Assembly (NCBI GenBank): GCA_041661305.1
Contig: JBAZUR010000003.1
Location: 5,103 to 69,102, forward strand
Length of the DNA: 64,000 nt
Source of the DNA: Minisyncoccota bacterium
GTDB taxonomy: Bacteria > Patescibacteriota > Minisyncoccia > Phycocordibacterales > VMEP01
Direction of reading: 5' to 3'
Under the pieces are notes generated by a model that saw nothing but the letters and a program-made list of their open reading frames with translations, did not search any database and was not told where the DNA came from. The position numbers were made by a program, and so were the translations under genes. Below, piece by piece: positions 1-64,000 of the stretch. How positions within the stretch are numbered: position 1 is the first letter of the stretch; each line of letters opens with the position of its first letter.

Positions 1-4
1 TACC

Positions 5-1960
5 ATGAACAAGAAATTATTAAAAGTGCTTTCTGTAGGAGTTATTGCCCTTATTTGGGGAGTTTTTGCGAGTCCAGTACTGGCCGATAGCGTTAATTTA
101 CGCGGTTACGTAACTTCAAGCGGGACAGCGACAGCAGGGTATTATTTTTCTTACACGGTTAACAACGGAGCATCAATATCAACTCCAACGAGAAGCGTTG
201 TGGTTAGTGGAACCCAAGATGTTTCTGAGACAGTTGATATCCCATGTAACTCTACATTTCAATATAGGTTAGTTTTCTGGGATACAGCAGACCCACAAAA
301 TGTTTTCCAAGGAAATGTTCAGAGTTCTTCAACCTCTTCTTGTTCAACCCAAAATCAATCTTCTCCAACAATAACAACAAACTCTCCAACGAGTGTTTCT
401 GCGACGTCAGCGACATTTCAAGGGGCTGTTAATTCAAACGGCGGAAGTTCTACTAACGTTTGGTTTGAGTGGGGACAGACAAGTTCGTTTGGAAACACCA
501 CTCCACAGGTTAACGTTGGAACAGTTAATACAACTTTCTATTCGGTTAACAACTCTTTGAATCCAAATACGACATATTACTACCGAGCGGTAGGGCAAAA
601 TTCTGGATCAGCAGTTGTTTATGGTGCGATGCAATCGTTTACAACAAGTAGCAATTACAACAATAATAATTGTGGATACGGTAACTATAATTGTAATTAC
701 AATTACGGACAGACTCCTTTCGTTATGACTTATTCAACAGTGCAAACTGGTGATACATTCGCTATTTTGCAGGGGTTTGTTGATCCAAACGGAAACACAA
801 ACACAACACGTTGGTTTGAGTGGGGAACAAATTCTAGCTACTTCAACAACACAACTCTTAAGTTGAACCAAACTTCTTCTGGCACATTTACTCAAACAGT
901 AAACGGATTAAGTTCAAATACAACTTATTACTACAGAGCAGTTGCACAAAATTCAAACGGCACTGTTTACGGCACAGTTATGTCTTTTGCGACAAACAGT
1001 AATAATCTTTACAACTCAACATATAATTATGCGGGAGGTAGTCAGCCAACGGCAGTGACAACACTCGCTACTTCAATCGGGCAAACAACAGCAAGGGTAA
1101 ATGGTCTTGTCTTCATTAACGGCGGTGTTAATACAACTGGTTGGTTTGAATGGGGAACAACAAGCTCTCTAGGAAACACAACGCAAAGTAAAAATATTGG
1201 AAGCGCCGTGACTCTGGCCTTTTCCGAAGATCTCACTGGCCTTGTTAACGGAAGGACTTATTACTACCGCGCAGTAGTTCAAAATCAATACGGAACAGAC
1301 AAGGGAGATATAATGAGCTTTACTACGGGTGGCTCATCTAACACGACTTCGGTTGTTGTTACTTCACCAACTGTTACTTCCTCTAAAACAACGTACGTTG
1401 TAAGTGGTGCTTCTGGTAGCACAAAGACATCAGCAATCACGCTTTCTATTTCTTCAAACAGAGAAGATGTCGCTCGTGGAGACAGAGTAATCTTTACGAT
1501 TAATTATCGAAACACTAAAACGAGCGAGGATTTGCACGATGTGGCTATCCGTGTCGTCTTACCAGGAGAACTTTCCTTTGTTGATGCGTCACGTGGATAC
1601 TACAACGAAAAAGACAGAACACTCACCGTTGATCTAAAAACACTAGAAGCAGGAGAGGCTGGTTCGTTTACCGTTGAAACAAGAGTTGAAAACTCTATTG
1701 AAAGCGGAAAAGTTGTCGTTGTTAGTGTAGGTATGGTTTACACAAGAGAAGACAATACACAAGAAGAAGCTATTGCTTATGTCTTGTTAAGTAGCGACAC
1801 AAACCAGTCTTCAGGAGCTCTCGCCCCACTCTTTGGGTCAAGCTTCTTGCCAGACACTTTGCTCGGGTGGTTACTCTTAATCTTGATTATCTTCTGTCTA
1901 GGAGTGCTTTCTAGGCACGTAGTTGGTACATATAGAGCGTCTAACGTTCCAAGACCATAA
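5..1960 (+). CDS. Large surface/secreted repeat protein: N-terminal signal peptide, four tandem ~100-aa repeats, C-terminal LPDTL-hydrophobic-basic tail
   Basis: N-terminus MNKKLLKVLSVGVIALIWGVFASPVLA looks like a signal peptide. The motif WFEWG...TTYYYRAV(G/A/V)QN recurs four times. The C-terminus LPDTLLGWLLLILIIFCLGVLSRH resembles a sortase/exosortase-type sorting signal. The body is Thr/Ser/Asn-rich. Confidence 0.6.
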   Translation: MNKKLLKVLSVGVIALIWGVFASPVLADSVNLRGYVTSSGTATAGYYFSYTVNNGASISTPTRSVVVSGTQDVSETVDIPCNSTFQYRLVFWDTADPQNVFQGNVQSSSTSSCSTQNQSSPTITTNSPTSVSATSATFQGAVNSNGGSSTNVWFEWGQTSSFGNTTPQVNVGTVNTTFYSVNNSLNPNTTYYYRAVGQNSGSAVVYGAMQSFTTSSNYNNNNCGYGNYNCNYNYGQTPFVMTYSTVQTGDTFAILQGFVDPNGNTNTTRWFEWGTNSSYFNNTTLKLNQTSSGTFTQTVNGLSSNTTYYYRAVAQNSNGTVYGTVMSFATNSNNLYNSTYNYAGGSQPTAVTTLATSIGQTTARVNGLVFINGGVNTTGWFEWGTTSSLGNTTQSKNIGSAVTLAFSEDLTGLVNGRTYYYRAVVQNQYGTDKGDIMSFTTGGSSNTTSVVVTSPTVTSSKTTYVVSGASGSTKTSAITLSISSNREDVARGDRVIFTINYRNTKTSEDLHDVAIRVVLPGELSFVDASRGYYNEKDRTLTVDLKTLEAGEAGSFTVETRVENSIESGKVVVVSVGMVYTREDNTQEEAIAYVLLSSDTNQSSGALAPLFGSSFLPDTLLGWLLLILIIFCLGVLSRHVVGTYRASNVPRP

Positions 1961-1982
1961 AGATTAGTAGGTATGCATAAAA

Positions 1983-2018
1983 GAAACCACTCCCTCTAAA
2001 CAAGGGAGTGGTTTCTTT
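1983..2018 (+). terminator. Rho-independent terminator hairpin (aaaccactccctctaaacaagggagtggttt + T-run)
   Basis: Perfect inverted repeat followed by a T-run, directly after the stop of the 5..1960 ORF. Confidence 0.7.
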
Positions 2019-2042
2019 TATGGTGTGTTAAAATCGACTAAC

Positions 2043-2501
2043 ATGAAAAAGCTGTGTAAAAACATTAGTGATACAAAAGAATTTGCAGGGAAACTTCTTT
2101 CTTTGGCTGAGAAAAAAGGAAAGATAAATTCAAAAAATAATAAAGCAACAATCATTGCACTTTCAGGCGATTTGGGTAGTGGTAAGACAGCAATAACAAA
2201 AATTTTAGGAGCGGAGATGGGGATAAAAGGACGAATACCATCACCAACATTTATTATTGAAAGACGGTACAAGTTACCAAAAGGTCTTGAGTGGGAGAAA
2301 CTTATCCATATTGATGCCTACCGTCTTTCAAAAGAAAGTGAACTTTTGCGATTGGGGTGGGGTGAAAATATTGTTAATAAAAATAATCTTATAATTATTG
2401 AGTGGCCAGAGAATGTTAAAAAAATAATTCCCAAAGAAGCTTTGTGGGTTAAGTTTACACACAAAGGCGAGACAGAGCGCTTAATTGAAACATTGAAGTG
2501 A
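2043..2501 (+). CDS. tsaE: tRNA threonylcarbamoyladenosine (t6A) biosynthesis protein TsaE
   Basis: Walker-A-like ALSGDLGSGKTAITK and an SPTF motif; about 150 aa. An ATG at 2043 is preferred over the upstream GTG. Confidence 0.8.
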   Translation: MKKLCKNISDTKEFAGKLLSLAEKKGKINSKNNKATIIALSGDLGSGKTAITKILGAEMGIKGRIPSPTFIIERRYKLPKGLEWEKLIHIDAYRLSKESELLRLGWGENIVNKNNLIIIEWPENVKKIIPKEALWVKFTHKGETERLIETLK

Positions 2502-4855
2502 AAAACGAAAATAAAAAAACAATAATTCTTCTTGATGCACATGCGATTATTCACCGTGCTTATCACGCACTTCCAGAATTTTCATCAACCAAAGGAGAAC
2601 CAACAGGAGCCCTTTATGGACTTGTGGCGATGCTACTTAAAATTATTAAAGATTTAAAGCCGGATTATATTGCCGCTTGTTTTGATTTACCAGACCCAAC
2701 TTTTCGACACGAGGCTTATGAAGCGTATAAAGCCGGACGACCAAAAACTGAAAGTAATTTAGTGGCACAACTAATTAGAGCACGGGATATTTTTGTTGCG
2801 TTCGGAATTCCTTCTTATGAGCTTGCTGGTTTTGAGGCTGACGATCTTTTGGGGACAATTGTAGAAAAATTAAAAAAAGATAAAAACACAGACATTATTA
2901 TTGCTTCTGGCGATATGGACACGATGCAGTTGGTTGATGGTAAAAAAGTAAGAGTGTTTACTTTAAAGAAAGGAATCAATGACACAATTTTATACGACGA
3001 AGATGCAGTTATTGCTCGTTTTGGTTTTCCTCCAAAACTAATGCCCGATTATAAAGGTCTACGTGGCGATCCATCAGACAACATAATTGGCATTCCGGGC
3101 GTTGGAGAAAAAACAGCGACGATGCTAATCCAGTCTTTTGGAACTATTGAAAATATTTACAAAGCTCTGAAAAAAAACAAATCTGAATTTGAGAAAGCGG
3201 GAATTAAAGAGAGAATGGTTAAACTTTTAGAAGAACACGAAGAAGAAGCCTATTTTTCAAAAACACTTGCGGAAATTAGGAGAGATGCCCCGTTTGAATT
3301 TTCTTTACCAGAAAAAGTATGGAGAGAAAGTGTTGACCCGGCGTTAATTGAAAAATTGTTTGTTGAGTTAGACTTTAGAACCCTAAATGAGAGAGTTAAG
3401 ACTTTGTTGGGTAATGATAAAGCAAAAGAAGTTGTTGAGGACTTAAATGAATCAAAGGAAGATATTGAAGAAACGGCAATCGCTTTGTGGGTTGATAATT
3501 CTGAATATACGAACCCAGATAGAGAGGATATTCTTTCAACAACTGGCGCTACTACAGTTGCAGAGGCAAAGAAAAAAATCTTAGAAAGACTTGAGGCGAA
3601 TGGTCTTTTGGAAATCTATCGTGATATTGAGTTACCGCTTATTCCAATTATAAAAATGGCGGAAGAGAAAGGAGTTGTCATCGATAAAGATTATTTGAAA
3701 ACTCTTTCGAAGGAATATCACAAAGAGCTTGAAATTTTAGAGAAAAAAATATGGAAGCATGCGGGAAAAGAATTTAATATAAATTCCCCAAAACAATTAG
3801 GAGAAATTTTGTTTGATACTCTTAATTTGTCAGTAAAAGGACTTAAAAAAACAGAAGGGGGAGCACGTTCTACAAGGGTTTCGGAACTAGAGAAGCTTCG
3901 GGGAGAACACCCCATAGTTGAGGAAATAATGGCTCATAGAGAGTGGCAAAAGCTTTTGTCGACGTATATTGATGCTATACCGCCACTCGTGGCTAGTGAC
4001 GGAAGGTTACACACACACTTCCTTCAGGCTGGCACCACTACCGGAAGATTTTCTTCGATTAATCCAAACTTACAGAATATTCCAATTAAGAGCGACGCGG
4101 GACGAAAAATAAGAAGAGCTTTTGTTGCAGATAAAGGATGTGTTTTGTTGGCGCTTGATTACTCTCAAATCGAACTCCGAGTTGCCGCAATTCTTTCAGA
4201 AGATAAAGATTTAATAAAAATTTTTAAAGACGGAGACGATGTGCACGCCGCTGTTGCTTCGCGAGTGTTTGGAGTGAAGGAAAAAGATGTGACAAAAGAA
4301 ATGAGGCGTCAGGCCAAGGTCATTAATTTCGGAATTATTTATGGAATGGGTATTAATGCATTAAAAGAAAATCTTGGTGGAACAAGGGTTGAGGCAGAAG
4401 AATTTTATAATCAGTATTTCAAAAAGTTTCCAGGAGTAGCGGAGTATCTTGATGGGGTAAAAACGGAAGTATCAAAACTCGGTTATACCTCAACGCTTTT
4501 TGGAAGACGTCGATATTTTCCGATGATAAAATCTCCGATTCAATACATTAGAGCATCAGCCGAGAGAATGGCTGTGAATGCGCCAATCCAAGGAACGGCA
4601 GCAGATATAATTAAAATCGCCATCAAGCGAGCAGACGAAGCGATAAAAGAAAATAAACTTTCTGATAAAGTTTCACTCTTACTTCAGGTTCATGATGAAT
4701 TGATATATGAAGTTAAAGAGGGGTCTGAAAAAGAAGCTTCAAAAATTATTGGAGATGCTATGGAGGGGGTATTGAAAGATAAAACAAAGAATCCTCACGA
4801 AGTGCCTATTTTGGTTAATGTATCAGTCGGTAAAAATTGGGGAGAGATGAAGTAA
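2498..4855 (+). CDS. polA: DNA polymerase I (5'-3' exonuclease domain plus polymerase domain)
   Basis: N-terminal LLDAHAIIHRAYHA (5'-3' exonuclease). Polymerase motifs DYSQIELRVAAILS and QVHDELIYEV. Confidence 0.9.
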   Translation: MKNENKKTIILLDAHAIIHRAYHALPEFSSTKGEPTGALYGLVAMLLKIIKDLKPDYIAACFDLPDPTFRHEAYEAYKAGRPKTESNLVAQLIRARDIFVAFGIPSYELAGFEADDLLGTIVEKLKKDKNTDIIIASGDMDTMQLVDGKKVRVFTLKKGINDTILYDEDAVIARFGFPPKLMPDYKGLRGDPSDNIIGIPGVGEKTATMLIQSFGTIENIYKALKKNKSEFEKAGIKERMVKLLEEHEEEAYFSKTLAEIRRDAPFEFSLPEKVWRESVDPALIEKLFVELDFRTLNERVKTLLGNDKAKEVVEDLNESKEDIEETAIALWVDNSEYTNPDREDILSTTGATTVAEAKKKILERLEANGLLEIYRDIELPLIPIIKMAEEKGVVIDKDYLKTLSKEYHKELEILEKKIWKHAGKEFNINSPKQLGEILFDTLNLSVKGLKKTEGGARSTRVSELEKLRGEHPIVEEIMAHREWQKLLSTYIDAIPPLVASDGRLHTHFLQAGTTTGRFSSINPNLQNIPIKSDAGRKIRRAFVADKGCVLLALDYSQIELRVAAILSEDKDLIKIFKDGDDVHAAVASRVFGVKEKDVTKEMRRQAKVINFGIIYGMGINALKENLGGTRVEAEEFYNQYFKKFPGVAEYLDGVKTEVSKLGYTSTLFGRRRYFPMIKSPIQYIRASAERMAVNAPIQGTAADIIKIAIKRADEAIKENKLSDKVSLLLQVHDELIYEVKEGSEKEASKIIGDAMEGVLKDKTKNPHEVPILVNVSVGKNWGEMK

Positions 4856-4857
4856 TA

Positions 4858-4881
4858 AACCCCGCACTTAGGCGGGGTTTA
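4858..4881. terminator. Bidirectional hairpin terminator (aaaccccgcacttaggcggggttt)
   Basis: GC-rich inverted repeat between the convergent polA and 4901..5170(-) genes. Confidence 0.7.
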
Positions 4882-4900
4882 CGGCGACAAGAGGTTTGCT

Positions 4901-5170
4901 TTATTGAATGCTCGCGAAAGAGAACATTTCCCTGATCTGACTGATTTGGCAGTACTTGTCTCCGCCGTATACATCGATGGCAGTTTGAAACTTTTGGAGA
5001 AGCTCCAACGGAAAATCGTATGGAAGTGGCGTGTCGCGTGCCTGTTCCTTTTCGACTACAGCCATTACTTCAGGGAGGAACTCTTCCCAAAAGGCCCGTT
5101 CGGTATTGTTCATACCGCGCATGGTTTCCTCGTTTAAAGGGATGTGTCCGTAGGGACCCATTTTTGACAT
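4901..5170 (-). CDS. Hypothetical small protein (89 aa) in a locally GC-richer segment
   Basis: Continuous ORF with an AGGAGA Shine-Dalgarno-like sequence upstream of its ATG (read on the minus strand). The overlapping plus-strand ORFs look like composition artefacts. Confidence 0.35.
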   Translation of the reverse strand: MSKMGPYGHIPLNEETMRGMNNTERAFWEEFLPEVMAVVEKEQARDTPLPYDFPLELLQKFQTAIDVYGGDKYCQISQIREMFSFASIQ

Positions 5171-5293
5171 TTGATTCTCCTTCCGTTAATGAAGAGCGTG
5201 TTTTACCCAGTGTTTCCAAGGACAAATTACAATGTCCTTCGCTTCATGTCAATAAGGGATTTGACGAAAGTTCACTTGTGGTAGAATAAATAC

Positions 5294-5770
5294 ATGAACA
5301 ACGGAAAACACAAAATAAACAAATTAATCGTGTATTCGCCGATGATGTTTTTGATGGCTTTGATTGCGGGAGCACTTGTTGATTATTGGTGGCCACAACA
5401 AATAGTTGCTTTTGAAAATGGTGGAAAGGTTGGTTTTGCCATAATGGTTGTCGCCTCGGCGCTTATTTTGTGGGCAGGAGAAAGTGGAAGGAATTTTCTA
5501 AAAGCTGTTGAAGAAAAAGCGGGTGTTGTAGAAAAGGAAGTTTTTACCTACGGTCCTTATAGTATTTCTAGAAACCCAACCTATCTTGGAATTATTCTTT
5601 TAAGTATTGGTTTTTCTTTTGTGATGAACTCGCTCGCACTTTTAATTGCTTTTATATTATCTTTTATTTTTGTTAACTACGTAATACTCCCAACCGAAGA
5701 AGATTTACTAGAGAAGAAATACGGGGAAGCATATCGCGCTTATAAAAGAACAGTACGTCGCTGGTTTTAA
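5294..5770 (+). CDS. Isoprenylcysteine carboxyl methyltransferase (ICMT/PEMT) family membrane methyltransferase
   Basis: Multiple transmembrane segments, a SRNPTYLG motif, and the C-terminal EE..L...YG..Y..Y signature of the ICMT family. Confidence 0.7.
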   Translation: MNNGKHKINKLIVYSPMMFLMALIAGALVDYWWPQQIVAFENGGKVGFAIMVVASALILWAGESGRNFLKAVEEKAGVVEKEVFTYGPYSISRNPTYLGIILLSIGFSFVMNSLALLIAFILSFIFVNYVILPTEEDLLEKKYGEAYRAYKRTVRRWF

Positions 5771-5823
5771 TCTTTGAAAAAATTCGTTTTGTTTTAAGGG
5801 TATTGGTTAAAAACTAATCTTGC

Positions 5824-6552
5824 ATGTTATATATTTTACACGGAGCCGATTTTAGTAAGCGAAATAAAAAAGTTAACGAACTTGTAGATACACTTCTTGC
5901 TAAAAAACCAGGAACTCTTCTTGTTAAAACTGACACAAGTGAAACTAGTTTTAATGGACTAGACCAATTTATTTCAGGACAAGGGTTGTTTGAGCAAAAA
6001 TTAATTATTGTTTTAAGTGGGCTTTTAGACAACAAGGAAACACGAGAGGAGGTTGTAGAAAAAGCTAAAGAACTCGCAACTTCAGACAATATTTTTATAA
6101 CAACAGATGAAAGTATTACTCCAAAAGCACTACTTGAAATTAGTGGACATGCGCAGAAAGTTCAAGAGTTTTCTTTGCGCGTAGGAACAAAATCTGAGTT
6201 TAATATTTTTTCACTAGGTGATGCGGTTGGTTCTCGTGACAGGATGGGGGCCTGGGTTAATTTTTTAAAAGCAGTTGAAAGTGGAGCAGAACCAGAGGAA
6301 ATCCACGGGGTTATTTTATGGCAGTTAAAAAATATTACGTTGGCAAAAAAGGTTGGAGGGGATGGGGGTAAATTAAAAAGTGCTGGAGTTTCTCCTTTTG
6401 TTGCAGGTAAAGCTGTAAGATATTCAAAAAATTATACTGAAAGTGAACTCAAAAAAGATATGTCCGACTTGCTCGTTCTTTATCACGACAGTCATCGCGG
6501 AATAGTGGAGCTTGGTTCTGGGTTAGAGAAGTTTATTCTTGAGGCGGTTTAA
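5824..6552 (+). CDS. holA: DNA polymerase III delta subunit-like (HolA)
   Basis: N-terminal MLYILHGADF pattern and overall length are typical of HolA. Similarity is weak. Confidence 0.5.
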   Translation: MLYILHGADFSKRNKKVNELVDTLLAKKPGTLLVKTDTSETSFNGLDQFISGQGLFEQKLIIVLSGLLDNKETREEVVEKAKELATSDNIFITTDESITPKALLEISGHAQKVQEFSLRVGTKSEFNIFSLGDAVGSRDRMGAWVNFLKAVESGAEPEEIHGVILWQLKNITLAKKVGGDGGKLKSAGVSPFVAGKAVRYSKNYTESELKKDMSDLLVLYHDSHRGIVELGSGLEKFILEAV

Positions 6553-6576
6553 AAATGTTAAATTTTGGAAAAAAGA

Positions 6577-6605
6577 AAAGCCATGTCCTCGGAACATGGC
6601 TTTTG
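6577..6605 (+). terminator. Rho-independent terminator (aaaagccatgtcctcggaacatggctttt)
   Basis: Inverted repeat plus T-run after the holA stop. Confidence 0.7.
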
Positions 6606-6935
6606 TAGGGTGTGGCCTCAAGCTAGTGAGCGAGGCCGAAGAACGGTGTGCTTCCTTGAGAGGAGAACTCAAGAGAGCAAAAATTGTGTAAAGAACATGT
6701 GTGTGGTAAATCGTTCGAAAGGATTTTTGTAGCCCATAAGCGGAGCCGCTTTCCTTCTTTTGATTTACAACAGCGAATGGCTGGTTCTTAAATGATTTTT
6801 TGACCAACCCTGTATTTAGTGTAGCAACACCACAGAAGTAGGCAAGGATAGATGGGGATAAGAAATGAAAATCGACAGTAAGTGTTCAAAAGCTTAACTT
6901 TTTTCCGTTACATGCTATAGTTTCTTTGTTTTAAT

Positions 6936-7008
6936 CCGCCCATAGCTCAGTTGGTAGAGCAGCTCCCTTTTAAGGAGAGGGTCGCAGGTTCGACTCCTGC
7001 TGGGCGGA
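6936..7008 (+). tRNA. tRNA-Lys (anticodon TTT)
   Basis: Cloverleaf folded by hand. Acceptor stem CCGCCCA/TGGGCGG, D-arm GCTCAGTTGGTAGAGC, anticodon loop CTTTTAA, T-arm GCAGGTTCGACTCCTGC. CCA is not encoded. Confidence 0.85.
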
Positions 7009-7032
7009 CAAGGTTAAACTAAATAGGCTGTT

Positions 7033-7446
7033 TTACAGAGGTAAATCAATAGAGAAAAAACCAGCGCCGGAGAACAAAAGGGATATTGCAATTGCCAACG
7101 CAAAAATGTAAAAATCGGTTGTTTGGCGTAGGAGGCTTGGTTTTCGGAGTTTAATAATTAGTCCCCCGAGAGAAATAATTGCAATCAAGAGAGCGGACAC
7201 CTGAGTCCATAACCCAAGGATAAGAAAGAATCCACAAATGAGTTCTGTGTAAGCAACCAACCACATAAAGAAGAGTGGTTTTGGAAAGTTGGCGGACTTA
7301 AACATAGAGATTGTTGATTCGCGGTGTTTAAAGATTTTTAAATAACCGGCAGAGAGGAAAATACCACCAAGTACTAAACGAAGAATAAGTGGGGCAACTA
7401 ACCCGTATGTTAAAAAAGAAGGAAAGACGCTTAATAGCTGTATCAT
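7033..7446 (-). CDS. DoxX family membrane protein
   Basis: Four transmembrane segments and the LVLRLVLGGIFLSAGYLK pattern typical of DoxX. Confidence 0.7.
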   Translation of the reverse strand: MIQLLSVFPSFLTYGLVAPLILRLVLGGIFLSAGYLKIFKHRESTISMFKSANFPKPLFFMWLVAYTELICGFFLILGLWTQVSALLIAIISLGGLIIKLRKPSLLRQTTDFYIFALAIAISLLFSGAGFFSIDLPL

Positions 7447-7486
7447 GCTGGTATTATATCAGAGGCTACAGTTTACGTGAAAATCT

Positions 7487-7996
7487 ATGAGGAAAAGAAA
7501 TATATATTTAATATTAAACGATATTCGAAGCGCTCATAACGTCGGCTCTATGTTTAGGACGGCTGATACGGTGGGGATTAAAAGAATTTTTTTGACCGGA
7601 TACACACCGCGACCGGTTGATCGCTTCAATAGACCAGTAAAAGAAATTGCAAAAACAGCTCTTGGTGCAGAAAAAACTATTTCATGGGAGCACGAATTAG
7701 ACGTACTAAAAGTAATTCAAAATTTAAAAAAAGAAAAGGTAGAAATTATTGCCTTAGAACAATCACCTAAAGCAGTAGATTATAAAAAAGTTAAAATAAA
7801 AAATGACACAGCTTTTATTGTTGGTAACGAAGTGCTCGGAATTTCGGAAGAAATTATCAAAGTTGTAGATGTTGTCGCCGAAATTCCAATGCAGGGAAAA
7901 CTTGCCAGAGATCGTTCGTCGGACGATAAAGGAAAAGAATCACTTAATGTTTCGGTTGCTTTGGGCGTTGCTCTTTTTAGGATTTTAGATATCTAA
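7487..7996 (+). CDS. SpoU/TrmH family RNA 2'-O-methyltransferase
   Basis: ILNDIRSAHNVGSMFRTADTVGI and the FIVGNEVLGIS motif of the SPOUT class. Confidence 0.75.
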   Translation: MRKRNIYLILNDIRSAHNVGSMFRTADTVGIKRIFLTGYTPRPVDRFNRPVKEIAKTALGAEKTISWEHELDVLKVIQNLKKEKVEIIALEQSPKAVDYKKVKIKNDTAFIVGNEVLGISEEIIKVVDVVAEIPMQGKLARDRSSDDKGKESLNVSVALGVALFRILDI

Positions 7997-8002
7997 AACT
8001 TT

Positions 8003-8890
8003 TTAATTGATTGTTGTAACAGTTTTTCCTTCGCGGTCTAAGATTCGAACAACGTCACCGCTCTTCCAAAGTTCTTGGTTACTACCAAGATAGACCATCC
8101 ATGATGGTTCATAGAAATTAGAATCTGTATTATGGTCGGATACACAACCGTTATAACTAGCGTGTTCTTCAATGAAAGTGTTGCAGTTTGGGCCACCTCC
8201 TTCCGGGATTTGGCTGGCGTTTGTCACAGTTGTGCAAACGGGCAAATTACTTACAAAAGAAATGCAGGCTGGGTGTGGGGCATAGCGAGATAAGTTTTCA
8301 GCGGTAATAATTCCTGGGCAGTTTTTAGAGAGAGGAGGAACAAATTTCTGGAATTGTGCGAGATAGCCACTGCAAATATTTTGACGGAATGAAACTCCGA
8401 CTGGAGATTGTCCACTTATAATGTGTGCTGTTTCTCCTGGTCTTAGAACTATGTTTGATGCCTCGCGCACTTCACCGGAAACAAACAAGCTAACACCACT
8501 ACCTATCGTTGCTGCTGTGCCGTTTTCAGTGACTATGCGCCATCCTGTAATGTTTAGAATAGCATCGCTTTTGTTTGTAATATTCAAATATTCTTTTGAT
8601 GGGGAAAATTCTTTAAGTGATGACCCACTTGTTTTGATTGAAGTGCGATAGTTTGAAGAAACAAAATTTTTAGTTCCAAGGCGGAAATTAAAATCTAATG
8701 CTGGAAGAGTTCCGTATATTTCGCCAGTATCAAGTGGGGAAGGGGCTCTCAGAAAAGGACCTTTGCTAGCTTCCATTCTTGAAGGACCACCAGAAAAAAA
8801 CCACATAAACCATAAGGCCACTATAATCAAAACAATAATCATTGCATCACTCCTTAGTTTCATTTGAAAAGTTTTTGATGAGTAGGACAA
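8003..8890 (-). CDS. Hypothetical exported protein (N-terminal membrane anchor; possible lamin-tail-like beta domain)
   Basis: N-terminal transmembrane segment MIIVLIIVALWFMWFF. No recognisable catalytic motifs. Confidence 0.45.
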   Translation of the reverse strand: MSYSSKTFQMKLRSDAMIIVLIIVALWFMWFFSGGPSRMEASKGPFLRAPSPLDTGEIYGTLPALDFNFRLGTKNFVSSNYRTSIKTSGSSLKEFSPSKEYLNITNKSDAILNITGWRIVTENGTAATIGSGVSLFVSGEVREASNIVLRPGETAHIISGQSPVGVSFRQNICSGYLAQFQKFVPPLSKNCPGIITAENLSRYAPHPACISFVSNLPVCTTVTNASQIPEGGGPNCNTFIEEHASYNGCVSDHNTDSNFYEPSWMVYLGSNQELWKSGDVVRILDREGKTVTTIN

Positions 8891-9777
8891 AAATGGGAAC
8901 TTCTTCCTCCAATCATCTTTCTTTTTATTATACCATCACACTCTTTTTTACTGCACATTTCCCCTGTACGACGATAGGCATTATGCTTTTCTTGAAATTT
9001 TCCTTTTTCGCCAAAGATATTTCTATAATCAGACATAGAGTCTCCACCAAAAGAAATACCGCTTTTTAGAACCCTCTTCATTTCTAGGTATAGCGTGTTT
9101 ATTTTCGGTGCACTGATTTTTGAAACCTGTGATTCTGGGTGGATGCCCGCGCGCCAAAGCATTTCATCTGAGTAAATATTGCCAATACCAGCAACGGTTC
9201 GCTGGTCGAGGAGCACAGGTTTAATTTTCCCACGAGGACGGGTAGCGAGACGTGCAGTAAATTTTTTTAAAGTGAAATTATTCTCCAATGGTTCTGGTCC
9301 TAGATGAGAAAGTTGTGGAGAGTTTTCTATGTTTTTAGAATTTTCTAAATCAAAACGTCCAAATTTTCGCGTATCAGAAAAAACAATTTTATTTCCAGAA
9401 GACAAAGACAAAACGACATGAGCGAATCTGTTGAAAGGGTCATTAAGGGGACTCTTTTTGTCTACAGGTCTCCATTTACCATTTTCTATCTGCCATTTTC
9501 CATACAGAAGGTGACCAGTCATTCTCATATGCACAATAAAAGCTTTTCCGTTTGAAAGAATAAAAATTATGTTTTTACCGCGCCTAGAAACAGAAATAAT
9601 TTTTGCCCCAACGAGAGCTTTTTTAAAATTTAAAAAAGTGGCACCACTTGAGAGAGTGGGACTCGCGGATTGGTGGAACATTTTAGGCCAGTCGGTCCAA
9701 ATATCTTTTATTGTTTGTTTTGGTAATACACGAGAAAGACCAGAAACGGTGGTTTGTACTTCGGGGAGCTCTGGCAT
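8860..9777 (-). CDS. mutM: Formamidopyrimidine-DNA glycosylase (Fpg/MutM/Nei family)
   Basis: The hallmark N-terminus MPELPEVQ and a C-terminal zinc finger (C..C...C..H). Confidence 0.85.
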   Translation of the reverse strand: MPELPEVQTTVSGLSRVLPKQTIKDIWTDWPKMFHQSASPTLSSGATFLNFKKALVGAKIISVSRRGKNIIFILSNGKAFIVHMRMTGHLLYGKWQIENGKWRPVDKKSPLNDPFNRFAHVVLSLSSGNKIVFSDTRKFGRFDLENSKNIENSPQLSHLGPEPLENNFTLKKFTARLATRPRGKIKPVLLDQRTVAGIGNIYSDEMLWRAGIHPESQVSKISAPKINTLYLEMKRVLKSGISFGGDSMSDYRNIFGEKGKFQEKHNAYRRTGEMCSKKECDGIIKRKMIGGRSSHFCPTHQKLFK

Positions 9778-9786
9778 ATGTTTTAT

Positions 9787-11055
9787 TTACGAACGCTTTA
9801 GTGAAACTAATTCTTCTCGCACCACAGAAGCATCATCCCACTCCGTCTTTGTTCCGTTTGGACCCATTAAATATGGATCAGTCCCTTTTCCAGTGATTAA
9901 AACAGCGTCTCCTGTTTTTGCATGTTTAAGACCTTCCCGTATTGCTTCACGGCGGTTTGTCAAAATGATTGGTCTTTTGTTTCTTATACCTACCGCGATG
10001 GCTTCCGTGATTTCTCTTGGGTTTTCGTCATACGAATCATCATCGGTTAAAATTATTTCATCACAATAAGTGTCGGCTACACGTCCCATTTCTGGGCGTT
10101 TCCATTTATCTCTCCCTCCACCCGTTGCTCCGAAGACACAGATTTTTTTATGATTCTGAAATACTTGGTAAACTTTTTCCATAGAATCTGCTGTGTGGGC
10201 ATAATCAACAACAACAACAAAATCTTGCCCCACATCAATTTTTTCTAGGCGCCCCCTAATACCACTAAATTTTTCTAAAGCTCGTTTAATAATCTCTTCG
10301 CTTATGTTTTGTGACTTGGCAAAGTTAATCGCGGCTAAAATATTATAGAGATTAAATTCCCCAGAAAGATGAGAGTGTATTTTCTCTCCACCTAAAGTGA
10401 AGTCCAAACCGTTTTCGTAAAGTTTAAATGGCTCTGCGTCGGCAAGGAAGAACTTAGATTTGCTAGATACTTTAAAGTTTAAAAAATTATCACCATATTT
10501 ATCGTCTCCATTTGCGATAAGAACCTTTTTTTGTTTTGGTGAACTCTCTACCTCTCTTGCTATAGAAAGTTTTGCTTTTAAGTAATTTTCAAACGAGCCA
10601 TGAGACTCAATGTGCTCGGGGGAGAGGTTGGTAAAGATTAGTCCGTCTGGGTAAATAAACTTATGTCTAAAGAAGCGGGCTCCTTCAGAAGTTGTTTCAA
10701 CTAAAGCATAATCACATTTTGCTTTTACTGCTCGACGTAACATTTTTTGGACAAAAAATCTTCCCGGCATTGTCATTTTAAAAAGATTTCGCTCTTCTTT
10801 TTTGCCAACCTTAAAACGAAGAGTAGAGATTATTGCTGTGGAATAACCAGCTTCTTCCAAAATAGCGTTTACAATCTCTACAGTACTCGTCTTTCCTTTG
10901 GTGCCAGTTATGGTTAAGACATAAAGTTTTTTCCCAGGAAATCGATAAATAATTGCACCCAAAAGAGAAAGAGAGAAGTGATATGCAGGCTGGAAAAATC
11001 TATAAATCTTTTTTGGTATAAATTTTTCAATTATGCGAAGAATTTTATCAAGCAT
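9787..11055 (-). CDS. Mur ligase family protein (MurE-like UDP-N-acetylmuramoyl-tripeptide ligase)
   Basis: ATP-binding motif ITGTKGKTST and a DYAHTADSMEKV motif resembling the MurE DYAHTPDAL signature. At 422 aa it is shorter than canonical MurE. Confidence 0.55.
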   Translation of the reverse strand: MLDKILRIIEKFIPKKIYRFFQPAYHFSLSLLGAIIYRFPGKKLYVLTITGTKGKTSTVEIVNAILEEAGYSTAIISTLRFKVGKKEERNLFKMTMPGRFFVQKMLRRAVKAKCDYALVETTSEGARFFRHKFIYPDGLIFTNLSPEHIESHGSFENYLKAKLSIAREVESSPKQKKVLIANGDDKYGDNFLNFKVSSKSKFFLADAEPFKLYENGLDFTLGGEKIHSHLSGEFNLYNILAAINFAKSQNISEEIIKRALEKFSGIRGRLEKIDVGQDFVVVVDYAHTADSMEKVYQVFQNHKKICVFGATGGGRDKWKRPEMGRVADTYCDEIILTDDDSYDENPREITEAIAVGIRNKRPIILTNRREAIREGLKHAKTGDAVLITGKGTDPYLMGPNGTKTEWDDASVVREELVSLKRS

Positions 11056-11057
11056 TT

Positions 11058-11636
11058 TTATTTTATGTTCCCTAAAATTTTTAAGGCTTCCTTTACCCGT
11101 TTTCCAGTGCCAGAAACTTCGTGAGAAACTTTTTTAAGAGCACTTCTAGCTTCGTGTTGTGAATAGCCAAGAGATTGAAGGGCTTCCACAGCATCAGATT
11201 CCTCTTGTAGTTCTGGTGACCCAACATCTGTCCAAGCTCCTAATTTGTCTCGAAGTTCAAGGACAATTTTTTCTGCAGTTTTTCTGCCGATACCTGAGAT
11301 TTTTGTTAGATACGAGGCCTCACCAGTTGAAATAGCTTTACGGATACTTTCAGTCGGAGCAACGTTCATTATGGCGATAGCTGATTTTGGTCCAATACCA
11401 GAAACAGTTAACAAAAGCTCAAAAAACTCAAGTTCACCTTGTTCTTCAAAACCATATAAATCAAGGGCATTTTCTCGTACTGCAAGATATGTCCAAACTC
11501 GGACTGCACTTTTTGATTTACCTATTTTTCTTAATGTTTCCATTGTGGCGTTTACTTTATAGCCAACACCAGAAACATCGATAACAACGTATCGATCTCC
11601 AGAAAAAACCACCATTCCCTCTAGTTGAGAAATCAT
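11058..11636 (-). CDS. ruvA: Holliday junction DNA helicase subunit RuvA
   Basis: N-terminus MISQLEGMVVFSGDRYVVIDVSGVGYKV and HhH motifs (GIGPKSA, GIGRKTAEKI). Confidence 0.85.
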   Translation of the reverse strand: MISQLEGMVVFSGDRYVVIDVSGVGYKVNATMETLRKIGKSKSAVRVWTYLAVRENALDLYGFEEQGELEFFELLLTVSGIGPKSAIAIMNVAPTESIRKAISTGEASYLTKISGIGRKTAEKIVLELRDKLGAWTDVGSPELQEESDAVEALQSLGYSQHEARSALKKVSHEVSGTGKRVKEALKILGNIK

Positions 11637-11637
11637 A

Positions 11638-11982
11638 TTATTTTGGTTCTACAAAAACAGCTGTGCCATAGCAAAGAACTTCTGTTACTCCACCCATTAT
11701 GTCTGTTGCGTCATAGCGCATACCAACAACAGCGTTTGCCCCCAATTCTTCTGCGTGTCGGCACATAAGTTCAAAAGAATCCTTTCTTGTATTTTCACAT
11801 AGAGCCGAAAGCAAAGATATGTTACCACCCCATAATGTTTGGAGTCCGGCGCCTATCGTGCCAACAATAGAGCGGGAGCGCACAATAATCCCGCGACTTA
11901 TGCCCAAATTTTTTATAATTTTATAATTAGTAAGCTCAAATGCGGTTGTAACCATCGCTTTATCTATAGATTGTCTTTCCAT
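11638..11982 (-). CDS. YbjQ/UPF0145 family protein
   Basis: The whole-length pattern ...[11 protein letters not shown]...GTAV is typical of UPF0145. Confidence 0.7.
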
Positions 11983-12114
11983 AAATTTAGTCTATCAGAC
12001 CTATGAGGCACCAGCAAAAGAGCGGTTGCCTTTTTTATACAGACTTGGTAGTATCTCGGAACTAGCTTTGTTTTTGGTACGGACTGGAAACTAACGGCTA
12101 AAACTAAATTATTT

Positions 12115-12375
12115 ATGGCAATTACCAAAGGAGCAAAAAAAGCGATTCGCGTTTCTAAGCGAAAGAAGGTATTTAATGACCGTCGCCAAAGAGCAATGAA
12201 AGATATCGTCAAAGACGTGAAGAAGCTTGTTGTTGTTGGTAAAAAAGAGGAGGCTCTAAGCAAGCTCTCGGCTGCTTATAAAGCTATCGACAAAGCAGCT
12301 AAGCGTGGAGTTATAAAGAAAAATACCGCTGCTCGTAAAAAGTCTCGACTTACAGTCGCAATTCAGAAGAAGTAA
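12115..12375 (+). CDS. rpsT: 30S ribosomal protein S20
   Basis: MAITKGAKKAIRVSKRKKVFNDRRQ...KAIDKAAKRGVIKKNTAARKKSRL. Confidence 0.85.
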   Translation: MAITKGAKKAIRVSKRKKVFNDRRQRAMKDIVKDVKKLVVVGKKEEALSKLSAAYKAIDKAAKRGVIKKNTAARKKSRLTVAIQKK

Positions 12376-12442
12376 CAAAACGGAGACTAAGAGCCGTCTA
12401 CAGGTGCCTGTCATTACCGACAGGCTCCCCGTTTTTTAAAAT

Positions 12443-12739
12443 ATGAAAAATATTAAACCAGAAGAAGTTGCTGAGGTGTTGGCTCAAGGAGCGACGCTTC
12501 TTGACGTACGAACAGAAGATGAGTTTTTAGACGGGCATATTCCTGGAGCAATAAATATCGAGATAGGGGAAATGTCTGATGAGGATATTGAACAATTAGA
12601 TAAAGAAAAAACATACGTTCTTTACTGTCGTTCAGGCGGGCGCTCTTCTCGAGCGGCACAAATGTTAGAGGCACTTGATTTTGGAGATGTTTATAATCTA
12701 GAAGGAGGATATATGGAGTGGGTAAAGACACAGGGGTAG
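12443..12739 (+). CDS. Rhodanese-domain sulfurtransferase
   Basis: Active-site loop YCRSGGRSSRAAQ. Confidence 0.8.
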   Translation: MKNIKPEEVAEVLAQGATLLDVRTEDEFLDGHIPGAINIEIGEMSDEDIEQLDKEKTYVLYCRSGGRSSRAAQMLEALDFGDVYNLEGGYMEWVKTQG

Positions 12740-12956
12740 GGAGGGAGGAAAAAAAGAGGGGGGATCGGTCACGAATAATTTTGAAGACATATTAGTTCAT
12801 CGGTCACGAGTTACTAAATTTTTATTTCGCTTTGTTCGAAGTAGTTTCTCGGACATAATCAGTAATCGCCTCTCGCATTGCTATGCTCGAAACCTACACT
12901 CGCTCTTCGCGAGTTGCGGCCCGCGGTTCGGTTCCTGCCGAGACAAGATAGTAAAA

Positions 12957-12996
12957 ATATAAAGTGGTCACATAAGTATATGTGACCACTTTATAT
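12957..12996. terminator. 17-bp perfect palindrome (atataaagtggtcacat/atgtgaccactttatat) plus T-run; terminator of the minus-strand tRNA-Arg
   Basis: Perfect inverted repeat with a 6-nt loop, immediately 3' of the tRNA on the minus strand and followed by T's. Confidence 0.6.
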
Positions 12997-13003
12997 TTTC
13001 ATG

Positions 13004-13075
13004 TGCCCTCGGCAGGAATCGAACCTGCATCACAAGTACCGCAAACTTGAATCCTATCCATTGAACGACGAGGGC
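13004..13075 (-). tRNA. tRNA-Arg (anticodon read as GCG, unusual)
   Basis: Minus-strand cloverleaf. Acceptor GCCCTCG/CGAGGGC, anticodon stem CAAGT/ACTTG, loop TTGCGGT, T-arm GCAGGTTCGATTCCTGC. Confidence 0.7.
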
Positions 13076-13143
13076 AAACTCTATTTAACACATAAGATAT
13101 AACATACAACAGGCAAAATCGCCATTACTTGTCTAATTTTTAC

Positions 13144-13608
13144 CTAAAAACCAAAATTCTCGAAAATTTTTTGAGCTATCGGTTCATGTAATGTTTTTTC
13201 CTCCAAAAACTCTTTTAGTAAGTTAACTACATTTTCTTGGTTGGTATCCCCAAGTGGAATTACAAGAAGTGGCATAAGAAGGCGCGTTGATTGAAGTAGT
13301 AATTTTTTGTTGATTGAGTCGTCTGAAATACAAAAAGCCTCAAGGTTTTCGTATGGATATAAAACTCCACCAGAACGTACTCCTTTCTCGCTAATTTCAA
13401 AAAGAATCGGCGAAGGTTTTTTGTTTGCGTGTGTTGCTATGGCAAAAGCGGAGAGAAGGATAAGAAATGAAAATAAAACATTTCCATAGATGAAAGCTGC
13501 AACACTTCCTGAAACAGCTACAATCCAAAGAGCCCAAAACCAATCAGGATCTTTATGGTTGTGTTCGTACTCTGTTGCAATCCAAGAAATTTTTTGAGGA
13601 GCAATCAT
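13144..13608 (-). CDS. Hypothetical membrane protein
   Basis: Two N-terminal transmembrane segments. No recognisable motifs. Confidence 0.4.
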   Translation of the reverse strand: MIAPQKISWIATEYEHNHKDPDWFWALWIVAVSGSVAAFIYGNVLFSFLILLSAFAIATHANKKPSPILFEISEKGVRSGGVLYPYENLEAFCISDDSINKKLLLQSTRLLMPLLVIPLGDTNQENVVNLLKEFLEEKTLHEPIAQKIFENFGF

Positions 13609-13761
13609 CTAAATATTATAACAGAAGACAAGGAATTTAGAATTTGCAATGTAACTTTTTGGGGAGTTTTTAGGTTTTAATAAATGAAAGGTCGAAAACG
13701 AAATAAATGGCGGTGGGGCGGACTTCGACTGTCGCGCTCTTCCGTGTTGTATAATACGGAC

Positions 13762-14346
13762 ATGGCATTAAGTGAAGTAGAAGAAATAGAAGGGGTACTT
13801 TCTGATGAAGAAATACTGTATCGGTCTATTGAAAACCCCAGCTATTTTGCAGAAATAGTCGATCGATATCAGACAGCACTACTTCGAAAAGCGAATATGA
13901 TGCTCCGTAACGAAGAAAATGCGGAAGATGCTGTGCAAGAAGCTTTTGTAAAAATATACGCAAACGCATCGCGTTTTAAAGAAGTCCCTGGAGCAACCTT
14001 TAAGTCATGGGCGTATAAAATCCTTGTTAACACCTGCCTCACGCTTTTAAAGAAGAACAAAAGAGAAAAAGAAGTTTTTGTTGCGCTTGACCCAGAACTT
14101 GCCGAAGTGATTGCCGACCCGATAGACCTTTCGTATATTGATAAAAAGCTTTCCACAGACCATTTAATGTCTTTAGTGTCACGACTTTCGGAGACGTTAA
14201 GGCGCACCGTGACATGGCACACTGTTGACGATCTTTCTTATCAAGAGATTGCAGAGAAAGAAGGGGTGACAGAAGGTGTCGTGCGAGCGAGAATGCATCG
14301 AGCCAAAAAAGAACTTAAGAAAATAAATGAATCATTCGAAACGTAG
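13762..14346 (+). CDS. ECF-type RNA polymerase sigma factor (sigma-70 regions 2 and 4)
   Basis: Region 2 AEDAVQEAFVKIY....FKSWAYKILVN and region 4 LSYQEIAEKEGVTEGVVRARMHRAKKEL. Confidence 0.75.
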   Translation: MALSEVEEIEGVLSDEEILYRSIENPSYFAEIVDRYQTALLRKANMMLRNEENAEDAVQEAFVKIYANASRFKEVPGATFKSWAYKILVNTCLTLLKKNKREKEVFVALDPELAEVIADPIDLSYIDKKLSTDHLMSLVSRLSETLRRTVTWHTVDDLSYQEIAEKEGVTEGVVRARMHRAKKELKKINESFET

Positions 14347-14701
14347 TTTAAAAAATATGGAACAAATAAATAAAATTAAAGAAAAGGTAATGTGGAGAGT
14401 TCACTTCATCTACAAAACAAGGAGAATTTTAAACTCACCGCTTTTCCCGTTGGTTTTTCTTGTTGTTTCAGCGGGAGCACTAAGTGTTTTGGTTTCTATC
14501 CAGCATGTGATTGAGAATACCCCAAAGAATTTTGATTTTGTAAGACAATACCAGTTTTGGTTTTCTGCGGTTTCAAACACAGAGCTTGCGGTGAAAGCAA
14601 CATTGCTCGTGGCACTGTTTCTTCTAGTGGTTGAGGTACGCAATATTCTAGGGTCTTTGCAGGTGTTTAAACATTCCCGTCAAACTTTAAGTGTTTCGTA
14701 A
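14327..14701 (+). CDS. Putative membrane anti-sigma factor
   Basis: Overlaps the stop of the sigma-factor gene. Single transmembrane segment. Assignment is by position only. Confidence 0.35.
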   Translation: MNHSKRSLKNMEQINKIKEKVMWRVHFIYKTRRILNSPLFPLVFLVVSAGALSVLVSIQHVIENTPKNFDFVRQYQFWFSAVSNTELAVKATLLVALFLLVVEVRNILGSLQVFKHSRQTLSVS

Positions 14702-14840
14702 CAAATAAATTTATTGCCTAGTTATAATAGGCATGAAGAAGGCACTTTTTGAAAAAATTATAGAAAGACGAACTCCAACGTAAAGGGGAAGCGCCTATTG
14801 GCGCTATGCATAAAAACTTCATAACACACCAGGTTAAAGA

Positions 14841-14869
14841 AAAAGCCACCGCGAAGGTGGCTTTTTTTG
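14841..14869. terminator. Bidirectional terminator (aaaaagccaccgcgaaggtggcttttttt)
   Basis: Inverted repeat flanked by an A-run and a T-run, between convergent genes. Confidence 0.7.
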
Positions 14870-14879
14870 TGGGAGGCTC

Positions 14880-15308
14880 TTACTTATGATCAGCTATCTC
14901 TCTACGAAGAGCGTTGTCATAGTTTTGCATGAGGTCTAGGAACCAAAAACCAAAGAAGAACTCGCAAAACATCAGAAGGAGTCCCCATCCAAAATACGGC
15001 AGAAACACTTCCGTTGCGATGATGGTCGCCGTGAACAGGGTAAGCACAGTCACTTGGGTGTGCCAGTTTCTGTTCGGAAAAATGAAGCGGGAGATTTCCC
15101 AGCACAGCAGAAGGAAAAACAGAGGGAGTACACCAAAATTCACCCACATTTGGTCTAGAACGAACCTTACTTTTGTGGGTAAAAAGAATCCCCAGCGGTA
15201 CAGCGCTCGGGCGTGCTGGTTTTGCCTGATACCGTCGTCAATGATAAACGATAGCTTTTGAAACCAGTTCAGGTCAGGGCGGTTTGCGTATGTCGACAAG
15301 ATATTCAC
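14880..15308 (-). CDS. Hypothetical membrane protein (GC-richer)
   Basis: Three to four transmembrane segments. The overlapping ORFs in other frames are composition artefacts. Confidence 0.4.
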   Translation of the reverse strand: MNILSTYANRPDLNWFQKLSFIIDDGIRQNQHARALYRWGFFLPTKVRFVLDQMWVNFGVLPLFFLLLCWEISRFIFPNRNWHTQVTVLTLFTATIIATEVFLPYFGWGLLLMFCEFFFGFWFLDLMQNYDNALRREIADHK

Positions 15309-15389
15309 GGTTACTCCTTTCGATTTAAGAAGGTACGTTAAGCTAAGGAAAAATTAGCATGAACGGGAGAAGAAAGAAACCTTTGTGGT

Positions 15390-15692
15390 TTAAAATTCAC
15401 GTTTTCCTTCCCATGGGAACGTATGATAGTTGACCGTGAGTTCTTCACCAGACTCTATGTTTTTAGTTGCTATAAAATATATATTTTTACCAGTGACTGC
15501 TAACTGCATATTTGGGGTATTGCTGTGATTAGCGAACTTCCCCAACTCTGTTCGTGCGTAATCATGGTCAGGATTACCAGTATTATTTTGGTGAACAAAA
15601 GAAAGGCCGATACTTTCGTTTTCTAATATTGGTCTGGTGGAGAAGACCCCTTTTCCTGATATTGGCGAAGCTTTAATGTTGTAGTTGTTCAT
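15390..15692 (-). CDS. SET-domain protein (putative protein-lysine methyltransferase)
   Basis: SPISGKGVFSTRPI, the FANHSNTPN (NHSC-like) motif, and the post-SET-like GEELTVNY. Confidence 0.7.
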   Translation of the reverse strand: MNNYNIKASPISGKGVFSTRPILENESIGLSFVHQNNTGNPDHDYARTELGKFANHSNTPNMQLAVTGKNIYFIATKNIESGEELTVNYHTFPWEGKREF

Positions 15693-15885
15693 TGTTGCTA
15701 CTATTTAAGCGAGGGGTGAGATTCGGTCACGAGTAAATTTCCTGGCGGAAATTTCTCTCGACCCCAGCTCGCCATTTTTGCCTTTGCTTCGCAAAACAAA
15801 AATAAGGCTGTGCTTTTCGAATCTCACACGCGAGCAAAGCAGTTTGCTCGCTCCCATCCGCAGCTTTTCGCTGCGCTTCAATTTG

Positions 15886-15970
15886 CGGATGGGGTGAGAT
15901 TCGAACTCACGGTACCTTGCGGTACGCTAGTTTTCAAGACTAGTGCTTTAGACCACTCAGCCACCCATCC
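15886..15970 (-). tRNA. tRNA-Ser (anticodon TGA)
   Basis: Acceptor GGATGGG/CCCATCC, anticodon stem CTAGT/ACTAG with loop CTTGAAA, long variable arm, T-arm GTGAGTTCGAATCTCAC. Confidence 0.85.
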
Positions 15971-16072
15971 GTTAAAATCAGTTATTAAACCGAAGTAGGC
16001 CTATCATAGCAAAAATGCTCAAGCTGGCAATTATCTCTCGGCAGAGTTTGTTTTTTGAAGTAAGATACCTTT

Positions 16073-16489
16073 ATGCGACTTTTAGGAATTGATTATGGTG
16101 GGAAGCGGATTGGTCTGGCTCTTTCCGACGAAACTCACAGCTTAGCTTTTCCTTTTAAGGTTGTTCTTAATGGAAAAACCATAATAGAGGAGTTGAAAAA
16201 AATATGTGACGAAAATAGTGTCTCGGGGGTTGTCATTGGTGAGTCACGCGACGACAAAGGAAAAGAAAATGAAATAATGGTTGCCGTGCGTGAATTTGCT
16301 GGCGTCATTCAAAAAGAAACAGGACTGCCGGTTTTTTTTGAACAAGAGTATCTGACTTCGGTTGAAGCACACAGAATTTCTTTTTTTGAGCAAGGGAGAC
16401 AAAAGGGTAAGGATATTGATGCTGCCGCGGCGACATTAATTTTACAAAGGTATTTGGATAAGAGAAATGCAGGTAATTCCAAATTTTAA
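16073..16489 (+). CDS. ruvX: Holliday junction resolvase-like protein RuvX/YqgF
   Basis: N-terminus MRLLGIDYGGKRIGLALSD. Confidence 0.8.
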   Translation: MRLLGIDYGGKRIGLALSDETHSLAFPFKVVLNGKTIIEELKKICDENSVSGVVIGESRDDKGKENEIMVAVREFAGVIQKETGLPVFFEQEYLTSVEAHRISFFEQGRQKGKDIDAAAATLILQRYLDKRNAGNSKF

Positions 16490-16577
16490 ATTTCAAAATA
16501 AATAATCCAAATGACTTAATTCAAAAAAGACTGCATTAAAACATTGTTTAAAAATTAAAAACTTAGAATTAAAAATT

Positions 16578-16904
16578 ATGATAAATATTGATGATTTCAA
16601 AAAACTAGAAATAAAAATTGGCACAATTCTTTCAGCTGAGAAAGTTCCCGATGCGGATAAACTAATAAAATTCTCCGTTGATTTAGGGGAAGAAGCACCG
16701 CGCACTATTTTGTCGGGTATTGCTTCACATTATTCTGACCCAGCTGTTTTGGTGGGGAAGCAGGTGCCAATACTCTCCAACTTAGAGACACGTACAATCC
16801 GGGGAATTGAGAGCCAAGGAATGATTTTATATGCTGTTGGTGAAGATATGCTTACGACTATAGAACCAGGAGTTAAGGTTACTCCAGGAACAAAGGTTGC
16901 CTAA
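16578..16904 (+). CDS. tRNA-binding domain protein (CsaA/Trbp111/EMAP-like OB fold)
   Basis: FKKLEIKIGTILSAEKVPDADKL...SQGMILYAV. Confidence 0.75.
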   Translation: MINIDDFKKLEIKIGTILSAEKVPDADKLIKFSVDLGEEAPRTILSGIASHYSDPAVLVGKQVPILSNLETRTIRGIESQGMILYAVGEDMLTTIEPGVKVTPGTKVA

Positions 16905-16907
16905 ACC

Positions 16908-17504
16908 ATGAGAGATTTTTTTGATAATACTCGCGATAAGCTTCACAGGTGGACCATGCACCATAGCTCAAAAGAAAGCGCTCCGTGGTGGCTTGCCGGT
17001 ATTTCTTTTGCTGAATCATCTTTTTTCCCTATTCCACCAGATCTTTTTCTTTCCGCGATATTGATTGCAAAAAAAGGCGCAAGTTGGTTTAGGCTCGCAC
17101 TTATCACAACTGGAGCAAGTGTGGTCGGGGGGTTATTTGGGTACTTGATAGGATATTCTTTCTTTAGTTTAATCGGAGCCCCACTAATTTCTTTTTATCA
17201 CGCCGAAGATGCCTTTCATCAAGTTGAACAGCTTTTTTCTGGTAATGCTTTTTTGGCTATATTTCTCGCGGCTTTTACACCGATTCCTTACAAGGTTTTC
17301 ACAATAGCTGCTGGTTTTTTTAAAATAAATTTACTTACGTTTATTGTTGCTTCGTTCATTGGTCGAGGTATGAGATTTTTTGTTGTGGCATATCTATTCA
17401 AAACATTTGGAGAAAAAATCGGAAGTCTTGTTTATCGCTATTTTAATATTGCGGCAATAATTTTTGCTATTCTTTTGGTTGTTCTTGTTATCTACGTTTT
17501 CTAA
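16908..17504 (+). CDS. DedA/YqaA family membrane protein
   Basis: Multi-transmembrane protein with a PDLFLSAILIAKKG...GA..GY.IGY pattern. Confidence 0.6.
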   Translation: MRDFFDNTRDKLHRWTMHHSSKESAPWWLAGISFAESSFFPIPPDLFLSAILIAKKGASWFRLALITTGASVVGGLFGYLIGYSFFSLIGAPLISFYHAEDAFHQVEQLFSGNAFLAIFLAAFTPIPYKVFTIAAGFFKINLLTFIVASFIGRGMRFFVVAYLFKTFGEKIGSLVYRYFNIAAIIFAILLVVLVIYVF

Positions 17505-17533
17505 AAGAAGTTTGTGCCGTATAATATTAACAA

Positions 17534-18616
17534 ATGAACGCACTCGAAAAGTTCTTTCCTGTTCCAGAGTACATGGCTATGCCGGCTATCGGCCTTGATA
17601 TTTCTGATCAATCAATTCGCTTTTTGGAACTAGAAAGAAAAGGTAGTCATTTCTCTATTGGACGCTACGGCGAAAAGAAAGTTCACAAAGGATTAATGGA
17701 GGCAGGGAAGCTTAAAGATATTTCTGGAATGAAAGAAGTGCTCCGTGTCATAGGGACAGAACAAAAATTTTCTTTTACTAATGTTTCACTTTCTGAAGAA
17801 GAAGCTTACTTATTCCGCATGAAAGTACCACGAGTTAGATTGAGAGAATTAAGAGGGAGTATCGATCTTCAACTTGAAAACTATGTTCCACTCAAGGCGA
17901 GCGAAGTTGTTTTTGATTATGAAATAATCAGCGAGGACGAAAGTGGTTATGATATTGAAGTTTCTGTTTTACCAAAAGGAGTGGCTCAAAACTACTTTGA
18001 TTTGTTTGAGGGAACTAATTTAACACCCCTTGTTTTTGAAATTGAAGCGCAAGCTATCGCGAGGGCAGTTATAAAAAGAAAAGACAAAAGAACTTACATG
18101 GTGGTTGATTTTGGCGAAACCAGAACTGGAATATCCGTTGTGAGTGAAGGTGTGCTGATGTTTACTTCAACACTCGATGTTGTGGGGGGGCACTCACTTA
18201 ACGAAGCAATTGAAAAGAGCTTCAAGGTATCTCCCGAAGAAGCAGAGTTAATGAAGAGGGAGAAAGGGATTAGAAAAAGTGCTGGCAAGAATGACCTCTT
18301 TCAGGCTCTTATTGGACCAATCTCTGTTTTGCGCGATGAAATAAATAAACACTATGTCTATTGGCATACATACAAAGAGGGTGGTGGAAAAGACAAAGAG
18401 AAGATTGAAAAAATAATTCTTTGCGGAGGGGATGCTAACTTACTTGGGTTAACAGATTATCTTTCTGCAAGTCTTAAGGTCCCTGTTGAGCGCGCTAATA
18501 TTTGGACTAACGTTGATTATAGAGACGGTTTTATTCCAGAGATAGAATTTAATGACTCACTTCGTTATGCCACCGCAGTTGGCTTGGCCTTGGGTGGTTT
18601 TTGGGGACATGATTAA
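17534..18616 (+). CDS. pilM: Type IV pilus assembly protein PilM
   Basis: Actin-like ATPase fold, IGLDISDQSIRFLELE at the N-terminus, about 360 aa, followed by pilN/pilO-like genes. Confidence 0.75.
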   Translation: MNALEKFFPVPEYMAMPAIGLDISDQSIRFLELERKGSHFSIGRYGEKKVHKGLMEAGKLKDISGMKEVLRVIGTEQKFSFTNVSLSEEEAYLFRMKVPRVRLRELRGSIDLQLENYVPLKASEVVFDYEIISEDESGYDIEVSVLPKGVAQNYFDLFEGTNLTPLVFEIEAQAIARAVIKRKDKRTYMVVDFGETRTGISVVSEGVLMFTSTLDVVGGHSLNEAIEKSFKVSPEEAELMKREKGIRKSAGKNDLFQALIGPISVLRDEINKHYVYWHTYKEGGGKDKEKIEKIILCGGDANLLGLTDYLSASLKVPVERANIWTNVDYRDGFIPEIEFNDSLRYATAVGLALGGFWGHD

Positions 18617-19142
18617 CTTAATTCCAAAAGAAGAAAAAATACAGATTACCGAAGAATATCGACGGAGGCTTTTGGTCGTTTTCTTCCTTCTCTTGTTGTG
18701 TACTGGAGCCATTGCCATTCTGTTGTCTTTGCCAACTTATATTTTATTTGAGAGTAAATATAAAACAGTATTAGATAGTCTTGATGTGGCGAAACATCTT
18801 TCTCTTGAGCGTCGCGACGCTGAGACAGAACTTGCTGTACGAGATTTAAATGACCGTGTTTCGGTAATACTTTCTCCGGTTCAAAAACGTAGTGTTGTGG
18901 AGATTGTTTCAGTTGTTGTTTCAAAAAAAGTTGATGGCGTGTACATACAGAGAATTTCTTACGACGCAGCTCAAAATAGCGGTAACGTTTCAATTAGTGG
19001 TGTCGCCTTGAGTAGAGACAAAGCACTTTCTTTTGTTAAAGCCCTTGAGAGTGCACAAATTTTTTCTAAAATTGATTTACCTGTCGGAAGTTTGGTTAAA
19101 GAAAAAAACTTAGATTTTATAATTTCTGCAACCTTAAAATAA
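18609..19142 (+). CDS. pilN: PilN-like pilus assembly protein
   Basis: Overlaps the pilM stop. Single N-terminal transmembrane segment plus coiled-coil. Confidence 0.5.
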   Translation: MINLIPKEEKIQITEEYRRRLLVVFFLLLLCTGAIAILLSLPTYILFESKYKTVLDSLDVAKHLSLERRDAETELAVRDLNDRVSVILSPVQKRSVVEIVSVVVSKKVDGVYIQRISYDAAQNSGNVSISGVALSRDKALSFVKALESAQIFSKIDLPVGSLVKEKNLDFIISATLK

Positions 19143-19143
19143 A

Positions 19144-19677
19144 ATGATAAAAGGAAGAAAAACCAAACAAATACTAGGATTGATGATTGGGTTGAATATC
19201 TTGGTTTTTTCAGTATGTGGGGCCGTTGTTTATACGATGCAAAATAAAGAAAAAGATATACAAAGAGCAGTTAACGAATTGGCTAAATATTCTGAAGGAC
19301 AAAAAGAAACTTCTTACCTAAAAAGAACTCTCGACAGTCTTTCAAAAGAGAGAGCTAAGCTTGATTTGTATTTTATTACCAACCGCGACATCGTTCGTTT
19401 TATTGAGCAAATAGAAGCGCTTGGGGTTGAAGCAAGCGCGCCCGTAAAAATTTCGACCGTGGAAGTTGAAAGTGTAAGCTCTTTAAAGGTTGATTTCACT
19501 AGTAGTGGAACTTTTTCTCAGCTTTTTCACTTAGCTTCCTTGCTTGAATCTTTACCGTTTGAGGTTGTTATTAATAGATTTAATATTAGTAAAGAAAGTG
19601 TAAAAGATATTTCACCAAAGGAGACAAAATGGAACGCTGAGTTCTCTATAGTTCTAAAAGGGTTTCTTAATAAGTAA
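19144..19677 (+). CDS. pilO: PilO-like pilus assembly protein
   Basis: Position after pilMN. N-terminal transmembrane segment, coiled-coil, then an alpha/beta domain. Confidence 0.45.
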   Translation: MIKGRKTKQILGLMIGLNILVFSVCGAVVYTMQNKEKDIQRAVNELAKYSEGQKETSYLKRTLDSLSKERAKLDLYFITNRDIVRFIEQIEALGVEASAPVKISTVEVESVSSLKVDFTSSGTFSQLFHLASLLESLPFEVVINRFNISKESVKDISPKETKWNAEFSIVLKGFLNK

Positions 19678-19686
19678 AATTTATTT

Positions 19687-20031
19687 ATGGAATTATCAAT
19701 TTACAAACAAAAAACCAAAAACAGACTAGAGAGAATTCTTCGTTGGTTTGACCGTGACCCAGAAAGAATCGAGCTTCGGGCGACCAGAGATTGGAACCTA
19801 ATGCTTATATTTTTTATTCTTATTAATATATTAATATTAATAACGACGACCATTTTCTTTTTTTCTATAAACAAAAGAGAGCTTCTCCCTGTATCTGAAT
19901 TGTCGACTGATTCAATTGCTCGACTTGATAAAGGAAAGGTTGAGAAGGCTGCGGGTGTTATTGAAAAAAGGGAGGCTGGACTTCAGGATCTTTTAAAGTC
20001 ACCACCAAAAATTGTTGACCCTTCTCTTTAG
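19687..20031 (+). CDS. Hypothetical small membrane protein (possibly part of the pilus operon)
   Basis: Single transmembrane segment. No recognisable motifs. Confidence 0.3.
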   Translation: MELSIYKQKTKNRLERILRWFDRDPERIELRATRDWNLMLIFFILINILILITTTIFFFSINKRELLPVSELSTDSIARLDKGKVEKAAGVIEKREAGLQDLLKSPPKIVDPSL

Positions 20032-20055
20032 ACAGGGTAGAGTCGTTGAGTGCTT

Positions 20056-20130
20056 GCCCCTGTAGTTCAATGGATAGAACTGCGGACTTCTAAGCCGTTA
20101 ATGGAGGTTCGATTCCTCCCGGGGGCACCA
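20056..20130 (+). tRNA. tRNA-Arg (anticodon TCT), CCA encoded
   Basis: Acceptor GCCCCTG/CGGGGGC, anticodon loop CTTCTAA, T-arm GGAGGTTCGATTCCTCC, terminal CCA. Confidence 0.85.
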
Positions 20131-20142
20131 AATAAAAATACT

Positions 20143-20296
20143 CGCTTAAGCGAGTGTTTTTATTTGGTGCCAGCCGGAGCGCGACGGCGCGAGGCGGGGT
20201 CGAGCAAATTTCTAGCAAGAAATTATGCGTGACCACCAAAGAGCTTAAGCGAGTGTTTTTATTTGGTGCCAGCTGGAGCGCGACGGCGCGTTAACC
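20143..20296. repeat. Two direct copies of a ~50-bp unit (cttaagcgagtgtttttatttggtgccagcYggagcgcgacggcgcg) at 20143-20192 and 20247-20296. Each contains an inverted copy of the tRNA-Arg(TCT) 3' end.
   Basis: 49 of 50 nt identical between the two copies. The first copy forms a cruciform with the tRNA 3' end (ggcaccaaataaaaa...tttttatttggtgcc). Confidence 0.75.
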
Positions 20297-20324
20297 CGTG
20301 ACCTTCTCGAAGGGCTTAGTTTAT

Positions 20325-20400
20325 TGGTGGGCGGTACAGGACTCGAACCTGTGACCTTCTCGGTGTAAACGAGTTGCTCTACCAACTGAGCTAACCGCCC
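20325..20400 (-). tRNA. tRNA-Val (anticodon TAC), CCA encoded
   Basis: Reverse complement gives GGGCGGTTAGCTCAGTTGGTAGAGC...anticodon loop TTTACAC...ACAGGTTCGAGTCCTGTACCGCCCACCA. Confidence 0.85.
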
Positions 20401-20563
20401 ACCAATAAACGAAACACTTTTTGTAAACGGGAAAAGTGCAACTTTTCCCTCCACCAACTGAGCTAACCGTCCTAAACAAATTTAGGGTACCGTATCTTGC
20501 AAGATAAATCAATTTGCTTAGAGAAAACTTGCTCTGTATTTAATCCCGTCTATAATTTCACAA

Positions 20564-20851
20564 ATGAAAGAACGCTTAGAATGCAGGATTACCGGGCGGG
20601 TCCAGCTCGTAATGTTTCGTGATTTTACGCAAAGGAAAGCATCTGCTTTAGGGTTGGGTGGTACTGTAGAGAACAAAAGAGATGGGTCAGTAGTTGTAGT
20701 AGCTGAGGGGGAACACAGCAAGCTAGAGCAATTATTGCTATTATTAAGAAGTGGCTCAATACTTTCTCGTGTTGATAATGTTGAAGCCAAGTGGTTAGAT
20801 GCGACTGGTGAATTTTCTGATTTCAAGATAGTGTATTACGGAAATGAATAA
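20564..20851 (+). CDS. acyP: Acylphosphatase
   Basis: ITGRVQLVMFRDFT...GLGGTVENKRDGSVVVVAEG. Confidence 0.8.
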   Translation: MKERLECRITGRVQLVMFRDFTQRKASALGLGGTVENKRDGSVVVVAEGEHSKLEQLLLLLRSGSILSRVDNVEAKWLDATGEFSDFKIVYYGNE

Positions 20852-21557
20852 CATTTTTTCAAAAACAAAAGCACCCAAGACCGTTGGTATTATTATGGAC
20901 GGCAATCGCAGATGGGCTAAGGCTAAGAATCTTGCTGTTTACGAAGGGCACCACGCTGGCTATGAGAAGTTGAAGGATTTTGCTAAATGGGCAAGAGAAG
21001 CGGGTGTAAAAAATGTAATCGCCTTTGCTTTTTCAACAGAAAATTGGGAGAGAAAAAAGCACGAAGTTGATTTTCTCCTCGCGCTCTTTAGGAGAATGGT
21101 TATAGAAGAGGCGGAAGAATTAAAAAAAGAAAAAGCACGTATTGTTTTCTTAGGGGACTTAGATAGATTTCCAAGGGATATTGTTATGGCGGCAAGAAAA
21201 CTTGAAGAAGAAACCGCAAAGTTTGCAAAGAACCAAACAATAGGACTTGCGGTTTCGTACAGTGGAAGATCCGAGATAATTTCTGCCATTAAAAAACTTG
21301 TTAAGGAGAAGGGTGTATCAGCGATACAGAAATTGGACGAGAAAATGTTCTCTTCTTTTCTTTTTACAAAAGATATTCCAGATCCAGACCTAATCATTCG
21401 AACAAGTGGTGAGGTTAGGCTTTCTGGTTTCTTGCCTTGGCAAGGTGTTTATAGTGAACTTTTTTTCACTAAAACAAATTGGCCTGCTTTAACGAAAAAA
21501 GAATTTTATAAAATACTAACCGAATATGTTTCCCGCGAAAGGAGACTTGGAAAATAA
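20844..21557 (+). CDS. uppS: Undecaprenyl diphosphate synthase
   Basis: GIIMDGNRRWAK and AFSTENWER motifs. Confidence 0.85.
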   Translation: MNNIFSKTKAPKTVGIIMDGNRRWAKAKNLAVYEGHHAGYEKLKDFAKWAREAGVKNVIAFAFSTENWERKKHEVDFLLALFRRMVIEEAEELKKEKARIVFLGDLDRFPRDIVMAARKLEEETAKFAKNQTIGLAVSYSGRSEIISAIKKLVKEKGVSAIQKLDEKMFSSFLFTKDIPDPDLIIRTSGEVRLSGFLPWQGVYSELFFTKTNWPALTKKEFYKILTEYVSRERRLGK

Positions 21558-22310
21558 ATGGCTGCCCCTAAAATTTTATATGAAGACGAGGATGTTCTGG
21601 TGATAAATAAGCCGGCGGGGATTATGGTGCATGGAGATGGACGAACAAAAGATAAAACCATCTCAGATTGGATTCTAAAAACACGCCCAGAAATGAAAGA
21701 GATTGGTGAGCCAGCACGATTTCACAGTAAAGATGGTTCTATAAAAATAATAAATCGCCCAGGCATCGTTCATCGTTTAGATAAAGACACAACCGGTGTG
21801 CTTATTATCGCTAAAAATACCCACGCTTACAGATTTTTAAAAAAACAGTTTAGAGAGCGAAGTATAAAGAAAACATATATCGCTGTAGTTCATGGTTCTG
21901 TAAAAAACGAACGCGGTGTTATTGATAGACCAATTGGAAGAAGCTCTGCTGATTTTAGAAAGAGGTCTGCCTCGCGTGGAGCTAAGGGTGATTTGCGTCA
22001 GGCTGTGACCACATACAAAACCGTCGGACATATTGAGAAAAAAGTTGGAGGAGAGATAAAAAAATATTCACTACTTGAATTATTTCCAAAAACAGGACGA
22101 ACTCACCAAATTAGGGTGCACCTTAAAGCGATAGGACACCCAATTGTTTGTGACAATTTATATGCAGGGAAGCTAGGGGGAGGGCTTTCTTTTGACAGGC
22201 CAGCTCTACATGCTCGGGACATAAGCTTTTTACTGCCATCCGGGAAAAACAGTACAGTAGAAGCTCCTGTACCGACAGATTTCGAGGGGGCTATTAAATC
22301 TGTTGCATAG
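21558..22310 (+). CDS. RluA-family pseudouridine synthase
   Basis: Catalytic HRLDKDTTGVLIIAK motif. Confidence 0.8.
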   Translation: MAAPKILYEDEDVLVINKPAGIMVHGDGRTKDKTISDWILKTRPEMKEIGEPARFHSKDGSIKIINRPGIVHRLDKDTTGVLIIAKNTHAYRFLKKQFRERSIKKTYIAVVHGSVKNERGVIDRPIGRSSADFRKRSASRGAKGDLRQAVTTYKTVGHIEKKVGGEIKKYSLLELFPKTGRTHQIRVHLKAIGHPIVCDNLYAGKLGGGLSFDRPALHARDISFLLPSGKNSTVEAPVPTDFEGAIKSVA

Positions 22311-22341
22311 TATCATTTCGTGTGTTAGATTACCTTTCGTT

Positions 22342-22767
22342 ATGGCAACTATGAATGTAAAACTTTCTCCAGTAGATGTGGAGGCAAGAAAGAAGCTAGA
22401 TATCCGCGCGGGCGACACTGTTCGTGTGTGGACTAAAATCAAAGAAAAAGATGGCAAGACTCGCCTTCAAGGTTTTGAGGGTATAATTTTATCGCGTAAA
22501 CACGGACTTGAGTCAGGCTCTATGTTTACAGTTCGTCGCGTTGCAAGTGGTGTTGGTGTTGAGAAAATTTTTCCACTTTATTCTCCGTCTATCGATAAGG
22601 TAGAAATCATTCGTCGAGCAAAAGTTAGACGAGCAAAATTGTATTATGTTCGCGAAAAAGCAGCAAAAGAAATTAAGAGAAAAATGAGAAGCGAATTGTA
22701 TAAAGGTATTCCAATTGGAAAAGAAACAGAAGCAGAAGTAGTTGAAACAGAAACTAAGTCAGAGTAA
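22342..22767 (+). CDS. rplS: 50S ribosomal protein L19
   Basis: AGDTVRVWTKI...GFEGIILSRKHG...VGVEKIFPLYSP...RRAKLYYVRE. Confidence 0.85.
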   Translation: MATMNVKLSPVDVEARKKLDIRAGDTVRVWTKIKEKDGKTRLQGFEGIILSRKHGLESGSMFTVRRVASGVGVEKIFPLYSPSIDKVEIIRRAKVRRAKLYYVREKAAKEIKRKMRSELYKGIPIGKETEAEVVETETKSE

Positions 22768-22816
22768 GATGAAGGAGCTCACGAAAGTGAGCTCCTCTCT
22801 TTAATGGGGGAAATAT

Positions 22817-22901
22817 GCCCAGGTGGAGAAATTGGTAGACTTACTACCTTGAGGTGGTAGCGCCGCAAGGCATGGGGGTTCGAGTCCCCCCCTGGGCACC
22901 A
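22817..22901 (+). tRNA. tRNA-Leu (anticodon GAG), class II with long variable arm, CCA encoded
   Basis: Acceptor GCCCAGG/CCTGGGC, anticodon stem CTACC/GGTAG with loop TTGAGGT, T-arm GGGGGTTCGAGTCCCCC, CCA. Confidence 0.85.
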
Positions 22902-22911
22902 AAAATATAAT

Positions 22912-22937
22912 CCGGCTTCGTGCCGGTTTTTATTTTT
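22912..22937 (+). terminator. Terminator (ccggcttcgtgccgg + T-run) after tRNA-Leu
   Basis: Inverted repeat plus T-run. Confidence 0.65.
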
Positions 22938-23040
22938 GGTCTAGGGGAATCGAAAGCCGGAGTGATATTTCAAAAAGTTTTCCTCCTTACTTTTTGAAAT
23001 CACGAGGTGGGGTCGAGAGTACTTATGAGCGAAGCGAATT

Positions 23041-23074
23041 AGTAACTCGTGACCGAGTCCCCCCCCTTGGGCAC
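23041..23074. repeat. Duplicate of the tRNA-Leu 3' end (cgagtccccccccttgggcac) fused to the junction motif ttagtaactcgtgac
   Basis: 19/21 match to tRNA-Leu positions 22875-22898. The adjacent 18-mer is shared with 12797-12825 (reverse complement) and, partially, with 15736-15750. Confidence 0.7.
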
Positions 23075-23283
23075 AAAGCGTTAAGAAAACATGCTAGGGA
23101 TAGCATGTTTTTAGCTTTGTGAGGCGGAGGTCGACGGACCGAGCCGGGCCGTCCACAGGTGTCCATCAACCACCGATGGACTTCGCGAAAATTTTCAGCA
23201 GAAAATTATCTGTGACCCAAAAACACAATAATGGACATGGCTAAGAAATTTTTACGAGAGACGACGAGTAAAAATGTTCTTAG

Positions 23284-23296
23284 TCGAGCCCCCCCC
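23284..23296. repeat. Second degenerate copy of the tRNA-Leu T-arm/acceptor (tcgagcccccccc)
   Basis: Short match to the tRNA-Leu 3' region, followed by a T-run. Confidence 0.4.
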
Positions 23297-23354
23297 TTTT
23301 TTTTATACAAAAAACAAAGGACCCCTTACGGGGTCCTTACTCAAAAGGAACTTC

Positions 23355-23822
23355 TTACTCTCTGCCGATACGGACGTCTGGCGCATGTCGTACGACATTT
23401 GTTCCCATGAAGCAGGAGAGGTGGGCGAACAGTTTTCGTTTATATACCTCTCCTGAAATTGAGGCAGCGAAGACGATGATATCTTCTCCTTTTGTCGAGA
23501 AGCCGCACAAATTACAGCTCCTTTGGAATGATGGCTCGGATACGCCGGTTATCGCCATTGTCGCCATAACAATATCGTAACGAGCCTTGAAGTGCGGATT
23601 TTCGTCCAAGAAACATTTTGTGTGATGCCGTTCGGCGTGAATGTCTTTCGGGTAGAAGACTAGCACTACCTCCTTTCCAGTGGTTGATTCAAGACATTCT
23701 TTGCATGGTAATTCTCCGTGCTCACTGCCCCTAGAGACTCTCCCGTGTTTCGTTCTTTTGATCATTATGCATCTCCTTTTCTTATCGAATGAACCTTTTT
23801 TCAGCTGGCGAAGAGTATACAC
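23355..23822 (-). CDS. Hypothetical CxxC...CxxC zinc-finger-like protein (GC-rich)
   Basis: Cysteine pairs CKEC and CNLC. GC-rich relative to the rest of the window. Confidence 0.35.
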   Translation of the reverse strand: MYTLRQLKKGSFDKKRRCIMIKRTKHGRVSRGSEHGELPCKECLESTTGKEVVLVFYPKDIHAERHHTKCFLDENPHFKARYDIVMATMAITGVSEPSFQRSCNLCGFSTKGEDIIVFAASISGEVYKRKLFAHLSCFMGTNVVRHAPDVRIGRE

Positions 23823-23906
23823 CCATGTTTAATATTTTTCCATTTTATAGCTTTTAGTTAAAAAAACCCTTTGATGTTATCGCAGGGTTTTTTCCACGAG
23901 GCCTAG

Positions 23907-24593
23907 CTAGTGGTGGTGATAGTGGTCGTGCCCACAATGGTCATGACCAGTGCTTGGTTTGACTAGGAGTCGGCGCAGGGCGATGAAGAGAATGAGTCCA
24001 CCCAAAAAGAACGAAAGTATCGGATCAATGATGGTAACCCCAGTCATCCAGATAGCGATACCGCCAAATATGACAAGCACGCTTGCGCCGGTGTCGACAA
24101 CGATATGGAGCTCTTGCCACCAATGCGTTTCGTTTTTATGTTCCTCGTGCGCGTTGATGTGCATGAAGTACATAAAAAGATTCGCAACAAGACCAACAAA
24201 GCCAAGCATGATCATGTACCCCACCTGTATTTCGTGCGGGTTTGCCACTCGGTCCGGAGCTTCGATGACGATGATCCATAGAGCGACGCCGATAAGCAGA
24301 ATTGCACTGAGGTACCCGCCACGCCGGCGAAGCATTTTCTCGTCCGTACTTGTCCTGGCGCGCTTGGACACAATCATGGAAACGAAGCTCTCGGACCCAT
24401 CCACAAGCACGTGGAACGAGTCGGAAATGAGAGCCAAGCTTCCAAAGAAAATGCCACCAAGGAGTTCGACAAGGAAAAGACCAAACGAAATCATTGTGAG
24501 GCTCATGTAGTGCAGAACCTCTTCTTCGCAACGACAGTCGCTTTGCTGTCCCGTTTTAAGGAACTGACAAGCGGCAATATGGTTGTTTTGCAC
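23907..24593 (-). CDS. Cation diffusion facilitator (CDF) family transporter: transmembrane domain only, His-rich C-terminal tail
   Basis: Six transmembrane segments with CDF motifs (HVLVDGSESFVSMI, IEAPDRVANP). Ends in GHDHCGHDHYHHH and has no cytoplasmic C-terminal domain. GC-rich. Confidence 0.65.
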   Translation of the reverse strand: MQNNHIAACQFLKTGQQSDCRCEEEVLHYMSLTMISFGLFLVELLGGIFFGSLALISDSFHVLVDGSESFVSMIVSKRARTSTDEKMLRRRGGYLSAILLIGVALWIIVIEAPDRVANPHEIQVGYMIMLGFVGLVANLFMYFMHINAHEEHKNETHWWQELHIVVDTGASVLVIFGGIAIWMTGVTIIDPILSFFLGGLILFIALRRLLVKPSTGHDHCGHDHYHHH

Positions 24594-24687
24594 GAGACAC
24601 CTACCTTTCTCAAAGAGTTAAACTAGTCGAACTTTACGATTAAATTATTATTTCGTCAACCTATCTCTAAGATGATACGATTGTCTT

Positions 24688-25218
24688 ATGTTGTACACAC
24701 GAAAAGGAGACAAAGGGATGACTGGAACATTTGGCTGTGACCAAAAAATGTCTAAGAGTTCGGCTATCGCTGAGGCTCTCGGAACGCTTGATGAAATTAA
24801 TTCTTTTCTTGGTGTTTGCAAGGTGCTTTCGAGGGATTTAAAAACCGAGGAAATAATAAATAGAGTCCAACAAAATCTTTTTATCGTACAGGCAGAACTT
24901 GCTGGGTCAGACAAAACAATTGACGAAGAAAAAGTAAAAGAAGTTGAGGAGATTATTGACGGGATTGAAAAAGAACTACCTCCAATAAAAACTTTTTTTG
25001 TTTCAGGAGGGACAGAGCTTGCCTCTAGTTTTGACTTTGCGCGTACCTTATCAAGGAGAGCTGAGAGGAGAGTGGTGGCGGTTGTTGAAGAGGGAGAGGT
25101 AAAAGTTGGAGAACAAACACTCGCTTATTTAAATCGGTTATCCTCACTTCTTTACGCGCTCGCTAGACTTTCGAACAAAAATTCTGGTATAACTGAGCAG
25201 TCGCCTACATATAAATAA
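24688..25218 (+). CDS. PduO-type ATP:cob(I)alamin adenosyltransferase family protein
   Basis: YTRKGDKGMTG...IAEALGTLDEINSFLG, characteristic of the PduO/MMAB family. Confidence 0.75.
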   Translation: MLYTRKGDKGMTGTFGCDQKMSKSSAIAEALGTLDEINSFLGVCKVLSRDLKTEEIINRVQQNLFIVQAELAGSDKTIDEEKVKEVEEIIDGIEKELPPIKTFFVSGGTELASSFDFARTLSRRAERRVVAVVEEGEVKVGEQTLAYLNRLSSLLYALARLSNKNSGITEQSPTYK

Positions 25219-25232
25219 AGCGACTGATATAT

Positions 25233-25308
25233 GGTGCCTATAGTGTAATGGTTAGCACTAGAGTTTGTGGAACTCTCAGTTCGGGTTCAAATCCCGATAG
25301 GCACCCCA
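25233..25308 (+). tRNA. tRNA-His (anticodon GTG) with encoded G-1 and CCA
   Basis: G-1 + GTGCCTA acceptor pairing with TAGGCAC, discriminator C, anticodon loop TTGTGGA, T-arm TCGGGTTCAAATCCCGA. Confidence 0.85.
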
Positions 25309-25354
25309 AAATAACGAGACGAACGCGTATGCGTTCGGTGACTATATTTAGGGA

Positions 25355-25372
25355 GTGCCTATCGGGATTTGA
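25355..25372. repeat. Inverted 18-nt copy of the tRNA-His 3' end (gtgcctatcgggatttga)
   Basis: Perfect reverse complement of tRNA-His 25287-25304. Confidence 0.75.
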
Positions 25373-25469
25373 AAGACGGAGCCAGTACACAAGACGAGCG
25401 AAGCGAGTGCTTGTCGGCGAGTCCGGGGAGAAAGTTCTTAGCGAGTCTGCGAGCTTAGAAACTTGACCC

Positions 25470-25490
25470 CAAATCCCGATAGGCACCCCA
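25470..25490. repeat. Direct 21-nt copy of the tRNA-His 3' end including CCA (caaatcccgataggcacccca)
   Basis: Identical to 25288-25308. Together with the tRNA it brackets a ~165-bp GC-rich insert. Confidence 0.8.
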
Positions 25491-25540
25491 AATTCAATCC
25501 ATAACTTGACGGTTTTTGTGTTTATGGCGACACTGGGTTA

Positions 25541-26377
25541 ATGGTTAAGATCTTAGACGGTAAAATTGTGCGCGATGAAATAGTGGATTTTTTGTCGCGC
25601 GAAGTAAAAAGATTTAAAACAAAACCACAGTTGGTGATTATTCAGATTGGCAGTCGCGCTGATTCTGACTCATACATAAAACAAAAAAAGATTTTTGGGG
25701 AACGAATTGGTGCGAAAGTGACACATCTGAAATTTAAAGAAAATATTACAGAAAAGAAACTACTCTCTGTTGTTTTGAAATGTAATATTGATAAAAAAGT
25801 TTCTGGAATTATTGTTCAATTACCATTACCGAAGCAATTAAACTCGTTTAATATTATTGAATCCATTTCTCCCAAAAAAGATGTTGACGGTTTAACTTCA
25901 GTAAATTTAAAGAAACTAATTACAAACGACGAAAGTGGTTTTCTTCCAGCAACACCAAAAGGGATTGTTTCGCTTTTTGAATATTACAAAGTCTCTATTC
26001 GTGGAAAAAAGATAGTTGTTGTTGGTCGTTCTCCTTGGCTAGGAAAACCATTGGCGCTTCTTTTGATAAACAATGGCGCGACGGTGACCGTCTGCCATTC
26101 GGGAACCAAAAACTTGGCAACTGAAACAAAAAATACCGAGATATTAATTGTTGCCACAGGAAAGCCGAAACTCATCGGCAAAAAACACGTTTCATCCGGG
26201 CAGGTAGTTATTGATGTCGGGATAAACAAAGTGGATGGTAAACTTGTTGGTGATGTAGATTTTGAGGCGGTCAAAAATATAGTTAAGGCTATAACGCCAG
26301 TGCCAGGCGGGGTGGGGCCATTGACCGTCGCTTCGCTTTTCCAAAATTTAGTTTTGAGTGTGAAAAATAAAAATTAA
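25541..26377 (+). CDS. folD: Bifunctional methylenetetrahydrofolate dehydrogenase / cyclohydrolase
   Basis: KILDGK start, VGRSPWLGKPLALLL..NGATVTVCHSGT, PVPGGVGPLTVA. Confidence 0.85.
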   Translation: MVKILDGKIVRDEIVDFLSREVKRFKTKPQLVIIQIGSRADSDSYIKQKKIFGERIGAKVTHLKFKENITEKKLLSVVLKCNIDKKVSGIIVQLPLPKQLNSFNIIESISPKKDVDGLTSVNLKKLITNDESGFLPATPKGIVSLFEYYKVSIRGKKIVVVGRSPWLGKPLALLLINNGATVTVCHSGTKNLATETKNTEILIVATGKPKLIGKKHVSSGQVVIDVGINKVDGKLVGDVDFEAVKNIVKAITPVPGGVGPLTVASLFQNLVLSVKNKN

Positions 26378-26400
26378 TAGATAATTTATATATTTTTAAT

Positions 26401-26853
26401 ATGCACGGGAACGACACAGAAAAACAAATATTTTTTTACGAACACGAGTTTTACGTGTTTTCCAATTTTTCATCTTTCGCCATAGAGTGGAAAGGGAAAC
26501 TTTATCCAACCTCGGAACATGCATATCATTCGGAAAAATTTGAAAACGAGGAAATGAAGGATCAAGTAAGAAACACACGTTCGGCGCATGAGGCTCTTAA
26601 ATTTACGAAAACCAATAATGACAAGCGCCGAAAAGATTGGAGTGAAGTTAAACTTTCAATCATGAAAGATATTTTGAGAGCAAAAGTCGAACAGCATCCG
26701 TACGTAAAGAAGAAATTATTGGAATCAGGGGACAAAGAGCTTATTGAGGATTCGTGGCGTGATGCATATTGGGGTTGGGGACCAAATAAGGATGGAGAAA
26801 ATCATCTCGGTAAACTTTGGATGGAGGTTAGGGAGGAGTTTAAGGGAAACTAA
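26401..26853 (+). CDS. NADAR (YbiA/DUF1768) domain protein
   Basis: FYEHEFYVFSNFS....YPTSEHAYHSEKF...DAYWGWGPNKDGENHLGKL. Confidence 0.7.
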   Translation: MHGNDTEKQIFFYEHEFYVFSNFSSFAIEWKGKLYPTSEHAYHSEKFENEEMKDQVRNTRSAHEALKFTKTNNDKRRKDWSEVKLSIMKDILRAKVEQHPYVKKKLLESGDKELIEDSWRDAYWGWGPNKDGENHLGKLWMEVREEFKGN

Positions 26854-26897
26854 AGTTGTATCAGGCAATACAAAGCGTTCTGTTATAATCTGTTTCT

Positions 26898-28616
26898 ATG
26901 ACTCAAGACGAGGCGCTTAATATTTTGAAGACCGGAGCGAATGTTTTCTTGACTGGTGAGCCTGGGAGCGGTAAGACTCACACTGTGAATGAATACGTGA
27001 ACTATTTACACTCATATAATATTGAGCCGGCGATTACTGCCTCAACCGGAATCGCTGCCACACATATCGGAGGAATGACTATCCACTCATGGAGCGGTAT
27101 TGGAATAAAAAACAAACTTGATAAATATGATTTGGATAAAATTGCAGGGAGTGAATATGTAAGTAAGCGTCTTCGTCGAACAAAGATTTTGATTATCGAC
27201 GAAGTTTCGATGCTTTCGGCTGAGACATTAACAATGGTTGATGCAGTCTGTCGTGAAGTTAAACAAAACGCAGAACCGTTTGGCGGTTTACAGGTTGTTT
27301 TTGTCGGAGATTTTTTTCAGCTTCCACCAATAGTTAAAACAGAGAGGGGAGATAATTATCAAGATACGCTTATGGAGTCCCCAGTCGCACGCTTTGCTTG
27401 TGACTCTTCGGCGTGGGAACGGGCGAAGCCGATTGTTTGCTACCTCACGGAACAACACAGACAGGACGACAAAATTTTTCTTTCTATTTTATCTTCCATT
27501 CGAACAAATGATTTTAATGAGGACCATATGGTTCATATTGAAAAAAGAAAAATTGCACATACCTCTGCCCCAGCGGGTATCCCAAAACTTTTTTCACATA
27601 ACGCTGATGTTGATCGTGTGAACGATGACACTCTTTCGAAAATAGAAAGTGAAATACGGGTTTTTGAAATGGCGTCGCAAGGAGCGCCAGCATTAGTCGC
27701 CGGTCTCATAAAAGGATGCTTATCTCCAGAAAAATTAACCCTTAAGGTTGGCGCTTCTGTAATGTTCACAAAAAATAATCCAAGAGAAGGATTTGTTAAT
27801 GGCACGCTTGGTACGGTTGTTGGGTTTGGAAGTACGAGTGGACACCCTCTTGTTAAAACTGTAAACGGGGCAACCATTGAAACAGCGCCACTTGAATGGG
27901 CTGTTGAAGAAAACGGGGTTATAAGAGCAAGGATTACACAAGTGCCACTTAGGCTCGCTTGGGCGATTACAGTGCACAAAAGCCAAGGAATGAGCTTAGA
28001 CGCGGCTGTAATGGACTTATCTTCTGTTTTCGAGTTTGGGCAAGGATATGTTGCTCTTTCTCGAGTGAGAAGACTTTCCGGGCTACACCTTATTGGTTGG
28101 AATGCCCGTACTTTTCAGGTGCACCCTGAAATTTTGGATAAAGATGAATCGTTTAGATTTTTGTCAGACGAGGCTGTTGATGGTTTTGAAAAAATTCCAA
28201 AAGATGAGCTTTTAAAGATGCATAAAAATTTTATTGACGCTTGTGGGGGAAAATTTGTCGGAGCTGTAAAAAGGGAGAGCGCCATTTTCGGCGGTAAGGC
28301 GCGGAAAAAGAAAGGACCATCAACGTATGAAGAAACACTCGAGTGTTTTAAAAAAGGAGAGAGTCTCAAAGAAATTGCAAAAAAACGCAAATTAACAGAA
28401 GCGACAATTCTTTCTCACGTTGAAAAATTACATGGAGAAAAAAAGATTTTAAATAAAGATATTGAAGGAATTCTTTCTTCGTTGGTGAGGAAAAATTTAT
28501 CTGAAATAAAAAAAGAGTTTAAAAAAAGCGACGACTGGAAACTAACTCCCGTCTTTGAAAAGTTTAAAGGTAAATATTCTTTTGAAGACCTCCGTTTAGT
28601 GAGAATGCTTTTGTAA
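26898..28616 (+). CDS. PIF1/RecD-like superfamily-1 DNA helicase with ~120-aa C-terminal extension
   Basis: Walker A TGEPGSGKTHTV, ILIIDEVSM, FVGDFFQLPPI, ITVHKSQGMSLD. Confidence 0.75.
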   Translation: MTQDEALNILKTGANVFLTGEPGSGKTHTVNEYVNYLHSYNIEPAITASTGIAATHIGGMTIHSWSGIGIKNKLDKYDLDKIAGSEYVSKRLRRTKILIIDEVSMLSAETLTMVDAVCREVKQNAEPFGGLQVVFVGDFFQLPPIVKTERGDNYQDTLMESPVARFACDSSAWERAKPIVCYLTEQHRQDDKIFLSILSSIRTNDFNEDHMVHIEKRKIAHTSAPAGIPKLFSHNADVDRVNDDTLSKIESEIRVFEMASQGAPALVAGLIKGCLSPEKLTLKVGASVMFTKNNPREGFVNGTLGTVVGFGSTSGHPLVKTVNGATIETAPLEWAVEENGVIRARITQVPLRLAWAITVHKSQGMSLDAAVMDLSSVFEFGQGYVALSRVRRLSGLHLIGWNARTFQVHPEILDKDESFRFLSDEAVDGFEKIPKDELLKMHKNFIDACGGKFVGAVKRESAIFGGKARKKKGPSTYEETLECFKKGESLKEIAKKRKLTEATILSHVEKLHGEKKILNKDIEGILSSLVRKNLSEIKKEFKKSDDWKLTPVFEKFKGKYSFEDLRLVRMLL

Positions 28617-28705
28617 AATGGTGCCTACTTATATGTGGCGCTGTTTTTTCGCTCTTGGTATAATATCCCTTGAAACAAATTAATAATTAGTAATTAAACA
28701 AACAT

Positions 28706-29158
28706 ATGATGGAAGGAAAATGTGAAGGTATGTGTGGAAAAGGGCACTGTTTCTGTAAGGTTGCGATTCGTGTATTTATCGCAGCGCTATTTATTTACGC
28801 CGGTTACGGGAAGTTGACTGGTATTGAAGGTACAGCAGGTTACATCGCAAGTGCCGGACTACCATACCCATTATTTTTGGCATGGGCAGCTGGCTTGCTT
28901 GAAGTGATTGCTGGAGTCCTTCTTGTTATTGGCTCTTGGGGTAAGCGCTGTGCAGCCTGGGCTTTAATAGGTTTTACGGTTGTTGCAACTTATTTCTTCC
29001 ATCTTAAGGGATGGTTTGCTGGTGACGCTGGTCAGATGGTTTCAGTTTTGAAAAACTTGGCAATCGTTGGCGGACTTCTAATGCTTTCTGGATGTCCACG
29101 TTGTGAGTCATCTCGCTGTGAAGCATGCGCAGGTGGAAAGTGTGATGTTCATAACTAA
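28706..29158 (+). CDS. DoxX family membrane protein with Cys-rich N- and C-terminal tails
   Basis: DoxX core (YAGYGKL, four transmembrane segments). N-terminus CEGMCGKGHCFC and C-terminus CPRCESSRCEACAGGKC. Confidence 0.6.
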   Translation: MMEGKCEGMCGKGHCFCKVAIRVFIAALFIYAGYGKLTGIEGTAGYIASAGLPYPLFLAWAAGLLEVIAGVLLVIGSWGKRCAAWALIGFTVVATYFFHLKGWFAGDAGQMVSVLKNLAIVGGLLMLSGCPRCESSRCEACAGGKCDVHN

Positions 29159-29237
29159 TTCAAGATAAACAAATAAACAAAAACACCACAAATGTGGTGT
29201 TTTTGTTTTTATCTCTGATTTTGCTATTATTGCAAAT

Positions 29238-29990
29238 ATGAATGAAGAAAATATCGGTAGTGTTCCGACTAAAACACGAAAAGAAGAACGCCGTGAGGCC
29301 GATAAGGCGAAAGAAAATAGTAGGATTATTAGACAAGTGATTACTTGGGGTATTACGGTGTTTGTAATTATTGGAGCAACTGCGGGAATTGTTTGGTCTG
29401 TAAAAAATGGTGGAGCGGGAACTGGTGGGGCAGAAACTACAAGCGCAATTACTGCTAATGATTGGGTTAGGGGAAGCGAAACAGCGACATTAGAGCTAGT
29501 TGAGTATAGCGATTTCCAATGTCCAGCATGTGCGCTATATCATCCAATCGTCAAAAAACTAGTTGAAGAAGACTTTAAAGGTAAAGTTAAGTTCTCCTAT
29601 CGCCATTTTCCTTTGATTGAAATTCATCCAACCTCTGTTCTTTCGGCTGTTGCCTCTGAAGCAGCAGGAAAGCAGGGTAAATTTTGGCAGATGCACGATA
29701 AGCTTTTTGAAAACCAAACAACTTGGGGGAGTAATCCAAAAGCACGTGAGATATTTATCGATTATGCAGAAGAGCTTGGTTTAGATGTTGCGAAGTTTAC
29801 TGCTGACCTAGACTCAAAAGAACTAAAGGACAAGATAGTCGATGCTTACAAGAGTTCTATTAGAATGGGATTGAATTCGACTCCAACATTTTTTATTAAT
29901 GGTAAAAAAATACAAAACCCACAAAGTTATGAAGCTTTTAGAGATCTTCTCAATCAAACAATCACAGCTACAACAACAAGTAATTCCTAA
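29238..29990 (+). CDS. DsbA-family thiol:disulfide oxidoreductase (membrane-anchored)
   Basis: CxxC motif FQCPACALYHP within a thioredoxin fold. N-terminal transmembrane anchor. Confidence 0.75.
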   Translation: MNEENIGSVPTKTRKEERREADKAKENSRIIRQVITWGITVFVIIGATAGIVWSVKNGGAGTGGAETTSAITANDWVRGSETATLELVEYSDFQCPACALYHPIVKKLVEEDFKGKVKFSYRHFPLIEIHPTSVLSAVASEAAGKQGKFWQMHDKLFENQTTWGSNPKAREIFIDYAEELGLDVAKFTADLDSKELKDKIVDAYKSSIRMGLNSTPTFFINGKKIQNPQSYEAFRDLLNQTITATTTSNS

Positions 29991-30420
29991 TATTTTTCTT
30001 TTAGGTATTGGTCTTGTTGGTTTTATCGGCTTTTTAGATTCGGTATACCTTACGGCGAAGCGTTTTCTTGGCGGACCAATTCCATGTTTTGTTTTTACTG
30101 GGTGCGATACTGTTGCTCAAAGCCCGTACGCAGTAATTTTGGGTGTTCCACTTTCGGTTATAGGGATACTTTATTACCTCACCATTATTCTAATCGCTTT
30201 GTTTTATTTTGAGACTAAAAAAGTAGAGTTAATTAAATTATTTTCTGCTTTATCTGTAGTTGGGTTTATTGCTTCTATTTATTTTCTTTACCTTCAAGCC
30301 TTTGTTATTAACGCTTTTTGCTTCTACTGCATCCTTTCGGCGATTACATCAACGACACTTTTTGCTTTTGGCGTTATAATGTGGAAACGTTATCTTTCGG
30401 GTAGCGGAGAAACAGCTTAA
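29929..30420 (+). CDS. Vitamin K epoxide reductase (VKOR) family protein
   Basis: TGCDTVAQSPYA and CFYC motifs. Forms a disulfide-bond formation module with the upstream DsbA. Start is uncertain and overlaps the dsbA end. Confidence 0.65.
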   Translation: MKLLEIFSIKQSQLQQQVIPNIFLLGIGLVGFIGFLDSVYLTAKRFLGGPIPCFVFTGCDTVAQSPYAVILGVPLSVIGILYYLTIILIALFYFETKKVELIKLFSALSVVGFIASIYFLYLQAFVINAFCFYCILSAITSTTLFAFGVIMWKRYLSGSGETA

Positions 30421-30453
30421 TAATTTTAATTTAATAATCTAACAAAAATTACT

Positions 30454-31278
30454 ATGGATAACACAAATGAGGTTGAGATGATGAAAAAAATAAAAACACG
30501 TCTATTTTCAATAGGGCAAATAGCAGGTGTTTTAGTTGTTGTTTACTTAATGGGTCAGACAATGTCGGTTTTTAAGGAGTACAAATACATTGGTGCTGGA
30601 GTTCAGCCAGGAAGCGTAATTTCAGTATCAGGAAACGGAGAAGTTTTTGCAGTTCCAGATATTGCTACTATTACTTTTTCTGCAACCAAGGAAGCAAAGA
30701 CAATGGATGTTGCTCAAAAAGACGTCACTACTCGCATAAGTGCAGCAGTTGATTTCTTGAAAAAATCAGGTGTTCAAGATAAGGATATAAAGACAACCAA
30801 CTATAACGCCTATCCTAAATACGATTACCAGAGACCTTCAGCAGAAATGTGTGTTGCTGGAAACTGTCAGCCAGGGAAACAAGTTCTTATTGGATACGAA
30901 GTTTCAGAAACAATAAGTGTCAAAATACGAAACACAGATGATACGGGGAAGATTGTTGAAGGTTTGGGTAAATTATCAGTAAGTGATATTTCTGGACCAA
31001 ACTTTGCAATTGATGACGAAGACGCTCTAAAAGCAGAAGCTCGAAAGAAAGCCATCGATGACGCGAAGACAAAAGCGGACATTTTGGCAAAAGAGCTCGG
31101 GGTTAGATTGGTAAGAGTTGTTAGCTTTAATGAAAACAATGGTGGGTACCCAATTTATTACGCTAAGGCTACGATGGGTATGGGTGGTGCTTTAGAGTCA
31201 GATGCCGTTGCTCCTAGAATAGAAAAGGGAGAAAACAAAATTTCGGTTGACGTAAACATCTCATACGAGATTAGGTAA
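30454..31278 (+). CDS. SIMPL/DUF541 (BP26-like) periplasmic protein
   Basis: ISVSGNGEVFAVPDIATITFSA....TTNYNAYPKYDY. Confidence 0.65.
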   Translation: MDNTNEVEMMKKIKTRLFSIGQIAGVLVVVYLMGQTMSVFKEYKYIGAGVQPGSVISVSGNGEVFAVPDIATITFSATKEAKTMDVAQKDVTTRISAAVDFLKKSGVQDKDIKTTNYNAYPKYDYQRPSAEMCVAGNCQPGKQVLIGYEVSETISVKIRNTDDTGKIVEGLGKLSVSDISGPNFAIDDEDALKAEARKKAIDDAKTKADILAKELGVRLVRVVSFNENNGGYPIYYAKATMGMGGALESDAVAPRIEKGENKISVDVNISYEIR

Positions 31279-31300
31279 AAAATTAAAAAAGCCGACAAAA

Positions 31301-31326
31301 AACCAAGGAAATCTCCTTGGTTTTTT
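31301..31326 (+). terminator. Terminator (aaccaaggaaatctccttggtt + T-run)
   Basis: Inverted repeat plus T-run. Confidence 0.7.
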
Positions 31327-31355
31327 GTTTTCTTGCCCCTATATCCACATTTTGC

Positions 31356-31469
31356 TCTTAAAAACATTGCGCAGGCTGGCGAGCCGAGCATATGATTTAG
31401 GCGAAATCATGTCGCGCGCCCGTCCATTAACGCGCGACTCTTTCAGTAGGCGGATATGCGCGTTTTTAA
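31356..31469. repeat. Copy 1 of a two-copy GC-rich intergenic element with 8-bp terminal inverted repeats TTAAAAAC/GTTTTTAA (miniature inverted-repeat-like, or a small structured RNA)
   Basis: The 5' ~38 nt and the 3' 22 nt (aggcggatatgcgcgtttttaa) are shared with 63808-63878. The internal part has hairpins (atgattt/aaatcat and gtcgcgcg/cgcgcgac). Confidence 0.55.
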
Positions 31470-31488
31470 GGGCAAAATAAAAGAGACA

Positions 31489-31517
31489 TTGACCTTCTGG
31501 GTGATAAGCGGTAGAGT
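31489..31517 (+). promoter_or_regulatory. Sigma-70-like promoter (TTGACC - 17 nt - TAGAGT) upstream of secE, followed by a short GC hairpin plus T-run in the leader
   Basis: Near-consensus -35 and -10 hexamers with a 17-nt spacer. A gcccgagggggc + ttttt hairpin lies at 31527-31544. Confidence 0.45.
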
Positions 31518-31555
31518 AGTGCAAATGCCCGAGGGGGCGTTTTTAACTAAAAGCT

Positions 31556-31738
31556 ATGAAATTATTTGATTACTTAAAGGAAACACAAGGTGAAATGAAG
31601 CATGTTAATTGGCCAACCAAGTCTCAGACTGTTGCTTTTACTATTGTTGTTATCCTAATCTCGGTTGCTGTCGGGTATGGTCTTGGAGCGTTTGATTTTG
31701 GTTTCACTTTTTTGTTAAAGACTTTTATTCTCCAATAA
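31556..31738 (+). CDS. secE: Preprotein translocase subunit SecE
   Basis: 60 aa with a single C-terminal transmembrane segment, immediately upstream of nusG. Confidence 0.75.
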
Positions 31739-31739
31739 C

Positions 31740-32285
31740 ATGGCCAAGCAAGAAATAAATCTAGATAGAAGTTGGTACGCAATACACACGTACGCAGGAT
31801 ATGAAAACGCAGTGATGCGTAACTTAAAGCAACGCGTGGAATCGCTTGGAATGGAAGACAAGATTTTTAATATCATTGTTCCTATTGAAAAGAAAATAAA
31901 AATAAAAGGAGGGAAGCGTGTTGAGACAGAAGAAAAAATATACCCCGGATATGTTCTCGTGGACATGGTTGTAACAGATGATTCTTGGTATGTAGTGCGT
32001 AACACTCCGCGAGTGACAGGATTCGTTGGTGCAGGAACAACTCCAGTGCCACTTGATAAGGCAGAAGTTGATGGGTTGTTTGCTCGCATGAAATCTGATA
32101 CGGTGAAGCACACGATTACCTTAACCCAAGGGGAAATGGTCATTATCACCGACGGACCATTTAAAGAGCTCGAAGGGCGTGTTTCAGAGGTTGACGGTGA
32201 GCGCGGTAAGGTTAAGGTTCTTGTTTCAATGTTCGGTCGCGAAACCCCAGTAGAACTTGATTTCCTTCAGGTAAAGAAAATATAA
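31740..32285 (+). CDS. nusG: Transcription termination/antitermination factor NusG
   Basis: [17 protein letters not shown] domain and C-terminal KOW ([22 protein letters not shown]). Confidence 0.85.
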
Positions 32286-32295
32286 ATAAAATTGT

Positions 32296-32718
32296 ATGGC
32301 AAAAAAAATAACAAAAAAAATAAAGTTACAAATTGCAGCTGGTAAAGCAACCCCAGCGCCACCACTTGGACCCGCCTTGGGACAGGCTGGAGTTAATATT
32401 GGAGATTTCGTTAATAAATTTAACGACGCAACCAAAGCAAACGTAGGAGAAAAAGTTTCAGTTGTCGTACGTGTTTACGAAGACCGAACATTCGATTTCG
32501 TTGTTAAGACTCCTCCTGCAACAGGACTTATCTTAAGCGCAGCTGGTGTTGAAAAAGGTTCCGGCAAGCAGGCAGTAACAAAAGCTGGAAAGATTACAAA
32601 ACAGCAATTGCGTGAAATCGCCGAGAAAAAGATGTCAGATTTGACTGCAAACGATATCGAGGCAGCAATGAAGATAATCGAAGGTTCAGCACGTTCTGCT
32701 GGAATCGAAGTTAAGTAA
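32296..32718 (+). CDS. rplK: 50S ribosomal protein L11
   Basis: [34 protein letters not shown]. Confidence 0.9.
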
Positions 32719-32734
32719 TAATAGATTTTTAAGT

Positions 32735-32768
32735 AAAGACCGCTAAAAATAGCGGTCTTTACTTTTTG
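32735..32768 (+). terminator. Terminator (aaagaccgctaaaaatagcggtcttt + T-run)
   Basis: Inverted repeat plus T-run. Confidence 0.75.
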
Positions 32769-32836
32769 TTTCAAAGAGTATAGTTTTGTCGTAGAAGGTT
32801 CCTGTAATTTTTCAATTTTTCGAGGAGGTATATCAA

Positions 32837-33661
32837 ATGGCAAAGAGTTTTGATGAGATTTCAGTCCGCGTTCTCGCGAGCACCAAGGTTGACCGTGAAG
32901 CGGTTCGTGCATGGCTTGACGAGATGGGGGCCGATGAATTTGAAATCCCCACCGAAGATGCCGTTTCTGAGCCGGCGCTTCTTGTGGCACTTGCCGCTAA
33001 GCAATGCTACATGGCTTTCCAGCCCGGGCTCAACCCGAACGTCAACAAGGTTCGCAAGGATATGGTCGAGTATCTCGACAACGTTCTTGCGCAACGGCAC
33101 GGATCTGTACTTGAGCACTGTGTTTTCACTTTCGGTATCAACGGCTGTTCCAGGGTTTTCACTGGCGAGATGAATCGCCATCGCGCCGGTGTCGGTATTT
33201 CGGAACGGAGCATGCGATACATCCGTTATACCAACGTCCGTTTTTGGATGCCCGAGTGTTTTCGCGATGAGTCGGAAGACACGGAGAAGCTCCTTCGCAA
33301 GAAGCTGCTGAGCCGCGAGCTTCTCACCAAGGCTTTCGAGGGCGACGAGGAGATGATGGCAACGTTCGCCGACATCTGGAAGGAAGAGTTGTCGCCCGAG
33401 AGTACGTTCCATGCGAAGAAGGTTCTCACCTCGGCGTTTCGGCGTGGTATTGGCATGGGGATTGCCACTGGCGGTGTTTGGTCGCTTAACTTGCGCGCCC
33501 TTCGGCACGTGATCGCTTTGCGTACCGATGCTGGCGCCGAAGAAGAGATCGTCCACGTCTTCAAGAAAGTGGGCAAGATCATGATCGCCCAGGTGCCGGA
33601 ACTCTTCGGTGACTTCAAGGAAGTTGATGGGTCTCTCGTTCCGGAATACTGGAAGGTGTGA
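32837..33661 (+). CDS. thyX: FAD-dependent thymidylate synthase ThyX (GC-rich gene)
   Basis: ThyX signature RHRAGVGISERSMRY (RHR...S.RY) and VLEHCVFTFGINGCSRVFTGE. GC content is visibly higher than in flanking genes. Confidence 0.75.
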   Translation: MAKSFDEISVRVLASTKVDREAVRAWLDEMGADEFEIPTEDAVSEPALLVALAAKQCYMAFQPGLNPNVNKVRKDMVEYLDNVLAQRHGSVLEHCVFTFGINGCSRVFTGEMNRHRAGVGISERSMRYIRYTNVRFWMPECFRDESEDTEKLLRKKLLSRELLTKAFEGDEEMMATFADIWKEELSPESTFHAKKVLTSAFRRGIGMGIATGGVWSLNLRALRHVIALRTDAGAEEEIVHVFKKVGKIMIAQVPELFGDFKEVDGSLVPEYWKV

Positions 33662-33677
33662 TTTCGCTTGTTTGATC

Positions 33678-33711
33678 AAAAGCGGTGGCATTTGCCACCG
33701 CTTTCTTTTTT
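33678..33711 (+). terminator. Terminator (aaagcggtggcatttgccaccgcttt + T-run)
   Basis: Inverted repeat plus T-run. Confidence 0.75.
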
Positions 33712-33765
33712 ATGCACTACATGGTAAAAGTTTATTAGTTCAATTACACAGAGGGGTTCTTTCCA

Positions 33766-34871
33766 TGAATAAGGCTCAAGGCGCGCTTCCGCGCCAAAAG
33801 ATTCGCGAAATGATTGATTCCGGGATGATCACCTCTGTCACGAGAGAAGAGTTGATAAACCCAGCGTCACTTGATTTAACGCTGTCCGAAGAGGCGTTCA
33901 GGGTGACTGGTGTTTTTTTGCCGAGGCCAGGAGAAAAAGTTCGTGACCTGATAAGTCATCTGAATGTTTCGGTTCACGATCTTTCTAACCCAATGGAATG
34001 CGGAGTCTTATATCTTGTCCGCCTTGAACAGTATTTTCATTTGCCGACAATGGTCTACTCGTACTGCAACCCAAAGTCGACCACCGGCAGAAACGACCTG
34101 CATGTCAGGGTCATGGCCGATGGGGTTCCAAGTTTTGACGCAATGGCACCAGGTGGTTTTTGTGGTGAAGCCTGGGTACTCATCACTCCGAAATCTTTCC
34201 CGGTGATTCTTCCGGCGGGGGAGGCGGTTTGTCAGGCGCGTTTCTTTTTTTCCGACACACGCCTTTCGGAGTTTGAGCTCCAGAATCAGTTTGCGAGGCA
34301 TCAGCTACTTTATCATTTGGACGGCCGGCCGTATGAGTATAGCGAGATGCAAGTTCGCTACAACGACGGCTCAATCGTTCTAACACTCGATCTTTCCCAA
34401 GAAGTTGTTGGGTACGTGTGTCGTGGGTCAGGCAGTATTCTCGATTTCTCGAAAGGGAAAGCCTCGCATGATTCGGCAGATTTTTTTGAGCCAATTTATA
34501 GGCCAAAAAACGGCTATCTGCATTTGCGGCAGGGGTCTTTTCTTATCCTCTCAACCGCAGAGGCAATACACGTTCCGCCAGAGTTTGCTTGCGAAATGCG
34601 CGACATGGATTCACGAAACGGTGATTTCCGTGCGCACTACGCGGGGTACATCGATTGCGGATGGGGGCACGGAAAAGATGGCGAAGGAAAAGGGCGACCG
34701 CTTACTTTGGAAGTTCGTCCGTTTGAAGACCTCTTCGTTCGGCACGGACAACCGATAGCCAGAATCCGTTTCGAGCAAATGGCAGAAATGCCCGACCAGC
34801 ATTACGACAGCAAGCCGGTTTCAAATTACACAGTGCAGTCTGGGCCTAAACTCTCCAAGCACTTTAAATAA
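33766..34871 (+). CDS. dCTP deaminase/dUTPase-superfamily protein, apparently double-length (GC-rich)
   Basis: GYIDCGWGHG resembles the G.IDPGY.G motif of the trimeric dCTP deaminase/dUTPase fold. At about 368 aa it is roughly twice the normal length. Confidence 0.5.
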
Positions 34872-34880
34872 TAGTGATTC

Positions 34881-34915
34881 ACCACCGCACCCTAAAGGTG
34901 CGGTGGCTTTCTTTT
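34881..34915 (+). terminator. Terminator (accaccgcaccctaaaggtgcggtggc + T-run)
   Basis: Inverted repeat plus T-run. Confidence 0.75.
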
Positions 34916-34978
34916 ATATTTTGAAAGTGTTAGTTTTGTAATAGAAATTTTGTTTTTTCAATCAGGAGGAGTGCAAAA

Positions 34979-35641
34979 ATGAATCCTATTTATTGCGTTT
35001 TTGATGGACTGGATGGTTCAGGCAAGGGTCTTCAGCTGGATCTCCTCAGGGAACGTCTTGATCGCCACGGTATTCATAATGGCGAGCGGGTTGTTTTTAC
35101 TCGAGAACCTGGGGGAACGCCACTTGCGGAGGTAATTCGCGAGGTAATTCTCGGCCCACTCGCGAAGGAATCAACACCATTCAACAACATGCTCCTCTTT
35201 CTTGCCGCTCGTGAAGAGCTCATGAGAAAACTGGTGTTTCCGGCAATTTTGGCCGGAAAGTCAGTAATTTCTGACCGTGGTGATTCTTCCACTTTCGCTT
35301 TCCAGATTTACGGCGAGGAGAGGTTTGCACTGGAGGAGAGGTTTTGGCGGTTGCGCGAAGATATTTTTCGCCATTCGCCACTGCGCTCTAACGGTCCCGA
35401 CATTTACGTGTTTTTTGACCTTCCGCCCCTGGTTGCATATCAACGGATGGCGGGCGATTCGGCTCGCACGAAGACCCATTTCGACCTACGTCCGATTGAA
35501 TATCATGAGCGTGTTCGTGATGGGTTTAGTGATTTTGCGAGGCAATGTAGTACGGCAGTTATTGTCGACGCCAACCGAAAACCCGAAGAAGTTCACGAAG
35601 AGGTCTGGAGTATTGTTTCGGAAGAGCTTGGTTTGGCCTAG
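34979..35641 (+). CDS. tmk: Thymidylate kinase (GC-rich)
   Basis: P-loop FDGLDGSGKG, REPGGTPLAE, lid region. Confidence 0.8.
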   Translation: MNPIYCVFDGLDGSGKGLQLDLLRERLDRHGIHNGERVVFTREPGGTPLAEVIREVILGPLAKESTPFNNMLLFLAAREELMRKLVFPAILAGKSVISDRGDSSTFAFQIYGEERFALEERFWRLREDIFRHSPLRSNGPDIYVFFDLPPLVAYQRMAGDSARTKTHFDLRPIEYHERVRDGFSDFARQCSTAVIVDANRKPEEVHEEVWSIVSEELGLA

Positions 35642-35654
35642 AAGACAACCAAGT

Positions 35655-35692
35655 AAAAATCCGTGTTTGCCAGCTGGCGACACGGATTTTTT
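35655..35692 (+). terminator. Terminator (aaaaatccgtgt...acacggatttttt)
   Basis: Inverted repeat plus T-run. Confidence 0.7.
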
Positions 35693-35776
35693 CATGAAAT
35701 ATAATAATGTTTTGAATACACGTAAACAAAAAAAACACCGATTCTTAAAAACAATTAGTCATGCTAGAATCGCCTT

Positions 35777-37351
35777 ATGGTGATTCATTTTTTGAGAGAA
35801 AAATTAAACTATGTACTCAAAGATACTTTTCCAGAGAGTGGAGAAATTTCTTTTAATATTTCAGCAGATAATCGCTATGGTGACTACACGACCAATATTG
35901 CGATGGTGGCAAAAGCTGAAAATAAAACCTCTAAAGAAGTAGCGGAGATTTTTATTGGAAAATTAAAAGAAGATAAAGATTTTAATGAAGTCGTAAGTGA
36001 AATAAACATAGCCGGCCCTGGGTTTATAAATTTCACTCTTTCGTCTGAGGCAATATTGAAAGAACTCTCAAAAACTATAGAGGCGACAGAAAAAGGTTTT
36101 GATTTTATAAAAGACAAAAAAATAAATATTGAGTTTATTTCTGCTAATCCAACTGGTGCTTTGCATTTAGGTCATGGGCGCGGGGCTTTTTATGGAGATA
36201 GCTTGGCAAATATTTTCTCTCTCGCAGGAGGAGATGTTGTCCGTGAATATTATGTGAATGATTCTCGTGAGAGTAATCAAATCAAGGAGCTTGGCAAATT
36301 GGCTCTAGGAGTAGGGGAACAATACAAAACCGAAAAGACAATTGCGCTTATTGAGCAAAATGATTTTTTGCAGATGAGTGAAGTGGACGCTGGTTTTAAA
36401 TTAGCCACATTAATACAAAGAGAGAACAGAGATTTTGTTGAAGAAAAACTTGGAGTTCGTTTTGATGAATGGTATTCCGAAGACGGGAAACTAAGAGCTA
36501 GTGGCTCAAATCAAAAGATGTTCGATGAGCTAAAAGAGAAAAATTTTGTTTATGAAAAAGAAGGAGCTTGGTGGGCAAAAACAACTGAGTATGGCGACGA
36601 TGAAGACAGAGTCGTGCTCCGAAGTGACGGGACATTTTCTTATTTTCTTTCAGATATTTCTTATCACGCAGATAAGTTTTCTCGAAAGCACAAAGAGGTA
36701 ATTGATGTTTGGGGGGCGGATCATCACGGTCACGTAATGAGAATGATGGCTATTAAAAAAATGCTCGGTTGGGAGGGGGATTTTAAGGTTTTCATTACCC
36801 AGTTAGTTTCGCTTAAAGAAAATGGGGAAGTGGCAAAGATGTCCAAACGTGCAGGCAATGTTGTTCTGCTTGAAGATTTGGTAAATGAAATAGGCCTAGA
36901 TGTTGTGCGCTGGTTTTACAATGAGCGCGCGCTCAATACCCACATGGAGTTTGATGTCGCACTAGCGAAAGAACGCTCAGAAAAAAATCCTGTATTTTAT
37001 GTGCAATATGCGCACGCAAGAATGGCTTCCATTGTTGTAAATTGTTCCGCGCTCACTGAAAACGATACATCACTCTCTGCTGTTTTGGAGAATAAATCAG
37101 CACGTGTGCTTGCGACGAAACTGATTCAGTTTTCGGAAATGGTTGAATCAACTACAGAGGATTGTCAGGTTAACCATCTGACGACATATGCTTACGAGTT
37201 GGCCTCATTATTCTCTCAGTTTTATCGCGATGTTCGTGTTATAGAGGAAGATAAATATAATAAAGGAGCATTAGAACTTGTGCAGTCGACACGGACAGTT
37301 TTGGCAAAAACATTGGCACTTTTGGGAATCTCTGCTCCCGAGAAGATGTAA
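35777..37351 (+). CDS. argS: Arginine--tRNA ligase
   Basis: ISANPTGALHLGHGRGA (HIGH region), KMSKRAGNVV (KMSKS), C-terminal DALR anticodon-binding region. Confidence 0.9.
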   Translation: MVIHFLREKLNYVLKDTFPESGEISFNISADNRYGDYTTNIAMVAKAENKTSKEVAEIFIGKLKEDKDFNEVVSEINIAGPGFINFTLSSEAILKELSKTIEATEKGFDFIKDKKINIEFISANPTGALHLGHGRGAFYGDSLANIFSLAGGDVVREYYVNDSRESNQIKELGKLALGVGEQYKTEKTIALIEQNDFLQMSEVDAGFKLATLIQRENRDFVEEKLGVRFDEWYSEDGKLRASGSNQKMFDELKEKNFVYEKEGAWWAKTTEYGDDEDRVVLRSDGTFSYFLSDISYHADKFSRKHKEVIDVWGADHHGHVMRMMAIKKMLGWEGDFKVFITQLVSLKENGEVAKMSKRAGNVVLLEDLVNEIGLDVVRWFYNERALNTHMEFDVALAKERSEKNPVFYVQYAHARMASIVVNCSALTENDTSLSAVLENKSARVLATKLIQFSEMVESTTEDCQVNHLTTYAYELASLFSQFYRDVRVIEEDKYNKGALELVQSTRTVLAKTLALLGISAPEKM

Positions 37352-37369
37352 TGCTAATATAAGAAAGAT

Positions 37370-40300
37370 ATGGAAGAAGAAAAGAAAGAAACACAAGTTT
37401 CCCTAAACGAAAAAAGAATTCTTAAGTTTTGGAAAGAAAACCAAATTTTCGAGAAAACTTTAGAGAAAAAAACTAATGATAAGTTTGTTTTTTACGATGG
37501 GCCACCTTTTGCGACAGGGGAGCCACACTACGGACATGTTTTAGCTGGAACAATAAAAGATGCTATTCCGCGCTACCAAACAATGCGTGGTAATTATGTT
37601 CGTAGGCAATGGGGTTGGGATTGCCACGGTCTTCCAATAGAAAACTTGATTGAGCAGGAATTAAATCTTGGTCATAAAAAAGATATTGAAGAATATGGTA
37701 TCGATAAGTTTAATGGGGCGGCACAGAATGCGGTTCTTCGTTTTGATTCCAATTGGAAAGAGGTTGTTCCAAGACTCGGTCGTTTTGTGGACATGGAGCA
37801 CGCTTATAAAACAATGGATGCGACCTACACAGAATCTATTTGGTGGGCGTTTAAGACACTTCACGATAAAGGTTTTGTTTATGAGGGACATAAAATTATG
37901 TATGTTTGTCCACGTTGCGAAACACCGCTTGCTCAGTCAGAGGTAGCCGATGGCTATACAGATGTGACAGATATTTCTGTAACTGCGAAGTTTGAGTTAG
38001 TCGATGAGCCAGGGACTTATCTTTTGGCGTGGACAACGACACCATGGACATTGCCAGGGAACGTCGCGATTGCGGTGAATAAAGATATTGATTATGTAAA
38101 AGTTGAGAACGAAGGTGTGAATTATATTGTTGCGAAAGAGAGATTAGATTTTGTTTTTAAAACTACTTATAAAATAGAAAAAGAATTCAAGGGCTCTGAA
38201 CTAGTTGGCAAATCATACGTTCCAGTTTTTGATTATTATTACAACGATAAGACAATAAAAAATCACGAGAACGGCTGGAAGGTTTACCATGCTGATTTTG
38301 TGACAGCAGATAGTGGTACTGGTATTGCTCACGAAGCCCCAGCTTTTGGTGCGGAAGATATGGAGCTTGGAATTAAAGAGAAGCTTCCTTTTGTTCAGCA
38401 CATTTCAATGAACGGACAGTTTAAGTCTGAGGTAAAAGATTTTGCTGGTAGCTATGTTAAACAAAAAGGGGATACTCAATCTGCTGATATAGAGATAATT
38501 AAACACCTTGCTCAAAAAGGAACCCTATTTTCAAAAGAAAAAATTGTTCACTCGTACCCACTTTGTTGGCGATGCGAAACTCCGCTTTTGAACTACGCTT
38601 CTAGTTCGTGGTTTATTGAAGTGACTAAATTTAAAGATAAACTCGTTCTAGAAAATAAAAAAGTTCATTGGGTGCCTGAGGCAATCGGCGCAAATCGTTT
38701 TGGTAAGTGGCTTGAATCAGCACGGGATTGGGCGGTATCCCGCGCTCGCTTTTGGGGAGCGCCAATTCCAGTGTGGAAATGTGAGAAATGCGAGAAGCCG
38801 GTTGTGGTCGGCTCTCTTTCGGATATTAAAAAAATGTCTCCACTCTCGCAAAATAAATATTTTGTAATAAGGCACGGGCAGGCAGAGAGCAATGTGAGTG
38901 GAACGCCAAAAACGAAAGAAAGTGATGTTGATAATCTAACCGAGAAGGGAATAAGTCAGGTTAAAGAAAGTGCGCATTCTTTAGAGAAAGAAAATATTGA
39001 TTTGATTATCTCGTCTCCACTTATGCGCACTCGGCAAACTGCTACGGTTCTTGCCGAAGAGCTTGGTTTGAAAAACGAAGATGTTGTTTTTGATCCACGA
39101 TTGGCTGAAATTAACGTCGGCGCGTTTAATGGAAAAACCACCGCAGAGTATCATGGATATTTTTCTTCTTTGGAAGAGAAGTTTATTAAAAAAGCACCAG
39201 AAGGTGAGAGTTTGCAGGATTTAAAGAAAAGAGTTTTTGAGGCTGTTTCAGAAGCGGAGGAAAAATATGAAGGAAAAAATATTTTGATTGTTACCCATGA
39301 ATATACAGCGTGGATGCTTTTCACAATGGCAAAGGGGTTGTCGATTAGTGAGTCAGTTAAAATGAAACAAGAAAGAGGAGATGACTTCTTAAAAAATGCA
39401 GGAGTAGAAGAAATGGTTTTTGAGTCTATACCACGAAACAAAGAAGGTGATCTTGATTTTCATCGACCGTATATTGATGAAGTAAAACTAAATTGTGAAT
39501 GTGGTGGAAAAATGAATCGAGTGCTCGAAGTTTTCGATTGCTGGTTTGAGTCTGGTTCAATGCCATACGCTCAGTTTCATTATCCTTTTGAAAATAAGGA
39601 TGAGTTTAAGAATAATTTTCCTGCGGATTTTATCGCTGAAGGTTTGGATCAAACACGAGGGTGGTTTTACACACTATTGGTTTTAAGCACAGCTCTTTTT
39701 GGAAAAGCGCCGTTTAAGAACGTGATTGTGAATGGGATGGTGATGGCCGAAGACGGCAAGAAAATATCTAAGCGCCTAAAAAATTATCCTGACCCAATTG
39801 CTGTTGTAGAAAAATATGGAGCAGACGCACTTCGATATTATTTGCTTTCCTCTCCGATTATGCGCGCTGAGGATTTGAATCTTTCCGAAGCTGGTATTTC
39901 TGAGATATATAGAAAGATTATTGTTCGCCTTGAAAATGTTTATTCTTTTTATGCGTTGTATGCCGATGAAACTATTGAAGCAAGCGATAGAAGTAAGAAT
40001 GTTTTGGATTTGTGGATTCTCGCGAGATTAAACGAACTTAAAAACGAAGTGACCGAAGGGATGGATAAATATGAGATTGATAGGGCAACAAGACCGATTA
40101 ACGACTTCATAGAAGATTTGTCGACTTGGTATATTCGCCGTTCTCGCGAACGCTTTAAGAATGATGAAAACCCTGATGATAAAAAGGTTGCTTTAGAAAC
40201 AACCCTGTTTGTGTTGAAAGAATTGTCTAAAGTTCTTGCCCCATTTACACCTTTTGTGGCGGAAGATTTATATCAAAAAATTAAAACCGATAAAGACAAA

Positions 40301-40831
40301 GAAAGTGTTCATTTGGAGAAATGGCCAGAAGGGGGGTCTGTTGATAAAAATCTGATTGAGAAAATGCTCAATACAAGAAGAATTGTTGAACAAGCACTTG
40401 CTCTACGTGCTTCGTATGCGATTAAAGTTAGACAACCGCTATCTTTACTTGAAGTATCATCTCAGGATGGTGAATTTTTTGATGAATTAATTAAAGATGA
40501 AGTAAACGTTAAGGAGGTTGTTGTTAAAGAATCACACGAAAAAGGTTCTATGATGCTTAGTAATGAGATCACCCCCGAACTAAAAGAAGAGGGGCAGATG
40601 CGTGAATTTATTCGTGCGGTACAAGAGCTAAGGAAGAAGGAAAAACTAAACCCCAAAGATATTGTTATCTTGCAAATTGTGACAGAGGAAATGGGTAAAA
40701 ATCTTGTGAATAAGTGGCTGAACCAAATTAAGCAAACAGCAACAGTAAAAGAAGTTGAGTTTTTGGCTGATGTCGATGGTGAAAAAGTTTCTTTTGATGA
40801 GATGTCTTTTGTCTTAAGGTTGGTTAGATAA
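37370..40831 (+). CDS. ileS: Isoleucine--tRNA ligase (type 2) with an internal histidine-phosphatase-like domain insertion
   Basis: PPFATGEPHYGHVLAGT (HIGH), WDCHGLP, KISKRLKN (KMSKS-like), zinc knuckles. A RHGQAESN...IVTHEY segment is embedded at about nt 38851-39450. Confidence 0.9.
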   Translation: MEEEKKETQVSLNEKRILKFWKENQIFEKTLEKKTNDKFVFYDGPPFATGEPHYGHVLAGTIKDAIPRYQTMRGNYVRRQWGWDCHGLPIENLIEQELNLGHKKDIEEYGIDKFNGAAQNAVLRFDSNWKEVVPRLGRFVDMEHAYKTMDATYTESIWWAFKTLHDKGFVYEGHKIMYVCPRCETPLAQSEVADGYTDVTDISVTAKFELVDEPGTYLLAWTTTPWTLPGNVAIAVNKDIDYVKVENEGVNYIVAKERLDFVFKTTYKIEKEFKGSELVGKSYVPVFDYYYNDKTIKNHENGWKVYHADFVTADSGTGIAHEAPAFGAEDMELGIKEKLPFVQHISMNGQFKSEVKDFAGSYVKQKGDTQSADIEIIKHLAQKGTLFSKEKIVHSYPLCWRCETPLLNYASSSWFIEVTKFKDKLVLENKKVHWVPEAIGANRFGKWLESARDWAVSRARFWGAPIPVWKCEKCEKPVVVGSLSDIKKMSPLSQNKYFVIRHGQAESNVSGTPKTKESDVDNLTEKGISQVKESAHSLEKENIDLIISSPLMRTRQTATVLAEELGLKNEDVVFDPRLAEINVGAFNGKTTAEYHGYFSSLEEKFIKKAPEGESLQDLKKRVFEAVSEAEEKYEGKNILIVTHEYTAWMLFTMAKGLSISESVKMKQERGDDFLKNAGVEEMVFESIPRNKEGDLDFHRPYIDEVKLNCECGGKMNRVLEVFDCWFESGSMPYAQFHYPFENKDEFKNNFPADFIAEGLDQTRGWFYTLLVLSTALFGKAPFKNVIVNGMVMAEDGKKISKRLKNYPDPIAVVEKYGADALRYYLLSSPIMRAEDLNLSEAGISEIYRKIIVRLENVYSFYALYADETIEASDRSKNVLDLWILARLNELKNEVTEGMDKYEIDRATRPINDFIEDLSTWYIRRSRERFKNDENPDDKKVALETTLFVLKELSKVLAPFTPFVAEDLYQKIKTDKDKESVHLEKWPEGGSVDKNLIEKMLNTRRIVEQALALRASYAIKVRQPLSLLEVSSQDGEFFDELIKDEVNVKEVVVKESHEKGSMMLSNEITPELKEEGQMREFIRAVQELRKKEKLNPKDIVILQIVTEEMGKNLVNKWLNQIKQTATVKEVEFLADVDGEKVSFDEMSFVLRLVR

Positions 40832-40832
40832 C

Positions 40833-41423
40833 ATGTCTTATCACAGATACACAACGGAAAGTATTGTTTTAGGGGGAATGAATTTAGGAGAAGCGAATAG
40901 GTTGTTTTATCTTTTAACAAAAGATTTTGGATTGATTTTCGCGACAGCACAAGGAGTTAGGTTAGATAAATCAAAACTGAGATATCGCTTGCAGGATTTT
41001 TCTAGATGCAATGTTGATTTGGTTTTTGGGAAGAATACTTGGAGGGTGGTAGACGCTCTTCCTGTTTCAGAGAAATTTTCATTCCTTGAATATGGGGCAT
41101 TAAAGACAAAAGTTCTTGCGCGTATTTTCTCACTTACGCGCAGGCTTTTGCACGGGGAAGAACGCAACTTGCCGTTGTTTGAAGAAATTAATAGATTCGT
41201 TGATTTGATAAAAGAAAAAAACTTTAATCTTAGTGACTTACTTTTACTTGAAGGAGTTATGGCTGGGCGTATTCTTAAACACCTTGGTTACTGGGGTAAA
41301 GAAAGTGTTCCCGCTGAAATATTTGAAGGGGTTATAGATGAAGAAAAGATTAAATTGGCGTCGCTTTCAAAAAATAAGTTATTCAAAGAAATCAATAAGT
41401 CTCTCAAGGAGACGCATTTGTAG
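40833..41423 (+). CDS. recO: DNA repair protein RecO-like
   Basis: N-terminal OB-fold pattern (ESIVLGGMNLGEANRLFYLLTKDFGLIFATAQG). Weak. Confidence 0.45.
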   Translation: MSYHRYTTESIVLGGMNLGEANRLFYLLTKDFGLIFATAQGVRLDKSKLRYRLQDFSRCNVDLVFGKNTWRVVDALPVSEKFSFLEYGALKTKVLARIFSLTRRLLHGEERNLPLFEEINRFVDLIKEKNFNLSDLLLLEGVMAGRILKHLGYWGKESVPAEIFEGVIDEEKIKLASLSKNKLFKEINKSLKETHL

Positions 41424-41442
41424 GGCGTGATATAATATTCCG

Positions 41443-43365
41443 ATGTCAGAAAATAAGGATTTTAGTACTATTGATCGTATCGCAAAGAAGCTTTACAGCC
41501 CCTCGGCCCAAGGGAAAAGTTTTATTCGCCCAGGGGTTCTCAAAGAGAAAAGTTATGGAATAAATAATGAGTGGGCAGAGGAAGAGGTTGGAGTAGAAGA
41601 GACCGCTGTTGTAGAAGATAAAAAACCACCATCTATGTTTAAAAGAATATTTTTAGGGTCATTAATTTTTTTTGTAATTTCCGCTGTTTACGCCGGTTAC
41701 ACTTTTTTTGTTGGAGGAAATATTGTTTCTTCAAAAAATATCGATATTGAAATTGCAGGACCGTCATTTGTTGCTGGGGGAGAAGAGCTTGCACTTCAGG
41801 TCGTTGTTCGAAATGGAAATGCCACTCCGCTTGAGCTTGCGGATTTGCTCATTGAGTATCCAAAAGGTGCTGGGGCGGGAGATACAGAAGACGTTGAGCG
41901 CCTTAGAGATACACTTGGAGAAATAAGGTCTGGTGGATCAATCGAAAGAATAGAACGATTTAAGCTTTTTGGAGAAGAAGGTGGAGATAAAGAAATAAAA
42001 TTTACTCTTGAATACAGAATCGCTGGTTCTAACGCAGTGTTCACAAAAGAAACTAGTTACAAGGTCCGCATAAGCACGGCTCCCGTTAGTCTTTTGGTTG
42101 ATGCTCCAGAGGAAGGAAGCGATAACCAGGATTTTAAGTTTAGCGTAAAAGCATCTTCAAATTCGGAAGAGGGGGTAAGTAATCTTTTATTGAGAATTGA
42201 ATATCCAGCCGGGTTTGATTATAAGAGCGCTGAACCAAAACCAACTTTTGGTAATAATGTCTGGCGTATCGGAGATCTCAATAAAGGGGGCTCCAAAGAA
42301 ATATCAGTACTTGGCGTTATTCGTGGACAGGACGGGGAAGAAAGAACATTTCGTATTTATACTGGAGAGCAAGACACTAGAGATGAACAAAAAATAGGAG
42401 TAGTTTATAATTCCGCATTTCAATCAGTTCTAATTAAGCGCCCGTTTTTAAGCGCACAGCTTTTGGTGAATGGTAAAGAGGGAAGCACTATCTCTGTGTC
42501 ACCGCGCAATGTGGTGCAGAGCGAGATTATTTGGAAAAACAATCTTCCAACTAAAATTATGAATGCTCGCGTTGAAGTCGTGTTTACTGGTGATTCAGTA
42601 GATTCATCGACAATTATTGCTGACCGTGGATTTTATAATTCAGGAAACAATACTATTAGTTGGGATAGAAATAGCTTAAACGAACTTAGAGAAATACAGC
42701 CTGGTGATGGCGGTCGCATGAGTTTCTCTTTTTCTCCAAAATCAATATCTTCTGGTGATTATTCTCCAAATAAAGAAATCACTGTTTCAGTAAATGTTTA
42801 CGGGGAGTTTTTCGATACCTCTATGGGTGGTGGACAAACTGTTTCATCTCAAGCAAAAACTATAATTAAGATTAGTTCTGATTTTCAAGTTACGCCAAGG
42901 GCTTTGTATTACGGAGCTCCATTTAGTAACGAAGGGAAGCTACCCCCACAAGTTGGAGAAGAAACAACCTACGCTATTGTTCTGACTGCGGTGAATTCAA
43001 CCAATAGAATTTCTCGTGCGGTTGTTAAGACAACATTACCCTCATATATTCGTTTTGTTGGCGTGGTGTATCCAGAGAGCGAACAAGTGACGTTTAACGA
43101 CAAAACTGGAGAGGTTGTTTGGAATATCGGTTCAATAGAATCAGGTGTTGGTTTTACGAAACCGGTGAAGGAGGTTTCCTTTAAGATTGGATTCCGACCA
43201 TCGCTTGGGCAAGTCGGAAGAAATGCTCCTTTGACTGGGGTTGTAACCTATAGTGGCAATGATGAGTTTACTGGAAATGATGTGTCTGGTTCGATTCCAG
43301 CCCTAACTACTACCCTAAATAGCGACCAAGCATTTAAGCGGGGAGATGATATAATCGTCAAATAA
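41443..43365 (+). CDS. Large hypothetical membrane-anchored extracellular protein (possible CARDB/DUF11-like beta-sandwich repeats)
   Basis: N-terminal transmembrane segment FKRIFLGSLIFFVISAVYAGYTFF. Repeated beta-rich segments. Confidence 0.45.
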   Translation: MSENKDFSTIDRIAKKLYSPSAQGKSFIRPGVLKEKSYGINNEWAEEEVGVEETAVVEDKKPPSMFKRIFLGSLIFFVISAVYAGYTFFVGGNIVSSKNIDIEIAGPSFVAGGEELALQVVVRNGNATPLELADLLIEYPKGAGAGDTEDVERLRDTLGEIRSGGSIERIERFKLFGEEGGDKEIKFTLEYRIAGSNAVFTKETSYKVRISTAPVSLLVDAPEEGSDNQDFKFSVKASSNSEEGVSNLLLRIEYPAGFDYKSAEPKPTFGNNVWRIGDLNKGGSKEISVLGVIRGQDGEERTFRIYTGEQDTRDEQKIGVVYNSAFQSVLIKRPFLSAQLLVNGKEGSTISVSPRNVVQSEIIWKNNLPTKIMNARVEVVFTGDSVDSSTIIADRGFYNSGNNTISWDRNSLNELREIQPGDGGRMSFSFSPKSISSGDYSPNKEITVSVNVYGEFFDTSMGGGQTVSSQAKTIIKISSDFQVTPRALYYGAPFSNEGKLPPQVGEETTYAIVLTAVNSTNRISRAVVKTTLPSYIRFVGVVYPESEQVTFNDKTGEVVWNIGSIESGVGFTKPVKEVSFKIGFRPSLGQVGRNAPLTGVVTYSGNDEFTGNDVSGSIPALTTTLNSDQAFKRGDDIIVK

Positions 43366-43366
43366 T

Positions 43367-44689
43367 ATGGCAGACAACAAGAAAGAAGATGGTCTCATGG
43401 AAAAAATTGTGTCGCTTTGTAAGCGACGCGGTTTTATATATCAAGGCTCAGAAATATACGGAGGCCTTGCGGGGACTTGGGATTACGGCCCACTTGGTGT
43501 CGCTCTAAAACGAAATATTACGAATTTGTGGTGGAAGAGGTTTGTTGAGGAAAAGGAAAATATGTACGGTATTGATGCAGCCATTTTGATGAACCCCAAA
43601 GCATGGGAATCCTCCGGACATTTATCTGGTTTTTCTGACCCGCTTGTTGAGTGTGAGAAATGTAAAAAAAGATTTCGTGCAGATACTTTGGAGGATAGGG
43701 AAAAGTGTCCAGAATGCAGTGGAAAGCTTGGTGGAGAAAGGCAATTTAATATGATGTTTAAGACAAACATCGGAGCAACAGAGGACGAATCTTCCGCAGT
43801 TTATCTTCGCCCAGAAACTGCTGGCGGAATGTTTGTTAATTTTAAGAATGTTGTTGATAGTTTCCACCCAAGACTTCCTTTTGGAACAGCGCAAATCGGG
43901 AAGGCATTTCGAAACGAAATTGCTCCTAGAGATTTTATTTTTCGTGTGAGGGAGTTGGAGCAAATGGAGATTGAATATTTTGTTAAGCCAGACGAATGGA
44001 AAGATTCGTTTGAAAAGTTTCGTCTAGAGATGAAAGATTGGATTAGGGAAGTTGGTATAAAAGAAGATAGTGTCCACGAGCTTGAGGTGGGCGATGGTGA
44101 CCGTGCACATTATTCAAAAAGAACAATTGATTTTGAATTTGATTTTCCTTTTGGTAGAAAAGAGCTTTATGGTTTAGCCTATCGCACTGACTTTGATTTG
44201 AGTGCACATACAAAGGGTAGTGGTACTGATTTGTCATATTATGATGAAGAAACAAAAGAAAGATTTACCCCACACGTTATTGAGCCTTCGTTTGGTGTCG
44301 AGCGTACGGTACTTGCGGTTCTTTCAAGTGCTTATACAGAAGATGAGCTTGGCGGTGAGACACGCGCTTATTTAAAGTTGCCTCCAAATATCTCCCCGAC
44401 CTTAGTTGCAGTATTTCCACTCTTGAAAAACAAACCAGAGCTTGTTAAAAAAGCGGAGGAGGTTTACATGATGCTTAAAAAAGATTTTTCTCGTGTTTCT
44501 TTTGACGACAACGGTAATATTGGTAAACGTTATCGCAGACAAGATGAAATCGGCACTCCTTTTTGTGTGACTATAGATTTTGACACTTTAGAGGATGATA
44601 CCGTGACAATTCGTAATCGTGATACTGGAGAACAAGAGCGTGTTTTAATCACGGAATTAGTAAGCAAAATCGGAAGCTCGATTAATTAA
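43367..44689 (+). CDS. glyQS: Glycine--tRNA ligase (alpha2 dimeric type)
   Basis: YQGSEIYGGLAGTWDYGPLGV, class II motifs, C-terminal anticodon-binding domain. Confidence 0.85.
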   Translation: MADNKKEDGLMEKIVSLCKRRGFIYQGSEIYGGLAGTWDYGPLGVALKRNITNLWWKRFVEEKENMYGIDAAILMNPKAWESSGHLSGFSDPLVECEKCKKRFRADTLEDREKCPECSGKLGGERQFNMMFKTNIGATEDESSAVYLRPETAGGMFVNFKNVVDSFHPRLPFGTAQIGKAFRNEIAPRDFIFRVRELEQMEIEYFVKPDEWKDSFEKFRLEMKDWIREVGIKEDSVHELEVGDGDRAHYSKRTIDFEFDFPFGRKELYGLAYRTDFDLSAHTKGSGTDLSYYDEETKERFTPHVIEPSFGVERTVLAVLSSAYTEDELGGETRAYLKLPPNISPTLVAVFPLLKNKPELVKKAEEVYMMLKKDFSRVSFDDNGNIGKRYRRQDEIGTPFCVTIDFDTLEDDTVTIRNRDTGEQERVLITELVSKIGSSIN

Positions 44690-44695
44690 AGTTAT

Positions 44696-46345
44696 CTATT
44701 CAGGCTTTTTGTTTTTAGAAAGACAATATATTTCATTAGCAAAAGTTGGCAGAAATATTCTACCTGTTGTTTTGTTGAATGCTATTTTATCTGTAATTCT
44801 TTCTGTGGCCTGGAAAAATGCTGTGTTTTTTCCTGTTTTAAGATCGAGTTCATAAAGTCTTCCATCGTTTGATCCGATGTAAACACTGTCGTCGATTATT
44901 TCTGGGGAAGAAAAAATTCTGGCATTTGTTTTGAATTTCCAAACAACCACTCCTTTATCTAAGTCTATGCAGTACAGACTTTTATCAAGAGAGGATACAT
45001 AAGCAAAGCCGTCATTAACTGTAGGGGTAGAAAATATTGCCTCATCCGTTTTTATTTTATGAATTAGCTTGCCGGTCTTAGTTTCTAAAACGTATACACA
45101 TGAATCAAATGAACCAAAGACAACAACCCCAAGTTTTTCATCGAAGGAAAATGACCCCTTTATTTCACCCTCCGTCTTAAATGTCCAAAGAAGTTTTCCT
45201 GTTTTAACATCAAGACCATATACCGAAAAATCATTACACCCACAAATCACTATTCCTAGTTTAGAAGAATAAGCAGGTGAAGATTGAGTAAAATCAGACA
45301 TTGAGAACTCCCACATTTTTTCCCCCGAAGAAGAATCTAGGGCAACAAGGGCTCCTTGTTTTTTCCATAAACCAAACTCAAGACCGACAAAAATTGCACC
45401 GATGTCCTCTGCAATACAAGGAGATGACCCAATCCAGTCTGCTTCTAAGAAAACCCATTTTCTTTTGCCAGTAGAGGAATTAAGTGCGTAAAAATTACCA
45501 TCATTAGCCCCAAAATAAACAACATCTTTATAAACAACAGGGGAAGAGAAGGCCTTTCTTTTCTGAGCCCCTAATAAAATTTTATAATCCCAAACAGCCT
45601 TTCCGTCTATTTGGTTTAACGCCCAAAATACTCCATTGTCTCCGCCGAAATAAATTTTTTCTTTATCAACAGCTGGCGCTGATTTTGCGGTAACTAGGAA
45701 ATAGTTTGGTTTTTCACTTTTAAAATACCAGTCAATCTTAAAAGGAGTAGGAACGGGAAGCTCGGTCTTATCAATCAAATTAGAAACACCAAGCGAGCCC
45801 CCAAAGTCTTCAAGGGTAAAAAGGGAAATAATTTTTATTCCTCGTTCCGTGAGATAGGAGTAATATGGTAAATCTCGAAACCTTAAAATAACAAAAACAG
45901 CGCTTACTTTTTTACCAAGTGATTCAATAACCTCAATTTGCCGAATAAAACTTTTGCCACTATTAATAATATCGTCAACCAAAATAATTTTATCGTTGGA
46001 AATTTCACCCTCAATCATTCGAAGAAGGCCACTTTTTTTACGAGACTTTCGTATAAAAAATCCATTAGATATTTTATTTTTTTCCCTTACTTTTAAAACA
46101 AACGCTGTTATGAGAGGGATTGAAGCAACCTCGATACCGCCAATTTGAAAGGGATGTTCGTTTTTAAATTTTTCCCAAAATAATTCACTTACTATATTGA
46201 GAATTTCCGCACCAAGAAGTACTTTTCTAAAATCAAAAATCCAATCAGTTTCTGTGCCGTTTTGATCAACACTCCTTGCTTCTTTTTTTGTTATGAAGAC
46301 CTCTTTTTCTATTACTTCTTTAAGTTTTAATTGTGACGATTCCAT
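44696..46345 (-). CDS. Fusion protein: N-terminal type I phosphoribosyltransferase domain plus C-terminal PQQ-like beta-propeller
   Basis: PRTase PRPP-binding motif ILVDDIINSGKSF. The C-terminal half has repeated YxGxxDGxxYALxxxTGKxxW blades (BamB/PQQ-like). Confidence 0.6.
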   Translation of the reverse strand: MESSQLKLKEVIEKEVFITKKEARSVDQNGTETDWIFDFRKVLLGAEILNIVSELFWEKFKNEHPFQIGGIEVASIPLITAFVLKVREKNKISNGFFIRKSRKKSGLLRMIEGEISNDKIILVDDIINSGKSFIRQIEVIESLGKKVSAVFVILRFRDLPYYSYLTERGIKIISLFTLEDFGGSLGVSNLIDKTELPVPTPFKIDWYFKSEKPNYFLVTAKSAPAVDKEKIYFGGDNGVFWALNQIDGKAVWDYKILLGAQKRKAFSSPVVYKDVVYFGANDGNFYALNSSTGKRKWVFLEADWIGSSPCIAEDIGAIFVGLEFGLWKKQGALVALDSSSGEKMWEFSMSDFTQSSPAYSSKLGIVICGCNDFSVYGLDVKTGKLLWTFKTEGEIKGSFSFDEKLGVVVFGSFDSCVYVLETKTGKLIHKIKTDEAIFSTPTVNDGFAYVSSLDKSLYCIDLDKGVVVWKFKTNARIFSSPEIIDDSVYIGSNDGRLYELDLKTGKNTAFFQATERITDKIAFNKTTGRIFLPTFANEIYCLSKNKKPE

Positions 46346-46415
46346 TTTCTGTGTTTTTTATGCAAATTTACAATAAATGTCCTGATATATACAATTATAC
46401 TCAATTCACGAAAAT

Positions 46416-48323
46416 ATGTTTTTAACCAACTTTAGCATACTGGAAAAGCTCTATGAGGTTTATTACTTCAAACAAATCAACTCTTTTTCTACGTGGCTTG
46501 TAAAAAATTCATTAGAAGATAGAAGTGTTTTTATTGACTTACCACATCAGGAAAGATTTTTGAAAGACAATTTTTCTAAAAATAAAGAAAAAAAGATCTC
46601 CTTTATTTTTTGTAAACCAAAAGGACTTCAAGGAGCACTTGAAAAAAATAATTTAAGTAACACAGATTCATGGAAGGATATTTTTTTGTCGAACGAGTTT
46701 GAGGTTTGGGAAAATAAAGAAATGTACCATGGTAGTAGTTTTCCAATCAGGTTTGGTTTAAATGAAGACGAGAAAAAAGAAGCACTTGGTTATGCAAGAA
46801 AAACCCTTGAAGTTTTTTTAAAAACAGGGAATCGAGAAAAAGTTTTATCTAAAAATTTATCAGAAAGATTTTTGGATAATGCGAGTGTTGATGTTGCGCT
46901 ATGGGTTAATGGGGAATTGCGTGGGTCACGCATTGTTGAAAACTTGCCACTTAGTGAGGCGATTGAGGAAGCTTCGATTCGTGCTTGTCGCGACGAGAGA
47001 TTCAAGCCTCTTTCTTTGGAAGAATTAGATAATACAACGATTGAAGTTGCGATACTTTCTAGTTTGCGCTTACCGCTTATGGAAAAAGAGAAAAGGGATA
47101 ATGATATCTACACGGAAAAAGGGTATGTGATGTCTGTGAAAGGAAAAACTGGTTGGTTTTTGCCAGCTGTTTTTAACTGCCTGACATTTAATGGGCTGGA
47201 TGATTTTTTAATAAACCTTATTGAAAAAAAGATTGGATTTCCAAAAGTTTACTTACCAGAAGCTTCAGTCGAAATATTTGAGGTTGATAATTTTGTTGAG
47301 TCAGTAGAAAAGACCCCGCTAGCACTTAAGGGGCCAGTTGTTTTAAGAAGTAGTTTGACTGAGGTGGGAGACAAAAAGCTTCTAGACTATTTTTATGAAG
47401 GTGCAGACAAGAGTGCAGATTTTCTTTGTAGAATACAAGAAAAAGATGGCAATATTCCCCCGGTTATAAACCCACTTACAGGAAAGGCAACTCAGGTAGA
47501 TTGGGTTCGCCTCGCCTTGTCGTCTTGGGCTCTTTTTGAATGGGGGAGGAAACAAGGAAATAGTGCCTACGAGGAATCAGCAAAGAAAAGTTTTTTGTAC
47601 CTTAGGGACAATTTATACAGCCACTCTTGTCTACCTGCATATTCTCGTTGTCTTTCGTTTATATACTATAGAAGGTTGGCGCTCTCTTTAGGGGAAATAG
47701 AAGAAGTCCAAAAGAGCAATAAAGTTATTGCTAGTATTATTTTAAATTTGGAATACGAGCCAATTTTATATTCGCAAATCGCCCATCATTTAATCGATAT
47801 TTCAAAAGGGAATGACGTTTCTTTAATGAAAGCAAAAGAGTTTACAGAAATTGTTTTAGCTGATTATCAAAAAAAGATTAAAGAAAATAACTCGAGCTTA
47901 GAATTGGCGAGATACCCCGAACTAATATACTTGCTTCGCGAAATTGGGGAGAGGGCAGGAAACACTGAACTTATAAAAAAATCGGAAGAAATTGAAAGTT
48001 GGTTTATTTCGAAGCAGTTTAGTGACGGGAGTTTCCCAAGCAAAGTTAATACAACATTTTCGTATGTAAGGGGTACGGGGAAAATATTTGAAGTGTTGTG
48101 TTTGAATCAAAAGAAAAATATAGATGTAATTGAAAAAGTTATAACGTGGATTATTGATATGCAATACATAGAAGATAACACTTTTTTTGTGAAAAATGAC
48201 ATAAAGGAACAAATCCTAGGAGGATTTCGCCATGATTACTTAAATCAAGCTGTTTGGATTGACGCCACAGCTCATGTGTTAATTGGAGCAACAAGACTTA
48301 AAAAGTCACGTAATCTCTTGTAG
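46416..48323 (+). CDS. AMMECR1-domain protein with a large C-terminal extension
   Basis: AMMECR1-like segment VALWVNGELRGSRI....ASIRACRDERFKPLS...IEVAILSSL, followed by about 400 aa of unknown alpha-helical region. Confidence 0.5.
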   Translation: MFLTNFSILEKLYEVYYFKQINSFSTWLVKNSLEDRSVFIDLPHQERFLKDNFSKNKEKKISFIFCKPKGLQGALEKNNLSNTDSWKDIFLSNEFEVWENKEMYHGSSFPIRFGLNEDEKKEALGYARKTLEVFLKTGNREKVLSKNLSERFLDNASVDVALWVNGELRGSRIVENLPLSEAIEEASIRACRDERFKPLSLEELDNTTIEVAILSSLRLPLMEKEKRDNDIYTEKGYVMSVKGKTGWFLPAVFNCLTFNGLDDFLINLIEKKIGFPKVYLPEASVEIFEVDNFVESVEKTPLALKGPVVLRSSLTEVGDKKLLDYFYEGADKSADFLCRIQEKDGNIPPVINPLTGKATQVDWVRLALSSWALFEWGRKQGNSAYEESAKKSFLYLRDNLYSHSCLPAYSRCLSFIYYRRLALSLGEIEEVQKSNKVIASIILNLEYEPILYSQIAHHLIDISKGNDVSLMKAKEFTEIVLADYQKKIKENNSSLELARYPELIYLLREIGERAGNTELIKKSEEIESWFISKQFSDGSFPSKVNTTFSYVRGTGKIFEVLCLNQKKNIDVIEKVITWIIDMQYIEDNTFFVKNDIKEQILGGFRHDYLNQAVWIDATAHVLIGATRLKKSRNLL

Positions 48324-48367
48324 TTATCCACACAGCAAGTGATTTTTAGTGGTACAATTAGAAAATT

Positions 48368-48871
48368 ATGAATATCTCAATAAAAGAAATAGTAATTGCA
48401 CTTTCGTCTGTGGTGGTAACCATATTGGTTGTTTACTTAACACCATTAAAAAATCTAAATATTGTTGAGCCAACGATAAAAGACGTTGATCCAAAAGCTT
48501 TTTATACAGAGTTTCTTAAGAATAAGGACGGTTTCGTTTTTGTTGATGTAAGGCCGAGAGAGGCGTACAACGCCGTTCATGCTGAGGGTTCTATAAATAT
48601 CCCACTACACACTCTTTATGACGAAAGGCACAACCTTCCAAAGAGAGGTAAGCAAATAGTTCTTATTTGTAGTGGTGGGCGAGCCTCTGGTGTAGCTTAT
48701 GGATATTTGGAACATCATGGATTCCTTAACCTTCAAAGAATTGATGGGGGAATAGAAAAATGGTTGGCGGATGGCTTACCTATTGTTTCTAGTCGTGCAT
48801 TAGACGAAATTAAAGATATTCTTGATAAAGAGAAGGTTTCGTCGGTAGTTATCCCATGTGAGGTTTCGTAA
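48368..48871 (+). CDS. Membrane-anchored rhodanese-domain protein
   Basis: N-terminal transmembrane segment. Active-site loop ICSGGRASGVAYG. Confidence 0.7.
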   Translation: MNISIKEIVIALSSVVVTILVVYLTPLKNLNIVEPTIKDVDPKAFYTEFLKNKDGFVFVDVRPREAYNAVHAEGSINIPLHTLYDERHNLPKRGKQIVLICSGGRASGVAYGYLEHHGFLNLQRIDGGIEKWLADGLPIVSSRALDEIKDILDKEKVSSVVIPCEVS

Positions 48872-48891
48872 ATTTAATACTACATAACAAC

Positions 48892-49182
48892 ATGATTCAG
48901 AAAGCAAAAAAAAGAACATCATTTTTTTTAGGCATCTTGGTTACAAGCATTTTGGGAACTATTGGTGGTTATGTAAATTCTAATTACTCAAAAGACGGTT
49001 CTTTCCTTGTATCTGTTGCTAAGGCAGATGTTCCTTCGCCGTTTGGTGGTACTGGTTTTGAAGGTGGTAGCGCTGGGGAAAGTGCTCTTGGTGTTGATGC
49101 TGGTAGTGGCGGTGGTAGTGGTTGCGATGGTGGTAGCGGTGGTAGTGGTGACGGTGGTGGTAGCGGAGGTGATTGCGGTTAA
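48892..49182 (+). CDS. Candidate RiPP (TOMM/LAP-type) precursor A: conserved N-terminal region plus Gly/Ser/Cys/Asp-rich C-terminal core
   Basis: N-terminus MIQKAKKRTSFFLGILVTSILGTIGGYVNSNYSK, then AKADVP, then a core ...GSGGGSGCDGGSGGSGDGGGSGGDCG. A paralog lies at 51335. A YcaO / SagB-dehydrogenase pair is 4.4 kb downstream. Confidence 0.5.
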   Translation: MIQKAKKRTSFFLGILVTSILGTIGGYVNSNYSKDGSFLVSVAKADVPSPFGGTGFEGGSAGESALGVDAGSGGGSGCDGGSGGSGDGGGSGGDCG

Positions 49183-49224
49183 CCTCTAAACAAGTATAGA
49201 AGTAGATAATATATTTAATTTATA

Positions 49225-50367
49225 ATGATAAATAAAAAGTTAGCTTTTTTGATTTACTTACTTCTTGGTGCACTTGTTGTTCTTTCTGGTTATCTTTTTT
49301 ACTATTTTTTTTATAAAGATATTGGGAAAGAGTCAAAGTTTTCTAATGAATTTCTAACCGAGGAATTAAATAAGAATAAAAACATTTCTTTAAAGAGAGA
49401 TGTTCTAGTAAAAGAAAATGAATTTTGGGCTAACGCTGACAAGCTTAGAAATGAAGGAAACAATGAGCTTGCCATCTTGGAGTACGAGAAAGCTATAGGA
49501 GTTGCTGGTACAGCAGAAGAACAAGGAATAATAAAAATTAGTCTCGGGCGTTTGTATTATAGATTGGGGAAATTTGACTTAGGGTCAAAAATATTTAAAG
49601 AGGTAGTAGGGAATCCTGATTATTCGAATATAACTAGAGCCTACGCTGTTGAGGCTATGGGTAATGAATATTATTCAAAATATGATCAGGAATTATTTAG
49701 TTCTATTTTTAACGAGGAACCATACCAAAGCTTTCTGGTGGCGAAAGATAAAGAACTTTCTATGAGGAAGTTGTTTGAGTATGGCACCACTTTTTACCCA
49801 TTACCACTATCAGAGGCTAGAATTGCTCAGTGGTACGCTAGTGAGTTAGTGAGAATAAAGAATAGTGGTTTAGAGGACCAAGAAACAAAAGCAAAAATAG
49901 ATTCTATGAAAGTGGTTATTAGAGAAAAATTAAATCTTGCCAATAAAGGCATAAAGGACATAGAAAATACTACGAATGCTCCAAGAATTCCAGTTGTTTT
50001 AAATAGGCTAGGTATTATTTCCATGAAAATGTATTTGTTTGGAGATGAGTCTTTTGGAAACCCGGCAGATTTGTTTGAAAGATCATTAGTATATTCGAAG
50101 CTATATAACTTAACTTCAACTGAAGGTTTTACTTATTATAATTACGCAGTTTTTTTGGCGAGGGTTTACGGCAAAGGAAAGACTAGTGAGATAGGTACCT
50201 TGTTGGGAAACCTTTATAATACCGATAAGTATAAAAATACCGATGTGTTTGTTTTTTTGAAAAACCAGAAAAATATCGAAGGAACAGTCAAAGATGACAT
50301 CTTGCTTTTAGCGTCTTTTGATCCAAAATTTAAGAAGCTACTATCCGAGCTAGGGTGGAGCTTTTGA
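49225..50367 (+). CDS. Hypothetical membrane-anchored protein (TPR-like helical repeats), partner of precursor A
   Basis: N-terminal transmembrane segment LAFLIYLLLGALVVLSGYLFYYFFY. Same architecture as 51681-52883. Confidence 0.45.
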   Translation: MINKKLAFLIYLLLGALVVLSGYLFYYFFYKDIGKESKFSNEFLTEELNKNKNISLKRDVLVKENEFWANADKLRNEGNNELAILEYEKAIGVAGTAEEQGIIKISLGRLYYRLGKFDLGSKIFKEVVGNPDYSNITRAYAVEAMGNEYYSKYDQELFSSIFNEEPYQSFLVAKDKELSMRKLFEYGTTFYPLPLSEARIAQWYASELVRIKNSGLEDQETKAKIDSMKVVIREKLNLANKGIKDIENTTNAPRIPVVLNRLGIISMKMYLFGDESFGNPADLFERSLVYSKLYNLTSTEGFTYYNYAVFLARVYGKGKTSEIGTLLGNLYNTDKYKNTDVFVFLKNQKNIEGTVKDDILLLASFDPKFKKLLSELGWSF

Positions 50368-50395
50368 TGGTAAAAGACTATCGGTAATAAAAAGA

Positions 50396-50426
50396 ATTGC
50401 CCAGGGTTATTAGCCTTGGGCAATTT
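50396..50426. terminator. Bidirectional terminator (aattgcccagggttattagccttgggcaatt)
   Basis: Inverted repeat between convergent genes. Confidence 0.65.
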
Positions 50427-50447
50427 GTTTCTTGCTGACGGTGGTGG

Positions 50448-51059
50448 TCAGTTCGTCTTGCGTACTTCAACCACGACCTGGTAGAGGTCAAATTCCGGCG
50501 ATTCGTACGAACAAATCATCGCCAGCTCCGGACAGTAGAAGTATTTCTCCATCGCCGGACGGAACGCTTCAGCTAGTTGGTTTGTGGCACGAATTTCGTA
50601 GGCCTTGAATACCCCGCCAGGCAGCTTGATGTCGCCGTATCCTACAACCTCTGCACTTCGCGTGCGTTTCTGAACCCGCCCGTTTGAGCTTTCTTGCTCA
50701 AACGATCCCTTCCAGCTATTTCCGTTTTTCATAGGAAACTGCAAGAAGTAGGAGTGCGGTTTGTAGGTTGCGTACGGGAACGGGCGAACCTTCGTGCCGA
50801 GGTCCTTGTTGAAGATGGTTTCCTTCTTTTCTTTGCCACCTTCTTCTTGGACCAAAAAAACAAAGTCCTCGCCTCGGCGTTCAAGAAACTCCGTTGTAAG
50901 ACATTCCGGCTTTTCGCGCACGTAGTAGCCGGTTTTGCACGTTTTTACCACGAGCCCCTTGGTCGGTTCCGGGTTTAAAGTGGCCGGCACTTCCTCCGCA
51001 GACACAAAAAGCGGAAAAATAAAAGCGCCGAAGGCACACACGAGCTTGATGATATTCAT
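50448..51059 (-). CDS. Hypothetical secreted protein (signal peptide; GC-rich gene)
   Basis: Signal peptide MNIIKLVCAFGAFIFPLFVSA. GC visibly above the window background. Confidence 0.5.
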   Translation of the reverse strand: MNIIKLVCAFGAFIFPLFVSAEEVPATLNPEPTKGLVVKTCKTGYYVREKPECLTTEFLERRGEDFVFLVQEEGGKEKKETIFNKDLGTKVRPFPYATYKPHSYFLQFPMKNGNSWKGSFEQESSNGRVQKRTRSAEVVGYGDIKLPGGVFKAYEIRATNQLAEAFRPAMEKYFYCPELAMICSYESPEFDLYQVVVEVRKTN

Positions 51060-51334
51060 GACGAACCTCCTTGTGTTGTATTGAAATACTAGATTTACAA
51101 TAGATCGAAGCTTCTTTCATGGTACAACAACCGACATTAAAAGTCAATACCGCTTTATAATATTCATGTTATTAGTTAAATTATTAGGAATTAAAATTAG
51201 AGAGGAAAATTAATGGGCGAGAGTCACAAAAATAAATAAACAGGTAACATTTATATACGAGGATTAGGGAAACCAACAGGAAGACATAGTTATCCACACG
51301 ATAGGTGTATTTTAGTGATATCATTGTCTGTAGC

Positions 51335-51616
51335 ATGATTCAGAAAGCAAAAAAGAAAACATCATTTTTATTAAGTATTCTTATTACTGGAATACTCGGG
51401 ACTATTGGTGGTTATGTAAACTCAAATTACTCAAAAAACAGTTCCTTGCTTGCTCCGATCGCTAAGGCTGATATACCTGCGACAAGCGCGGATATTTTTG
51501 GCGGCAGTAGCGCGGGGGACGCTGGTAGCGGTGACGGTGGCGGCAGTGGTGGTGATGGTGGCGGCAGTGGTGGTGATTGTAGTAGTAGCGGTGGTGACGG
51601 TGGTAGTGGATTCTAG
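51335..51616 (+). CDS. Candidate RiPP precursor B (paralog of 48892-49182)
   Basis: First ~120 nt nearly identical to precursor A at nucleotide level (atgattcagaaagcaaaaaa...). The core is GGSSAGDAGSGDGGGSGGDGGGSGGDCSSSGGDGGSGF. Confidence 0.5.
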   Translation: MIQKAKKKTSFLLSILITGILGTIGGYVNSNYSKNSSLLAPIAKADIPATSADIFGGSSAGDAGSGDGGGSGGDGGGSGGDCSSSGGDGGSGF

Positions 51617-51680
51617 TAAATAATGACGCAGGCTGGTGCGGTGATTAATATTTAGATTTGCAGTTTTTATTCTTTAAATT

Positions 51681-52883
51681 ATGGACGAAAAAGAAGAAAT
51701 TATAATTACCGAAGAAGATAATTTACCTAATAAGGTTTCTTATAGAAAAGTATCAATTTACGTACTTACTTTCATTGTATTTTTTATGGCTTCTTATGAA
51801 GGTTTTTATCGCGTTAAGATGATATCTGAAAAAAGAGAAGCAGGTAAGATTTTGGAAAGGGATAAAGCTTACTATGATAGCTTGCTCCAAAAAGATAAGG
51901 ATTATTATGAGAGTTTGCTTAAAAATAACCCTTCAGGGCTTCAGAACTCATTCGTAGAAGATATTAAGAGTGGCGTTAATAGTGGGGAGACAAAATCTGC
52001 CATATATTTTATAACGCATCGTTTTTTTGATAATGGTGGGAATATCTATGAAATTTATGATTACATAGAAAGTCACCCGGAACTATCTTTTCTTAAAGAG
52101 GCCGAAGGTATTTATCCAGATGTATTTGAACAGATAAAAGAAAAGAAGTTGCCATCAATATATACTTATTCCGCTTTTTATGCGTACCTTGCATACGTTG
52201 AAGTACTAAATAAATACGGTTATGCAGATGTTGCTACTTTAGCAACGGCGGCTAATCAGTATGCTGGAAATCTATACTTTAAAACAGTACTAACAAAAGA
52301 AATGGAGGAAAATGGCGAGGCTAGTCGCCTCAAAGATGTGTCCCGTGATTTAAAAAAATCATTAGATTTTCTAAACATGTCTGGTGGTGATGTGGAAAAA
52401 ATACTTGATGGTAAATTAACCTCAGACGATATGCCGTCCAGGGATATTTTGGTTGGTCTAAATCAGTATGCTTCAGCCTTAAGATACCTTGAAGCACTTG
52501 GAGTTAAAGCAACCTCAACAAAAACCTCACGAGAAGTTTTTGATTTTGCTATGGATTACTCTGCTCGTTTTGTGTTGGAATTAAATATTTTTACTTCTCT
52601 TGTTAATGCCTCAACACTAGCAATACTCGATTCAAGTACTTCTGAGGAAATAAAAATAGCACTGCTTCCAATTCTTAATTTCGATACAAAAAAACCCAAT
52701 TCTTACAAGGGGAGTGTTATTAGAAAAATTATACAATCAAGATTTGAACAAAAACCAAAAGAAATTAGTTACACAAGGTTGGATCTTTATAGTAAAAGAA
52801 ATGCCTTATTACTTGCAAGTAAGGTTCCAGATTTTAAGGCTTGGTTGATGTATAACGGGTGGGTAGAAGCTGATTTTAAGTAA
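51681..52883 (+). CDS. Hypothetical membrane-anchored protein, partner of precursor B
   Basis: N-terminal transmembrane segment VSIYVLTFIVFFMASY, about 400 aa, helical. Same gene order as the 49225 protein. Confidence 0.45.
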   Translation: MDEKEEIIITEEDNLPNKVSYRKVSIYVLTFIVFFMASYEGFYRVKMISEKREAGKILERDKAYYDSLLQKDKDYYESLLKNNPSGLQNSFVEDIKSGVNSGETKSAIYFITHRFFDNGGNIYEIYDYIESHPELSFLKEAEGIYPDVFEQIKEKKLPSIYTYSAFYAYLAYVEVLNKYGYADVATLATAANQYAGNLYFKTVLTKEMEENGEASRLKDVSRDLKKSLDFLNMSGGDVEKILDGKLTSDDMPSRDILVGLNQYASALRYLEALGVKATSTKTSREVFDFAMDYSARFVLELNIFTSLVNASTLAILDSSTSEEIKIALLPILNFDTKKPNSYKGSVIRKIIQSRFEQKPKEISYTRLDLYSKRNALLLASKVPDFKAWLMYNGWVEADFK

Positions 52884-53017
52884 ATACAGACTAATATAGA
52901 ACACGAAGCTAATAGTGATATTAGTTGGTTTGCATTATTTTTACTAATATGGTGTAATTAAAAGAGGTAGCAGAACATCGCGCACCAGGATTAATCTCAA
53001 ACTTACAGGAGGGTGCC

Positions 53018-53458
53018 ATGAAGATCTTCAAAAAAACTGTTTTTACTCTGATCGCCTTGCTCTTCGTTTTCGTCGGCGCTTCGTTTGCACAAACGAAGCT
53101 GGCGGCAGACGCGAGTGACGCAGGTAAGTCGGATGTAGCGGCAAATATTCCGGCCAACTGCGCCGCCTTTCTTGGGGCTTGGGTAGGTCGCTGGGAATAT
53201 GGCAATTACGGCGAAATGCGCCTGCAGGTTCTTGAAGTTGATACAAATTGTGTCGCCAAGGGTGCCTACGGAGGAAATACGGGGAAAGCATGGCCATACG
53301 AAGGTGCAGAAATCAAGGCCGACAAGATGTCCTGGCTTTGTAGCAAAGCCAGGACGGGGACATGTGTCTTCGAAAATCACGGCGATACGCTTTGGGCAAA
53401 CTACCACGATCCTTCCGGTGGCAAGAACAACGGCGTTTTCAAGAAAGTTGCCCAGTAA
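53018..53458 (+). CDS. Small secreted protein (signal peptide; strongly GC-rich gene)
   Basis: MKIFKKTVFTLIALLFVFVGASFAQT signal peptide. Followed by a strong terminator. The overlapping ORFs on other frames look like GC artefacts. Confidence 0.45.
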   Translation: MKIFKKTVFTLIALLFVFVGASFAQTKLAADASDAGKSDVAANIPANCAAFLGAWVGRWEYGNYGEMRLQVLEVDTNCVAKGAYGGNTGKAWPYEGAEIKADKMSWLCSKARTGTCVFENHGDTLWANYHDPSGGKNNGVFKKVAQ

Positions 53459-53494
53459 CAGACGAGGGTCTATGTTTTTTAGGAGAGACGAGAG

Positions 53495-53527
53495 AGGGGG
53501 GGCGTTAACGCCCCCCCCTTTTTTTAT
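53495..53527 (+). terminator. Terminator (gggggggcgttaacgccccccc + T-run)
   Basis: Perfect GC-rich hairpin plus T-run. Confidence 0.8.
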
Positions 53528-53604
53528 TGTAGATAATCACAATTTTTGTGGTCACAAAAACCAAATTGTGTGGCTGTATAATTCTATAGTACTATAAGCA
53601 CGAA

Positions 53605-54336
53605 ATGAGACCATTTTTATATAAATTTTTTCACAGGTTAACTAAAGATAAAACAGAGGGTGGTTTAATAAAAATTCCTGCTGATATGGCAATGTGGCCA
53701 GAAAGTTGGAAAATTGTGGAGTACAAAAAAATTTCTTTTTTTGATCCAATAAAACTTGCGGATAACGTAGACACAAAACTTTTTGAAATTCTGCAAAAAA
53801 GAACATCTGACCGTAAGTCACTATCTAGTAATGTTGTTACGTTAGAAAAAATATCAAAAATATTAAAGTGTGCTTGTGGAGAAATAAAAAGGAAAGATGG
53901 ATCCACGCACAGAACGGCCCCGTCTGGTGGTGGCAGGTATTCAATTGAATTGTATTTTTTGCTATTTAAAGAGGCTGAAGGGTTAAAGACCGGTGTGTAT
54001 CATTATGGTGTAGAGAATCATCAGCTTGAATTGATTGAACAAAAAAATTTTTCAGAAGAAGACATACTTTCTTACCAAAGCGACAAATGGGCGACTGTTG
54101 GTAGTGGTATGATGTGCATGACCAGTGTTTTTGATCGTTTTGCGCGCAAATATGGCAGTCGGGGGTATCGTTATATGTTATTAGAAGCCGGGCACATTGG
54201 TCAGAATATATTGCTCTCTGGTGTAGAAAATGATTTGGTTTTTGTACCAATTGGGTCGTCTAATGATGTAAGAGTAGAATCACTACTTAAAATAGACGGC
54301 AATAGCGAGAGCCTGGTCTACGCGATGTCTTTTTAA
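53605..54336 (+). CDS. SagB-type dehydrogenase (nitroreductase-family, McbC-like) of TOMM biosynthesis
   Basis: RTSDRKS, APSGGGRYSIELY, YRYMLLEAGHIGQNILL. These are typical of FMN-dependent SagB/McbC dehydrogenases. Confidence 0.75.
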   Translation: MRPFLYKFFHRLTKDKTEGGLIKIPADMAMWPESWKIVEYKKISFFDPIKLADNVDTKLFEILQKRTSDRKSLSSNVVTLEKISKILKCACGEIKRKDGSTHRTAPSGGGRYSIELYFLLFKEAEGLKTGVYHYGVENHQLELIEQKNFSEEDILSYQSDKWATVGSGMMCMTSVFDRFARKYGSRGYRYMLLEAGHIGQNILLSGVENDLVFVPIGSSNDVRVESLLKIDGNSESLVYAMSF

Positions 54337-54340
54337 TTTT

Positions 54341-55798
54341 ATGGAAAATAATTTATTTAATTCACCTGGGTATATTTTGGCAAAAGATTACGTTAATGAT
54401 ATTCGCCAAATGCAAAAGAACGGACCATGGAAGTTACCACTTGGTGTTGGTGACAGATTTCATATTTTTTTACTATCATTGTTTTTAAAATTTTCTTGGT
54501 TTAAGGATATTTATATTAAATATCCGCATGACCATAGTCCCGCATATGACATAATTATTAATTTCTTGAAAAGAAATAAAATATTGTCGGGGGTTATTAA
54601 GTTAAGCTCTGCTTCTTACTGGGGTATTAATATATACGTTTCGCACCTTTTTAACGGAGAGGTACTTTTGGTAAAAAGTACAGGACATCATAAAGAAAGC
54701 GATATAGCACTTTCTAAAACCATAGGAGAATTAATAGAAAGGGCTGTTTCTGGTGTTCGCGATGAAAATAATAATTTTATTTTTGGTTCGTTTAATGAGT
54801 TAAAAACAAAATATAAAAATATTTTTTACCCGCCTGTATACCATAGGTTTTTACCACAACAAAAGGATTTATTTAAAGATTTGAGAGTAGATGATGACCA
54901 AGAAATGGAGTGGGTTAAGGGCTTTAATTTTTTAACCAGTGAAGTTGCTTTGATCCCAAAAAACATTACCTCATGGAGACGCAAAAGAAACATAATAACC
55001 ATGAACCCGACTACAAGCGGTTCTGCGGGCGGGTTTTCAAAAGAGGATGTTATTAAGAATTCGATATTAGAATATATAGAAAGAGATTCATTTTTAATAC
55101 ATTGGTTAACGCAAATAGCCCCAAAAGTTATATCAAATGAATCATTACCAGAAGATTTATTTTTATATATTAAAGGTTTTAACAGTATTGGTATTAGTGC
55201 TTATGTTTTAGACACAACAACCAACGTGGGAATACCCTCGGCTTGTGTGGTTGTGAGAAAAAATAATTTGAATAAGAAGTCAGTTGCTGTCTCTGGTGGC
55301 GCTGGTATTGATTTACATACTGCAATCAAGAGAGCACTAGAAGAGGCTCAGCAGTGTGTTTTTAATCTTGATAAAAATGAAAGTGGTACTAAGGTTAGTG
55401 ATGTTAAGCCTTTTATAAGCGAAATAGACAGAGAAGAGAGAATAAGGATGTGGCAAGGAGAGGAATGGGTCAAACTTTTTGAATGGTTTATATCTGGTGA
55501 TGTTATTGAGTATAAAAATGACAATAACCTTGTATTAGAAACTAAAGATGAAATAACTTTTCTCAAAAATGTTTTCTCTAAGTTGGGAAGTGAATATACT
55601 CCGTTTATATATTTCCCTAAAAATAAAGCAATGGAGAAGCTTGGTTTTCAAGTGGCCCAAGCGTTTATCCCTTTTTGTTTCCCTCTGTTTTTGGTGGAAA
55701 AATATGGAACCTTCGATAGCGATAGGCTGAAACAATTCGCTAAATATAAAGGCGTTGATAATTTTAAATTAAATCCATACCCACATCCGTTCCCATAG
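54341..55798 (+). CDS. YcaO-domain protein (ATP-dependent cyclodehydratase)
   Basis: SKTIGELIERA, NPTTSGSAGGFSKEDVIKNSILEYIERD (YcaO S.G.A.G....E..ERD signature), SGGAGIDLHTAIKRALEEAQQ. Confidence 0.8.
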   Translation: MENNLFNSPGYILAKDYVNDIRQMQKNGPWKLPLGVGDRFHIFLLSLFLKFSWFKDIYIKYPHDHSPAYDIIINFLKRNKILSGVIKLSSASYWGINIYVSHLFNGEVLLVKSTGHHKESDIALSKTIGELIERAVSGVRDENNNFIFGSFNELKTKYKNIFYPPVYHRFLPQQKDLFKDLRVDDDQEMEWVKGFNFLTSEVALIPKNITSWRRKRNIITMNPTTSGSAGGFSKEDVIKNSILEYIERDSFLIHWLTQIAPKVISNESLPEDLFLYIKGFNSIGISAYVLDTTTNVGIPSACVVVRKNNLNKKSVAVSGGAGIDLHTAIKRALEEAQQCVFNLDKNESGTKVSDVKPFISEIDREERIRMWQGEEWVKLFEWFISGDVIEYKNDNNLVLETKDEITFLKNVFSKLGSEYTPFIYFPKNKAMEKLGFQVAQAFIPFCFPLFLVEKYGTFDSDRLKQFAKYKGVDNFKLNPYPHPFP

Positions 55799-55844
55799 TT
55801 ATTAAATTTGTTTTCATTTTTGCCTAAAAAATAAAAGTAACTTC

Positions 55845-56651
55845 GTGGTATTATTTATCAAAGTGAATAAAAATATAAAAAATAATTTTTATATTTCAGC
55901 GACTATTCTGGCAATAAGTGCTTTTGTTTTGTTTGTCTCTGTTTTTAATAATAAGTCTGCGTGGTTGATATGGAACAATTTTCATTGTGAACGCATTGCA
56001 AGTGCACTGGAGCAAAATGACCCCAAGCTATTTTTTGATATCGGTAATTATTATTTTGGAAAAGGTGCCTACGATTTAAAAAAAGTTGAAAGTTACTACA
56101 AGAAGGCGTTATTTCTAGAGCCTTCTTTGGAGGGGCTACATTACCAGTTGGCGCGAGTTTATTTTATAAAAAATGAGCTCTCTTTAGCGAGATATGAAAT
56201 CAATAAAGAGCTAGAATTACATCCAGATCTTAAGCGTTCATATTATGTTCGGGGGCTTATTAATGGGTACGATAATAATTTAGATGGGGCGATAGAAGAT
56301 TTTACAGAATTTCTTAAATGGAGTCCGGAGAGTTGGGCTGGTCACAATGATTTGGCTTGGATTTATTTTAAAAAAGGGAATTATGAAAAATCTCTTGCGA
56401 CCAGCGAAGAAGGTTTGAAGTATTATGCGGGTAGTGTCTGGCTTCTAAACTCAAAAGGGGTGGCACTAATTAATCTTGGGCGAAAAGAGGAAGCGAAAAT
56501 TGTTTTATCTCAGGCTTTATTGATTGCAGAAGGGATGAGCGCAGAAGATTGGGGTAAGTCATATCCAGGAAATAATCCGGATGTTTACATCGACGGCTTA
56601 GAGGCAATGAAAATATCAATAAAAAGAAATCTCGCTCTCGCGGGGAACTGA
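55845..56651 (+). CDS. Membrane-anchored TPR-repeat protein
   Basis: N-terminal transmembrane segment, then TPR-like repeats (YYKKALFLEP, ARYEINKELELHP, AIEDFTEFLKWSP). Confidence 0.55.
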   Translation: MVLFIKVNKNIKNNFYISATILAISAFVLFVSVFNNKSAWLIWNNFHCERIASALEQNDPKLFFDIGNYYFGKGAYDLKKVESYYKKALFLEPSLEGLHYQLARVYFIKNELSLARYEINKELELHPDLKRSYYVRGLINGYDNNLDGAIEDFTEFLKWSPESWAGHNDLAWIYFKKGNYEKSLATSEEGLKYYAGSVWLLNSKGVALINLGRKEEAKIVLSQALLIAEGMSAEDWGKSYPGNNPDVYIDGLEAMKISIKRNLALAGN

Positions 56652-56723
56652 AATACATAAAGAGTGGATAAGTGTGTTGTTACTTAACACACTTCATCGT
56701 GGTACTATATAAGAAATACAATT

Positions 56724-57797
56724 ATGTTAAATCGAATTATTTCGCCTAAAGGGAAAAGAAGTTTACTTTCATTACTGACGCTTTCCACTGTTTTTTTTAT
56801 TGTCGGTTTTAGTAGCGGAGAGGTATCTATAAAAAATATTGCACTTAATGAATCTCCAGAGATTGGGTTTACTTCACTTTCACCGAACGGTCTTTTGGGT
56901 GGAGAAATTATTCCCGCATCATGTGAGTCTGGAAATTATCATGATGCACCGGATTTTGGAACAGCATGTACCGCATCAAGTGTTTGCGGGCAGGCTTACG
57001 GCACAATTGGGTGTGGTGGTGTTTGTAGTGTGGCTGCTCCGTCAGTGCCAATTAATTATGGCCAATCCTGTTCCTCATCAAATATCTGCGGTTCAAACCA
57101 AGGAACAATAGTGTGTGATGGGTCCTGCAGTGCCATAGCCCCAGCCGTCCCCAGCAATTACGGTAGAGTCTGTCTCGTCTCAAATGTCTGTGGTCAATCA
57201 AACCAAGGAACAATAGGTTGTGATGGCACATGTACTGTCAAAGAAGCACCAGCGCTTCCATCAGGATACGGAACACCATGTCAATCGGGAACTAATAGCT
57301 GTGGTCAAAAAGCTACAGGAATAATCGGTTGTGGTGGATCATGTACAGCAGTTACCCCGTCTGATTCAAACTGCACCACATGTCCACTACCAAATGGTAA
57401 CGGAGTTTGTAACACAGCGGAAAATAACTCAAATTGTCCAGCCGACTGTCCATATGTCGCTCCAGCAACACCAACAGCACCTGCAGGAGAAGGGGCAATC
57501 TGGACACCGGCTACAGAATGGACACTAACAGCTTCACCAAACCCAATATTCGCCAACACAAGAACAACGGTAAGTTGGTCAGTTAGTGGAGCAACAGGAT
57601 GTACTCTTGTTGGAGTCGGGGCTGTTAGTGGAAAAGAAACAGATAGATTTGTCGGTGGCCCTGCTCTTGATTATCAATCAAGTAAACTACAAGAAAACAC
57701 AGACTTCACCCTAACTTGTTCCAATGCCTACAGTGGTAGAAAAGACTCGAAGACTGTTCGTGTTAATGTGCGTACGATTAAAGTACAGGAGTTCTAG
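56724..57797 (+). CDS. Secreted Cys/Gly/Ser-rich repeat protein (five C-x-CGQ-x-GTIGCxGxC modules)
   Basis: Signal peptide or transmembrane segment LLSLLTLSTVFFIVGF. About 40 Cys in repeats such as SSVCGQAYGTIGCGGVCSVAAP. Confidence 0.55.
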   Translation: MLNRIISPKGKRSLLSLLTLSTVFFIVGFSSGEVSIKNIALNESPEIGFTSLSPNGLLGGEIIPASCESGNYHDAPDFGTACTASSVCGQAYGTIGCGGVCSVAAPSVPINYGQSCSSSNICGSNQGTIVCDGSCSAIAPAVPSNYGRVCLVSNVCGQSNQGTIGCDGTCTVKEAPALPSGYGTPCQSGTNSCGQKATGIIGCGGSCTAVTPSDSNCTTCPLPNGNGVCNTAENNSNCPADCPYVAPATPTAPAGEGAIWTPATEWTLTASPNPIFANTRTTVSWSVSGATGCTLVGVGAVSGKETDRFVGGPALDYQSSKLQENTDFTLTCSNAYSGRKDSKTVRVNVRTIKVQEF

Positions 57798-57877
57798 TTA
57801 GAGCCTTTGGGAGGCGAGTGGTTATGTGTGTCTGAACCTCTTTGCAGGGATGAACTTTATCAGCTAATATTGCTTAT

Positions 57878-58963
57878 ATGATTGATAATGATCGCCCAAT
57901 AGCAGTTACAATAAGTTCAGGGACTATTTTGAAGGCTGTGCTTATTCTTGTTTTGTTTGCCGGGCTGTATTTTTTACAAGACGTTGTTTTGGTAATACTT
58001 ACTTCGGTTGTTATCGCTTCTTCTGTTGAACCTGCAACAAGATGGTTTGCGAAGTACCACATAGCTCGCGTTCCAGCAGTTCTTTTTACATACATTACTT
58101 TTTTCGCTTTTCTTGTTGGGGTATCATATTTTTTTATCCCACCACTTTTAGATGATATGTCTGGGTTTGCTGCTTCTGCTCCTGAATATCTAAACTCAGT
58201 GAATATTTTTTCCGAGACCGGTGTCAGAAGTTTTGTTGGTTCTTCTCGTGACGTAGTTTCTTCTTTGAATGATAGTGGCTTCCAAACGCAAGAAATAATT
58301 TCCAATTTAAGAGACGCTTTCTCAAGTTTTTCTGGCGGAATTACAAAAGGGGCGAGTATGGTCTTTGGTGGAATTTTTAGTTTTATTCTTATTATTGTAA
58401 TTTCATTTTATTTAGCAGTTCAAGAAAGAGGAATAGAAACTTTTTTGCGTAGCTTAACTCCTCTTAGATACGAATCGTATATTACAGGCTTGTGGGCTAG
58501 GGCCCAGAATAAAATAGGTTTATGGATGCAGGGGCAACTTCTCCTCGGATTTTTTATTGGAATCCTGGTTTATTTAGGTCTTGCAATCATGGGTATTCCT
58601 TATGCACTTCTCCTTGCTGTTGTTGCTGCGACCCTTGAGCTCATCCCACTTTTCGGCCCGATAATTGCAGCTGTACCAGCTGTTGCCCTTGGTTTTTCGC
58701 ACGGAGGAGTAGCTCTCGGGCTTATGGTTATTGGTTTTTACATAATCATTCAGCAGTTTGAAAATCATTTGATTTATCCACTTATTGTGAGAAAAATAAT
58801 AGGAGTGCCACCAATTTTAGTGATTCTATCTCTTATTGTTTGCGCAAAACTTTTTGGATTCCTAGGACTTATTCTTGCAGTCCCGTTCATTTCAGTAGTA
58901 CTTGAGATGGTGGACGATTTTGAAAAAGAGAAAAAACAAACAGGAGTGAACATGATTTCTTAA
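57878..58963 (+). CDS. AI-2E family transporter (UPF0118/PerM-like)
   Basis: Eight transmembrane segments with the conserved LELIPLFGPIIAAVPAV region. Confidence 0.7.
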   Translation: MIDNDRPIAVTISSGTILKAVLILVLFAGLYFLQDVVLVILTSVVIASSVEPATRWFAKYHIARVPAVLFTYITFFAFLVGVSYFFIPPLLDDMSGFAASAPEYLNSVNIFSETGVRSFVGSSRDVVSSLNDSGFQTQEIISNLRDAFSSFSGGITKGASMVFGGIFSFILIIVISFYLAVQERGIETFLRSLTPLRYESYITGLWARAQNKIGLWMQGQLLLGFFIGILVYLGLAIMGIPYALLLAVVAATLELIPLFGPIIAAVPAVALGFSHGGVALGLMVIGFYIIIQQFENHLIYPLIVRKIIGVPPILVILSLIVCAKLFGFLGLILAVPFISVVLEMVDDFEKEKKQTGVNMIS

Positions 58964-58988
58964 TAGATTTATTTTTTACTGTTTATTT

Positions 58989-60575
58989 ATGGATAAAAAT
59001 AAATCACTTTTAGGGGGCGAATCAAAGGATAAACCTTTTTACATTACAACTTCAATTGCATACACCAATGCAAAGCCACATGTTGGACATGCATACGAGG
59101 CTATTTTGACGGATGTAATCGCTCGATACCAGAGATCAGCAGGGAGAGAGGTTTTTTTTCTAACCGGTACGGACGAGCACGGTTCTAAAATTTTGCGTAA
59201 AGCAAAAGAGGAGGGTGTAAGCACTCAGGCATTTGTAAATGAGATATCAGATTTTTTTAAAGAGTTATATAAAAAACTTTTGATTTCAAATGATGGTTTT
59301 ATTAGAACTTCGGATAAAAAAAACCATTGGCCGGGAGCGCAAAAACTTTGGGAGAAGATTGTAGAGTCTGGCGATTTGTATAAAAAGAATTACAAGGGCC
59401 TCTATTGTGTTGGTTGTGAAGGTTTTATTACTGAAAAAGAATTAGTTAATGGGCTCTGTTCTTTACATGGAAAAGCCCCAGAGGTTGTTGAGGAAGAAAA
59501 TTATTTTTTTCGTCTATCAAAGTACGCTAAAATTCTCGAAGAAAAAATTTCCTCCGGGGAATTAACTGTTTTACCTGAGTCTAGAAAAAACGAGGCACTT
59601 TCTTTTATAAAAGACGGACTAGAAGACATTAGTTTTTCTCGTCCCGAAGCCAGTGTTCCGTGGGGCGTACCAGTTCCGGGAGACTCCTCTCACATGATGT
59701 ATGTTTGGTGTGATGCACTCTCTAACTATATTTCTGCGGTTGGGTACGGACGAGATGATAAGCAGTTTGAGTCTATTTGGCCAGCAGATGCGCATGTTGT
59801 AGGGAAAGACATTTTGCGTTTCCACGCTGTTTTTTGGCCAGCAATGTTACTTTCTGCTGGGGTACCTTTACCTAAAAGAATCTTGGTCCACGGATTTATT
59901 CTTTCAGAAGGGAAGAAGATGTCTAAGTCAGTTGGTAATGTTATTGATCCAGAAGAATATATAAATGAATACGGAGAAGAGGCGTTTCGTTTTTTTATGG
60001 CAAAAGAAATACCACCATTTGAAGACGGTGACTTCACAAAACAAAAATTTATCGATAGCTACAACGGGAATTTAGCAAATGGTTTAGGAAACCTGCTTTC
60101 GCGTACTGTAGCGATGGCGGAAAAATATTTTGAAGGGAATGTTGTTCCGCACAATCCAGAGTCTGTTCCGTTGGTTAAAAAATTCAAGAGTCCTATTGGT
60201 GGAGAAGTGGTGGAAGGGTATGGAGTTTCTTATGCAATTGAGCAGGAGATAATTCCTAAATATACAGAATGTATGGAGGAGTTTCGTATTCACCACGCTC
60301 TCGATATTGTTTTTTCTTTAATTAAAGAATTGGATGGGTATATTTCTGACTATGAGCCATTTAAATTAATAAAAGAGGATAAGGAAAAAGCAGAAGACGT
60401 TATTTGGAATGTCCTTTATGGATTACTTGTTGTAGGCGATCTCATTGCTCCGGTTATGCCGGAAACAAGCCTTGTTATTAAAGAGACGATTACCGGCGAT
60501 ATTAAAAGCGACGCCCCAGTAGCGTTTTCTGTAAAACCATTAGCTAAACCACTTTTCGCTAGAATCCTGAAGTAG
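58989..60575 (+). CDS. metG: Methionine--tRNA ligase
   Basis: TTSIAYTNAKPHVGHAYE (HIGH), zinc knuckle CVGCEGF...CSLHG, KMSKSVGN. Confidence 0.9.
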   Translation: MDKNKSLLGGESKDKPFYITTSIAYTNAKPHVGHAYEAILTDVIARYQRSAGREVFFLTGTDEHGSKILRKAKEEGVSTQAFVNEISDFFKELYKKLLISNDGFIRTSDKKNHWPGAQKLWEKIVESGDLYKKNYKGLYCVGCEGFITEKELVNGLCSLHGKAPEVVEEENYFFRLSKYAKILEEKISSGELTVLPESRKNEALSFIKDGLEDISFSRPEASVPWGVPVPGDSSHMMYVWCDALSNYISAVGYGRDDKQFESIWPADAHVVGKDILRFHAVFWPAMLLSAGVPLPKRILVHGFILSEGKKMSKSVGNVIDPEEYINEYGEEAFRFFMAKEIPPFEDGDFTKQKFIDSYNGNLANGLGNLLSRTVAMAEKYFEGNVVPHNPESVPLVKKFKSPIGGEVVEGYGVSYAIEQEIIPKYTECMEEFRIHHALDIVFSLIKELDGYISDYEPFKLIKEDKEKAEDVIWNVLYGLLVVGDLIAPVMPETSLVIKETITGDIKSDAPVAFSVKPLAKPLFARILK

Positions 60576-60584
60576 CTATTCCTT

Positions 60585-61361
60585 ATGAAATTAATTGACG
60601 CCCACTCACATATAAATTCTAAAGAGTTTGACGCTGATCGCGCAGATGTTATCGAGCGGATGCGTAAAGAAGAAATTGGTACGATAATTGTTGGTACAGA
60701 CTATGAATCATCAAAGCAGATAGTTGAAATAACAAAAAACGAACCAGGATTTTTTGCTTCAATTGGACTACACCCCGAAGATAACAAAAAAGAAGTTTTT
60801 AACGAGGAGTTATATACAAAACTTGCAGAAGACAAATCCGTAGTGGCAATAGGGGAATGTGGACTAGATTATTATTGGGAAAAGAATGAAGAAGCTCGTG
60901 CGCGACAGCGTGATATTTTTCGAGCACAAATAAAATTGGCACTTTCTCTTGATTTGCCTCTAATGATTCACTGTCGTAATGCGTACGAAGATACGCTGAC
61001 AATTCTAAATGAGTATTCCAAAGAGGCGCGCGCGCGACTTAGGGGCAACATACATTTTTTTGCCGGGGATGTTTCTGTGGCGAAAAAGTTTCTCGACATC
61101 GGCTTCACAATGTCATTTACCGGTGTAGTTACTTTTGCTTCAGATTACGACGAGGTAATAAAGTATATTCCGCTTGAGTCGATTTTAGCTGAAACAGATT
61201 GTCCTTATGTGACCCCTGTTCCAAATCGTGGAAAACGTAACGAACCTATTTTTGTAAAATATGTAGTGGCCAAGTTGGCAGAACTAAAAGGGGTTAGTCC
61301 TGAGAAGATGGCTGAAATCACGCTTAGCAACACTTCTCGCGTCTTTGGGTTGAATTTGTAG
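60585..61361 (+). CDS. tatD: TatD-family metal-dependent hydrolase (DNase)
   Basis: LIDAHSHIN, GECGLDYY, HCRNA, ETDCPY. Confidence 0.85.
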   Translation: MKLIDAHSHINSKEFDADRADVIERMRKEEIGTIIVGTDYESSKQIVEITKNEPGFFASIGLHPEDNKKEVFNEELYTKLAEDKSVVAIGECGLDYYWEKNEEARARQRDIFRAQIKLALSLDLPLMIHCRNAYEDTLTILNEYSKEARARLRGNIHFFAGDVSVAKKFLDIGFTMSFTGVVTFASDYDEVIKYIPLESILAETDCPYVTPVPNRGKRNEPIFVKYVVAKLAELKGVSPEKMAEITLSNTSRVFGLNL

Positions 61362-61495
61362 GGAACACAGCGCAAAGGTGTGGTTTTAAGAGGGTAAGTT
61401 GCATTTTAGGGGTTGTTTTGTTAACATAACGCAACTGTGTTTTAAGTCTCAGTTTTTTGAAGAGACGCTTTATAAGCACGGAAATTCTTAATTTT

Positions 61496-61951
61496 ATGGA
61501 TGATAAAGACCTAACAATATATGAAGTTGGATACCTTCTCGTTCCGGAACTCTCCGAAGGGGATGTTTCTGTTGAAACAGGGAATCTAAAAGATGTTATC
61601 GCCTCATTAGGCGGTCTTATGGTTAGTGACGGATATCCAAAGCAGATTGAACTTGCTTATCCTATGAGAAAGTCCGTTGCAAACGTTTGGCACACCTACA
61701 CTAAGGGATACTTCGGATGGTTGAAGTTTGAGATGACTAGCGACCAAACAGCTGCCCTAAAGGAAAAGTTAGATCAAAATAAAAAAGTAATTCGTTTTCT
61801 TTTAATAAAAACTTCCCGCGAAGACACAATGTCTCAGAAACGAGTATCAACGAGACCAACCAAGTCTAAAGTTCCTGCAGAAGGAGAGGTGGTTGCTGAA
61901 GTTTCAGAAGTTGAGCTTGAGTCAGCTCTTAAAGACTTAGTTAAGGAATAA
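61496..61951 (+). CDS. rpsF: 30S ribosomal protein S6
   Basis: YEVGYLLVPE...LGGLMVSDGYPKQIELAYPM...VIRFLLIK, followed by ssb and rpsR. Start is uncertain (a TTG at 61457 is possible). Confidence 0.7.
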   Translation: MDDKDLTIYEVGYLLVPELSEGDVSVETGNLKDVIASLGGLMVSDGYPKQIELAYPMRKSVANVWHTYTKGYFGWLKFEMTSDQTAALKEKLDQNKKVIRFLLIKTSREDTMSQKRVSTRPTKSKVPAEGEVVAEVSEVELESALKDLVKE

Positions 61952-61964
61952 TTAAAAAGCGAGT

Positions 61965-62414
61965 ATGTATGTAAACAAAGCAATTATTTACGGAAATCTC
62001 ACCCGCGACCCAGAGTTACGTTCCTTACCTACGGGCAATAAAGTAACAAGTTTTTCTGTTGCAACCAATAGAACATGGAAAGGACAAGACGGAACAAGAC
62101 AAGAAGCGGTTGATTTTCATAATGTTGTTGTCTTTGGAAGACAAGCAGAAACTGTTGCTCAGTATTTGAAAAAAGGATCAGGTGTTTTTGTTGAAGGACG
62201 AATGCAAACAAGAAGCTGGGATGCTGGTGATGGTGTGAAGAAATACCGAACTGAAGTGATTGCCGATCGCGTTCAGTTTGGCCCAAGAAGTGCAGGTGCC
62301 GGCACAGGCAATACTGGCTACGACCAAGCACCAACAGCACCAATTGAAACAGGGGCTGACGAATCAATTGAGTATCCTGAAGGCGACATTAATCCAAACG
62401 ACATTCCGTTTTAA
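61965..62414 (+). CDS. ssb: Single-stranded DNA-binding protein
   Basis: OB-fold NKAIIYGNLTRDPELR....FHNVVVFG and the acidic C-terminal tail ending DIPF. Confidence 0.85.
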   Translation: MYVNKAIIYGNLTRDPELRSLPTGNKVTSFSVATNRTWKGQDGTRQEAVDFHNVVVFGRQAETVAQYLKKGSGVFVEGRMQTRSWDAGDGVKKYRTEVIADRVQFGPRSAGAGTGNTGYDQAPTAPIETGADESIEYPEGDINPNDIPF

Positions 62415-62433
62415 CAAAATTTAAAAAAATATT

Positions 62434-62643
62434 ATGACAGATAAAAAAAAGTGCTACTTTGCTTCCAATAACATCAAACACATCGACTACAAAGACATCG
62501 ATGTTTTAAAGAAATTCTTAAACCCACACGCACGTATGGTTTCTAAGAAGTTTTCTGGTGTTAGCTCAAAGAGCCAGAGAAAGCTCGCTACTGCAATAAA
62601 GCGTGCTAGATTTATGGGACTCATTCCATTCGTTGCTAAATAA
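62434..62643 (+). CDS. rpsR: 30S ribosomal protein S18
   Basis: IDYKDIDVLKKFLNPHARMVSKKFSGVSSKSQRKLATAIKRARFMGLIPF. Confidence 0.85.
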   Translation: MTDKKKCYFASNNIKHIDYKDIDVLKKFLNPHARMVSKKFSGVSSKSQRKLATAIKRARFMGLIPFVAK

Positions 62644-62660
62644 AATAAAACATATTCTAA

Positions 62661-62687
62661 AAAAACTGCCATACTGGCAGTTTTTTT
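62661..62687 (+). terminator. Terminator (aaaaactgccatactggcagttttttt)
   Basis: Inverted repeat plus T-run. Confidence 0.75.
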
Positions 62688-62735
62688 GTACATGCGCTAA
62701 TATCTTTTTGGGAAAACAAGAAAAGGGGTCTTTAT

Positions 62736-63059
62736 ATGAACAGGATGGTTTTCGTTGTCTGTGGTGCTTCATTTCCTCAGATACGTGAGCTAGAGGAGCG
62801 TTTCAATATGGTTTCAGCCCCTATCCTTATTTTGGGAACAACTGGCGGGCAGTTTCTCCGTGACCTTTTGAGTATTGGGAAAATTATTCGCAATATCCCA
62901 AACGTTGAGGTATTCGCGCTTCGCGAGTTCGAAAAAGAAATGAGGGCGCTCACTGAAAGAAGGTGGGGTGGCAGAACAACTTTTCACCAAAACAAAGGCA
63001 ACTTTGCCGAAGACAGAAGAAGGAAGGTTCCTTGGCGACGAAATGCGAGAAATCGATAA
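62736..63059 (+). CDS. Hypothetical protein (uncertain; Arg-rich C-terminus)
   Basis: ORF with GGGG Shine-Dalgarno-like sequence upstream. A competing antisense ORF exists. No motif support. Confidence 0.25.
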   Translation: MNRMVFVVCGASFPQIRELEERFNMVSAPILILGTTGGQFLRDLLSIGKIIRNIPNVEVFALREFEKEMRALTERRWGGRTTFHQNKGNFAEDRRRKVPWRRNARNR

Positions 63060-63075
63060 TCGCGCCCATAAAACA

Positions 63076-63105
63076 AAAACGGAAGGCACTGCCTTCCGTT
63101 TTTTT
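63076..63105. terminator. Bidirectional terminator (aaaacggaaggcactgccttccgttttttt)
   Basis: Inverted repeat with A- and T-runs on both sides, between convergent genes. Confidence 0.7.
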
Positions 63106-63121
63106 AAATTAGTTTGTTTTT

Positions 63122-63706
63122 TTAATTTTTCTCTACTCTTTCTGTATACAACCCAGTATCAGTATTGATACGAATAACGTCTCCTACGTTAATAAAAAGG
63201 GGAGCTGTGACTGTTGCGCCTGTCTCAAGAACAACCGCCTTACCTCCACCAGATGCGGTGTCGCCCTTTATGGATGGTGGAGCTTCTTTAACAACGAAAT
63301 CCATTTTTATTGGTAGCTTTAATCCAATAATTTTCTCTTCGTCGTCATCGTCTGTGAAGATTAAAGCGTCAACTTCTACGTTCGCCTTTAAAAATTTAAC
63401 CTGGTCACCAACGATTGCTTCATCTAAAAAGAATCGCTCGCTTGGGTTTTTTATTTCAGAAAAACATAGTTGCCCCTTACCACCATAAATAAATTTAATA
63501 AGACGCTTAGAAATGTCTGCTTCCGAAACCTTGTCCGTAGCGTGGAAAGTTGCGGGGACTAATCGTCCTGAAATTAGGTTTCGGAGCTTAGTTTGATTTT
63601 GTGGCTTGCGCTGTTGTGTTCTAGCCACGTGCGACTCTAGGACCTCATACGGTTCATCTTGCCAAACAATATATTTCCCTGGTTTAATTTCGTTGTATTC
63701 AAGCAT
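63122..63706 (-). CDS. efp: Elongation factor P
   Basis: IKPGKYIVWQDEPYEV..., three OB/KOW domains, ...FINVGDVIRINTDTGLYTERV. Confidence 0.85.
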   Translation of the reverse strand: MLEYNEIKPGKYIVWQDEPYEVLESHVARTQQRKPQNQTKLRNLISGRLVPATFHATDKVSEADISKRLIKFIYGGKGQLCFSEIKNPSERFFLDEAIVGDQVKFLKANVEVDALIFTDDDDEEKIIGLKLPIKMDFVVKEAPPSIKGDTASGGGKAVVLETGATVTAPLFINVGDVIRINTDTGLYTERVEKN

Positions 63707-63807
63707 ATCGGGCTATTGTAAGAAAAAAAGCCGTTATGTCAACGTTTAGGATAATTATGGAATGCAGAATTAAGGAATTTTGCATTTTGATATCTCCGGC
63801 TTTTATT

Positions 63808-63878
63808 TTTTAAAACATTACGGAGCCTGGCGAGGCGAGTATAGCAATCCGCCAGCAGGCGGATATGCGCGTTTTTAA
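63808..63878. repeat. Copy 2 of the TTAAAAAC...GTTTTTAA GC-rich element (short form)
   Basis: The 5' tttaaaacattacggagcctggcgaggcgagtata and the 3' 22-mer aggcggatatgcgcgtttttaa match copy 1 (31356-31469). Confidence 0.55.
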
Positions 63879-63903
63879 AAACAAAGGCCAAAAAGAAAGA
63901 TTA

Positions 63904-64000
63904 TTACGACTCTAAAAACTTTTTTTCGATTTGTTTAACTATCTCGTTTGCAATCTTTGGATTTTCCTTAAGGAATGTTCTTGTGGCGTCATATCCACGG
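63904..64000 (-). CDS. C-terminal fragment of an unidentified gene running off the window edge
   Basis: Minus-strand frame reads ...RGYDATRTFLKENPKIANEIVKQIEKKFLES* with a TAA stop at 63904-63906. Confidence 0.3.
   Translation of the reverse strand, partial: RGYDATRTFLKENPKIANEIVKQIEKKFLES

What the first reader, a model, noticed from the sequence alone, without database searches (positions are those of the whole stretch)
12745..25495. Five tRNA genes are followed by GC-rich inserts bracketed by copies of the tRNA's own 3' end, suggesting serial integration scars or a T-loop-targeting miniature element
tRNA-His: a direct 21-nt copy of its 3' end lies at 25470-25490 and an inverted 18-nt copy at 25355-25372, flanking a ~165-bp GCGAG-rich insert. 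tRNA-Leu: a copy at 23054-23074 and a degenerate one at 23284-23296. tRNA-Ser: a 13-nt direct copy at 15723-15735. tRNA-Arg(GCG): an inverted 18-nt copy at 12925-12942. tRNA-Arg(TCT): two inverted copies inside a 50-bp direct repeat. In tRNA-sense orientation the Leu and Ser copies abut the same foreign sequence: ...TTAGTAACTCGTGAC|CGAGTCCCCCC for Leu, and ...AAATTTACTCGTGAC|CGAATCTCACCCC for Ser. The 18-mer TCGGTCACGAGTTACTAA also occurs near tRNA-Arg(GCG) at 12797-12825, beside a fragment resembling the Leu T-arm (gaggggggatcggtcacga, 12756-12774). The Leu and His inserts additionally share AGTAC..GAGCGAAGCGA...CGAGTCC. This looks like attL/attR-type duplications from site-specific integration at tRNA T-loops, yet with the same element end at different tRNA species. 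That would be unusual for tyrosine-integrase elements and points to a promiscuous or decayed miniature element family.
Basis: seen in the sequence. Interest (0 to 1): 0.75.

Follow-up and report, generated by a model that had tools for sequence, protein, structure and literature searches.

The report
Miniature mobile elements targeting tRNA T-loops
Most tRNA genes in this tiny-genome (CPR/Patescibacteria) bacterium are followed by a roughly 150-400 bp protein-less mobile element that inserts in the tRNA's T-loop, replaces the tRNA's 3' end with its own copy, and carries a conserved folded core; the family is widespread in metagenomes and I could find no description of it.

Summary
Downstream of tRNA-His, -Leu, -Ser, -Arg(GCG) and -Arg(TCT) the order is: tRNA, hairpin/terminator module, inverted copy of the tRNA 3' part (starting at the complement of T54), GC-rich core, direct copy of the tRNA 3' part (starting at C56).

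The core is a three-way junction. It shows strong compensatory covariation and folds only on the tRNA-sense strand.

Five related genomes carry elements at the same tRNAs, but with different modules in different orders. tRNA-His is empty in two of them. A more distant relative has none at seven tRNAs.

Of 150 cores, 122 lie within 400 nt downstream of a same-strand tRNA, across 36 anticodon species. Others follow tmRNA, intron-containing tRNAs and one protein gene's 3' end.

The live 3' end appears to be supplied by the element, and the displaced one decays.

Best reading: a non-autonomous, T-loop-targeting 3'-end-replacement element family, read in single-stranded folded form and mobilised in trans. 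No enzyme was found; how it moves and whether it folds as RNA or ssDNA remain open. Rfam 15 and the literature search gave no match.

The parts
25234..25308 (+). tRNA-His (GTG). T54 = 25286, C56 = 25288. In the model, its 3' part from C56 is supplied by the element.
25309..25351 (+). His element: hairpin module (AAAATAACGAG - CGAACGCGTATGCGTTCG - GTGACTATATTT). The same module type follows other tRNA species in metagenome contigs.
25352..25373 (+). His element: inverted copy of the tRNA 3' part (acceptor 5'-strand mimic plus T-stem 5'-strand mimic plus ATTTGAA). It ends at the complement of T54.
   Evidence: (I13, 22 nt, 95%)
25374..25469 (+). His element: core three-way junction, a variant type (AGACGGAG .. 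CGAGTCCG .. GGGGAG..CTTGACCC).
   Evidence: fold; CM hit 25364-25477, E = 5e-6
25470..25492 (+). His element: displaced direct copy of the tRNA 3' end from C56 through CCA, 23/23 identical.
22817..22901 (+). tRNA-Leu (GAG). C56 = 22881.
22902..23074 (+). Leu unit 1. Bidirectional terminator hairpin t1 (22912-22926); inverted copy GGGGAATCGAA (22944-22954); core (22955-23054) with P2 hairpin and P3 'module A' ending GTGACC; displaced tRNA 3' copy (23054-23074).
   Evidence: (E = 3e-9)
23072..23296 (+). Leu units 2-3. Hairpin module t2 (CACAAAGC..GCTTTGTG, 23072-23121); composite core (23122-23217, ends CTGTGACC); hairpin module D (23244-23281); degenerate T-loop/T-stem remnant GTCGAGCCCCCCCC (23283-23296).
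20056..20130 (+). tRNA-Arg (TCT).
20131..20309 (+). Arg-TCT array. Terminator hairpin; inverted copy of the tRNA 3' terminus (TTTGGTGCC, 20163-20171); canonical core (20172-20234, best CM hit); direct copy CACCAAAG (20234-20241). Then a second terminator, inverted copy and truncated core (20243-20290), joined at 20291-20309 to an inverted fragment of tRNA-Val (variable loop plus T-stem up to GGTT).
   Evidence: D3, I1, I2; 83.6 bits, E = 3e-22
20325..20472 (-). tRNA-Val (20325-20400) with a 24-nt copy of its 5' part at 20449-20472, upstream in tRNA sense. This belongs to the same fragment-rich tRNA neighbourhood.
   Evidence: (D17, I9)
15885..15970 (-). tRNA-Ser (TGA).
15713..15884 (-). Ser element, in tRNA sense. 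Hairpin (15860-15874); acceptor 5'-strand mimic (15852-15859); H0 hairpin (15830-15851); T-stem mimic plus ATTCGAA (15816-15829); core (15725-15815, ends GTGACC); displaced copy CGAATCTCACCCC (15713-15725).
   Evidence: 58.4 bits, E = 8e-15
13003..13075 (-). tRNA-Arg (GCG).
12745..13002 (-). Arg-GCG element, decayed. A 21-bp perfect terminator hairpin (12954-12999); inverted copy (12926-12942); degenerate core; 3' end of module A (12800-12817, identical 18-mer to the Leu element); a second element end with a Leu-type T-arm remnant (12756-12774).
   Evidence: (I11, I18, I19)
31345..31473 (+). Related 'type II' element not next to a tRNA. A GC-rich core closed by the locus-specific inverted repeat TTTTGCTCTTAAAAAC / GTTTTTAAGGGCAAAA, upstream of secE.
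63790..63886 (+). Second 'type II' element, closed by the inverted repeat TTTTAAAAC / GTTTTTAAAA.
   Evidence: (40.8 bits, E = 1e-9)

Best explanation
These are copies of a family of miniature (about 150-250 bp per unit), protein-less, non-autonomous mobile elements that integrate at a fixed point of the T-loop of tRNA and tmRNA genes.

An integrated unit reads: [tRNA 3' part from C56 to the discriminator] - [hairpin/terminator module] - [inverted copy of that 3' part, ending at the complement of T54, often split by a conserved hairpin H0 at the acceptor/T-stem boundary] - [conserved core: H1 with a tandem G.A loop, P2 hairpin, P3 hairpin ending GTGAC].

Integration joins the element after T55. 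The tRNA is completed by the element's own 3' copy and gains a terminator. The resident 3' end is pushed downstream, where it decays. Repeated insertion at the T-loop, or at the ..|CACCA 3' terminus, stacks units into arrays.

Shown:
- the architecture and its fixed boundaries;
- insertion polymorphism and module shuffling between tRNA species;
- covariation and sense-strand-only folding of the core;
- wide distribution.

Inferred:
- the live 3' end is supplied by the element;
- the element moves as a single-stranded circle or linear form, in which the 3' copy and its inverted copy pair to recreate a double-stranded replica of the target next to the three-way junction;
- strand exchange is catalysed in trans by an unidentified enzyme, on the tRNA-sense strand when it is exposed as single-stranded DNA (lagging-strand template or R-loop);
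- the inverted copy is kept matched to the tRNA by intrastrand templating.
For: - **Architecture.** It is seen in the window at five tRNAs.
- **Fixed boundaries.** The inverted copy starts at T54 and the direct copy at C56 in about 110 first units from 36 anticodon species. The same 2-nt offset appears at non-T-loop sites: GG|CACCA in the window and CA|CAAAAAC in L056.
- **Target range.** 122 of 150 cores lie within 400 nt downstream of a same-strand tRNA, with a median of 67 nt. Others follow tmRNA or group-I-intron tRNAs.
- **Mobility.** tRNA-His is empty in L007 and L008 but filled, with different content, in the window and L006. L009 has 0 of 7 tRNAs occupied. Module A sits at Leu in the window, L004, L005 and L007, but at Arg-TCT, Arg-GCG and His in L006. 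Terminator units t1 and t3 are stacked in different orders at tRNA-Leu. A type II copy interrupts the last codons of rluD only in L007.
- **Element-borne 3' end.** In 46 near-perfect repeats, identity stops 0-4 nt after the discriminator. In 7 cases the displaced copy has CCA but the live copy does not; in 3 it is the reverse. In L056 the last 77 nt of a gene, up to the stop codon, are duplicated at 95% identity.
- **Decay of the displaced copy.** When the distal copy has decayed, the inverted copy still matches the live tRNA, 23 cases to 4.
- **Structure.** The H1 middle pair is C-G 58, A-T 41, G-C 28 and T-A 4 of 143. 91.2% of cells are paired versus 73.0% in shuffles (0 of 500 reach it). 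There are 184 double-sided changes versus 53.7, and slid controls reach at most 46.5%.
- **Strand.** The sense strand folds better in 142 of 143 cores, with 316 G.U pairs versus 94.
- **No coding capacity, no linked recombinase**.
Against: - No transposase, integrase or reverse transcriptase candidate was found, so mobilisation in trans is an assumption.
- It is unexplained how one core family acquires matching direct and inverted arms for 36 tRNA species, tmRNA and a protein gene.
- An invariant G.U pair in P3, a tandem G.A loop, conserved loops and the tRNA top-half mimicry (acceptor mimic - H0 - T-stem mimic) look more like a functional RNA than a DNA site.
- No excised circle or clean pair of isogenic filled and empty sites was observed. 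The empty tRNA-His sites have different downstream genes.
- Covariation in hairpins of a mobile palindromic DNA can arise by templated copying rather than by selection.
Confidence: 0.6

Rival explanations
1. A family of structured non-coding RNAs that mimic the 'top half' (acceptor plus T arm) of the neighbouring tRNA, with the T-loop replaced by a conserved three-way-junction domain. They would be made by read-through from the tRNA and processed by tRNA enzymes. The RNA itself would have a cellular function, or would be the intermediate of an RNA-based (retro- or intron-like) mobility.
For: - Folding is sense-strand specific, with 316 versus 94 G.U pairs.
- A G.U pair in P3 is conserved in 34 of 36 sequences, and there is an invariant bulged A, a tandem G.A loop and a conserved AGCA loop.
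- Covariation is strong.
- The conserved H0 hairpin sits exactly at the acceptor/T-stem junction of the inverted copy in many tRNA species, typically 37 nt from the core.
- The elements are always co-oriented with the tRNA.
Against: - A hairpin with a T-run (terminator-like, often bidirectional) lies between the tRNA and the core. No promoter-like site lies inside the elements.
- The 3' strand of the closing helix (the distal copy) is decayed in about a quarter of copies, with no compensation in the inverted copy (23 to 4).
- An acceptor mimic is present in only 41 of 108 first units, against 14 in the control.
- Elements are absent at orthologous tRNAs of close relatives, so they are dispensable.
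- No Rfam family matches.
Confidence: 0.22
2. Scars of classical tyrosine-integrase genomic islands or prophages that integrated in tRNA T-loops and later lost their interior. Only the attL and attR arms would remain.
For: - tRNA and tmRNA T-loop targeting, restoration of the gene's 3' end, a displaced 3' fragment and tandem arrays are the hallmarks of such islands (Islander, PMC4383910; phage Ms6 attP in the T-loop, PMC1762012).
- The element size is close to that of a complete lambda-type attP (from my own knowledge).
- One contig (L095) has a tyrosine integrase gene about 0.4 kb from an element-bearing tRNA-Ser.
Against: - 143 distinct cores share one covarying three-way junction with conserved boundaries. 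Independent deletions would not give this.
- No integrase pseudogene or remnant lies in or beside the elements.
- The same core serves 36 tRNA species.
- Classical att sites do not contain the constant inverted copy of the target.
Confidence: 0.06
3. No dedicated element exists. The pattern would be a by-product of replication template-switching at tRNA and terminator hairpins (quasi-palindrome extension, fold-back duplication), with GC-rich hairpins spreading by gene conversion.
For: - The segment tRNA 3' part - terminator - inverted copy forms long, sometimes near-perfect palindromes, for example about 45-nt arms at L004 Arg-TCT.
- The overall layout is direct - inverted - direct.
- The inverted copy tracks the live tRNA.
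Against: - The boundaries are identical (T54 and C56) in more than 100 independent loci.
- The core sequence and structure are conserved across distant contigs.
- Strand-specific G.U pairs cannot be produced by templated copying.
- The live and displaced 3' ends differ just beyond the discriminator.
Confidence: 0.05

Closest known systems
Tyrosine-integrase genomic islands and prophages integrated in tRNA/tmRNA genes, T-loop sublocation (Islander database PMC4383910; phage Ms6 PMC1762012)
   Same: - The target is the T-loop of tRNA and tmRNA genes.
- The element supplies a replacement 3' end.
- The displaced 3' fragment marks the far end.
- The identity block ends at the gene's 3' end.
- Serial insertion gives tandem arrays.
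   Different: - Units are 150-250 bp with no integrase or any ORF.
- One core family serves 36 or more tRNA species.
- There is a constant inverted copy of the target.
- The conserved three-way junction folds on one strand only.
Integron gene cassettes with attC sites, and CTX-type phages that integrate as folded single strands (from my own knowledge)
   Same: - The recombination site appears to be defined by the secondary structure of one strand.
- There is strand asymmetry.
- Arrays are built at a fixed chromosomal site.
- The units are non-autonomous.
   Different: - There are no R''/R' (RYYYAAC/GTTRRRY) boxes.
- No IntI/attI platform or dif site is present.
- The 'cargo' is only a tRNA 3' end plus a terminator.
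- The target is a stable-RNA gene.
REP/BIME elements and IS200/IS605-derived palindrome-associated elements (PATEs) moved by Y1 HUH transposases (from my own knowledge)
   Same: - They are small, GC-rich hairpin modules in intergenic DNA.
- They are active as single strands.
- They are orientation-specific, modular and clustered.
- They carry no protein.
   Different: - Those elements do not duplicate the flank, whether inverted or direct.
- They do not replace a gene's end.
- No conserved tetranucleotide target or GTAG head is seen here.
- No TnpA or RAYT was found.
GC clusters of yeast mitochondria (PMC4478555) and GC-rich palindromes flanking tRNA genes in Neurospora mitochondria (from my own knowledge)
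   Same: They are mobile GC-rich hairpins in an AT-rich, reduced genome, often beside tRNA genes, with an unknown mechanism.
   Different: - There is no sequence relation to the elements here.
- The mitochondrial elements have no target-derived arms.
- They have no three-way-junction core.
- They do not replace a gene's 3' end.
Primer-binding site of retroviruses and LTR retrotransposons (from my own knowledge)
   Same: An 18-22-nt stretch complementary to the 3' part of a host tRNA, bounded by tRNA landmarks.
   Different: - The complement here covers T54 to about N72 and usually not the CCA.
- No reverse transcriptase or LTRs are present.
- The host is bacterial.
- The copy lies in cis, beside the tRNA gene.

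Membership tests
tRNA-integrating genomic islands (tyrosine integrase) | Integration splits a tRNA or tmRNA gene; the element restores it and leaves a displaced 3' fragment as a direct repeat. | tested here: met
   The direct repeat runs from C56 to the discriminator in 46 near-perfect cases. tmRNA targets are seen. Examples in the window.
tRNA-integrating genomic islands (tyrosine integrase) | The element encodes its integrase, usually next to the att site. | tested here: not met
   Units are 150-250 bp with no ORF. Neighbouring genes are housekeeping. A motif screen found one integrase in 125 loci.
Integron cassettes / attC | Imperfect palindrome with R''-L''...L'-R' boxes (RYYYAAC ... GTTRRRY) and crossover at G|TT. 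| tested here: not met
   The conserved ends are ..CGAA|AGNCGGAG and ..YGTGAC|C. No R boxes are present.
Integron cassettes / attC | The site is recognised as a folded single strand, with strand-specific structure. | tested here: inconclusive
   The sense strand folds better in 142 of 143 cores, with covariation. Whether the strand is DNA or RNA cannot be told from sequence.
MITEs (miniature inverted-repeat transposable elements) | The element has its own terminal inverted repeats and a short direct target-site duplication. | tested here: not met
   The closing inverted repeat is locus-specific and copied from the host tRNA. The direct repeat is 19-77 nt and ends at the gene end.
IS200/IS605-derived PATEs / REP-RAYT | Subterminal hairpins, insertion 3' of a fixed tetra- or pentanucleotide, no flank duplication, and a Y1 HUH transposase in the genome. 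| tested here: inconclusive
   Hairpin ends are present. However, the flanks are duplicated, and the bases before the junction vary (TT|C, GG|C, CA|C). An HUH motif screen of the flanks was negative. Whole genomes were not available.
Known RNA families (Rfam 15), including self-cleaving ribozymes, group I/II introns, tmRNA and T-box | A match to a curated covariance model. | tested here: not met
   Only the tRNAs match at gathering score. Nothing credible appears in the elements at E up to 10.
Retroelement primer-binding site | Complement of the 3'-terminal 18 nt of a tRNA including CCA, inside an element that encodes or depends on a reverse transcriptase. | tested here: not met
   The inverted copy starts at T54 and usually stops before the CCA. 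No RT lies in the window or flanks.

The most novel reading that the evidence does not exclude
A previously unrecognised class of protein-less mobile element that is 'programmed' by its target. It carries both a sense and an antisense copy of the top half of a specific tRNA around a conserved three-way-junction domain. It moves as a folded single strand, either ssDNA or an RNA that mimics a tRNA minihelix and hijacks tRNA-processing or repair enzymes. It can colonise nearly every tRNA, the tmRNA and even protein-gene 3' ends in reduced CPR genomes without inactivating them.
Probability: 0.35. Interest if true: 0.92.

Novelty: new variant of a known kind. Interest (0 to 1): 0.8.

Why it matters
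- **Scale in a minimal genome.** CPR/Patescibacteria have some of the smallest known bacterial genomes. Here about 10% of a 12.7-kb stretch, and most of its tRNA loci, are occupied by one element family.
- **A new kind of mobile DNA.** It would be a non-autonomous element that inserts into essential single-copy stable-RNA genes harmlessly, by bringing a replacement 3' end and a terminator. This extends the 'tRNA gene as integration site' paradigm down to about 200 bp.
- **Target recognition.** It points to target recognition through a self-carried double-stranded replica of the target.
- **Practical consequences.** The elements break short-read assemblies: Logan contigs end inside them. They create tRNA fragments that confuse annotation and island finders. 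They also offer a conserved, covarying structure for experimental study of RNA or ssDNA recognition.
- **Possible applications.** If the partner enzyme is found, it could become a programmable, tRNA-site-specific integration tool.

Tried and rejected
- **Rfam.** Searches at gathering score and at E up to 10 found only tRNAs and noise.
- **Viral contigs.** A looser core pattern gave 25 hits, all chance matches in GC-rich phages with no hairpins or tRNA context. The element is therefore not obviously phage-borne.
- **Window ORFs.** Pfam on 20 large ORFs found only housekeeping genes.
- **Flanking ORFs.** Clustering about 1000 ORFs from 125 loci found only housekeeping neighbours. Regex screens for tyrosine, serine and HUH enzymes gave one integrase (L095) and no enrichment.
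- **Small ORF in L007.** The ORF at 7137-7583, inside the Arg/Val array, looks like a small membrane protein rather than a transposase.
- **Promoters.** No promoter-like site lies inside the elements.
- **Hammerhead-type core.** Rejected because the junction strands are AAA / GG(G) / none, not CUGAUGA / GAAA / H.
- **Archaeal BHB intron in the T-loop.** No BHB can be drawn, and the tRNA is intact without splicing.
- **Serine-recombinase crossover at the TT dinucleotide.** The element junction GTGAC|C has no TT.
- **TT^CGAA-type cut.** This gives the wrong overhang.
- **Pure fold-back origin.** The palindromes are interrupted, and the G.U pairs are strand-specific.
- **Closing helix under RNA selection.** The closing helix formed by the inverted and distal copies was tested for compensation and showed none.
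- **Literature.** Nine full-text searches found no description of the family.

Full report
**1. Observation**

The window has seven tRNA genes.

- The His 17-mer CAAATCCCGATAGGCAC occurs three times: in the tRNA, inverted at 25355, and direct at 25470. None is expected by chance.
- The 18-mer TTAGTAACTCGTGACCGA occurs at both the Leu and the Arg-GCG loci.
- GAGCGAAGCGA occurs only in the Leu and His inserts.
- The 48-nt repeat at Arg-TCT and all the inverted arms are listed by the repeat finder.
- The only slip is the Ser direct copy. It lies at 15713-15725, not 15723-15735.
- Contigs from three other samples are 100% identical to the window. Two short-read contigs break inside the His element and one breaks at 31392, as expected for repeats.

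**2. Anatomy**

In tRNA-sense orientation every locus reads as follows:

1. the tRNA;
2. an A/T-flanked hairpin, terminator-like and often bidirectional;
3. an inverted copy of the tRNA 3' part;
4. a GC-rich core;
5. a direct copy of the tRNA 3' part.

Folding gives a three-way junction. P1 is formed by the inverted and direct copies. H1/P2 carries a GGAG/CGA internal loop. P3 runs GGTCG...YGTGAC.

A regex and then a covariance model find the canonical core at:
- Arg-TCT (20162-20244, 83.6 bits);
- Ser (15715-15825);
- Leu (22947-23059, plus a composite second unit);
- His (25364-25477, a variant).

Arg-GCG holds a decayed copy. The modules occur nowhere else in the window or in 39 kb of relatives, except beside tRNAs. 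Two exceptions are 'type II' relatives closed by a different, locus-specific inverted repeat, at 31345-31473 and 63790-63886.

**3. Related genomes**

A UppS-based scan and L19 homologues gave five syntenic relatives at about 85% protein identity (L004-L008; their record titles read Saccharibacteria or Parcubacteria, and the window's own L19 is labelled Paceibacterota). They also gave one more distant relative, L009 at 79%.

- The close relatives carry elements at the same tRNAs, but with different content.
- Module A (..AGTACTTATGAGCGAAGCGAATTAGTAACTCGTGACC) is at Leu in the window, L004, L005 and L007. In L006 it is at Arg-TCT, Arg-GCG and His.
- The Ser element has different P2 and P3 in L006 and L007.
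- At tRNA-Leu, the terminator units t1 and t3 are proximal in different genomes. They are stacked t3-t1 in L008 and t1-t2-t3 in L004.
- tRNA-His has no element in L007 and L008.
- L009 has none at seven tRNAs.
- A type II copy sits in the last codons of rluD only in L007. It displaces the original GTTGCATAG end, which is still visible downstream.

These are presence/absence and rearrangement polymorphisms, so the elements are mobile.

**4. Distribution**

A looser pattern in viral contigs gave only chance hits.

In 124 loci I found 150 cores, 143 of them distinct.
- 122 lie within 400 nt downstream of a same-strand tRNA. The median distance from the tRNA end to the core is 67 nt, across 36 anticodon species.
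- Most of the rest follow tmRNA genes or tRNAs interrupted by group I introns.
- One lies in the 3' end of a topA-like gene.

Across 184 tRNAs, an 11-mer inverted copy lies downstream of 90 and a direct copy downstream of 74. The upstream controls give 2 and 1.

**5. Fixed geometry**

- In about 110 first units, the inverted copy begins at the complement of T54 (..CGAA|core). The direct copy begins at C56 (GTGAC|C G A..), so the inverted arm is 2 nt longer.
- The same offset holds at the tRNA 3' terminus (GG|CACCA, window Arg-TCT) and in the protein gene (CA|CAAAAAC, L056).
- The direct repeat runs from C56 to the discriminator and stops 0-4 nt later, even when it is perfect.
- In 7 cases the displaced copy has CCA while the live copy does not, including His in L006. 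In 3 cases it is the reverse.
- In L056 the last 77 nt of the gene, up to the stop codon, are repeated at 95% identity.

I infer that the live 3' end is supplied by the element and that the distal copy is the displaced resident end. The inverted and distal copies each resemble the live tRNA (8.25 and 8.29 of 10), but they do not compensate for each other. When the distal copy has decayed, the inverted copy still matches the tRNA, 23 cases to 4.

**6. Structure**

- The middle pair of H1 is C-G 58, A-T 41, G-C 28 and T-A 4 of 143.
- On a 36-sequence alignment, 91.2% of cells pair versus 73.0% in shuffles (0 of 500 reach the observed value). 184 cells change on both sides versus 53.7. Sliding the partners drops pairing to at most 46.5%. 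Ten of 15 P3 pairs covary. A G.U pair is present in 34 of 36 sequences, and a bulged A is invariant.
- The tRNA-sense strand folds better in 142 of 143 cores (-43.0 versus -33.2 kcal/mol) and has 316 versus 94 G.U pairs. The functional form is therefore a single strand of tRNA-sense polarity.
- In 41 of 108 first units the inverted copy also contains the acceptor 5'-strand mimic (control: 14). It is typically separated from the T-stem mimic by a conserved hairpin H0, exactly at the acceptor/T-stem boundary.

**7. What it is not**

- No Rfam family matches.
- There is no ORF in the units. Neighbours are housekeeping genes.
- One integrase was found in 125 loci and no HUH motif.
- No promoter-like site lies inside the elements.
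- Nine literature searches found no description. They did retrieve the background on T-loop integration by integrase islands (PMC4383910, PMC1762012), on yeast mitochondrial GC clusters (PMC4478555) and on the d(GCGAAGC) mini-hairpin, which occurs at the tips of module A and the His core (PMC13037366).

**8. Interpretation**

*Shown:* a widespread, structured, mobile, protein-less element family that sits at a fixed point of tRNA and tmRNA T-loops, with a replacement 3' end and a displaced old end.

*Inferred:* each unit, [C56..3' end - hairpin module - inverted copy - core], moves as a folded single strand. In that form, the sense and inverted copies pair into a replica of the target next to the three-way junction. 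An unidentified enzyme then exchanges strands after T55. The sense strand of highly transcribed, usually co-oriented tRNA genes is the one exposed as ssDNA at forks and in R-loops, which would explain the orientation and the target choice.

*Open points:*
- RNA versus ssDNA. G.U pairs, the G.A loop and the tRNA-top-half mimicry favour RNA. The intervening terminator, the absence of a promoter and the decay of the distal arm favour DNA.
- The enzyme.
- How new tRNA-specific arms arise.

I put 0.6 on the mobile 3'-end-replacement element reading as stated, 0.22 on a primarily RNA-level entity, and small weights on deletion scars and pure template-switching.

**9. Novelty**

The working principle (integrate in a tRNA T-loop and restore the gene) is that of known islands. 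Membership fails on the defining integrase. It also fails for integron cassettes (no R boxes), MITEs (no own TIR or TSD) and Rfam families. I therefore file it as a new variant of a known kind. I give about a one-in-three chance that it is a categorically new, target-programmed single-strand element.

Noticed in passing
window 6936-7009 (+): ARAGORN calls this 'tRNA-Stop, anticodon tta'. The anticodon loop reads CTTTTAA, typical of tRNA-Lys(UUU), and the syntenic tRNA in L009 (next to DoxX) is called Lys(ttt). It is probably an ordinary tRNA-Lys with one mismatched anticodon-stem pair, not a suppressor. It is the only tRNA in the window with no tRNA copy or element-related sequence beside it.
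   Followed up: partly
window 31345-31473 and 63790-63886; L007 9867-9943; L009 10401-10476(-): These are 'type II' relatives of the core that are not next to tRNAs. Each is closed by an inverted repeat whose inner part (TTAAAAAC/GTTTTTAA) is shared and whose outer part is locus-specific. The L007 copy interrupts the last codons of rluD, while five relatives are empty.
   Followed up: partly
window 20449-20472 versus L005 and L007 (L007 about 7885-7945): Upstream of tRNA-Val lies a 24-nt copy of its 5' part. In L005 and L007 the D-loop of this copy is interrupted by a 35-nt GC-rich hairpin (CTTGCCC(C)GTAGCGAGCTTTGCTCTGCTACTGGGG). That hairpin is absent from the window, so this is a clean filled/empty pair for another small hairpin insertion.
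   Followed up: partly
window 20310-20335 / 20394-20419: The tRNA-Val acceptor stem is extended by pairing of its 5' leader (TTTATTGGT) with its 3' trailer including CCA (ACCAATAAA). This is 26 nt at 88% complementarity.
   Followed up: no
L055, L079, L139 (metagenome contigs): The arrangement is a promoter-like TATAAT, then about 35 nt (..GAGTTCTGAAAGCCAC.C.GT.GGGTCAC), a terminator, and then a full element with tRNA-Glu-like arms. Neither ARAGORN nor Rfam finds a tRNA. It may be a tRNA-Glu remnant whose T-loop region was deleted together with part of an element, or it may be an unknown mini-RNA.
   Followed up: partly
window 37370-40831 (+): The isoleucyl/valyl-type class I tRNA synthetase (1153 aa) carries a complete histidine-phosphatase (His_Phos_1) domain at residues 498-667, inserted between the catalytic and anticodon-binding parts.
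   Followed up: no
L002 and L003 (Logan contigs) versus window 25389-25401 and 31392: Short-read contigs of the same population start inside the His element, and one ends inside the type II element at 31392. These repeats fragment assemblies of such genomes.
   Followed up: yes
L095 574-1713 (-): This is the only tyrosine-integrase-like ORF found in about 0.9 Mb of flanks. It lies about 0.4 kb from an element-bearing tRNA-Ser, on the 5' side of the tRNA. It may be an unrelated island or a lead to the trans-acting enzyme.
   Followed up: no
L075, L084, L097: These tRNA genes are interrupted by group I introns (Rfam Intron_gpI, 76-89 bits) and also carry the T-loop element downstream. One tRNA gene can therefore host two different selfish elements.
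   Followed up: partly

Follow-up and report, generated by a model that had tools for sequence, protein, structure and literature searches.

A variable slot between a tRNA-Leu gene and a cobalamin adenosyltransferase (CobAT) gene, at positions 22902-24640 of the 64,000-nt stretch of DNA analyzed here (referred to as the window), is best explained as being filled by tandem tRNA-trailing units, an orphan CxxC gene, and a vertically inherited cation diffusion facilitator (CDF) gene whose product has no C-terminal domain. We put the probability of this overall explanation at about two-thirds. The tRNA-trailing units are the novel part: they are unannotated, structured elements supported by covariation. 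The slot contents would be of three kinds, namely, the units in tandem at 22902-23300, a separately transcribed orphan gene, and a long-resident CDF gene.

The left border of the slot is tRNA-Leu (anticodon GAG; 22817-22901, plus strand), which was identified with ARAGORN, scores 49.2 bits with the Rfam tRNA model, and has CCA encoded; its placement after L19 is kept in relatives. The conserved right border, established by synteny and a Pfam match (PF01923, E = 8.7e-47), is the gene for a PduO-type CobAT (24688-25218, plus strand). The order RluD, L19, tRNA-Leu, CobAT, tRNA-His, with 0 to 2.1 kb between tRNA-Leu and CobAT, is a conserved backbone of Paceibacteria (26 loci). In four distant relatives (L023, L049, L056, and L032) the slot is empty and tRNA-Leu directly abuts CobAT, and unrelated genes fill the slot in other Paceibacteria genomes. 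The L19 of the window is 84% identical to that of Parcubacteria LiPW_30, and the genome is assigned to the Paceibacteria (Parcubacteria, CPR). Only two ORFs in the slot are credible, those of the CDF and of an orphan, putative zinc-finger (CxxC) protein, and neither the ORF list nor profile searches revealed an integrase or recombinase gene there.

The stretch at 22902-23300 holds a single intact unit and the decayed remains of roughly one and a half more. It is entered through an extended terminator palindrome (22898-22940; I3, a 19-nt inverted repeat with 89% complementarity and a 5-nt loop; ACCAAAAATATAATCCGGC / GCCGGTTTTTATTTTTGGT), the ascending arm of which includes the last tRNA bases and inside which a T run comes after a terminator-like site at 22912-22926. 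Unit 1, a three-way junction at 22943-23074 on the plus strand, scores 86 bits (E = 4.5e-25) with covariance model R1, for which it was among the building sequences; its RNAfold energy is -44.7 kcal/mol (z = -2.84). In helix P1, an inverted copy of the tRNA T-loop/T-stem pairs with a direct copy; P2 has a G.A-type internal loop, and P3 reads GGGGUCG.GAG...CUCGUGACC. The first direct copy of the tRNA-Leu 3′ end (23053-23073, plus strand) makes up the 3′ strand of P1 together with the unit's tail; it runs from mid T-loop to the discriminator base with 19/19 matches and a 2-nt insertion. Its local alignment score is 32, whereas 300 shuffles peaked at 24, with 18 at the 99th percentile. A second terminator-like palindrome (23072-23121; CACAAAGC...GCTTTGTG), recognized by reading the sequence, begins in the end of this copy and is the left part of a second unit; it contains inverted repeat I15 (23086-23096/23101-23111, 100% complementary) and can be aligned to the second units found in L015 and L003. 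The degenerate core of unit 2 (23122-23217, plus strand), assigned from its motifs (AGGCGGAG..., a P2 hairpin, a P3 hairpin, ...CTGTGACC) and from alignment with L015 and L003, has no tRNA copy behind it and gives a partial R1 match at 23183-23215 (10 bits, E = 0.32). The remnant of a third unit (23246-23297, plus strand) consists of a P3-type hairpin, resembling P3 of the L014 and L001 units, and then a partial tRNA-Leu 3′-end copy (TCGAGCCCCCCCCT; repeat family D1, 93% identity). This second copy, at 23284-23297, matches at 13 of 14 positions with a score of 23, borderline relative to the shuffles.

The initial annotation had reported duplicated tRNA-Leu 3′ ends, which are present, and had treated them as att-like repeats of a genomic islet, but they do not bracket the genes: both copies lie inside a 450-bp noncoding stretch before the genes, and from 23300 to 25230 no distal copy scores above shuffle level. 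A search for a distal att copy or a larger tRNA-bounded element, covering 0.45 kb downstream to the locus end plus the upstream side, returned only a Val/Leu cross-match in L030.

Units stand at 4 of the 7 tRNAs of the window. R1 recovers these four and nothing else in the 64 kb, and two of them were outside its training set: one after tRNA-His (25234-25308), at 25362-25488 on the plus strand (55.2 bits, E = 2.2e-15), in which 23 nt of the tRNA-His 3′ end recur exactly as a direct copy and 22 nt as an inverted copy (repeats D2, I1, and I2), and one after tRNA-Arg(TCT), at 20160-20252 on the plus strand (41.3 bits, E = 5.2e-11), behind which a truncated second unit can be read in the sequence. 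The unit after tRNA-Ser(TGA) lies at 15709-15827 on the minus strand (83.2 bits; RNAfold z = -6.55). In 817 kb of relatives, R1 detected 55 units, 52 of them within 400 nt downstream of a same-strand tRNA. Direct copies of a tRNA end matching at 14 of 16 positions or better occur downstream of 35 of 278 tRNAs and upstream of none.

The unit plan can be written X-L-X′-C-X, in which X is the tRNA 3′ end, L the loop of the terminator hairpin, X′ an inverted copy of X, and C a conserved core of two hairpins. As a single strand, X′ would pair with the downstream X and so close a three-way junction. The junction measures 90 to 155 nt, or about 130 to 230 nt with the terminator hairpin and the tRNA-end copy, and was recovered independently in six units folded singly. 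RNAalifold showed compensatory changes in 17 of 22 pairs. In an alignment fitted to the model, all 22 pairs had double changes and 94.9% of cells were paired, a level reached by 0 of 500 shuffles. Relatives carry tandem arrays of units with differing L and C modules; many units are truncated, and units are missing at orthologous tRNAs of relatives, the Arg-Val spacer of L016 being empty. For 31 of 47 units, the closest core is at a different tRNA species.

Searches for a known counterpart were negative. Rfam 15 gave no relevant match at E ≤ 5 in 22700-25500, no non-tRNA match in the whole window at the gathering threshold, and nothing at E ≤ 0.05 on loci with unit types B and C. Viral contigs scanned with a degenerate core pattern yielded mostly chance matches; only L108 of 80 loci has real units, and these lie among ordinary cellular genes with no recombinase in 3.3 kb. 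A search of the full-text literature for an earlier description of the units found nothing relevant. A hammerhead or other self-cleaving ribozyme was rejected as the identity of the units (no CUGAUGA core and no Rfam match), as were a T-box, tmRNA, or permuted tRNA (no Rfam or ARAGORN support) and an IS110 bridge RNA or OMEGA guide RNA, since neither a recombinase nor a nuclease lies next to the units, whose matching segments are much longer and complementary to each other.

What the units are can be read in two ways. We give roughly even odds to their being small nonautonomous integrative elements that enter at tRNA 3′ ends and whose fold is needed as RNA or single-stranded DNA (ssDNA). The tandem arrays with different modules, the empty L016 spacer, and the core similarity across tRNAs (31/47) argue for mobility. 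Against it, gene conversion, and not movement, could have made the cores alike between tRNA loci, no recombinase partner was found in the slot or in the 3.3 kb at L108, and X and X′ would need joint retargeting to each new tRNA. More tentatively, the units may constitute an undescribed class of Paceibacteria elements, each with a sense and an antisense copy of its tRNA's 3′ end: a tRNA-mimicking RNA or ssDNA satellite with arms matched to each target tRNA. The X-L-X′-C-X layout is compatible with a tiny circle, rod-like or branched, that inserts into tRNA genes in the Campbell manner and encodes no recombinase.

Alternatively, although we consider it somewhat unlikely, the units are host-beneficial, cis-encoded RNAs and not mobile elements. 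They would then be read-through transcripts whose junction is closed by a mimic of the acceptor/T-helix, serving as a switch or as a decoy for a factor that binds tRNA 3′ ends; candidates are a processing nuclease, the CCA-adding enzyme, a toxin, or an integrase. X′ would have two alternative partners: the tRNA 3′ end with its trailer, giving the terminator state, or the copy downstream. Several properties favor such an RNA: the strictly same-strand orientation and fixed place after the terminator, the conserved junction nucleotides (GAAAG, CGGAG...CGAG, GGGG, and UGACC), covariation at all pairs, a preference for G.U pairs on the tRNA-sense strand (58 G.U versus 17 A.C), and the presence of a unit at four of seven tRNAs in a streamlined genome. 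However, the decaying tandem arrays with different modules look like successive insertions, orthologous tRNAs of relatives lack units, many units are truncated, and different tRNAs carry similar cores. Moreover, an intrinsic terminator lies ahead of every unit core and should limit transcription, so that the units could act as RNA only through read-through or from a promoter of their own.

Like islands and prophages integrated at tRNA genes by tyrosine integrases with att sites in tDNA, the locus shows a location at a tRNA 3′ end, direct copies that extend from the T-loop to the 3′ end, accumulation in tandem, unusual GC content, and contents that vary between relatives. It differs from them in having no integrase, repeats that enclose 130 to 230 bp of noncoding DNA rather than genes, an inverted tRNA-end copy beside each direct copy, and a CDF “cargo” that is ancient and syntenic. 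Integron attC sites, the XerCD-dependent CTX-phi attP hairpin, and REPIN/MITE elements are short and noncoding, conserve structure more than sequence, and are mobilized in trans. The units share with them inverted repeats that pair into a duplex in single-stranded form, but their core is a conserved three-way junction, no enzyme partner was found, and their arms copy the neighboring tRNA and therefore differ from site to site. An ordinary MITE was rejected for the same kind of reason: MITE ends are identical at every site, whereas unit ends copy the local tRNA. Small RNAs can also derive from tRNA 3′ external transcribed spacers; E. coli 3′ETS-leuZ, for example, lies before the operon terminator and acts as a sponge by short pairing. 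Such RNAs resemble the units in being noncoding and directly downstream of a tRNA gene, but the units lie beyond the terminator, imitate the tRNA 3′ end, and fold into a conserved junction. TIGR arrays (TIGR-Tas) consist of 36-nt units with two 8- to 12-nt repeats and two ~9-nt spacers, box C/D motifs, and an adjacent Nop-domain gene (PMC12045711). Set against that description, the present units are three-way junctions of ~100 to 150 nt that stand singly after tRNAs; a TIGR array was rejected, as the unit size is wrong and the box C/D pattern is absent.

The CDF gene (23907-24593, minus strand) encodes a 228-aa protein without a C-terminal domain, as judged from PF01545, TIGR01297, alignment with ZnT8, and hydropathy. 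Residues 34 to 208 match Pfam PF01545 (Cation_efflux; 88.5 bits, cut-off 26.6) and cover profile positions 6 to 189 of 198; TIGR01297 gives 101.3 bits (cut-off 82.35). Hydropathy shows five strongly hydrophobic segments and an amphipathic TM2 that bears site residues, and together with the profile coverage this assigns six transmembrane segments. A Pfam search found no match to the C-terminal ZT_dimer domain (PF16916); consequently, there is no site-C dimer clamp and no cytosolic metal sensor. The protein ends 20 residues past the Pfam match in the His-rich sequence GHDHCGHDHYHHH, in agreement with the initial annotation, which had described a CDF homolog reduced to its membrane domain with a His-rich tail. 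We rejected a frame-shifted C-terminal domain downstream, because the gap to the CxxC gene is only 84 bp, with a hairpin inside, and leaves no room for one; a full-length CDF in a corrected frame, the outcome that would have overturned the earlier description, is thereby excluded.

The layout of the protein comprises an N-terminal H/C motif, HxxxD in both TM2 and TM5, a His-rich TM4-TM5 loop, and the His-rich tail. Transport site A consists of H61-x3-D65 (TM2) and H163-x3-D167 (TM5) and aligns with the ZnT8 site; ZnT8, ZnT7, and ZnT1 are the nearest solved structures. D58, H61, D65, and H163 are invariant in 16 members of the short-CDF family, in which D167, H5, C9, C20, and C22 are at least 90% conserved; the N-terminal motif is H-x3-C-x10-C-x-C. 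Scores against the ZitB equivalog NF002923 (81 bits, cut-off 408) and the DmeF model (51.6 bits) fall far under the equivalog cut-offs. All 14 short homologs lack the C-terminal domain, the family length is 206 to 246 aa, and one homolog (P0001) is 99% identical; the next CDF matches are full-length proteins with PF16916 and identities of at most 41%. The short family is restricted to Paceibacteria.

A CDF of Maricaulis maris reportedly lacks the cytoplasmic C-terminal domain naturally, and metal binding is said to have been observed for it. With ZitB, CzcD, and the ZnT proteins (PF01545 plus PF16916), the Paceibacteria protein shares scores above the Pfam and TIGR01297 thresholds, HxxxD in TM2 and TM5, and the His-rich TM4-TM5 loop; unlike these and YiiP, it has no ZT_dimer domain, and its identity to full-length CDFs does not exceed 41%. 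PMC4995437 cites a paper on CDF transporters that are naturally devoid of the C-terminal domain (Russell & Soulimane 2012, FEBS Lett 586:4332). Compared by description only, the CDF of Russell & Soulimane is alike in having just the six-helix membrane domain and a Zn-type site, and the Paceibacteria family adds the N-terminal H-x3-C-x10-C-x-C motif, a poly-His tail, and residence in one fixed slot. By homology, the protein would be a dimeric H+/Zn2+ antiporter (possibly for Co2+ or Cd2+), the metal specificity likewise being predicted from homology. Antiport would use the conserved His-Asp/His-Asp site of TM2 and TM5, and the His/Cys-rich N terminus, the TM4-TM5 loop, and the C-terminal tail would stand in for the missing domain by capturing metal from the cytosol.

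The CDF gene occupies the same slot in the same orientation in ten Paceibacteria lineages (25 to 87% identity), including all six close relatives (L001, L003, L007, L013, L014, and L015) and four distant ones (L019, L027, L094, and L096). Compared with L014 and L003, its pN is 0.11 to 0.14 and its pS about 0.56, values that fall inside or slightly exceed the range of flanking housekeeping genes, and Ka/Ks within the family is 0.04 to 0.16. Judged from these rates, the short CDF is a conserved family under purifying selection with an intact transport site, so that “truncated,” as it had been called, is a misnomer; relative to L014 and L003 the gene appears to have diverged in step with its flanks, as expected of a long-resident, vertically inherited gene. 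L001 is an exception, with 68% CDF identity against 85 to 89% for the flanks, which could reflect faster evolution or allele replacement. Since genomes with an empty slot exist, the CDF gene was either gained once or lost repeatedly.

The elevated GC content of the segment, part of the earlier description, holds up on calculation and is not typical of the genome. The CDF gene has a GC content of 0.505 and a GC3 of 0.598, and the CxxC gene has values of 0.464 and 0.50, compared with means of 0.403 (SD, 0.046) and 0.343 (SD, 0.090) for 70 window ORFs; the GC3 z-scores are 2.8 and 1.7, respectively. Long ORFs do fill both strands over the CDF gene, as had been noted (23950-24510, plus strand, 186 aa; 24136-24531, minus strand, 131 aa), and are expected because AT-rich stop codons are rare there. 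CDF GC3 is 0.54 to 0.60 in orthologs although more than half of the synonymous sites differ (pS ≥ 0.54); a GC3 still high after that much change is therefore not a signature of recent transfer. Across lineages CDF GC3 is 0.43 to 0.62, with a background GC3 of 0.30 to 0.54. These values indicate that high GC3 is a stable, maintained property of the short-CDF gene family and not the fading mark of an import. Instead of reflecting selection or a local mutation bias on a gene passed down vertically, the GC content might be kept high by repeated replacement or conversion with alleles of GC-richer Paceibacteria, in ongoing exchange at a recombination-prone tRNA slot. We regard this as improbable. 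CDF GC is about constant (0.45 to 0.54) while host GC ranges from 0.37 to 0.48, the L001 gene is more divergent than its flanks, and the slot is clearly recombinogenic, all of which exchange would explain; yet pN and pS relative to L014 and L003 stay within or just above the flanking-gene range, orientation and both neighbors are kept in ten lineages, and mobility genes are absent from the slot.

The second gene of the slot (23355-23822, minus strand; ORF of 155 aa) encodes the orphan protein with two putative zinc fingers, for which there are six homolog clusters at 50 to 100% identity; translation probably starts at the ATG at 23765, for a length of 136 aa. The CxxC...CxxC protein of the initial annotation is thus confirmed, with conserved motifs CxxC...H...C and CxxC...(H/C)xxC. 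C21, C24, H43, C51, C84, C87, and C118 are invariant, and the conserved candidate ligand sets are C21, C24, H43, and C51 for one module and C84, C87, H/C115, and C118 for the other. The product would be a small basic protein with two predicted zinc-binding modules; that it binds nucleic acid is a guess. No Pfam or NCBIfam family includes it (Pfam FBP_C, E = 0.027, is below threshold), its AlphaFold2 model has a pLDDT of 64, and the best PDB matches of the model, zf-PARP domains, are not significant (E = 1.5). The family has five representatives in 1.84 billion proteins, and pN is 0.29 to 0.34 versus a pS of 0.68 to 0.78. The gene is absent in L003, is replaced by a CsgG-like gene in L001, and occurs elsewhere, without CDF, in L010-L012. 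By this distribution it is variable cargo of the slot from a narrow orphan family, and the only gene there that varies between relatives. We rejected the idea that the protein is a detached CDF C-terminal domain, as it is absent beside CDF in L001, L003, and L094 and present CDF-free in L010-L012.

A promoter-like site at 23842-23814 (promoter scan) precedes the CxxC gene, and an intrinsic terminator (23317-23338, minus strand; 9-bp stem with 6 G-C pairs, then a T run) follows it. The hairpin between the two genes (23861-23893; I7, a 15-nt inverted repeat with 87% complementarity and a 3-nt loop) has A and T runs at its sides and probably serves as the CDF terminator, in which case the two genes would be separate transcription units. 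The CDF and CobAT genes diverge from a common intergenic region (24594-24687), in which a promoter scan found a promoter-like site for CDF, by consensus match only (TTGACG, 17 nt, TAAAGT; 24659-24631, minus strand).

Least probable is the islet view of the initial annotation, taken here as recent, site-specific integration at tRNA-Leu of a segment with att-like bounds, a metal-resistance CDF that had lost its C-terminal domain, and the CxxC protein. In its favor, the genes do lie beside a tRNA 3′ end with tRNA-end copies, GC3 is raised, some distant relatives have an empty slot, and the CxxC gene differs between relatives. Against it, both tRNA copies are upstream of the genes and the far end has no copy, the slot lacks an integrase, every close relative and several distant ones possess the CDF, whose divergence from L014 and L003 resembles that of the flanks, the short form of the CDF is conserved (Ka/Ks ≤ 0.16), and the same kind of tRNA-end copy stands behind tRNAs without any cargo. 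What survives of the islet is a variable tRNA slot with anomalous composition and a variable CxxC gene. For the CDF gene, found at tRNA-Leu in ten lineages, recent acquisition is already contradicted.

Because tRNA adjacency, tRNA-end repeats, and a GC shift here surround a gene long inherited vertically, these marks are, in CPR genomes, no evidence of recent transfer. The CDF family represents a minimal CDF without a C-terminal domain that is stably kept in very small genomes, and the short CDFs provide a natural experiment on the need for that domain. The units follow roughly half of the tRNA genes of the window and occur across a whole class of uncultivated bacteria. If mobile, they would represent a new way to target tRNA genes; if functional, they would be a new level at which CPR bacteria express or protect their tRNA genes. 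Either reading alters the interpretation of tRNA-flanking repeats in metagenome-assembled genomes.

The window, from a Parcubacteria/Paceibacteria CPR bacterium, has a GC content of ~39%, and its ORFs (n = 70) have a mean GC content at third codon positions (GC3) of 0.343 (standard deviation, 0.090). There are seven tRNA genes, including tRNA-Leu(GAG) (22817-22901) and tRNA-His (25234-25308). Between tRNA-Leu(GAG) and a gene for a PduO-type cobalamin adenosyltransferase (CobAT; 24688-25218, + strand) lies a slot with two ORFs on the minus strand: an orphan gene for a putative two-zinc-finger protein (the CxxC gene; 23355-23822, 155 aa) and a cation diffusion facilitator (CDF) gene (23907-24593, 228 aa). 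The initial annotation read this segment as a small metal-resistance islet of raised GC. The composition was borne out: GC is 0.505 and GC3 0.598 for the CDF gene, and GC3 is 0.50 for the CxxC gene. The long spurious ORFs, antisense and out of frame, were also seen over the CDF gene, because AT-rich stop codons are locally scarce. A second GC-rich block of atypical composition (32837-35641, + strand; GC, 0.49 to 0.55; GC3, 0.47 to 0.66) is a thymidylate-synthesis cluster encoding ThyX, a dCTP deaminase-like protein, and thymidylate kinase.

We compared the slot with related loci, numbered with an L prefix (L007 is a contig near-identical to the window). The order RluD, L19, tRNA-Leu(GAG), slot, CobAT, tRNA-His is kept across 26 of them. 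The slot is a genuinely variable site, ranging from 0 to 20 bp (L023, L032, L049, and L056) up to ~2.1 kb and holding unrelated genes in different lineages. An ORF and Pfam domain scan of the slot found no recombinase gene and no integration machinery.

The CDF gene is in the slot of each of the six members of the clade to which the window belongs (68 to 100% identity) and of four distant lineages, L094 (44%), L096 (45%), L019 (206 aa, 35%), and L027 (246 aa, 28%), and it is divergent from CobAT at every site where it was found. Compared with L014 and L003, it has a pN of 0.11 to 0.14 and a pS of ~0.56; for the flanking UppS, RluD, L19, CobAT, NADAR, and Pif1 genes, the values are 0.08 to 0.13 and 0.49 to 0.86. 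The divergence of the CDF gene thus approximately matches that of its neighbors. More than half of the synonymous sites have changed in the L014 and L003 orthologs, and GC3 is still 0.54 to 0.60; hence, the compositional offset is maintained. CDF GC3 is 0.43 to 0.62 across lineages whose background GC3 is 0.30 to 0.54, and the offset is conspicuous only in hosts that turned AT-rich. From these comparisons, we infer that the CDF gene is an old resident of the slot and not a recent acquisition.

The CDF protein had been called truncated. It does lack the C-terminal domain and carries a His-rich tail: Pfam Cation_efflux matches residues 34 to 208, TIGR01297 scores above threshold, a Pfam and NCBIfam profile search found no ZT_dimer domain, and the protein ends 20 residues past the Pfam match. 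The gap to the next gene is only 84 bp, with a hairpin inside; this leaves no room for a C-terminal domain hidden in another frame. It is nevertheless not a truncated protein, since a search of 5.8 billion proteins returned 14 equally short homologs (214 to 231 aa, 44 to 99% identity), all with PF01545 alone, and Ka/Ks against five orthologs is 0.04 to 0.16. The remoter matches in that search (≤41% identity) were every one full-length with PF16916. In a 16-sequence alignment, all sequences share D58, H61, D65, and H163, and at least 90% share D167; these residues form the HxxxD motifs of TM2 and TM5. The zinc site of ZnT8 from humans, which is the best solved relative, aligns with these motifs. 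The N-terminal residues H5, C9, C20, and C22 make up a further motif kept in at least 90% of the sequences, and 15 of the 16 carry the His-rich tail. The protein scores higher as ZitB-like than as DmeF-like, both far under equivalog cutoffs; its mechanism and metal are predicted by homology. CDFs without the cytoplasmic domain have already been published (Russell and Soulimane, 2012, as cited in PMC4995437). This CDF thus adds a member to a known kind and is of modest interest.

A sequence scan found promoter-like and terminator-like signals belonging to the CxxC gene itself. Its homologs are scarce, forming six clusters, with five representatives in a profile search of 1.84 billion proteins. 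The methionine of MIKRTKHG is the start in three homologs, which suggests a product of 136 aa. Conserved ligand sets are C21-x2-C24...H43...C51 and C84-x2-C87...(H/C)115-x2-C118, and pN (0.29 to 0.34) against pS (0.68 to 0.78) indicates a real, constrained gene. The AlphaFold2 model, of modest confidence (pLDDT, 64), has two beta-hairpin-plus-helix modules. Foldseek found no significant match to it in the PDB; the top hits were PARP-type zinc fingers (E = 1.5), a resemblance that is only a lead. The gene adjoins the CDF gene in L007, L013, L014, and L015, is absent from L003 and L094, and gives way to a CsgG-like gene in L001; L010 to L012 have it without the CDF gene, near tRNA-Met in L011 and L012. 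It is the sole part of the segment acting as variable cargo. Of the islet, then, the variable slot, this cargo, and the atypical composition stand, and the central claims fail.

The repeats described as att-like are real as two copies of the tRNA-Leu 3′ end, but they do not bound the genes. One (23053-23073) matches at 19/19 positions with a 2-nt insertion, clearly above shuffles; the other (23284-23297; 13/14) is borderline. Repeats of this kind also follow other tRNAs of the window: 182 bp beyond tRNA-His is an exact 23-nt direct copy, with a 22-nt inverted copy between; tRNA-Ser has partial direct and inverted copies; and tRNA-Val has partial direct copies. Among 278 tRNA genes of the related loci, 35 have a direct 3′-end copy (at least 14/16) within 450 nt downstream, mostly at 110 to 190 nt, and none has one upstream. 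Fragments at 20293-20310 (-) and 20449-20473 (-) flank tRNA-Val(TAC), a variable-loop/T-arm copy ~15 nt downstream and a 5′-part copy ~50 nt upstream; the Val loci of L001, L003, L014, and L015 have a 35-nt 3′-half copy 33 to 38 nt downstream with no core between. tRNA-Arg(GCG) (13003-13075, -) has an inverted partial T-arm/3′-end copy just downstream at 12925-12942 (+). ARAGORN called a suppressor tRNA (anticodon TTA) at 6936-7009 (+); canonical numbering, with the D and anticodon stems one base apart and a 5-nt variable loop, gives the anticodon loop CU-UUU-AA, and the gene is more likely tRNA-Lys(UUU). One anticodon-stem mismatch is present in either register.

The copies belong to structured units with a common plan. 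First after the tRNA comes a terminator hairpin, with a palindrome that in many cases reaches into the 3′ strand of the acceptor. Next is the tRNA 3′ end in inverted copy, e.g., GGGGACTCGAA, then a core (AAG.CGGAG, a hairpin, CGAG..GGGGTCG.GA, a second hairpin, and ..GTGACC), and finally a direct copy from mid T-loop to the discriminator base. All six separately folded units gave an identical three-way junction, and for 12 units, RNAalifold showed that 17 of the 22 pairs have compensatory changes. In a 55-sequence alignment, itself fitted to the covariance model R1 built on those 12 units, the paired fraction of cells is 94.9%, and double changes occur at each of the 22 pairs; the covariation was reached by 0 of 500 shuffles, and slid controls were far lower. 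G.U pairs outnumber A.C pairs (58 versus 17), which places the structure on the tRNA-sense strand. After tRNA-Leu, we found a terminator palindrome (22898-22940), a complete unit (22943-23074), a second palindrome (23072-23121), a decayed core (23122-23217), and a remnant hairpin with the second tRNA-Leu copy (23246-23297). Close relatives have one to three units there, with terminator and core modules reassorted.

R1 found four units of ~100 to 150 nt and no other match in the 64 kb: those after tRNA-Leu, tRNA-Ser (15709-15827, -), tRNA-Arg(TCT) (20160-20252, +), and tRNA-His (25362-25488, +), the last two outside its training set. It detected no full unit after tRNA-Arg(GCG). In 817 kb of relatives, it found 55 units (loci L001 to L094), of which 52 start on the same strand as a tRNA and lie no more than 400 nt beyond it; such units follow tRNAs across Paceibacteria. 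Matches at L038 10051-10144 (+), L043 2659-2756 (+), L064 2334-2450 (+; a tRNA-Leu is expected there and none was called), and L108 2825-3187 (-; an IMG/VR contig with ordinary cellular genes) have no ARAGORN tRNA nearby; either these are exceptions to the tRNA link or the tRNAs were missed or cut off. At least two further core types take this position behind tRNAs in relatives and likewise lie between inverted and direct tRNA-end copies: type B (L025 6324-6440, L056 7179-7340, L060 5827-5945, and L089 ~6670-6810), reading GGGGGTCGGGGAAAC...GTTTCCCCGTGGAGG, and type C (L030 3738-3870, L031, and L063), reading GGTGCCCAG...GAGGGAGAGATTCC. Rfam 15 has no match to any of the three types, and literature searches turned up no description of such units.

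In relatives, LAGLIDADG-type homing endonuclease genes recurrently adjoin tRNA genes (L003 8436-9500; L094 1337-2041, between L19 and tRNA-Leu; L011 1418-2095). In L003, such a gene adjoins tRNA-Ser; in the window, tRNA-Ser and its unit are instead closely followed by a SET-domain gene (15390-15692) and the adjoining ORF 14880-15308 (-). That ORF, 50448-51059 (-), and 53018-53458 (+) have high GC3 (0.56 to 0.62) and no Pfam family.

We consider it about an even bet (probability, about 0.5) that the units are non-autonomous mobile elements needing their fold as RNA or single-stranded DNA. If X is the tRNA 3′ end, L the terminator hairpin loop, X′ the inverted copy, and C the core, Campbell-type integration of a small circle X-L-X′-C into the X of a tRNA would leave X-L-X′-C-X. 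No partner enzyme was found, and joint retargeting of X and X′ to a new tRNA is left unexplained by mobility. A serious, though less probable, alternative is that the units are host-beneficial trailer RNAs, which would work as a switch or decoy through mimicry of the tRNA acceptor/T helix. Mobility is favored by tandem arrays composed of dissimilar units and by empty orthologous sites, e.g., the L016 Arg-Val spacer (51 nt) and L001 tRNA-His. It is also favored by the most similar core being at a different tRNA species for 31 of 47 units; gene conversion between units could produce such similarities without movement. Whether mobile or not, the tRNA-trailing units are the unexpected result of this region and are worth follow-up.

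Follow-up and report, generated by a model that had tools for sequence, protein, structure and literature searches.

The gap between the SIMPL gene and secE in the stretch of DNA analysed here (64,000 nucleotides, referred to as the window) contains an intergenic element that recurs between recA and efp, and raises the question whether such a sequence is a regulatory site of the adjacent genes, a mobile repeat or a structured RNA. A preliminary description of the locus preferred a mobile miniature inverted-repeat element (MITE) or an autonomous structured RNA over a gene-specific site. That preference holds insofar as the element is multi-copy, has unrelated neighbours and a covarying fold, and is gained, lost and replaced between relatives, but it is not a classical MITE: its termini vary, no target-site duplication is found and there is no conserved terminal inverted repeat (TIR) of the transposase type. 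Our own reading, which we hold tentatively, is that the family consists of non-autonomous elements, integrative or mobile, that are recognised in the form of a folded single strand. The tRNA-linked copies, in which tRNA 3' ends are duplicated, are its most informative feature.

Extent, fold and copies of the element

The 22-mer AGGCGGATATGCGCGTTTTTAA occurs in the window only at 31448-31469 (copy 1) and 63857-63878 (copy 2), as first described. Allowing as many as three mismatches revealed no further site, and none of 100 shuffles contained any match. The 5' block AGSCTGGCGAGSCGAGYATA is likewise present in both copies (31373-31392 and 63824-63843; 0.01 expected), and the degenerate form of this block occurs exactly twice in the window. 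The cores had been given as ~55 and ~12 nt long; in the alignment, copy 1 and copy 2 are set apart by an insertion of 42 nt. A closing helix of 17–19 bp, P1, has as its inner end the 8-bp repeats that the preliminary description took for the termini. In copy 1, P1 pairs 31349-31365 with 31462-31478 (17 bp with one G-U; arms AUUUUGCUCUUAAAAAC and GUUUUUAAGGGCAAAAU) and in copy 2, 63798-63816 with 63871-63889 (19 positions with three mismatches; arms GGCUUUUAUUUUUUAAAAC and GUUUUUAAAAACAAAGGCC). Because these helices are longer than 8 bp, copy 1 extends over 31349-31478 and copy 2 over 63798-63889, both on the + strand. The P1 arms of the two copies are unlike in sequence, and complementarity is kept within each pair.

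RNAalifold predicted a three-way junction from 25 sequences, with the overall shape of a Y in which P1 is capped by P2a/P2 and P3. P1 is long and its innermost pairs, AAAAC/GUUUU, are invariant. P2a has the form U-R-C/G-Y-A, the R and Y of which covary (18 G-C, 7 A-U), and is separated from P2, a variable hairpin, by an internal loop G-S-A/G-A, where CG(S)AG/CGAG forms a tandem G-A. P3 reads GCAAUC...GAU(A)UGC, with a bulged A and a loop that is mostly AGCA. The imperfect complementarity seen earlier between the inner 5' and 3' blocks (cgagcatat and cgcgcatat) gives way in this family model to a different arrangement, in which P2a contains the GCA/UGC pairing and AUAUGC is part of P3. P2a/P2 of copy 1 spans 31368-31390, and its P3 domain is enlarged by two extra hairpins, predicted at ~31392-31410 and ~31411-31438 in agreement with the two internal hairpins first noticed in the long copy. 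The three-way-junction core of copy 2 is at 63817-63870.

Compensatory change supports this structure. Based on 23 trimmed sequences and an explicit structure, 97.4% of cells are paired and 14 of the 29 pairs show double changes; these pairing values were reached by 0 of 500 shuffles, and slid partners pair in only 30–53%. Among 37 distinct homologues taken from CPR metagenomes, double (compensatory) changes affect 25 of the 29 pairs and the paired fraction of cells is 97.5%, in an alignment that was fitted to the structure model and leans toward that structure. The structure and covariation check that had been proposed for the locus thus returned a conserved three-way junction. The core helices contain 12 G-U cells in the + sense against at most 4 non-pairs; therefore, the core folds in one particular strand. 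In P1, G-U and A-C are about equally frequent, and this helix behaves as a symmetric inverted repeat. About 25 unpaired nucleotides are conserved among hosts whose EF-P proteins are only 63–70% identical, and the A-tract and U-tract that border the core are invariant (a run of U4-5 follows it). The predicted stability is −35 to −70 kcal/mol. We incline, with some reserve, to regard the ~55-nt core as the conserved and functional part. A conserved minus-strand reading frame (KNAHIRLL...RLxxLRNV) was considered as a small protein and rejected, because the variation consists of compensatory changes in stems and of insertions located in hairpins.

At many loci P1 is prolonged by a conserved 5' AGCGA and 3' GAGCG, which reads as two Watson-Crick pairs and a tandem G-A. 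A kink-turn was rejected for this flank, which lacks the 3-nt bulge or C-helix and is fitted by a plain in-helix tandem G-A. A perfect DnaA-box-like 9-mer, TTATCCACA, lies at a fixed distance 3' in three homologous loci (L023, L024 and L052; 6–12 nt after GAGCG), and its equivalent in L022 is TTGTCCACA. Immediately 5' of the P1 arm of copy 1 is TATATCCACA (31343-31352).

Two forms of free copies, labelled 'A-type', are present. Copy 1, the long form, was identified from its sequence, fold and a match to the R2 covariance model (31352-31474, 50 bits, E 1.7e-9). The long form is also found at 9528-9704 of L031, a near-identical contig, ~5 kb past the end of the window, with both extra hairpins and the conserved loop CGUCCAUU. 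Copy 2, the short form, scores 97 bits with R1 and 94.5 bits with R2, and has orthologues in L031 and L053.

The family is larger than the two copies first described: at least three copies in the window are supported by covariance models, and about eight are recognised by reading. Copy 3 (20148-20243, +) starts 18 nt after tRNA-Arg(tct) and was found from its sequence, from the palindrome I2 and from covariance matches at 20159-20243 (R1, 35 bits; then R2, 60 bits, E 7e-12). It is followed in tandem by a truncated copy, 20243-20290 (+), which consists of a 5' arm and P2 only (direct repeat D1, 48 nt, 98%). Two copies have weak R2 matches. One (15700-15828, −), also apparent from sequence and repeats, lies 57 nt after tRNA-Ser(tga) and scores 18 bits (E 0.1) over 15716-15828; the other, a diverged copy with an insertion between P2 and P3 (23104-23226, +; 15 bits, E 0.45), is downstream of the tRNA-Leu unit, and its P2 and P3 align with those of other tRNA-linked copies. 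Further copies were identified by reading and repeat analysis after tRNA-Leu, tRNA-His and tRNA-Arg(gcg). The copy at 22934-23078 (+), recognised from its sequence and direct repeats, follows tRNA-Leu(gag) and a terminator; it has an expanded P2 and a core ending in GUGACC, is the orthologue of unit 2 on L058, and gave no significant covariance-model match. The copy after tRNA-His (25352-25492, +; D1 100%, I1/I2 95%) also gave none, and its core homology (ACGGAG...CGAG) was judged by eye. After tRNA-Arg(gcg) and its terminator lies a degenerate copy with approximate boundaries 12765-12942 (−; inverted repeat I2, 18 nt, 94%), of which the 5' arm, 12942-12925, is complementary to the T-arm of the tRNA and the core includes CGAGCAUAGCAAU.

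Elements are ~80–180 nt in size and their hosts are Paceibacteria-type CPR bacteria. A scan of species genomes with a 19-mer returned, among chance matches, three true homologues in Parcubacteria/Paceibacterota MAGs. One of these carries a doubtful Saccharibacteria label: the EF-P encoded in that assembly is 70% identical to that of the window. A gapped pattern retrieved 33 loci from metagenomes, 28 of them real homologues, and covariance models located second copies on six other contigs. Partial copies accompany full ones, as a head-to-head pair in L028 and as inverted end fragments in L026 and L052. The density is about one copy per 8–20 kb. We found no copies in IMG/VR or in phage and plasmid collections, and a viral, phage or plasmid origin was rejected on these grounds. 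When the whole window was searched against Rfam 15, only tRNAs reached gathering scores; sensitive scans of copies 1 and 2 at E up to 10 yielded terminator-like or chance matches well below them. A full-text literature search did not return a description of the element. The family had not been catalogued before.

Turnover between relatives and duplicated tRNA 3' ends

Occupancy of the same gap differs between close relatives. The recA-efp gap is filled in the window, in L031 and in L053 (EF-P 91% identical), and empty in L054 (EF-P 88%), L055 and L056 (70% and 68% among the empty relatives), which are the vacant sites that the preliminary description had suggested looking for. L054 and L055 carry copies of the element in other gaps. 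Between SIMPL and secE, the long form of the window is replaced by a different short form in L057 (SIMPL 96% identical), of which the promoter flank is nearly identical to that of the window, and by a third subtype in L059; L058 has none (72% and 75% relatives, respectively). Some subtype of the element is therefore kept in this gap in three of four relatives. Point mutation cannot explain a replacement with near-identical flanks around unlike elements; the elements are exchanged or re-inserted. The family thus combines dispersed copies with insertion polymorphism among relatives, as a mobile repeat does. Target-site duplications, proposed earlier as a further check, do not flank the free copies, where no flanking direct repeat is significant. 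The recurrent AGCG on both sides of one subfamily is constant and not site-specific. A clean empty-site alignment was attempted and abandoned, since between genes the relative with 88% identity has diverged too far.

A distinct subtype is linked to tRNA genes. Five of the seven tRNA genes in the window carry a diverged copy of the element downstream in the same orientation (those of tRNA-His and tRNA-Arg(gcg) by reading). Co-oriented copies at most 60 nt from the tRNA are found for tRNA-Ser, tRNA-Arg and tRNA-Leu in the window, for tRNA-Ser in L040 (R2, 32 bits) and for tRNA-Val in L049 (R2, 29 bits). In these copies the 5' arm of P1 is the complement of the 3' part of the copy's own tRNA, and the core ends in GACC, after which the tRNA is copied from T-loop position 56/57 to its 3' end. 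The repeated tRNA 3' end is exact over 23 nt for tRNA-His and over 18–22 nt in L040 and L049, and measures 12–29 nt at tRNA-Leu and tRNA-Ser. At tRNA-His, the 3' end of the tRNA has its complement in the 5' arm (25352-25373), and the 3' arm (25470-25492) is the exact 23-nt repeat, from C56 in the T-loop to CCAAA. The direct repeats at tRNA-Leu are 22881-22903 and 23054-23078. At tRNA-Ser the core is followed by a replica of the T-loop, the T-stem and the acceptor 3' strand of the tRNA, and the upstream direct repeat has a score of 13 (p about 0). At tRNA-Arg(tct), the tRNA end and trailer form with the 5' arm of the element a spacer-free palindrome with 32-nt arms, 20116-20179. From the layout of arms and repeats, the order is therefore a tRNA with 3' end X, a spacer or terminator, X', the core, and X again. 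A significant upstream direct repeat is found in tRNA-linked copies only; the corresponding 'dumbbell' (an upstream direct copy of the 3' arm) was sought for the free copies and rejected. The tRNA 3' repeat and intact tRNA of a tRNA-gene integrative element are accordingly seen in the tRNA-linked subtype and not in copies 1 and 2.

Units are also stacked in tandem. The tRNA-Leu gene of L058 is followed by two of them, of which the distal one is orthologous to the unit in the window and the proximal one is extra; between them lies the old tRNA-Leu 3' end, displaced and decayed. As judged from the sequence, this layout is the picture expected from successive integrations at a tRNA gene. The displaced end (L058 2526-2548) contains a run of C-to-T differences from the functional copy (CCCCCCC to TTTTTT) that could reflect clustered deamination or rapid decay. 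In the window, a 17-nt copy of an internal segment of tRNA-Val, ending in the T-loop (20293-20309; D2, 94%), abuts the truncated copy at 20243-20290 and constitutes a second kind of T-loop junction. The tRNA-linked units (120–190 nt) contain no ORF, and hence no integrase.

Several features of the tRNA genes were noted alongside. ARAGORN called a 'tRNA-Stop' at 6936-7009 (+; anticodon tta, anticodon loop CUUUUAA), the body of which resembles tRNA-Lys(UUU); the call is therefore more likely to stem from a register shift of one base than from a UAA suppressor. The acceptor stem of tRNA-Val(tac) is lengthened by its leader and trailer (20310-20335 and 20394-20419) into a 26-nt inverted repeat. 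In L040, a tRNA cluster is followed by the GC-rich region 8481-9116. Long ORFs overlap there on the two strands, but the region has the look of a structured RNA gene or of inserted foreign DNA rather than of coding sequence.

P1 is thus made up of copy-specific sequence and is not a fixed terminal repeat; in tRNA-linked copies it reproduces, in duplex form, how the adjacent tRNA gene ends at its 3' side. These observations could be accounted for by the following mechanism. A recombinase or nuclease acting in trans would recognise the folded single strand, as in integron attC and CTX-phage attP, and would join the element to a matching target: for the tRNA-linked subtype, the T-loop of tRNA genes after GGTTC, and for the free subtype, AT-rich stretches that separate a terminator from the promoter following it. 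The tRNA would stay intact, with a displaced copy of its 3' end left downstream. In this scheme we infer the single-stranded DNA intermediate, the enzyme and any present-day activity, whereas the fold, the multiple copies, the turnover, the duplicated tRNA 3' ends and the stacking in tandem are observed. No recombinase, transposase or HUH gene adjoins any copy, and an autonomous parent between the two copies on L040 was rejected since the intervening gene encodes a CAP/SCP-like membrane protein and not a transposase. As the arms of tRNA-linked copies match their own tRNA, a single mobile unit would be insufficient without target-copying or many lineage-specific variants. The orientation of copies does not follow GC skew (23 against 15, with opposite copies on single contigs), which argues against a strict lagging-strand mechanism with single-stranded DNA of the IS200/IS605 kind; a bias of that kind is not supported.

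Genomic context and rival explanations

Free copies adjoin unrelated housekeeping genes, and all four arrangements of flanking-gene direction occur. Upstream of copy 1, the SIMPL gene ends in a canonical hairpin terminator (31295-31328), and 11 nt after copy 1 starts the promoter of secE, TTGACC-17-TAGAGT (31489-31517, +; conserved in L057 and L059); copy 1 is therefore outside the secE transcript. Copy 2 sits between the recA stop (about 63903) and the efp promoter identified by sequence scan, TTGACA-16-TACAAT (63715-63742, −). The orientation relative to flanking transcription differs, as noted before: copy 1 runs along secE and copy 2 is antisense to recA and efp. Since the elements are upstream of the next promoter and their neighbouring genes are unrelated, they do not have the placement of a riboswitch or cis-leader. 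The inserted free copies 1 and 2 are probably at most passive strong hairpins between transcription units.

L057 and L059 show hardly any change in the promoter and leader of secE. The promoter of tRNA-Arg(tct) (20015-20043) is the same as that of secE in hexamers and spacing. The SIMPL terminator hairpin appears to have been wholly replaced between close relatives: its stem is ccaaggaaatctccttgg in the window (31295-31328) and caggggtcacacccctg in L057 (1466-1482), with conserved A- and T-tract flanks. The −10 of efp (TACAAT) ends only 8 nt before the ATG (63707-63742, −), which suggests a leaderless or near-leaderless efp mRNA; the same promoter lies ~105 nt further upstream in L054.

The main rival, which we rate as real though on the doubtful side, is a family of structured non-coding RNAs with a role in cis or in trans. 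Folded into the three-way junction, the + transcript would bind a protein or small ligand with its junction and loops, or cleave itself; tRNA-linked copies would be co-transcribed, their arms modulating or mimicking tRNA 3' ends, and free copies would be paralogues made via read-through or unrecognised promoters. The very strong covariation, the restriction of core G-U pairs to the + sense and the invariance of ~25 unpaired positions across divergent hosts all favour an RNA; the conserved unpaired bases and strand-specific G-U fit a functional RNA at least as well as a mobile element. The architecture, a small three-way junction with conserved unpaired bases and scattered copies, would be compatible with a small self-cleaving ribozyme, and size and information content are like those of small ribozymes and aptamers. 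Every tRNA-linked copy is co-oriented with its tRNA, and in L049 a canonical terminator is positioned after the element, so the copy is inside the tRNA transcription unit and tRNA-linked copies are probably transcribed. The occupancy of five of seven tRNA genes could equally reflect a host function. The orientation bias toward the downstream gene (roughly 17 to 7) and the retention of some subtype between SIMPL and secE also favour an RNA. Against an RNA, however, no sigma70-like promoter reads into any of 36 copies, which leaves an autonomous RNA gene without evidence; AT-rich hexamers in the 5' arm of P1 were rejected as an own promoter, as they do not have the conserved A2/T6 positions. Copy 1 follows a strong terminator and precedes the next promoter, and at tRNA-Leu and tRNA-Arg a canonical terminator stands between the gene and its element. 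Displaced and decayed tRNA 3' ends, tandem accretion, truncated copies abutting pieces of tRNA and the exchange of subtypes at one site are not predicted by an RNA role, and no Rfam ribozyme or riboswitch was matched even in the sensitive scans. An improbable reading takes the elements as host-selected bidirectional terminators or insulators, built from A5-core-U5 (AAAAC...GUUUU) and a long helix, which would halt transcription arriving from either side between operons and whose copies would represent reuse of a design. The invariant A- and U-tracts and the very high predicted stability suit it. Convergent genes on the right end 20–45 nt from the element without another terminator (recA at copy 2; rnpA, gyrB, secY and rplB at other loci), and a sense promoter 9–45 nt downstream in 12 of 36 copies, against 2–4 for the other three positions or orientations, fits a terminator-then-promoter layout. 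Yet co-directional genes upstream end in canonical terminators of their own, a simple terminator scan does not call the elements despite the U4-5 run after the core, and the helix continues well past the U-tract, where terminated RNA could not use it. Neither the conserved unpaired bases nor the copy of the tRNA 3' end would be needed for termination. Any effect on termination may be incidental.

The elements have some traits of a classical MITE mobilised by a DDE transposase via terminal inverted repeats: they are short, lie between genes in multiple copies, have inverted termini and are present in some relatives and absent from others. In addition, some genomes contain several copies of equal P1 sequence, for example the two on L040. 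We nevertheless give this very little credence. Three different P1 arms occur in the window (AUUUUGCUCUUAAAAAC, GGCUUUUAUUUUUUAAAAC and UUUAUUUGGUGCC), with only the inner AAAAC/GUUUU in common; conservation peaks in the interior and not at the ends; the conserved AGCGA and GAGCG flanks are direct, not inverted, repeats; and the lack of target-site duplications and the tRNA sequence of the arms of tRNA-linked copies are also at odds with it. Taken together, the branched core, the copy-specific stem that can equal the end of the adjacent tRNA, polymorphism, swapping, accretion with decay of displaced tRNA ends and placement outside promoters argue against a gene-specific regulator or a simple terminator, and for the small integrative or mobile element that we tentatively prefer.

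Comparison with known systems and significance

Integron attC sites and the CTX-phage attP(+) site used by XerCD are folded single-strand sites in which a hairpin stem mimics a duplex site. As in these, structure and not stem sequence is conserved, the hairpin is long, imperfect and strand-specific, the stem has non-Watson-Crick features (here tandem G-A) and the structure of the tip varies. The order of the integrated tRNA-linked form, namely target copy, spacer, complement, tip and target copy, is also similar. Unlike attC, the element has no R boxes (RYYYAAC/GTTRRRY) except for AAC...GTT, and its tip is a three-way junction conserved in sequence rather than a variable loop. Its neighbours are housekeeping genes, and it lacks the integrase, attI and cassette array of an integron. 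We recognised no dif-like site.

Integrative elements directed to tRNA genes by tyrosine integrases of the T-loop sublocation resemble the tRNA-linked subtype in the T-loop-to-3'-end repeat, the intact tRNA and the fixed orientation, as well as in tandem stacking with decay of older displaced 3' ends (L058 compared with the window). In contrast to such elements, the 'island' is only ~120–190 nt, without integrase or cargo, and has an inverted tRNA end inside it; one core is combined with at least six tRNA species, and the right junction, GACC|RAAUCC, is not a normal hybrid core site.

With REP/REPIN-RAYT, ERIC, Correia, BOX and RUP repeats the element shares multiple intergenic copies in both orientations and long hairpin potential; like REP-type repeats it is lineage-specific, occupies operon boundaries and might incidentally influence termination or the stability of mRNA. 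It differs from REPINs and MITEs in that its arms vary within a genome and its branched tip is conserved across genera. The GTAG/CGTC tag of REP/REPIN is absent, and REP-type families do not duplicate tRNA 3' ends. No Y1 transposase domain, and thus no RAYT, is among the genes annotated on L053-L059.

The genome ends of parvoviruses and AAV are T-shaped hairpins, and AAV Rep binds GAGC repeats. By analogy, the long stem with two small hairpins, and the GAGC-like AGCGAG and GAGCG in or beside it, may be likened to AAV ends. The element differs in being bacterial and chromosomal, and no Rep/HUH gene, linear genome or evidence of flip/flop was found.

The element thus shares features with attC and attP sites, with tRNA-targeting elements and with REP/MITE repeats and lacks defining features of each. 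The chance is considerable that its nature is more unusual than that of a structured intergenic mobile repeat. It might represent an undescribed class, characterised by the Y core and a target-replicating stem (most strikingly of the final ~20 bp of tRNA genes, starting in the T-loop), either as a trans-mobilised, hairpin-guided mini-integrative element or as a catalytic or ligand-binding RNA tied to tRNA 3' ends; we put this forward guardedly. It is similarly conceivable, and no firmer, that the Y-core class has colonised most tRNA 3' flanks and many operon boundaries in Paceibacteria.

CPR bacteria (Patescibacteria) have tiny, dense genomes, and very little is known of their non-coding DNA, mobile elements and RNA biology. 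At about one per 8–20 kb, the element would rank among the most abundant non-coding features of CPR genomes. If it is mobile, a stem that copies the target would be a compact new solution to site choice, with a hairpin imitating the end of a tRNA gene, and in uncultured lineages the element would be a useful marker of how genomes have lately changed. Should it be an RNA, it would form a new class with ribozyme- or aptamer-like conservation. On either reading, the covariance model is ready for use in annotating CPR genomes.
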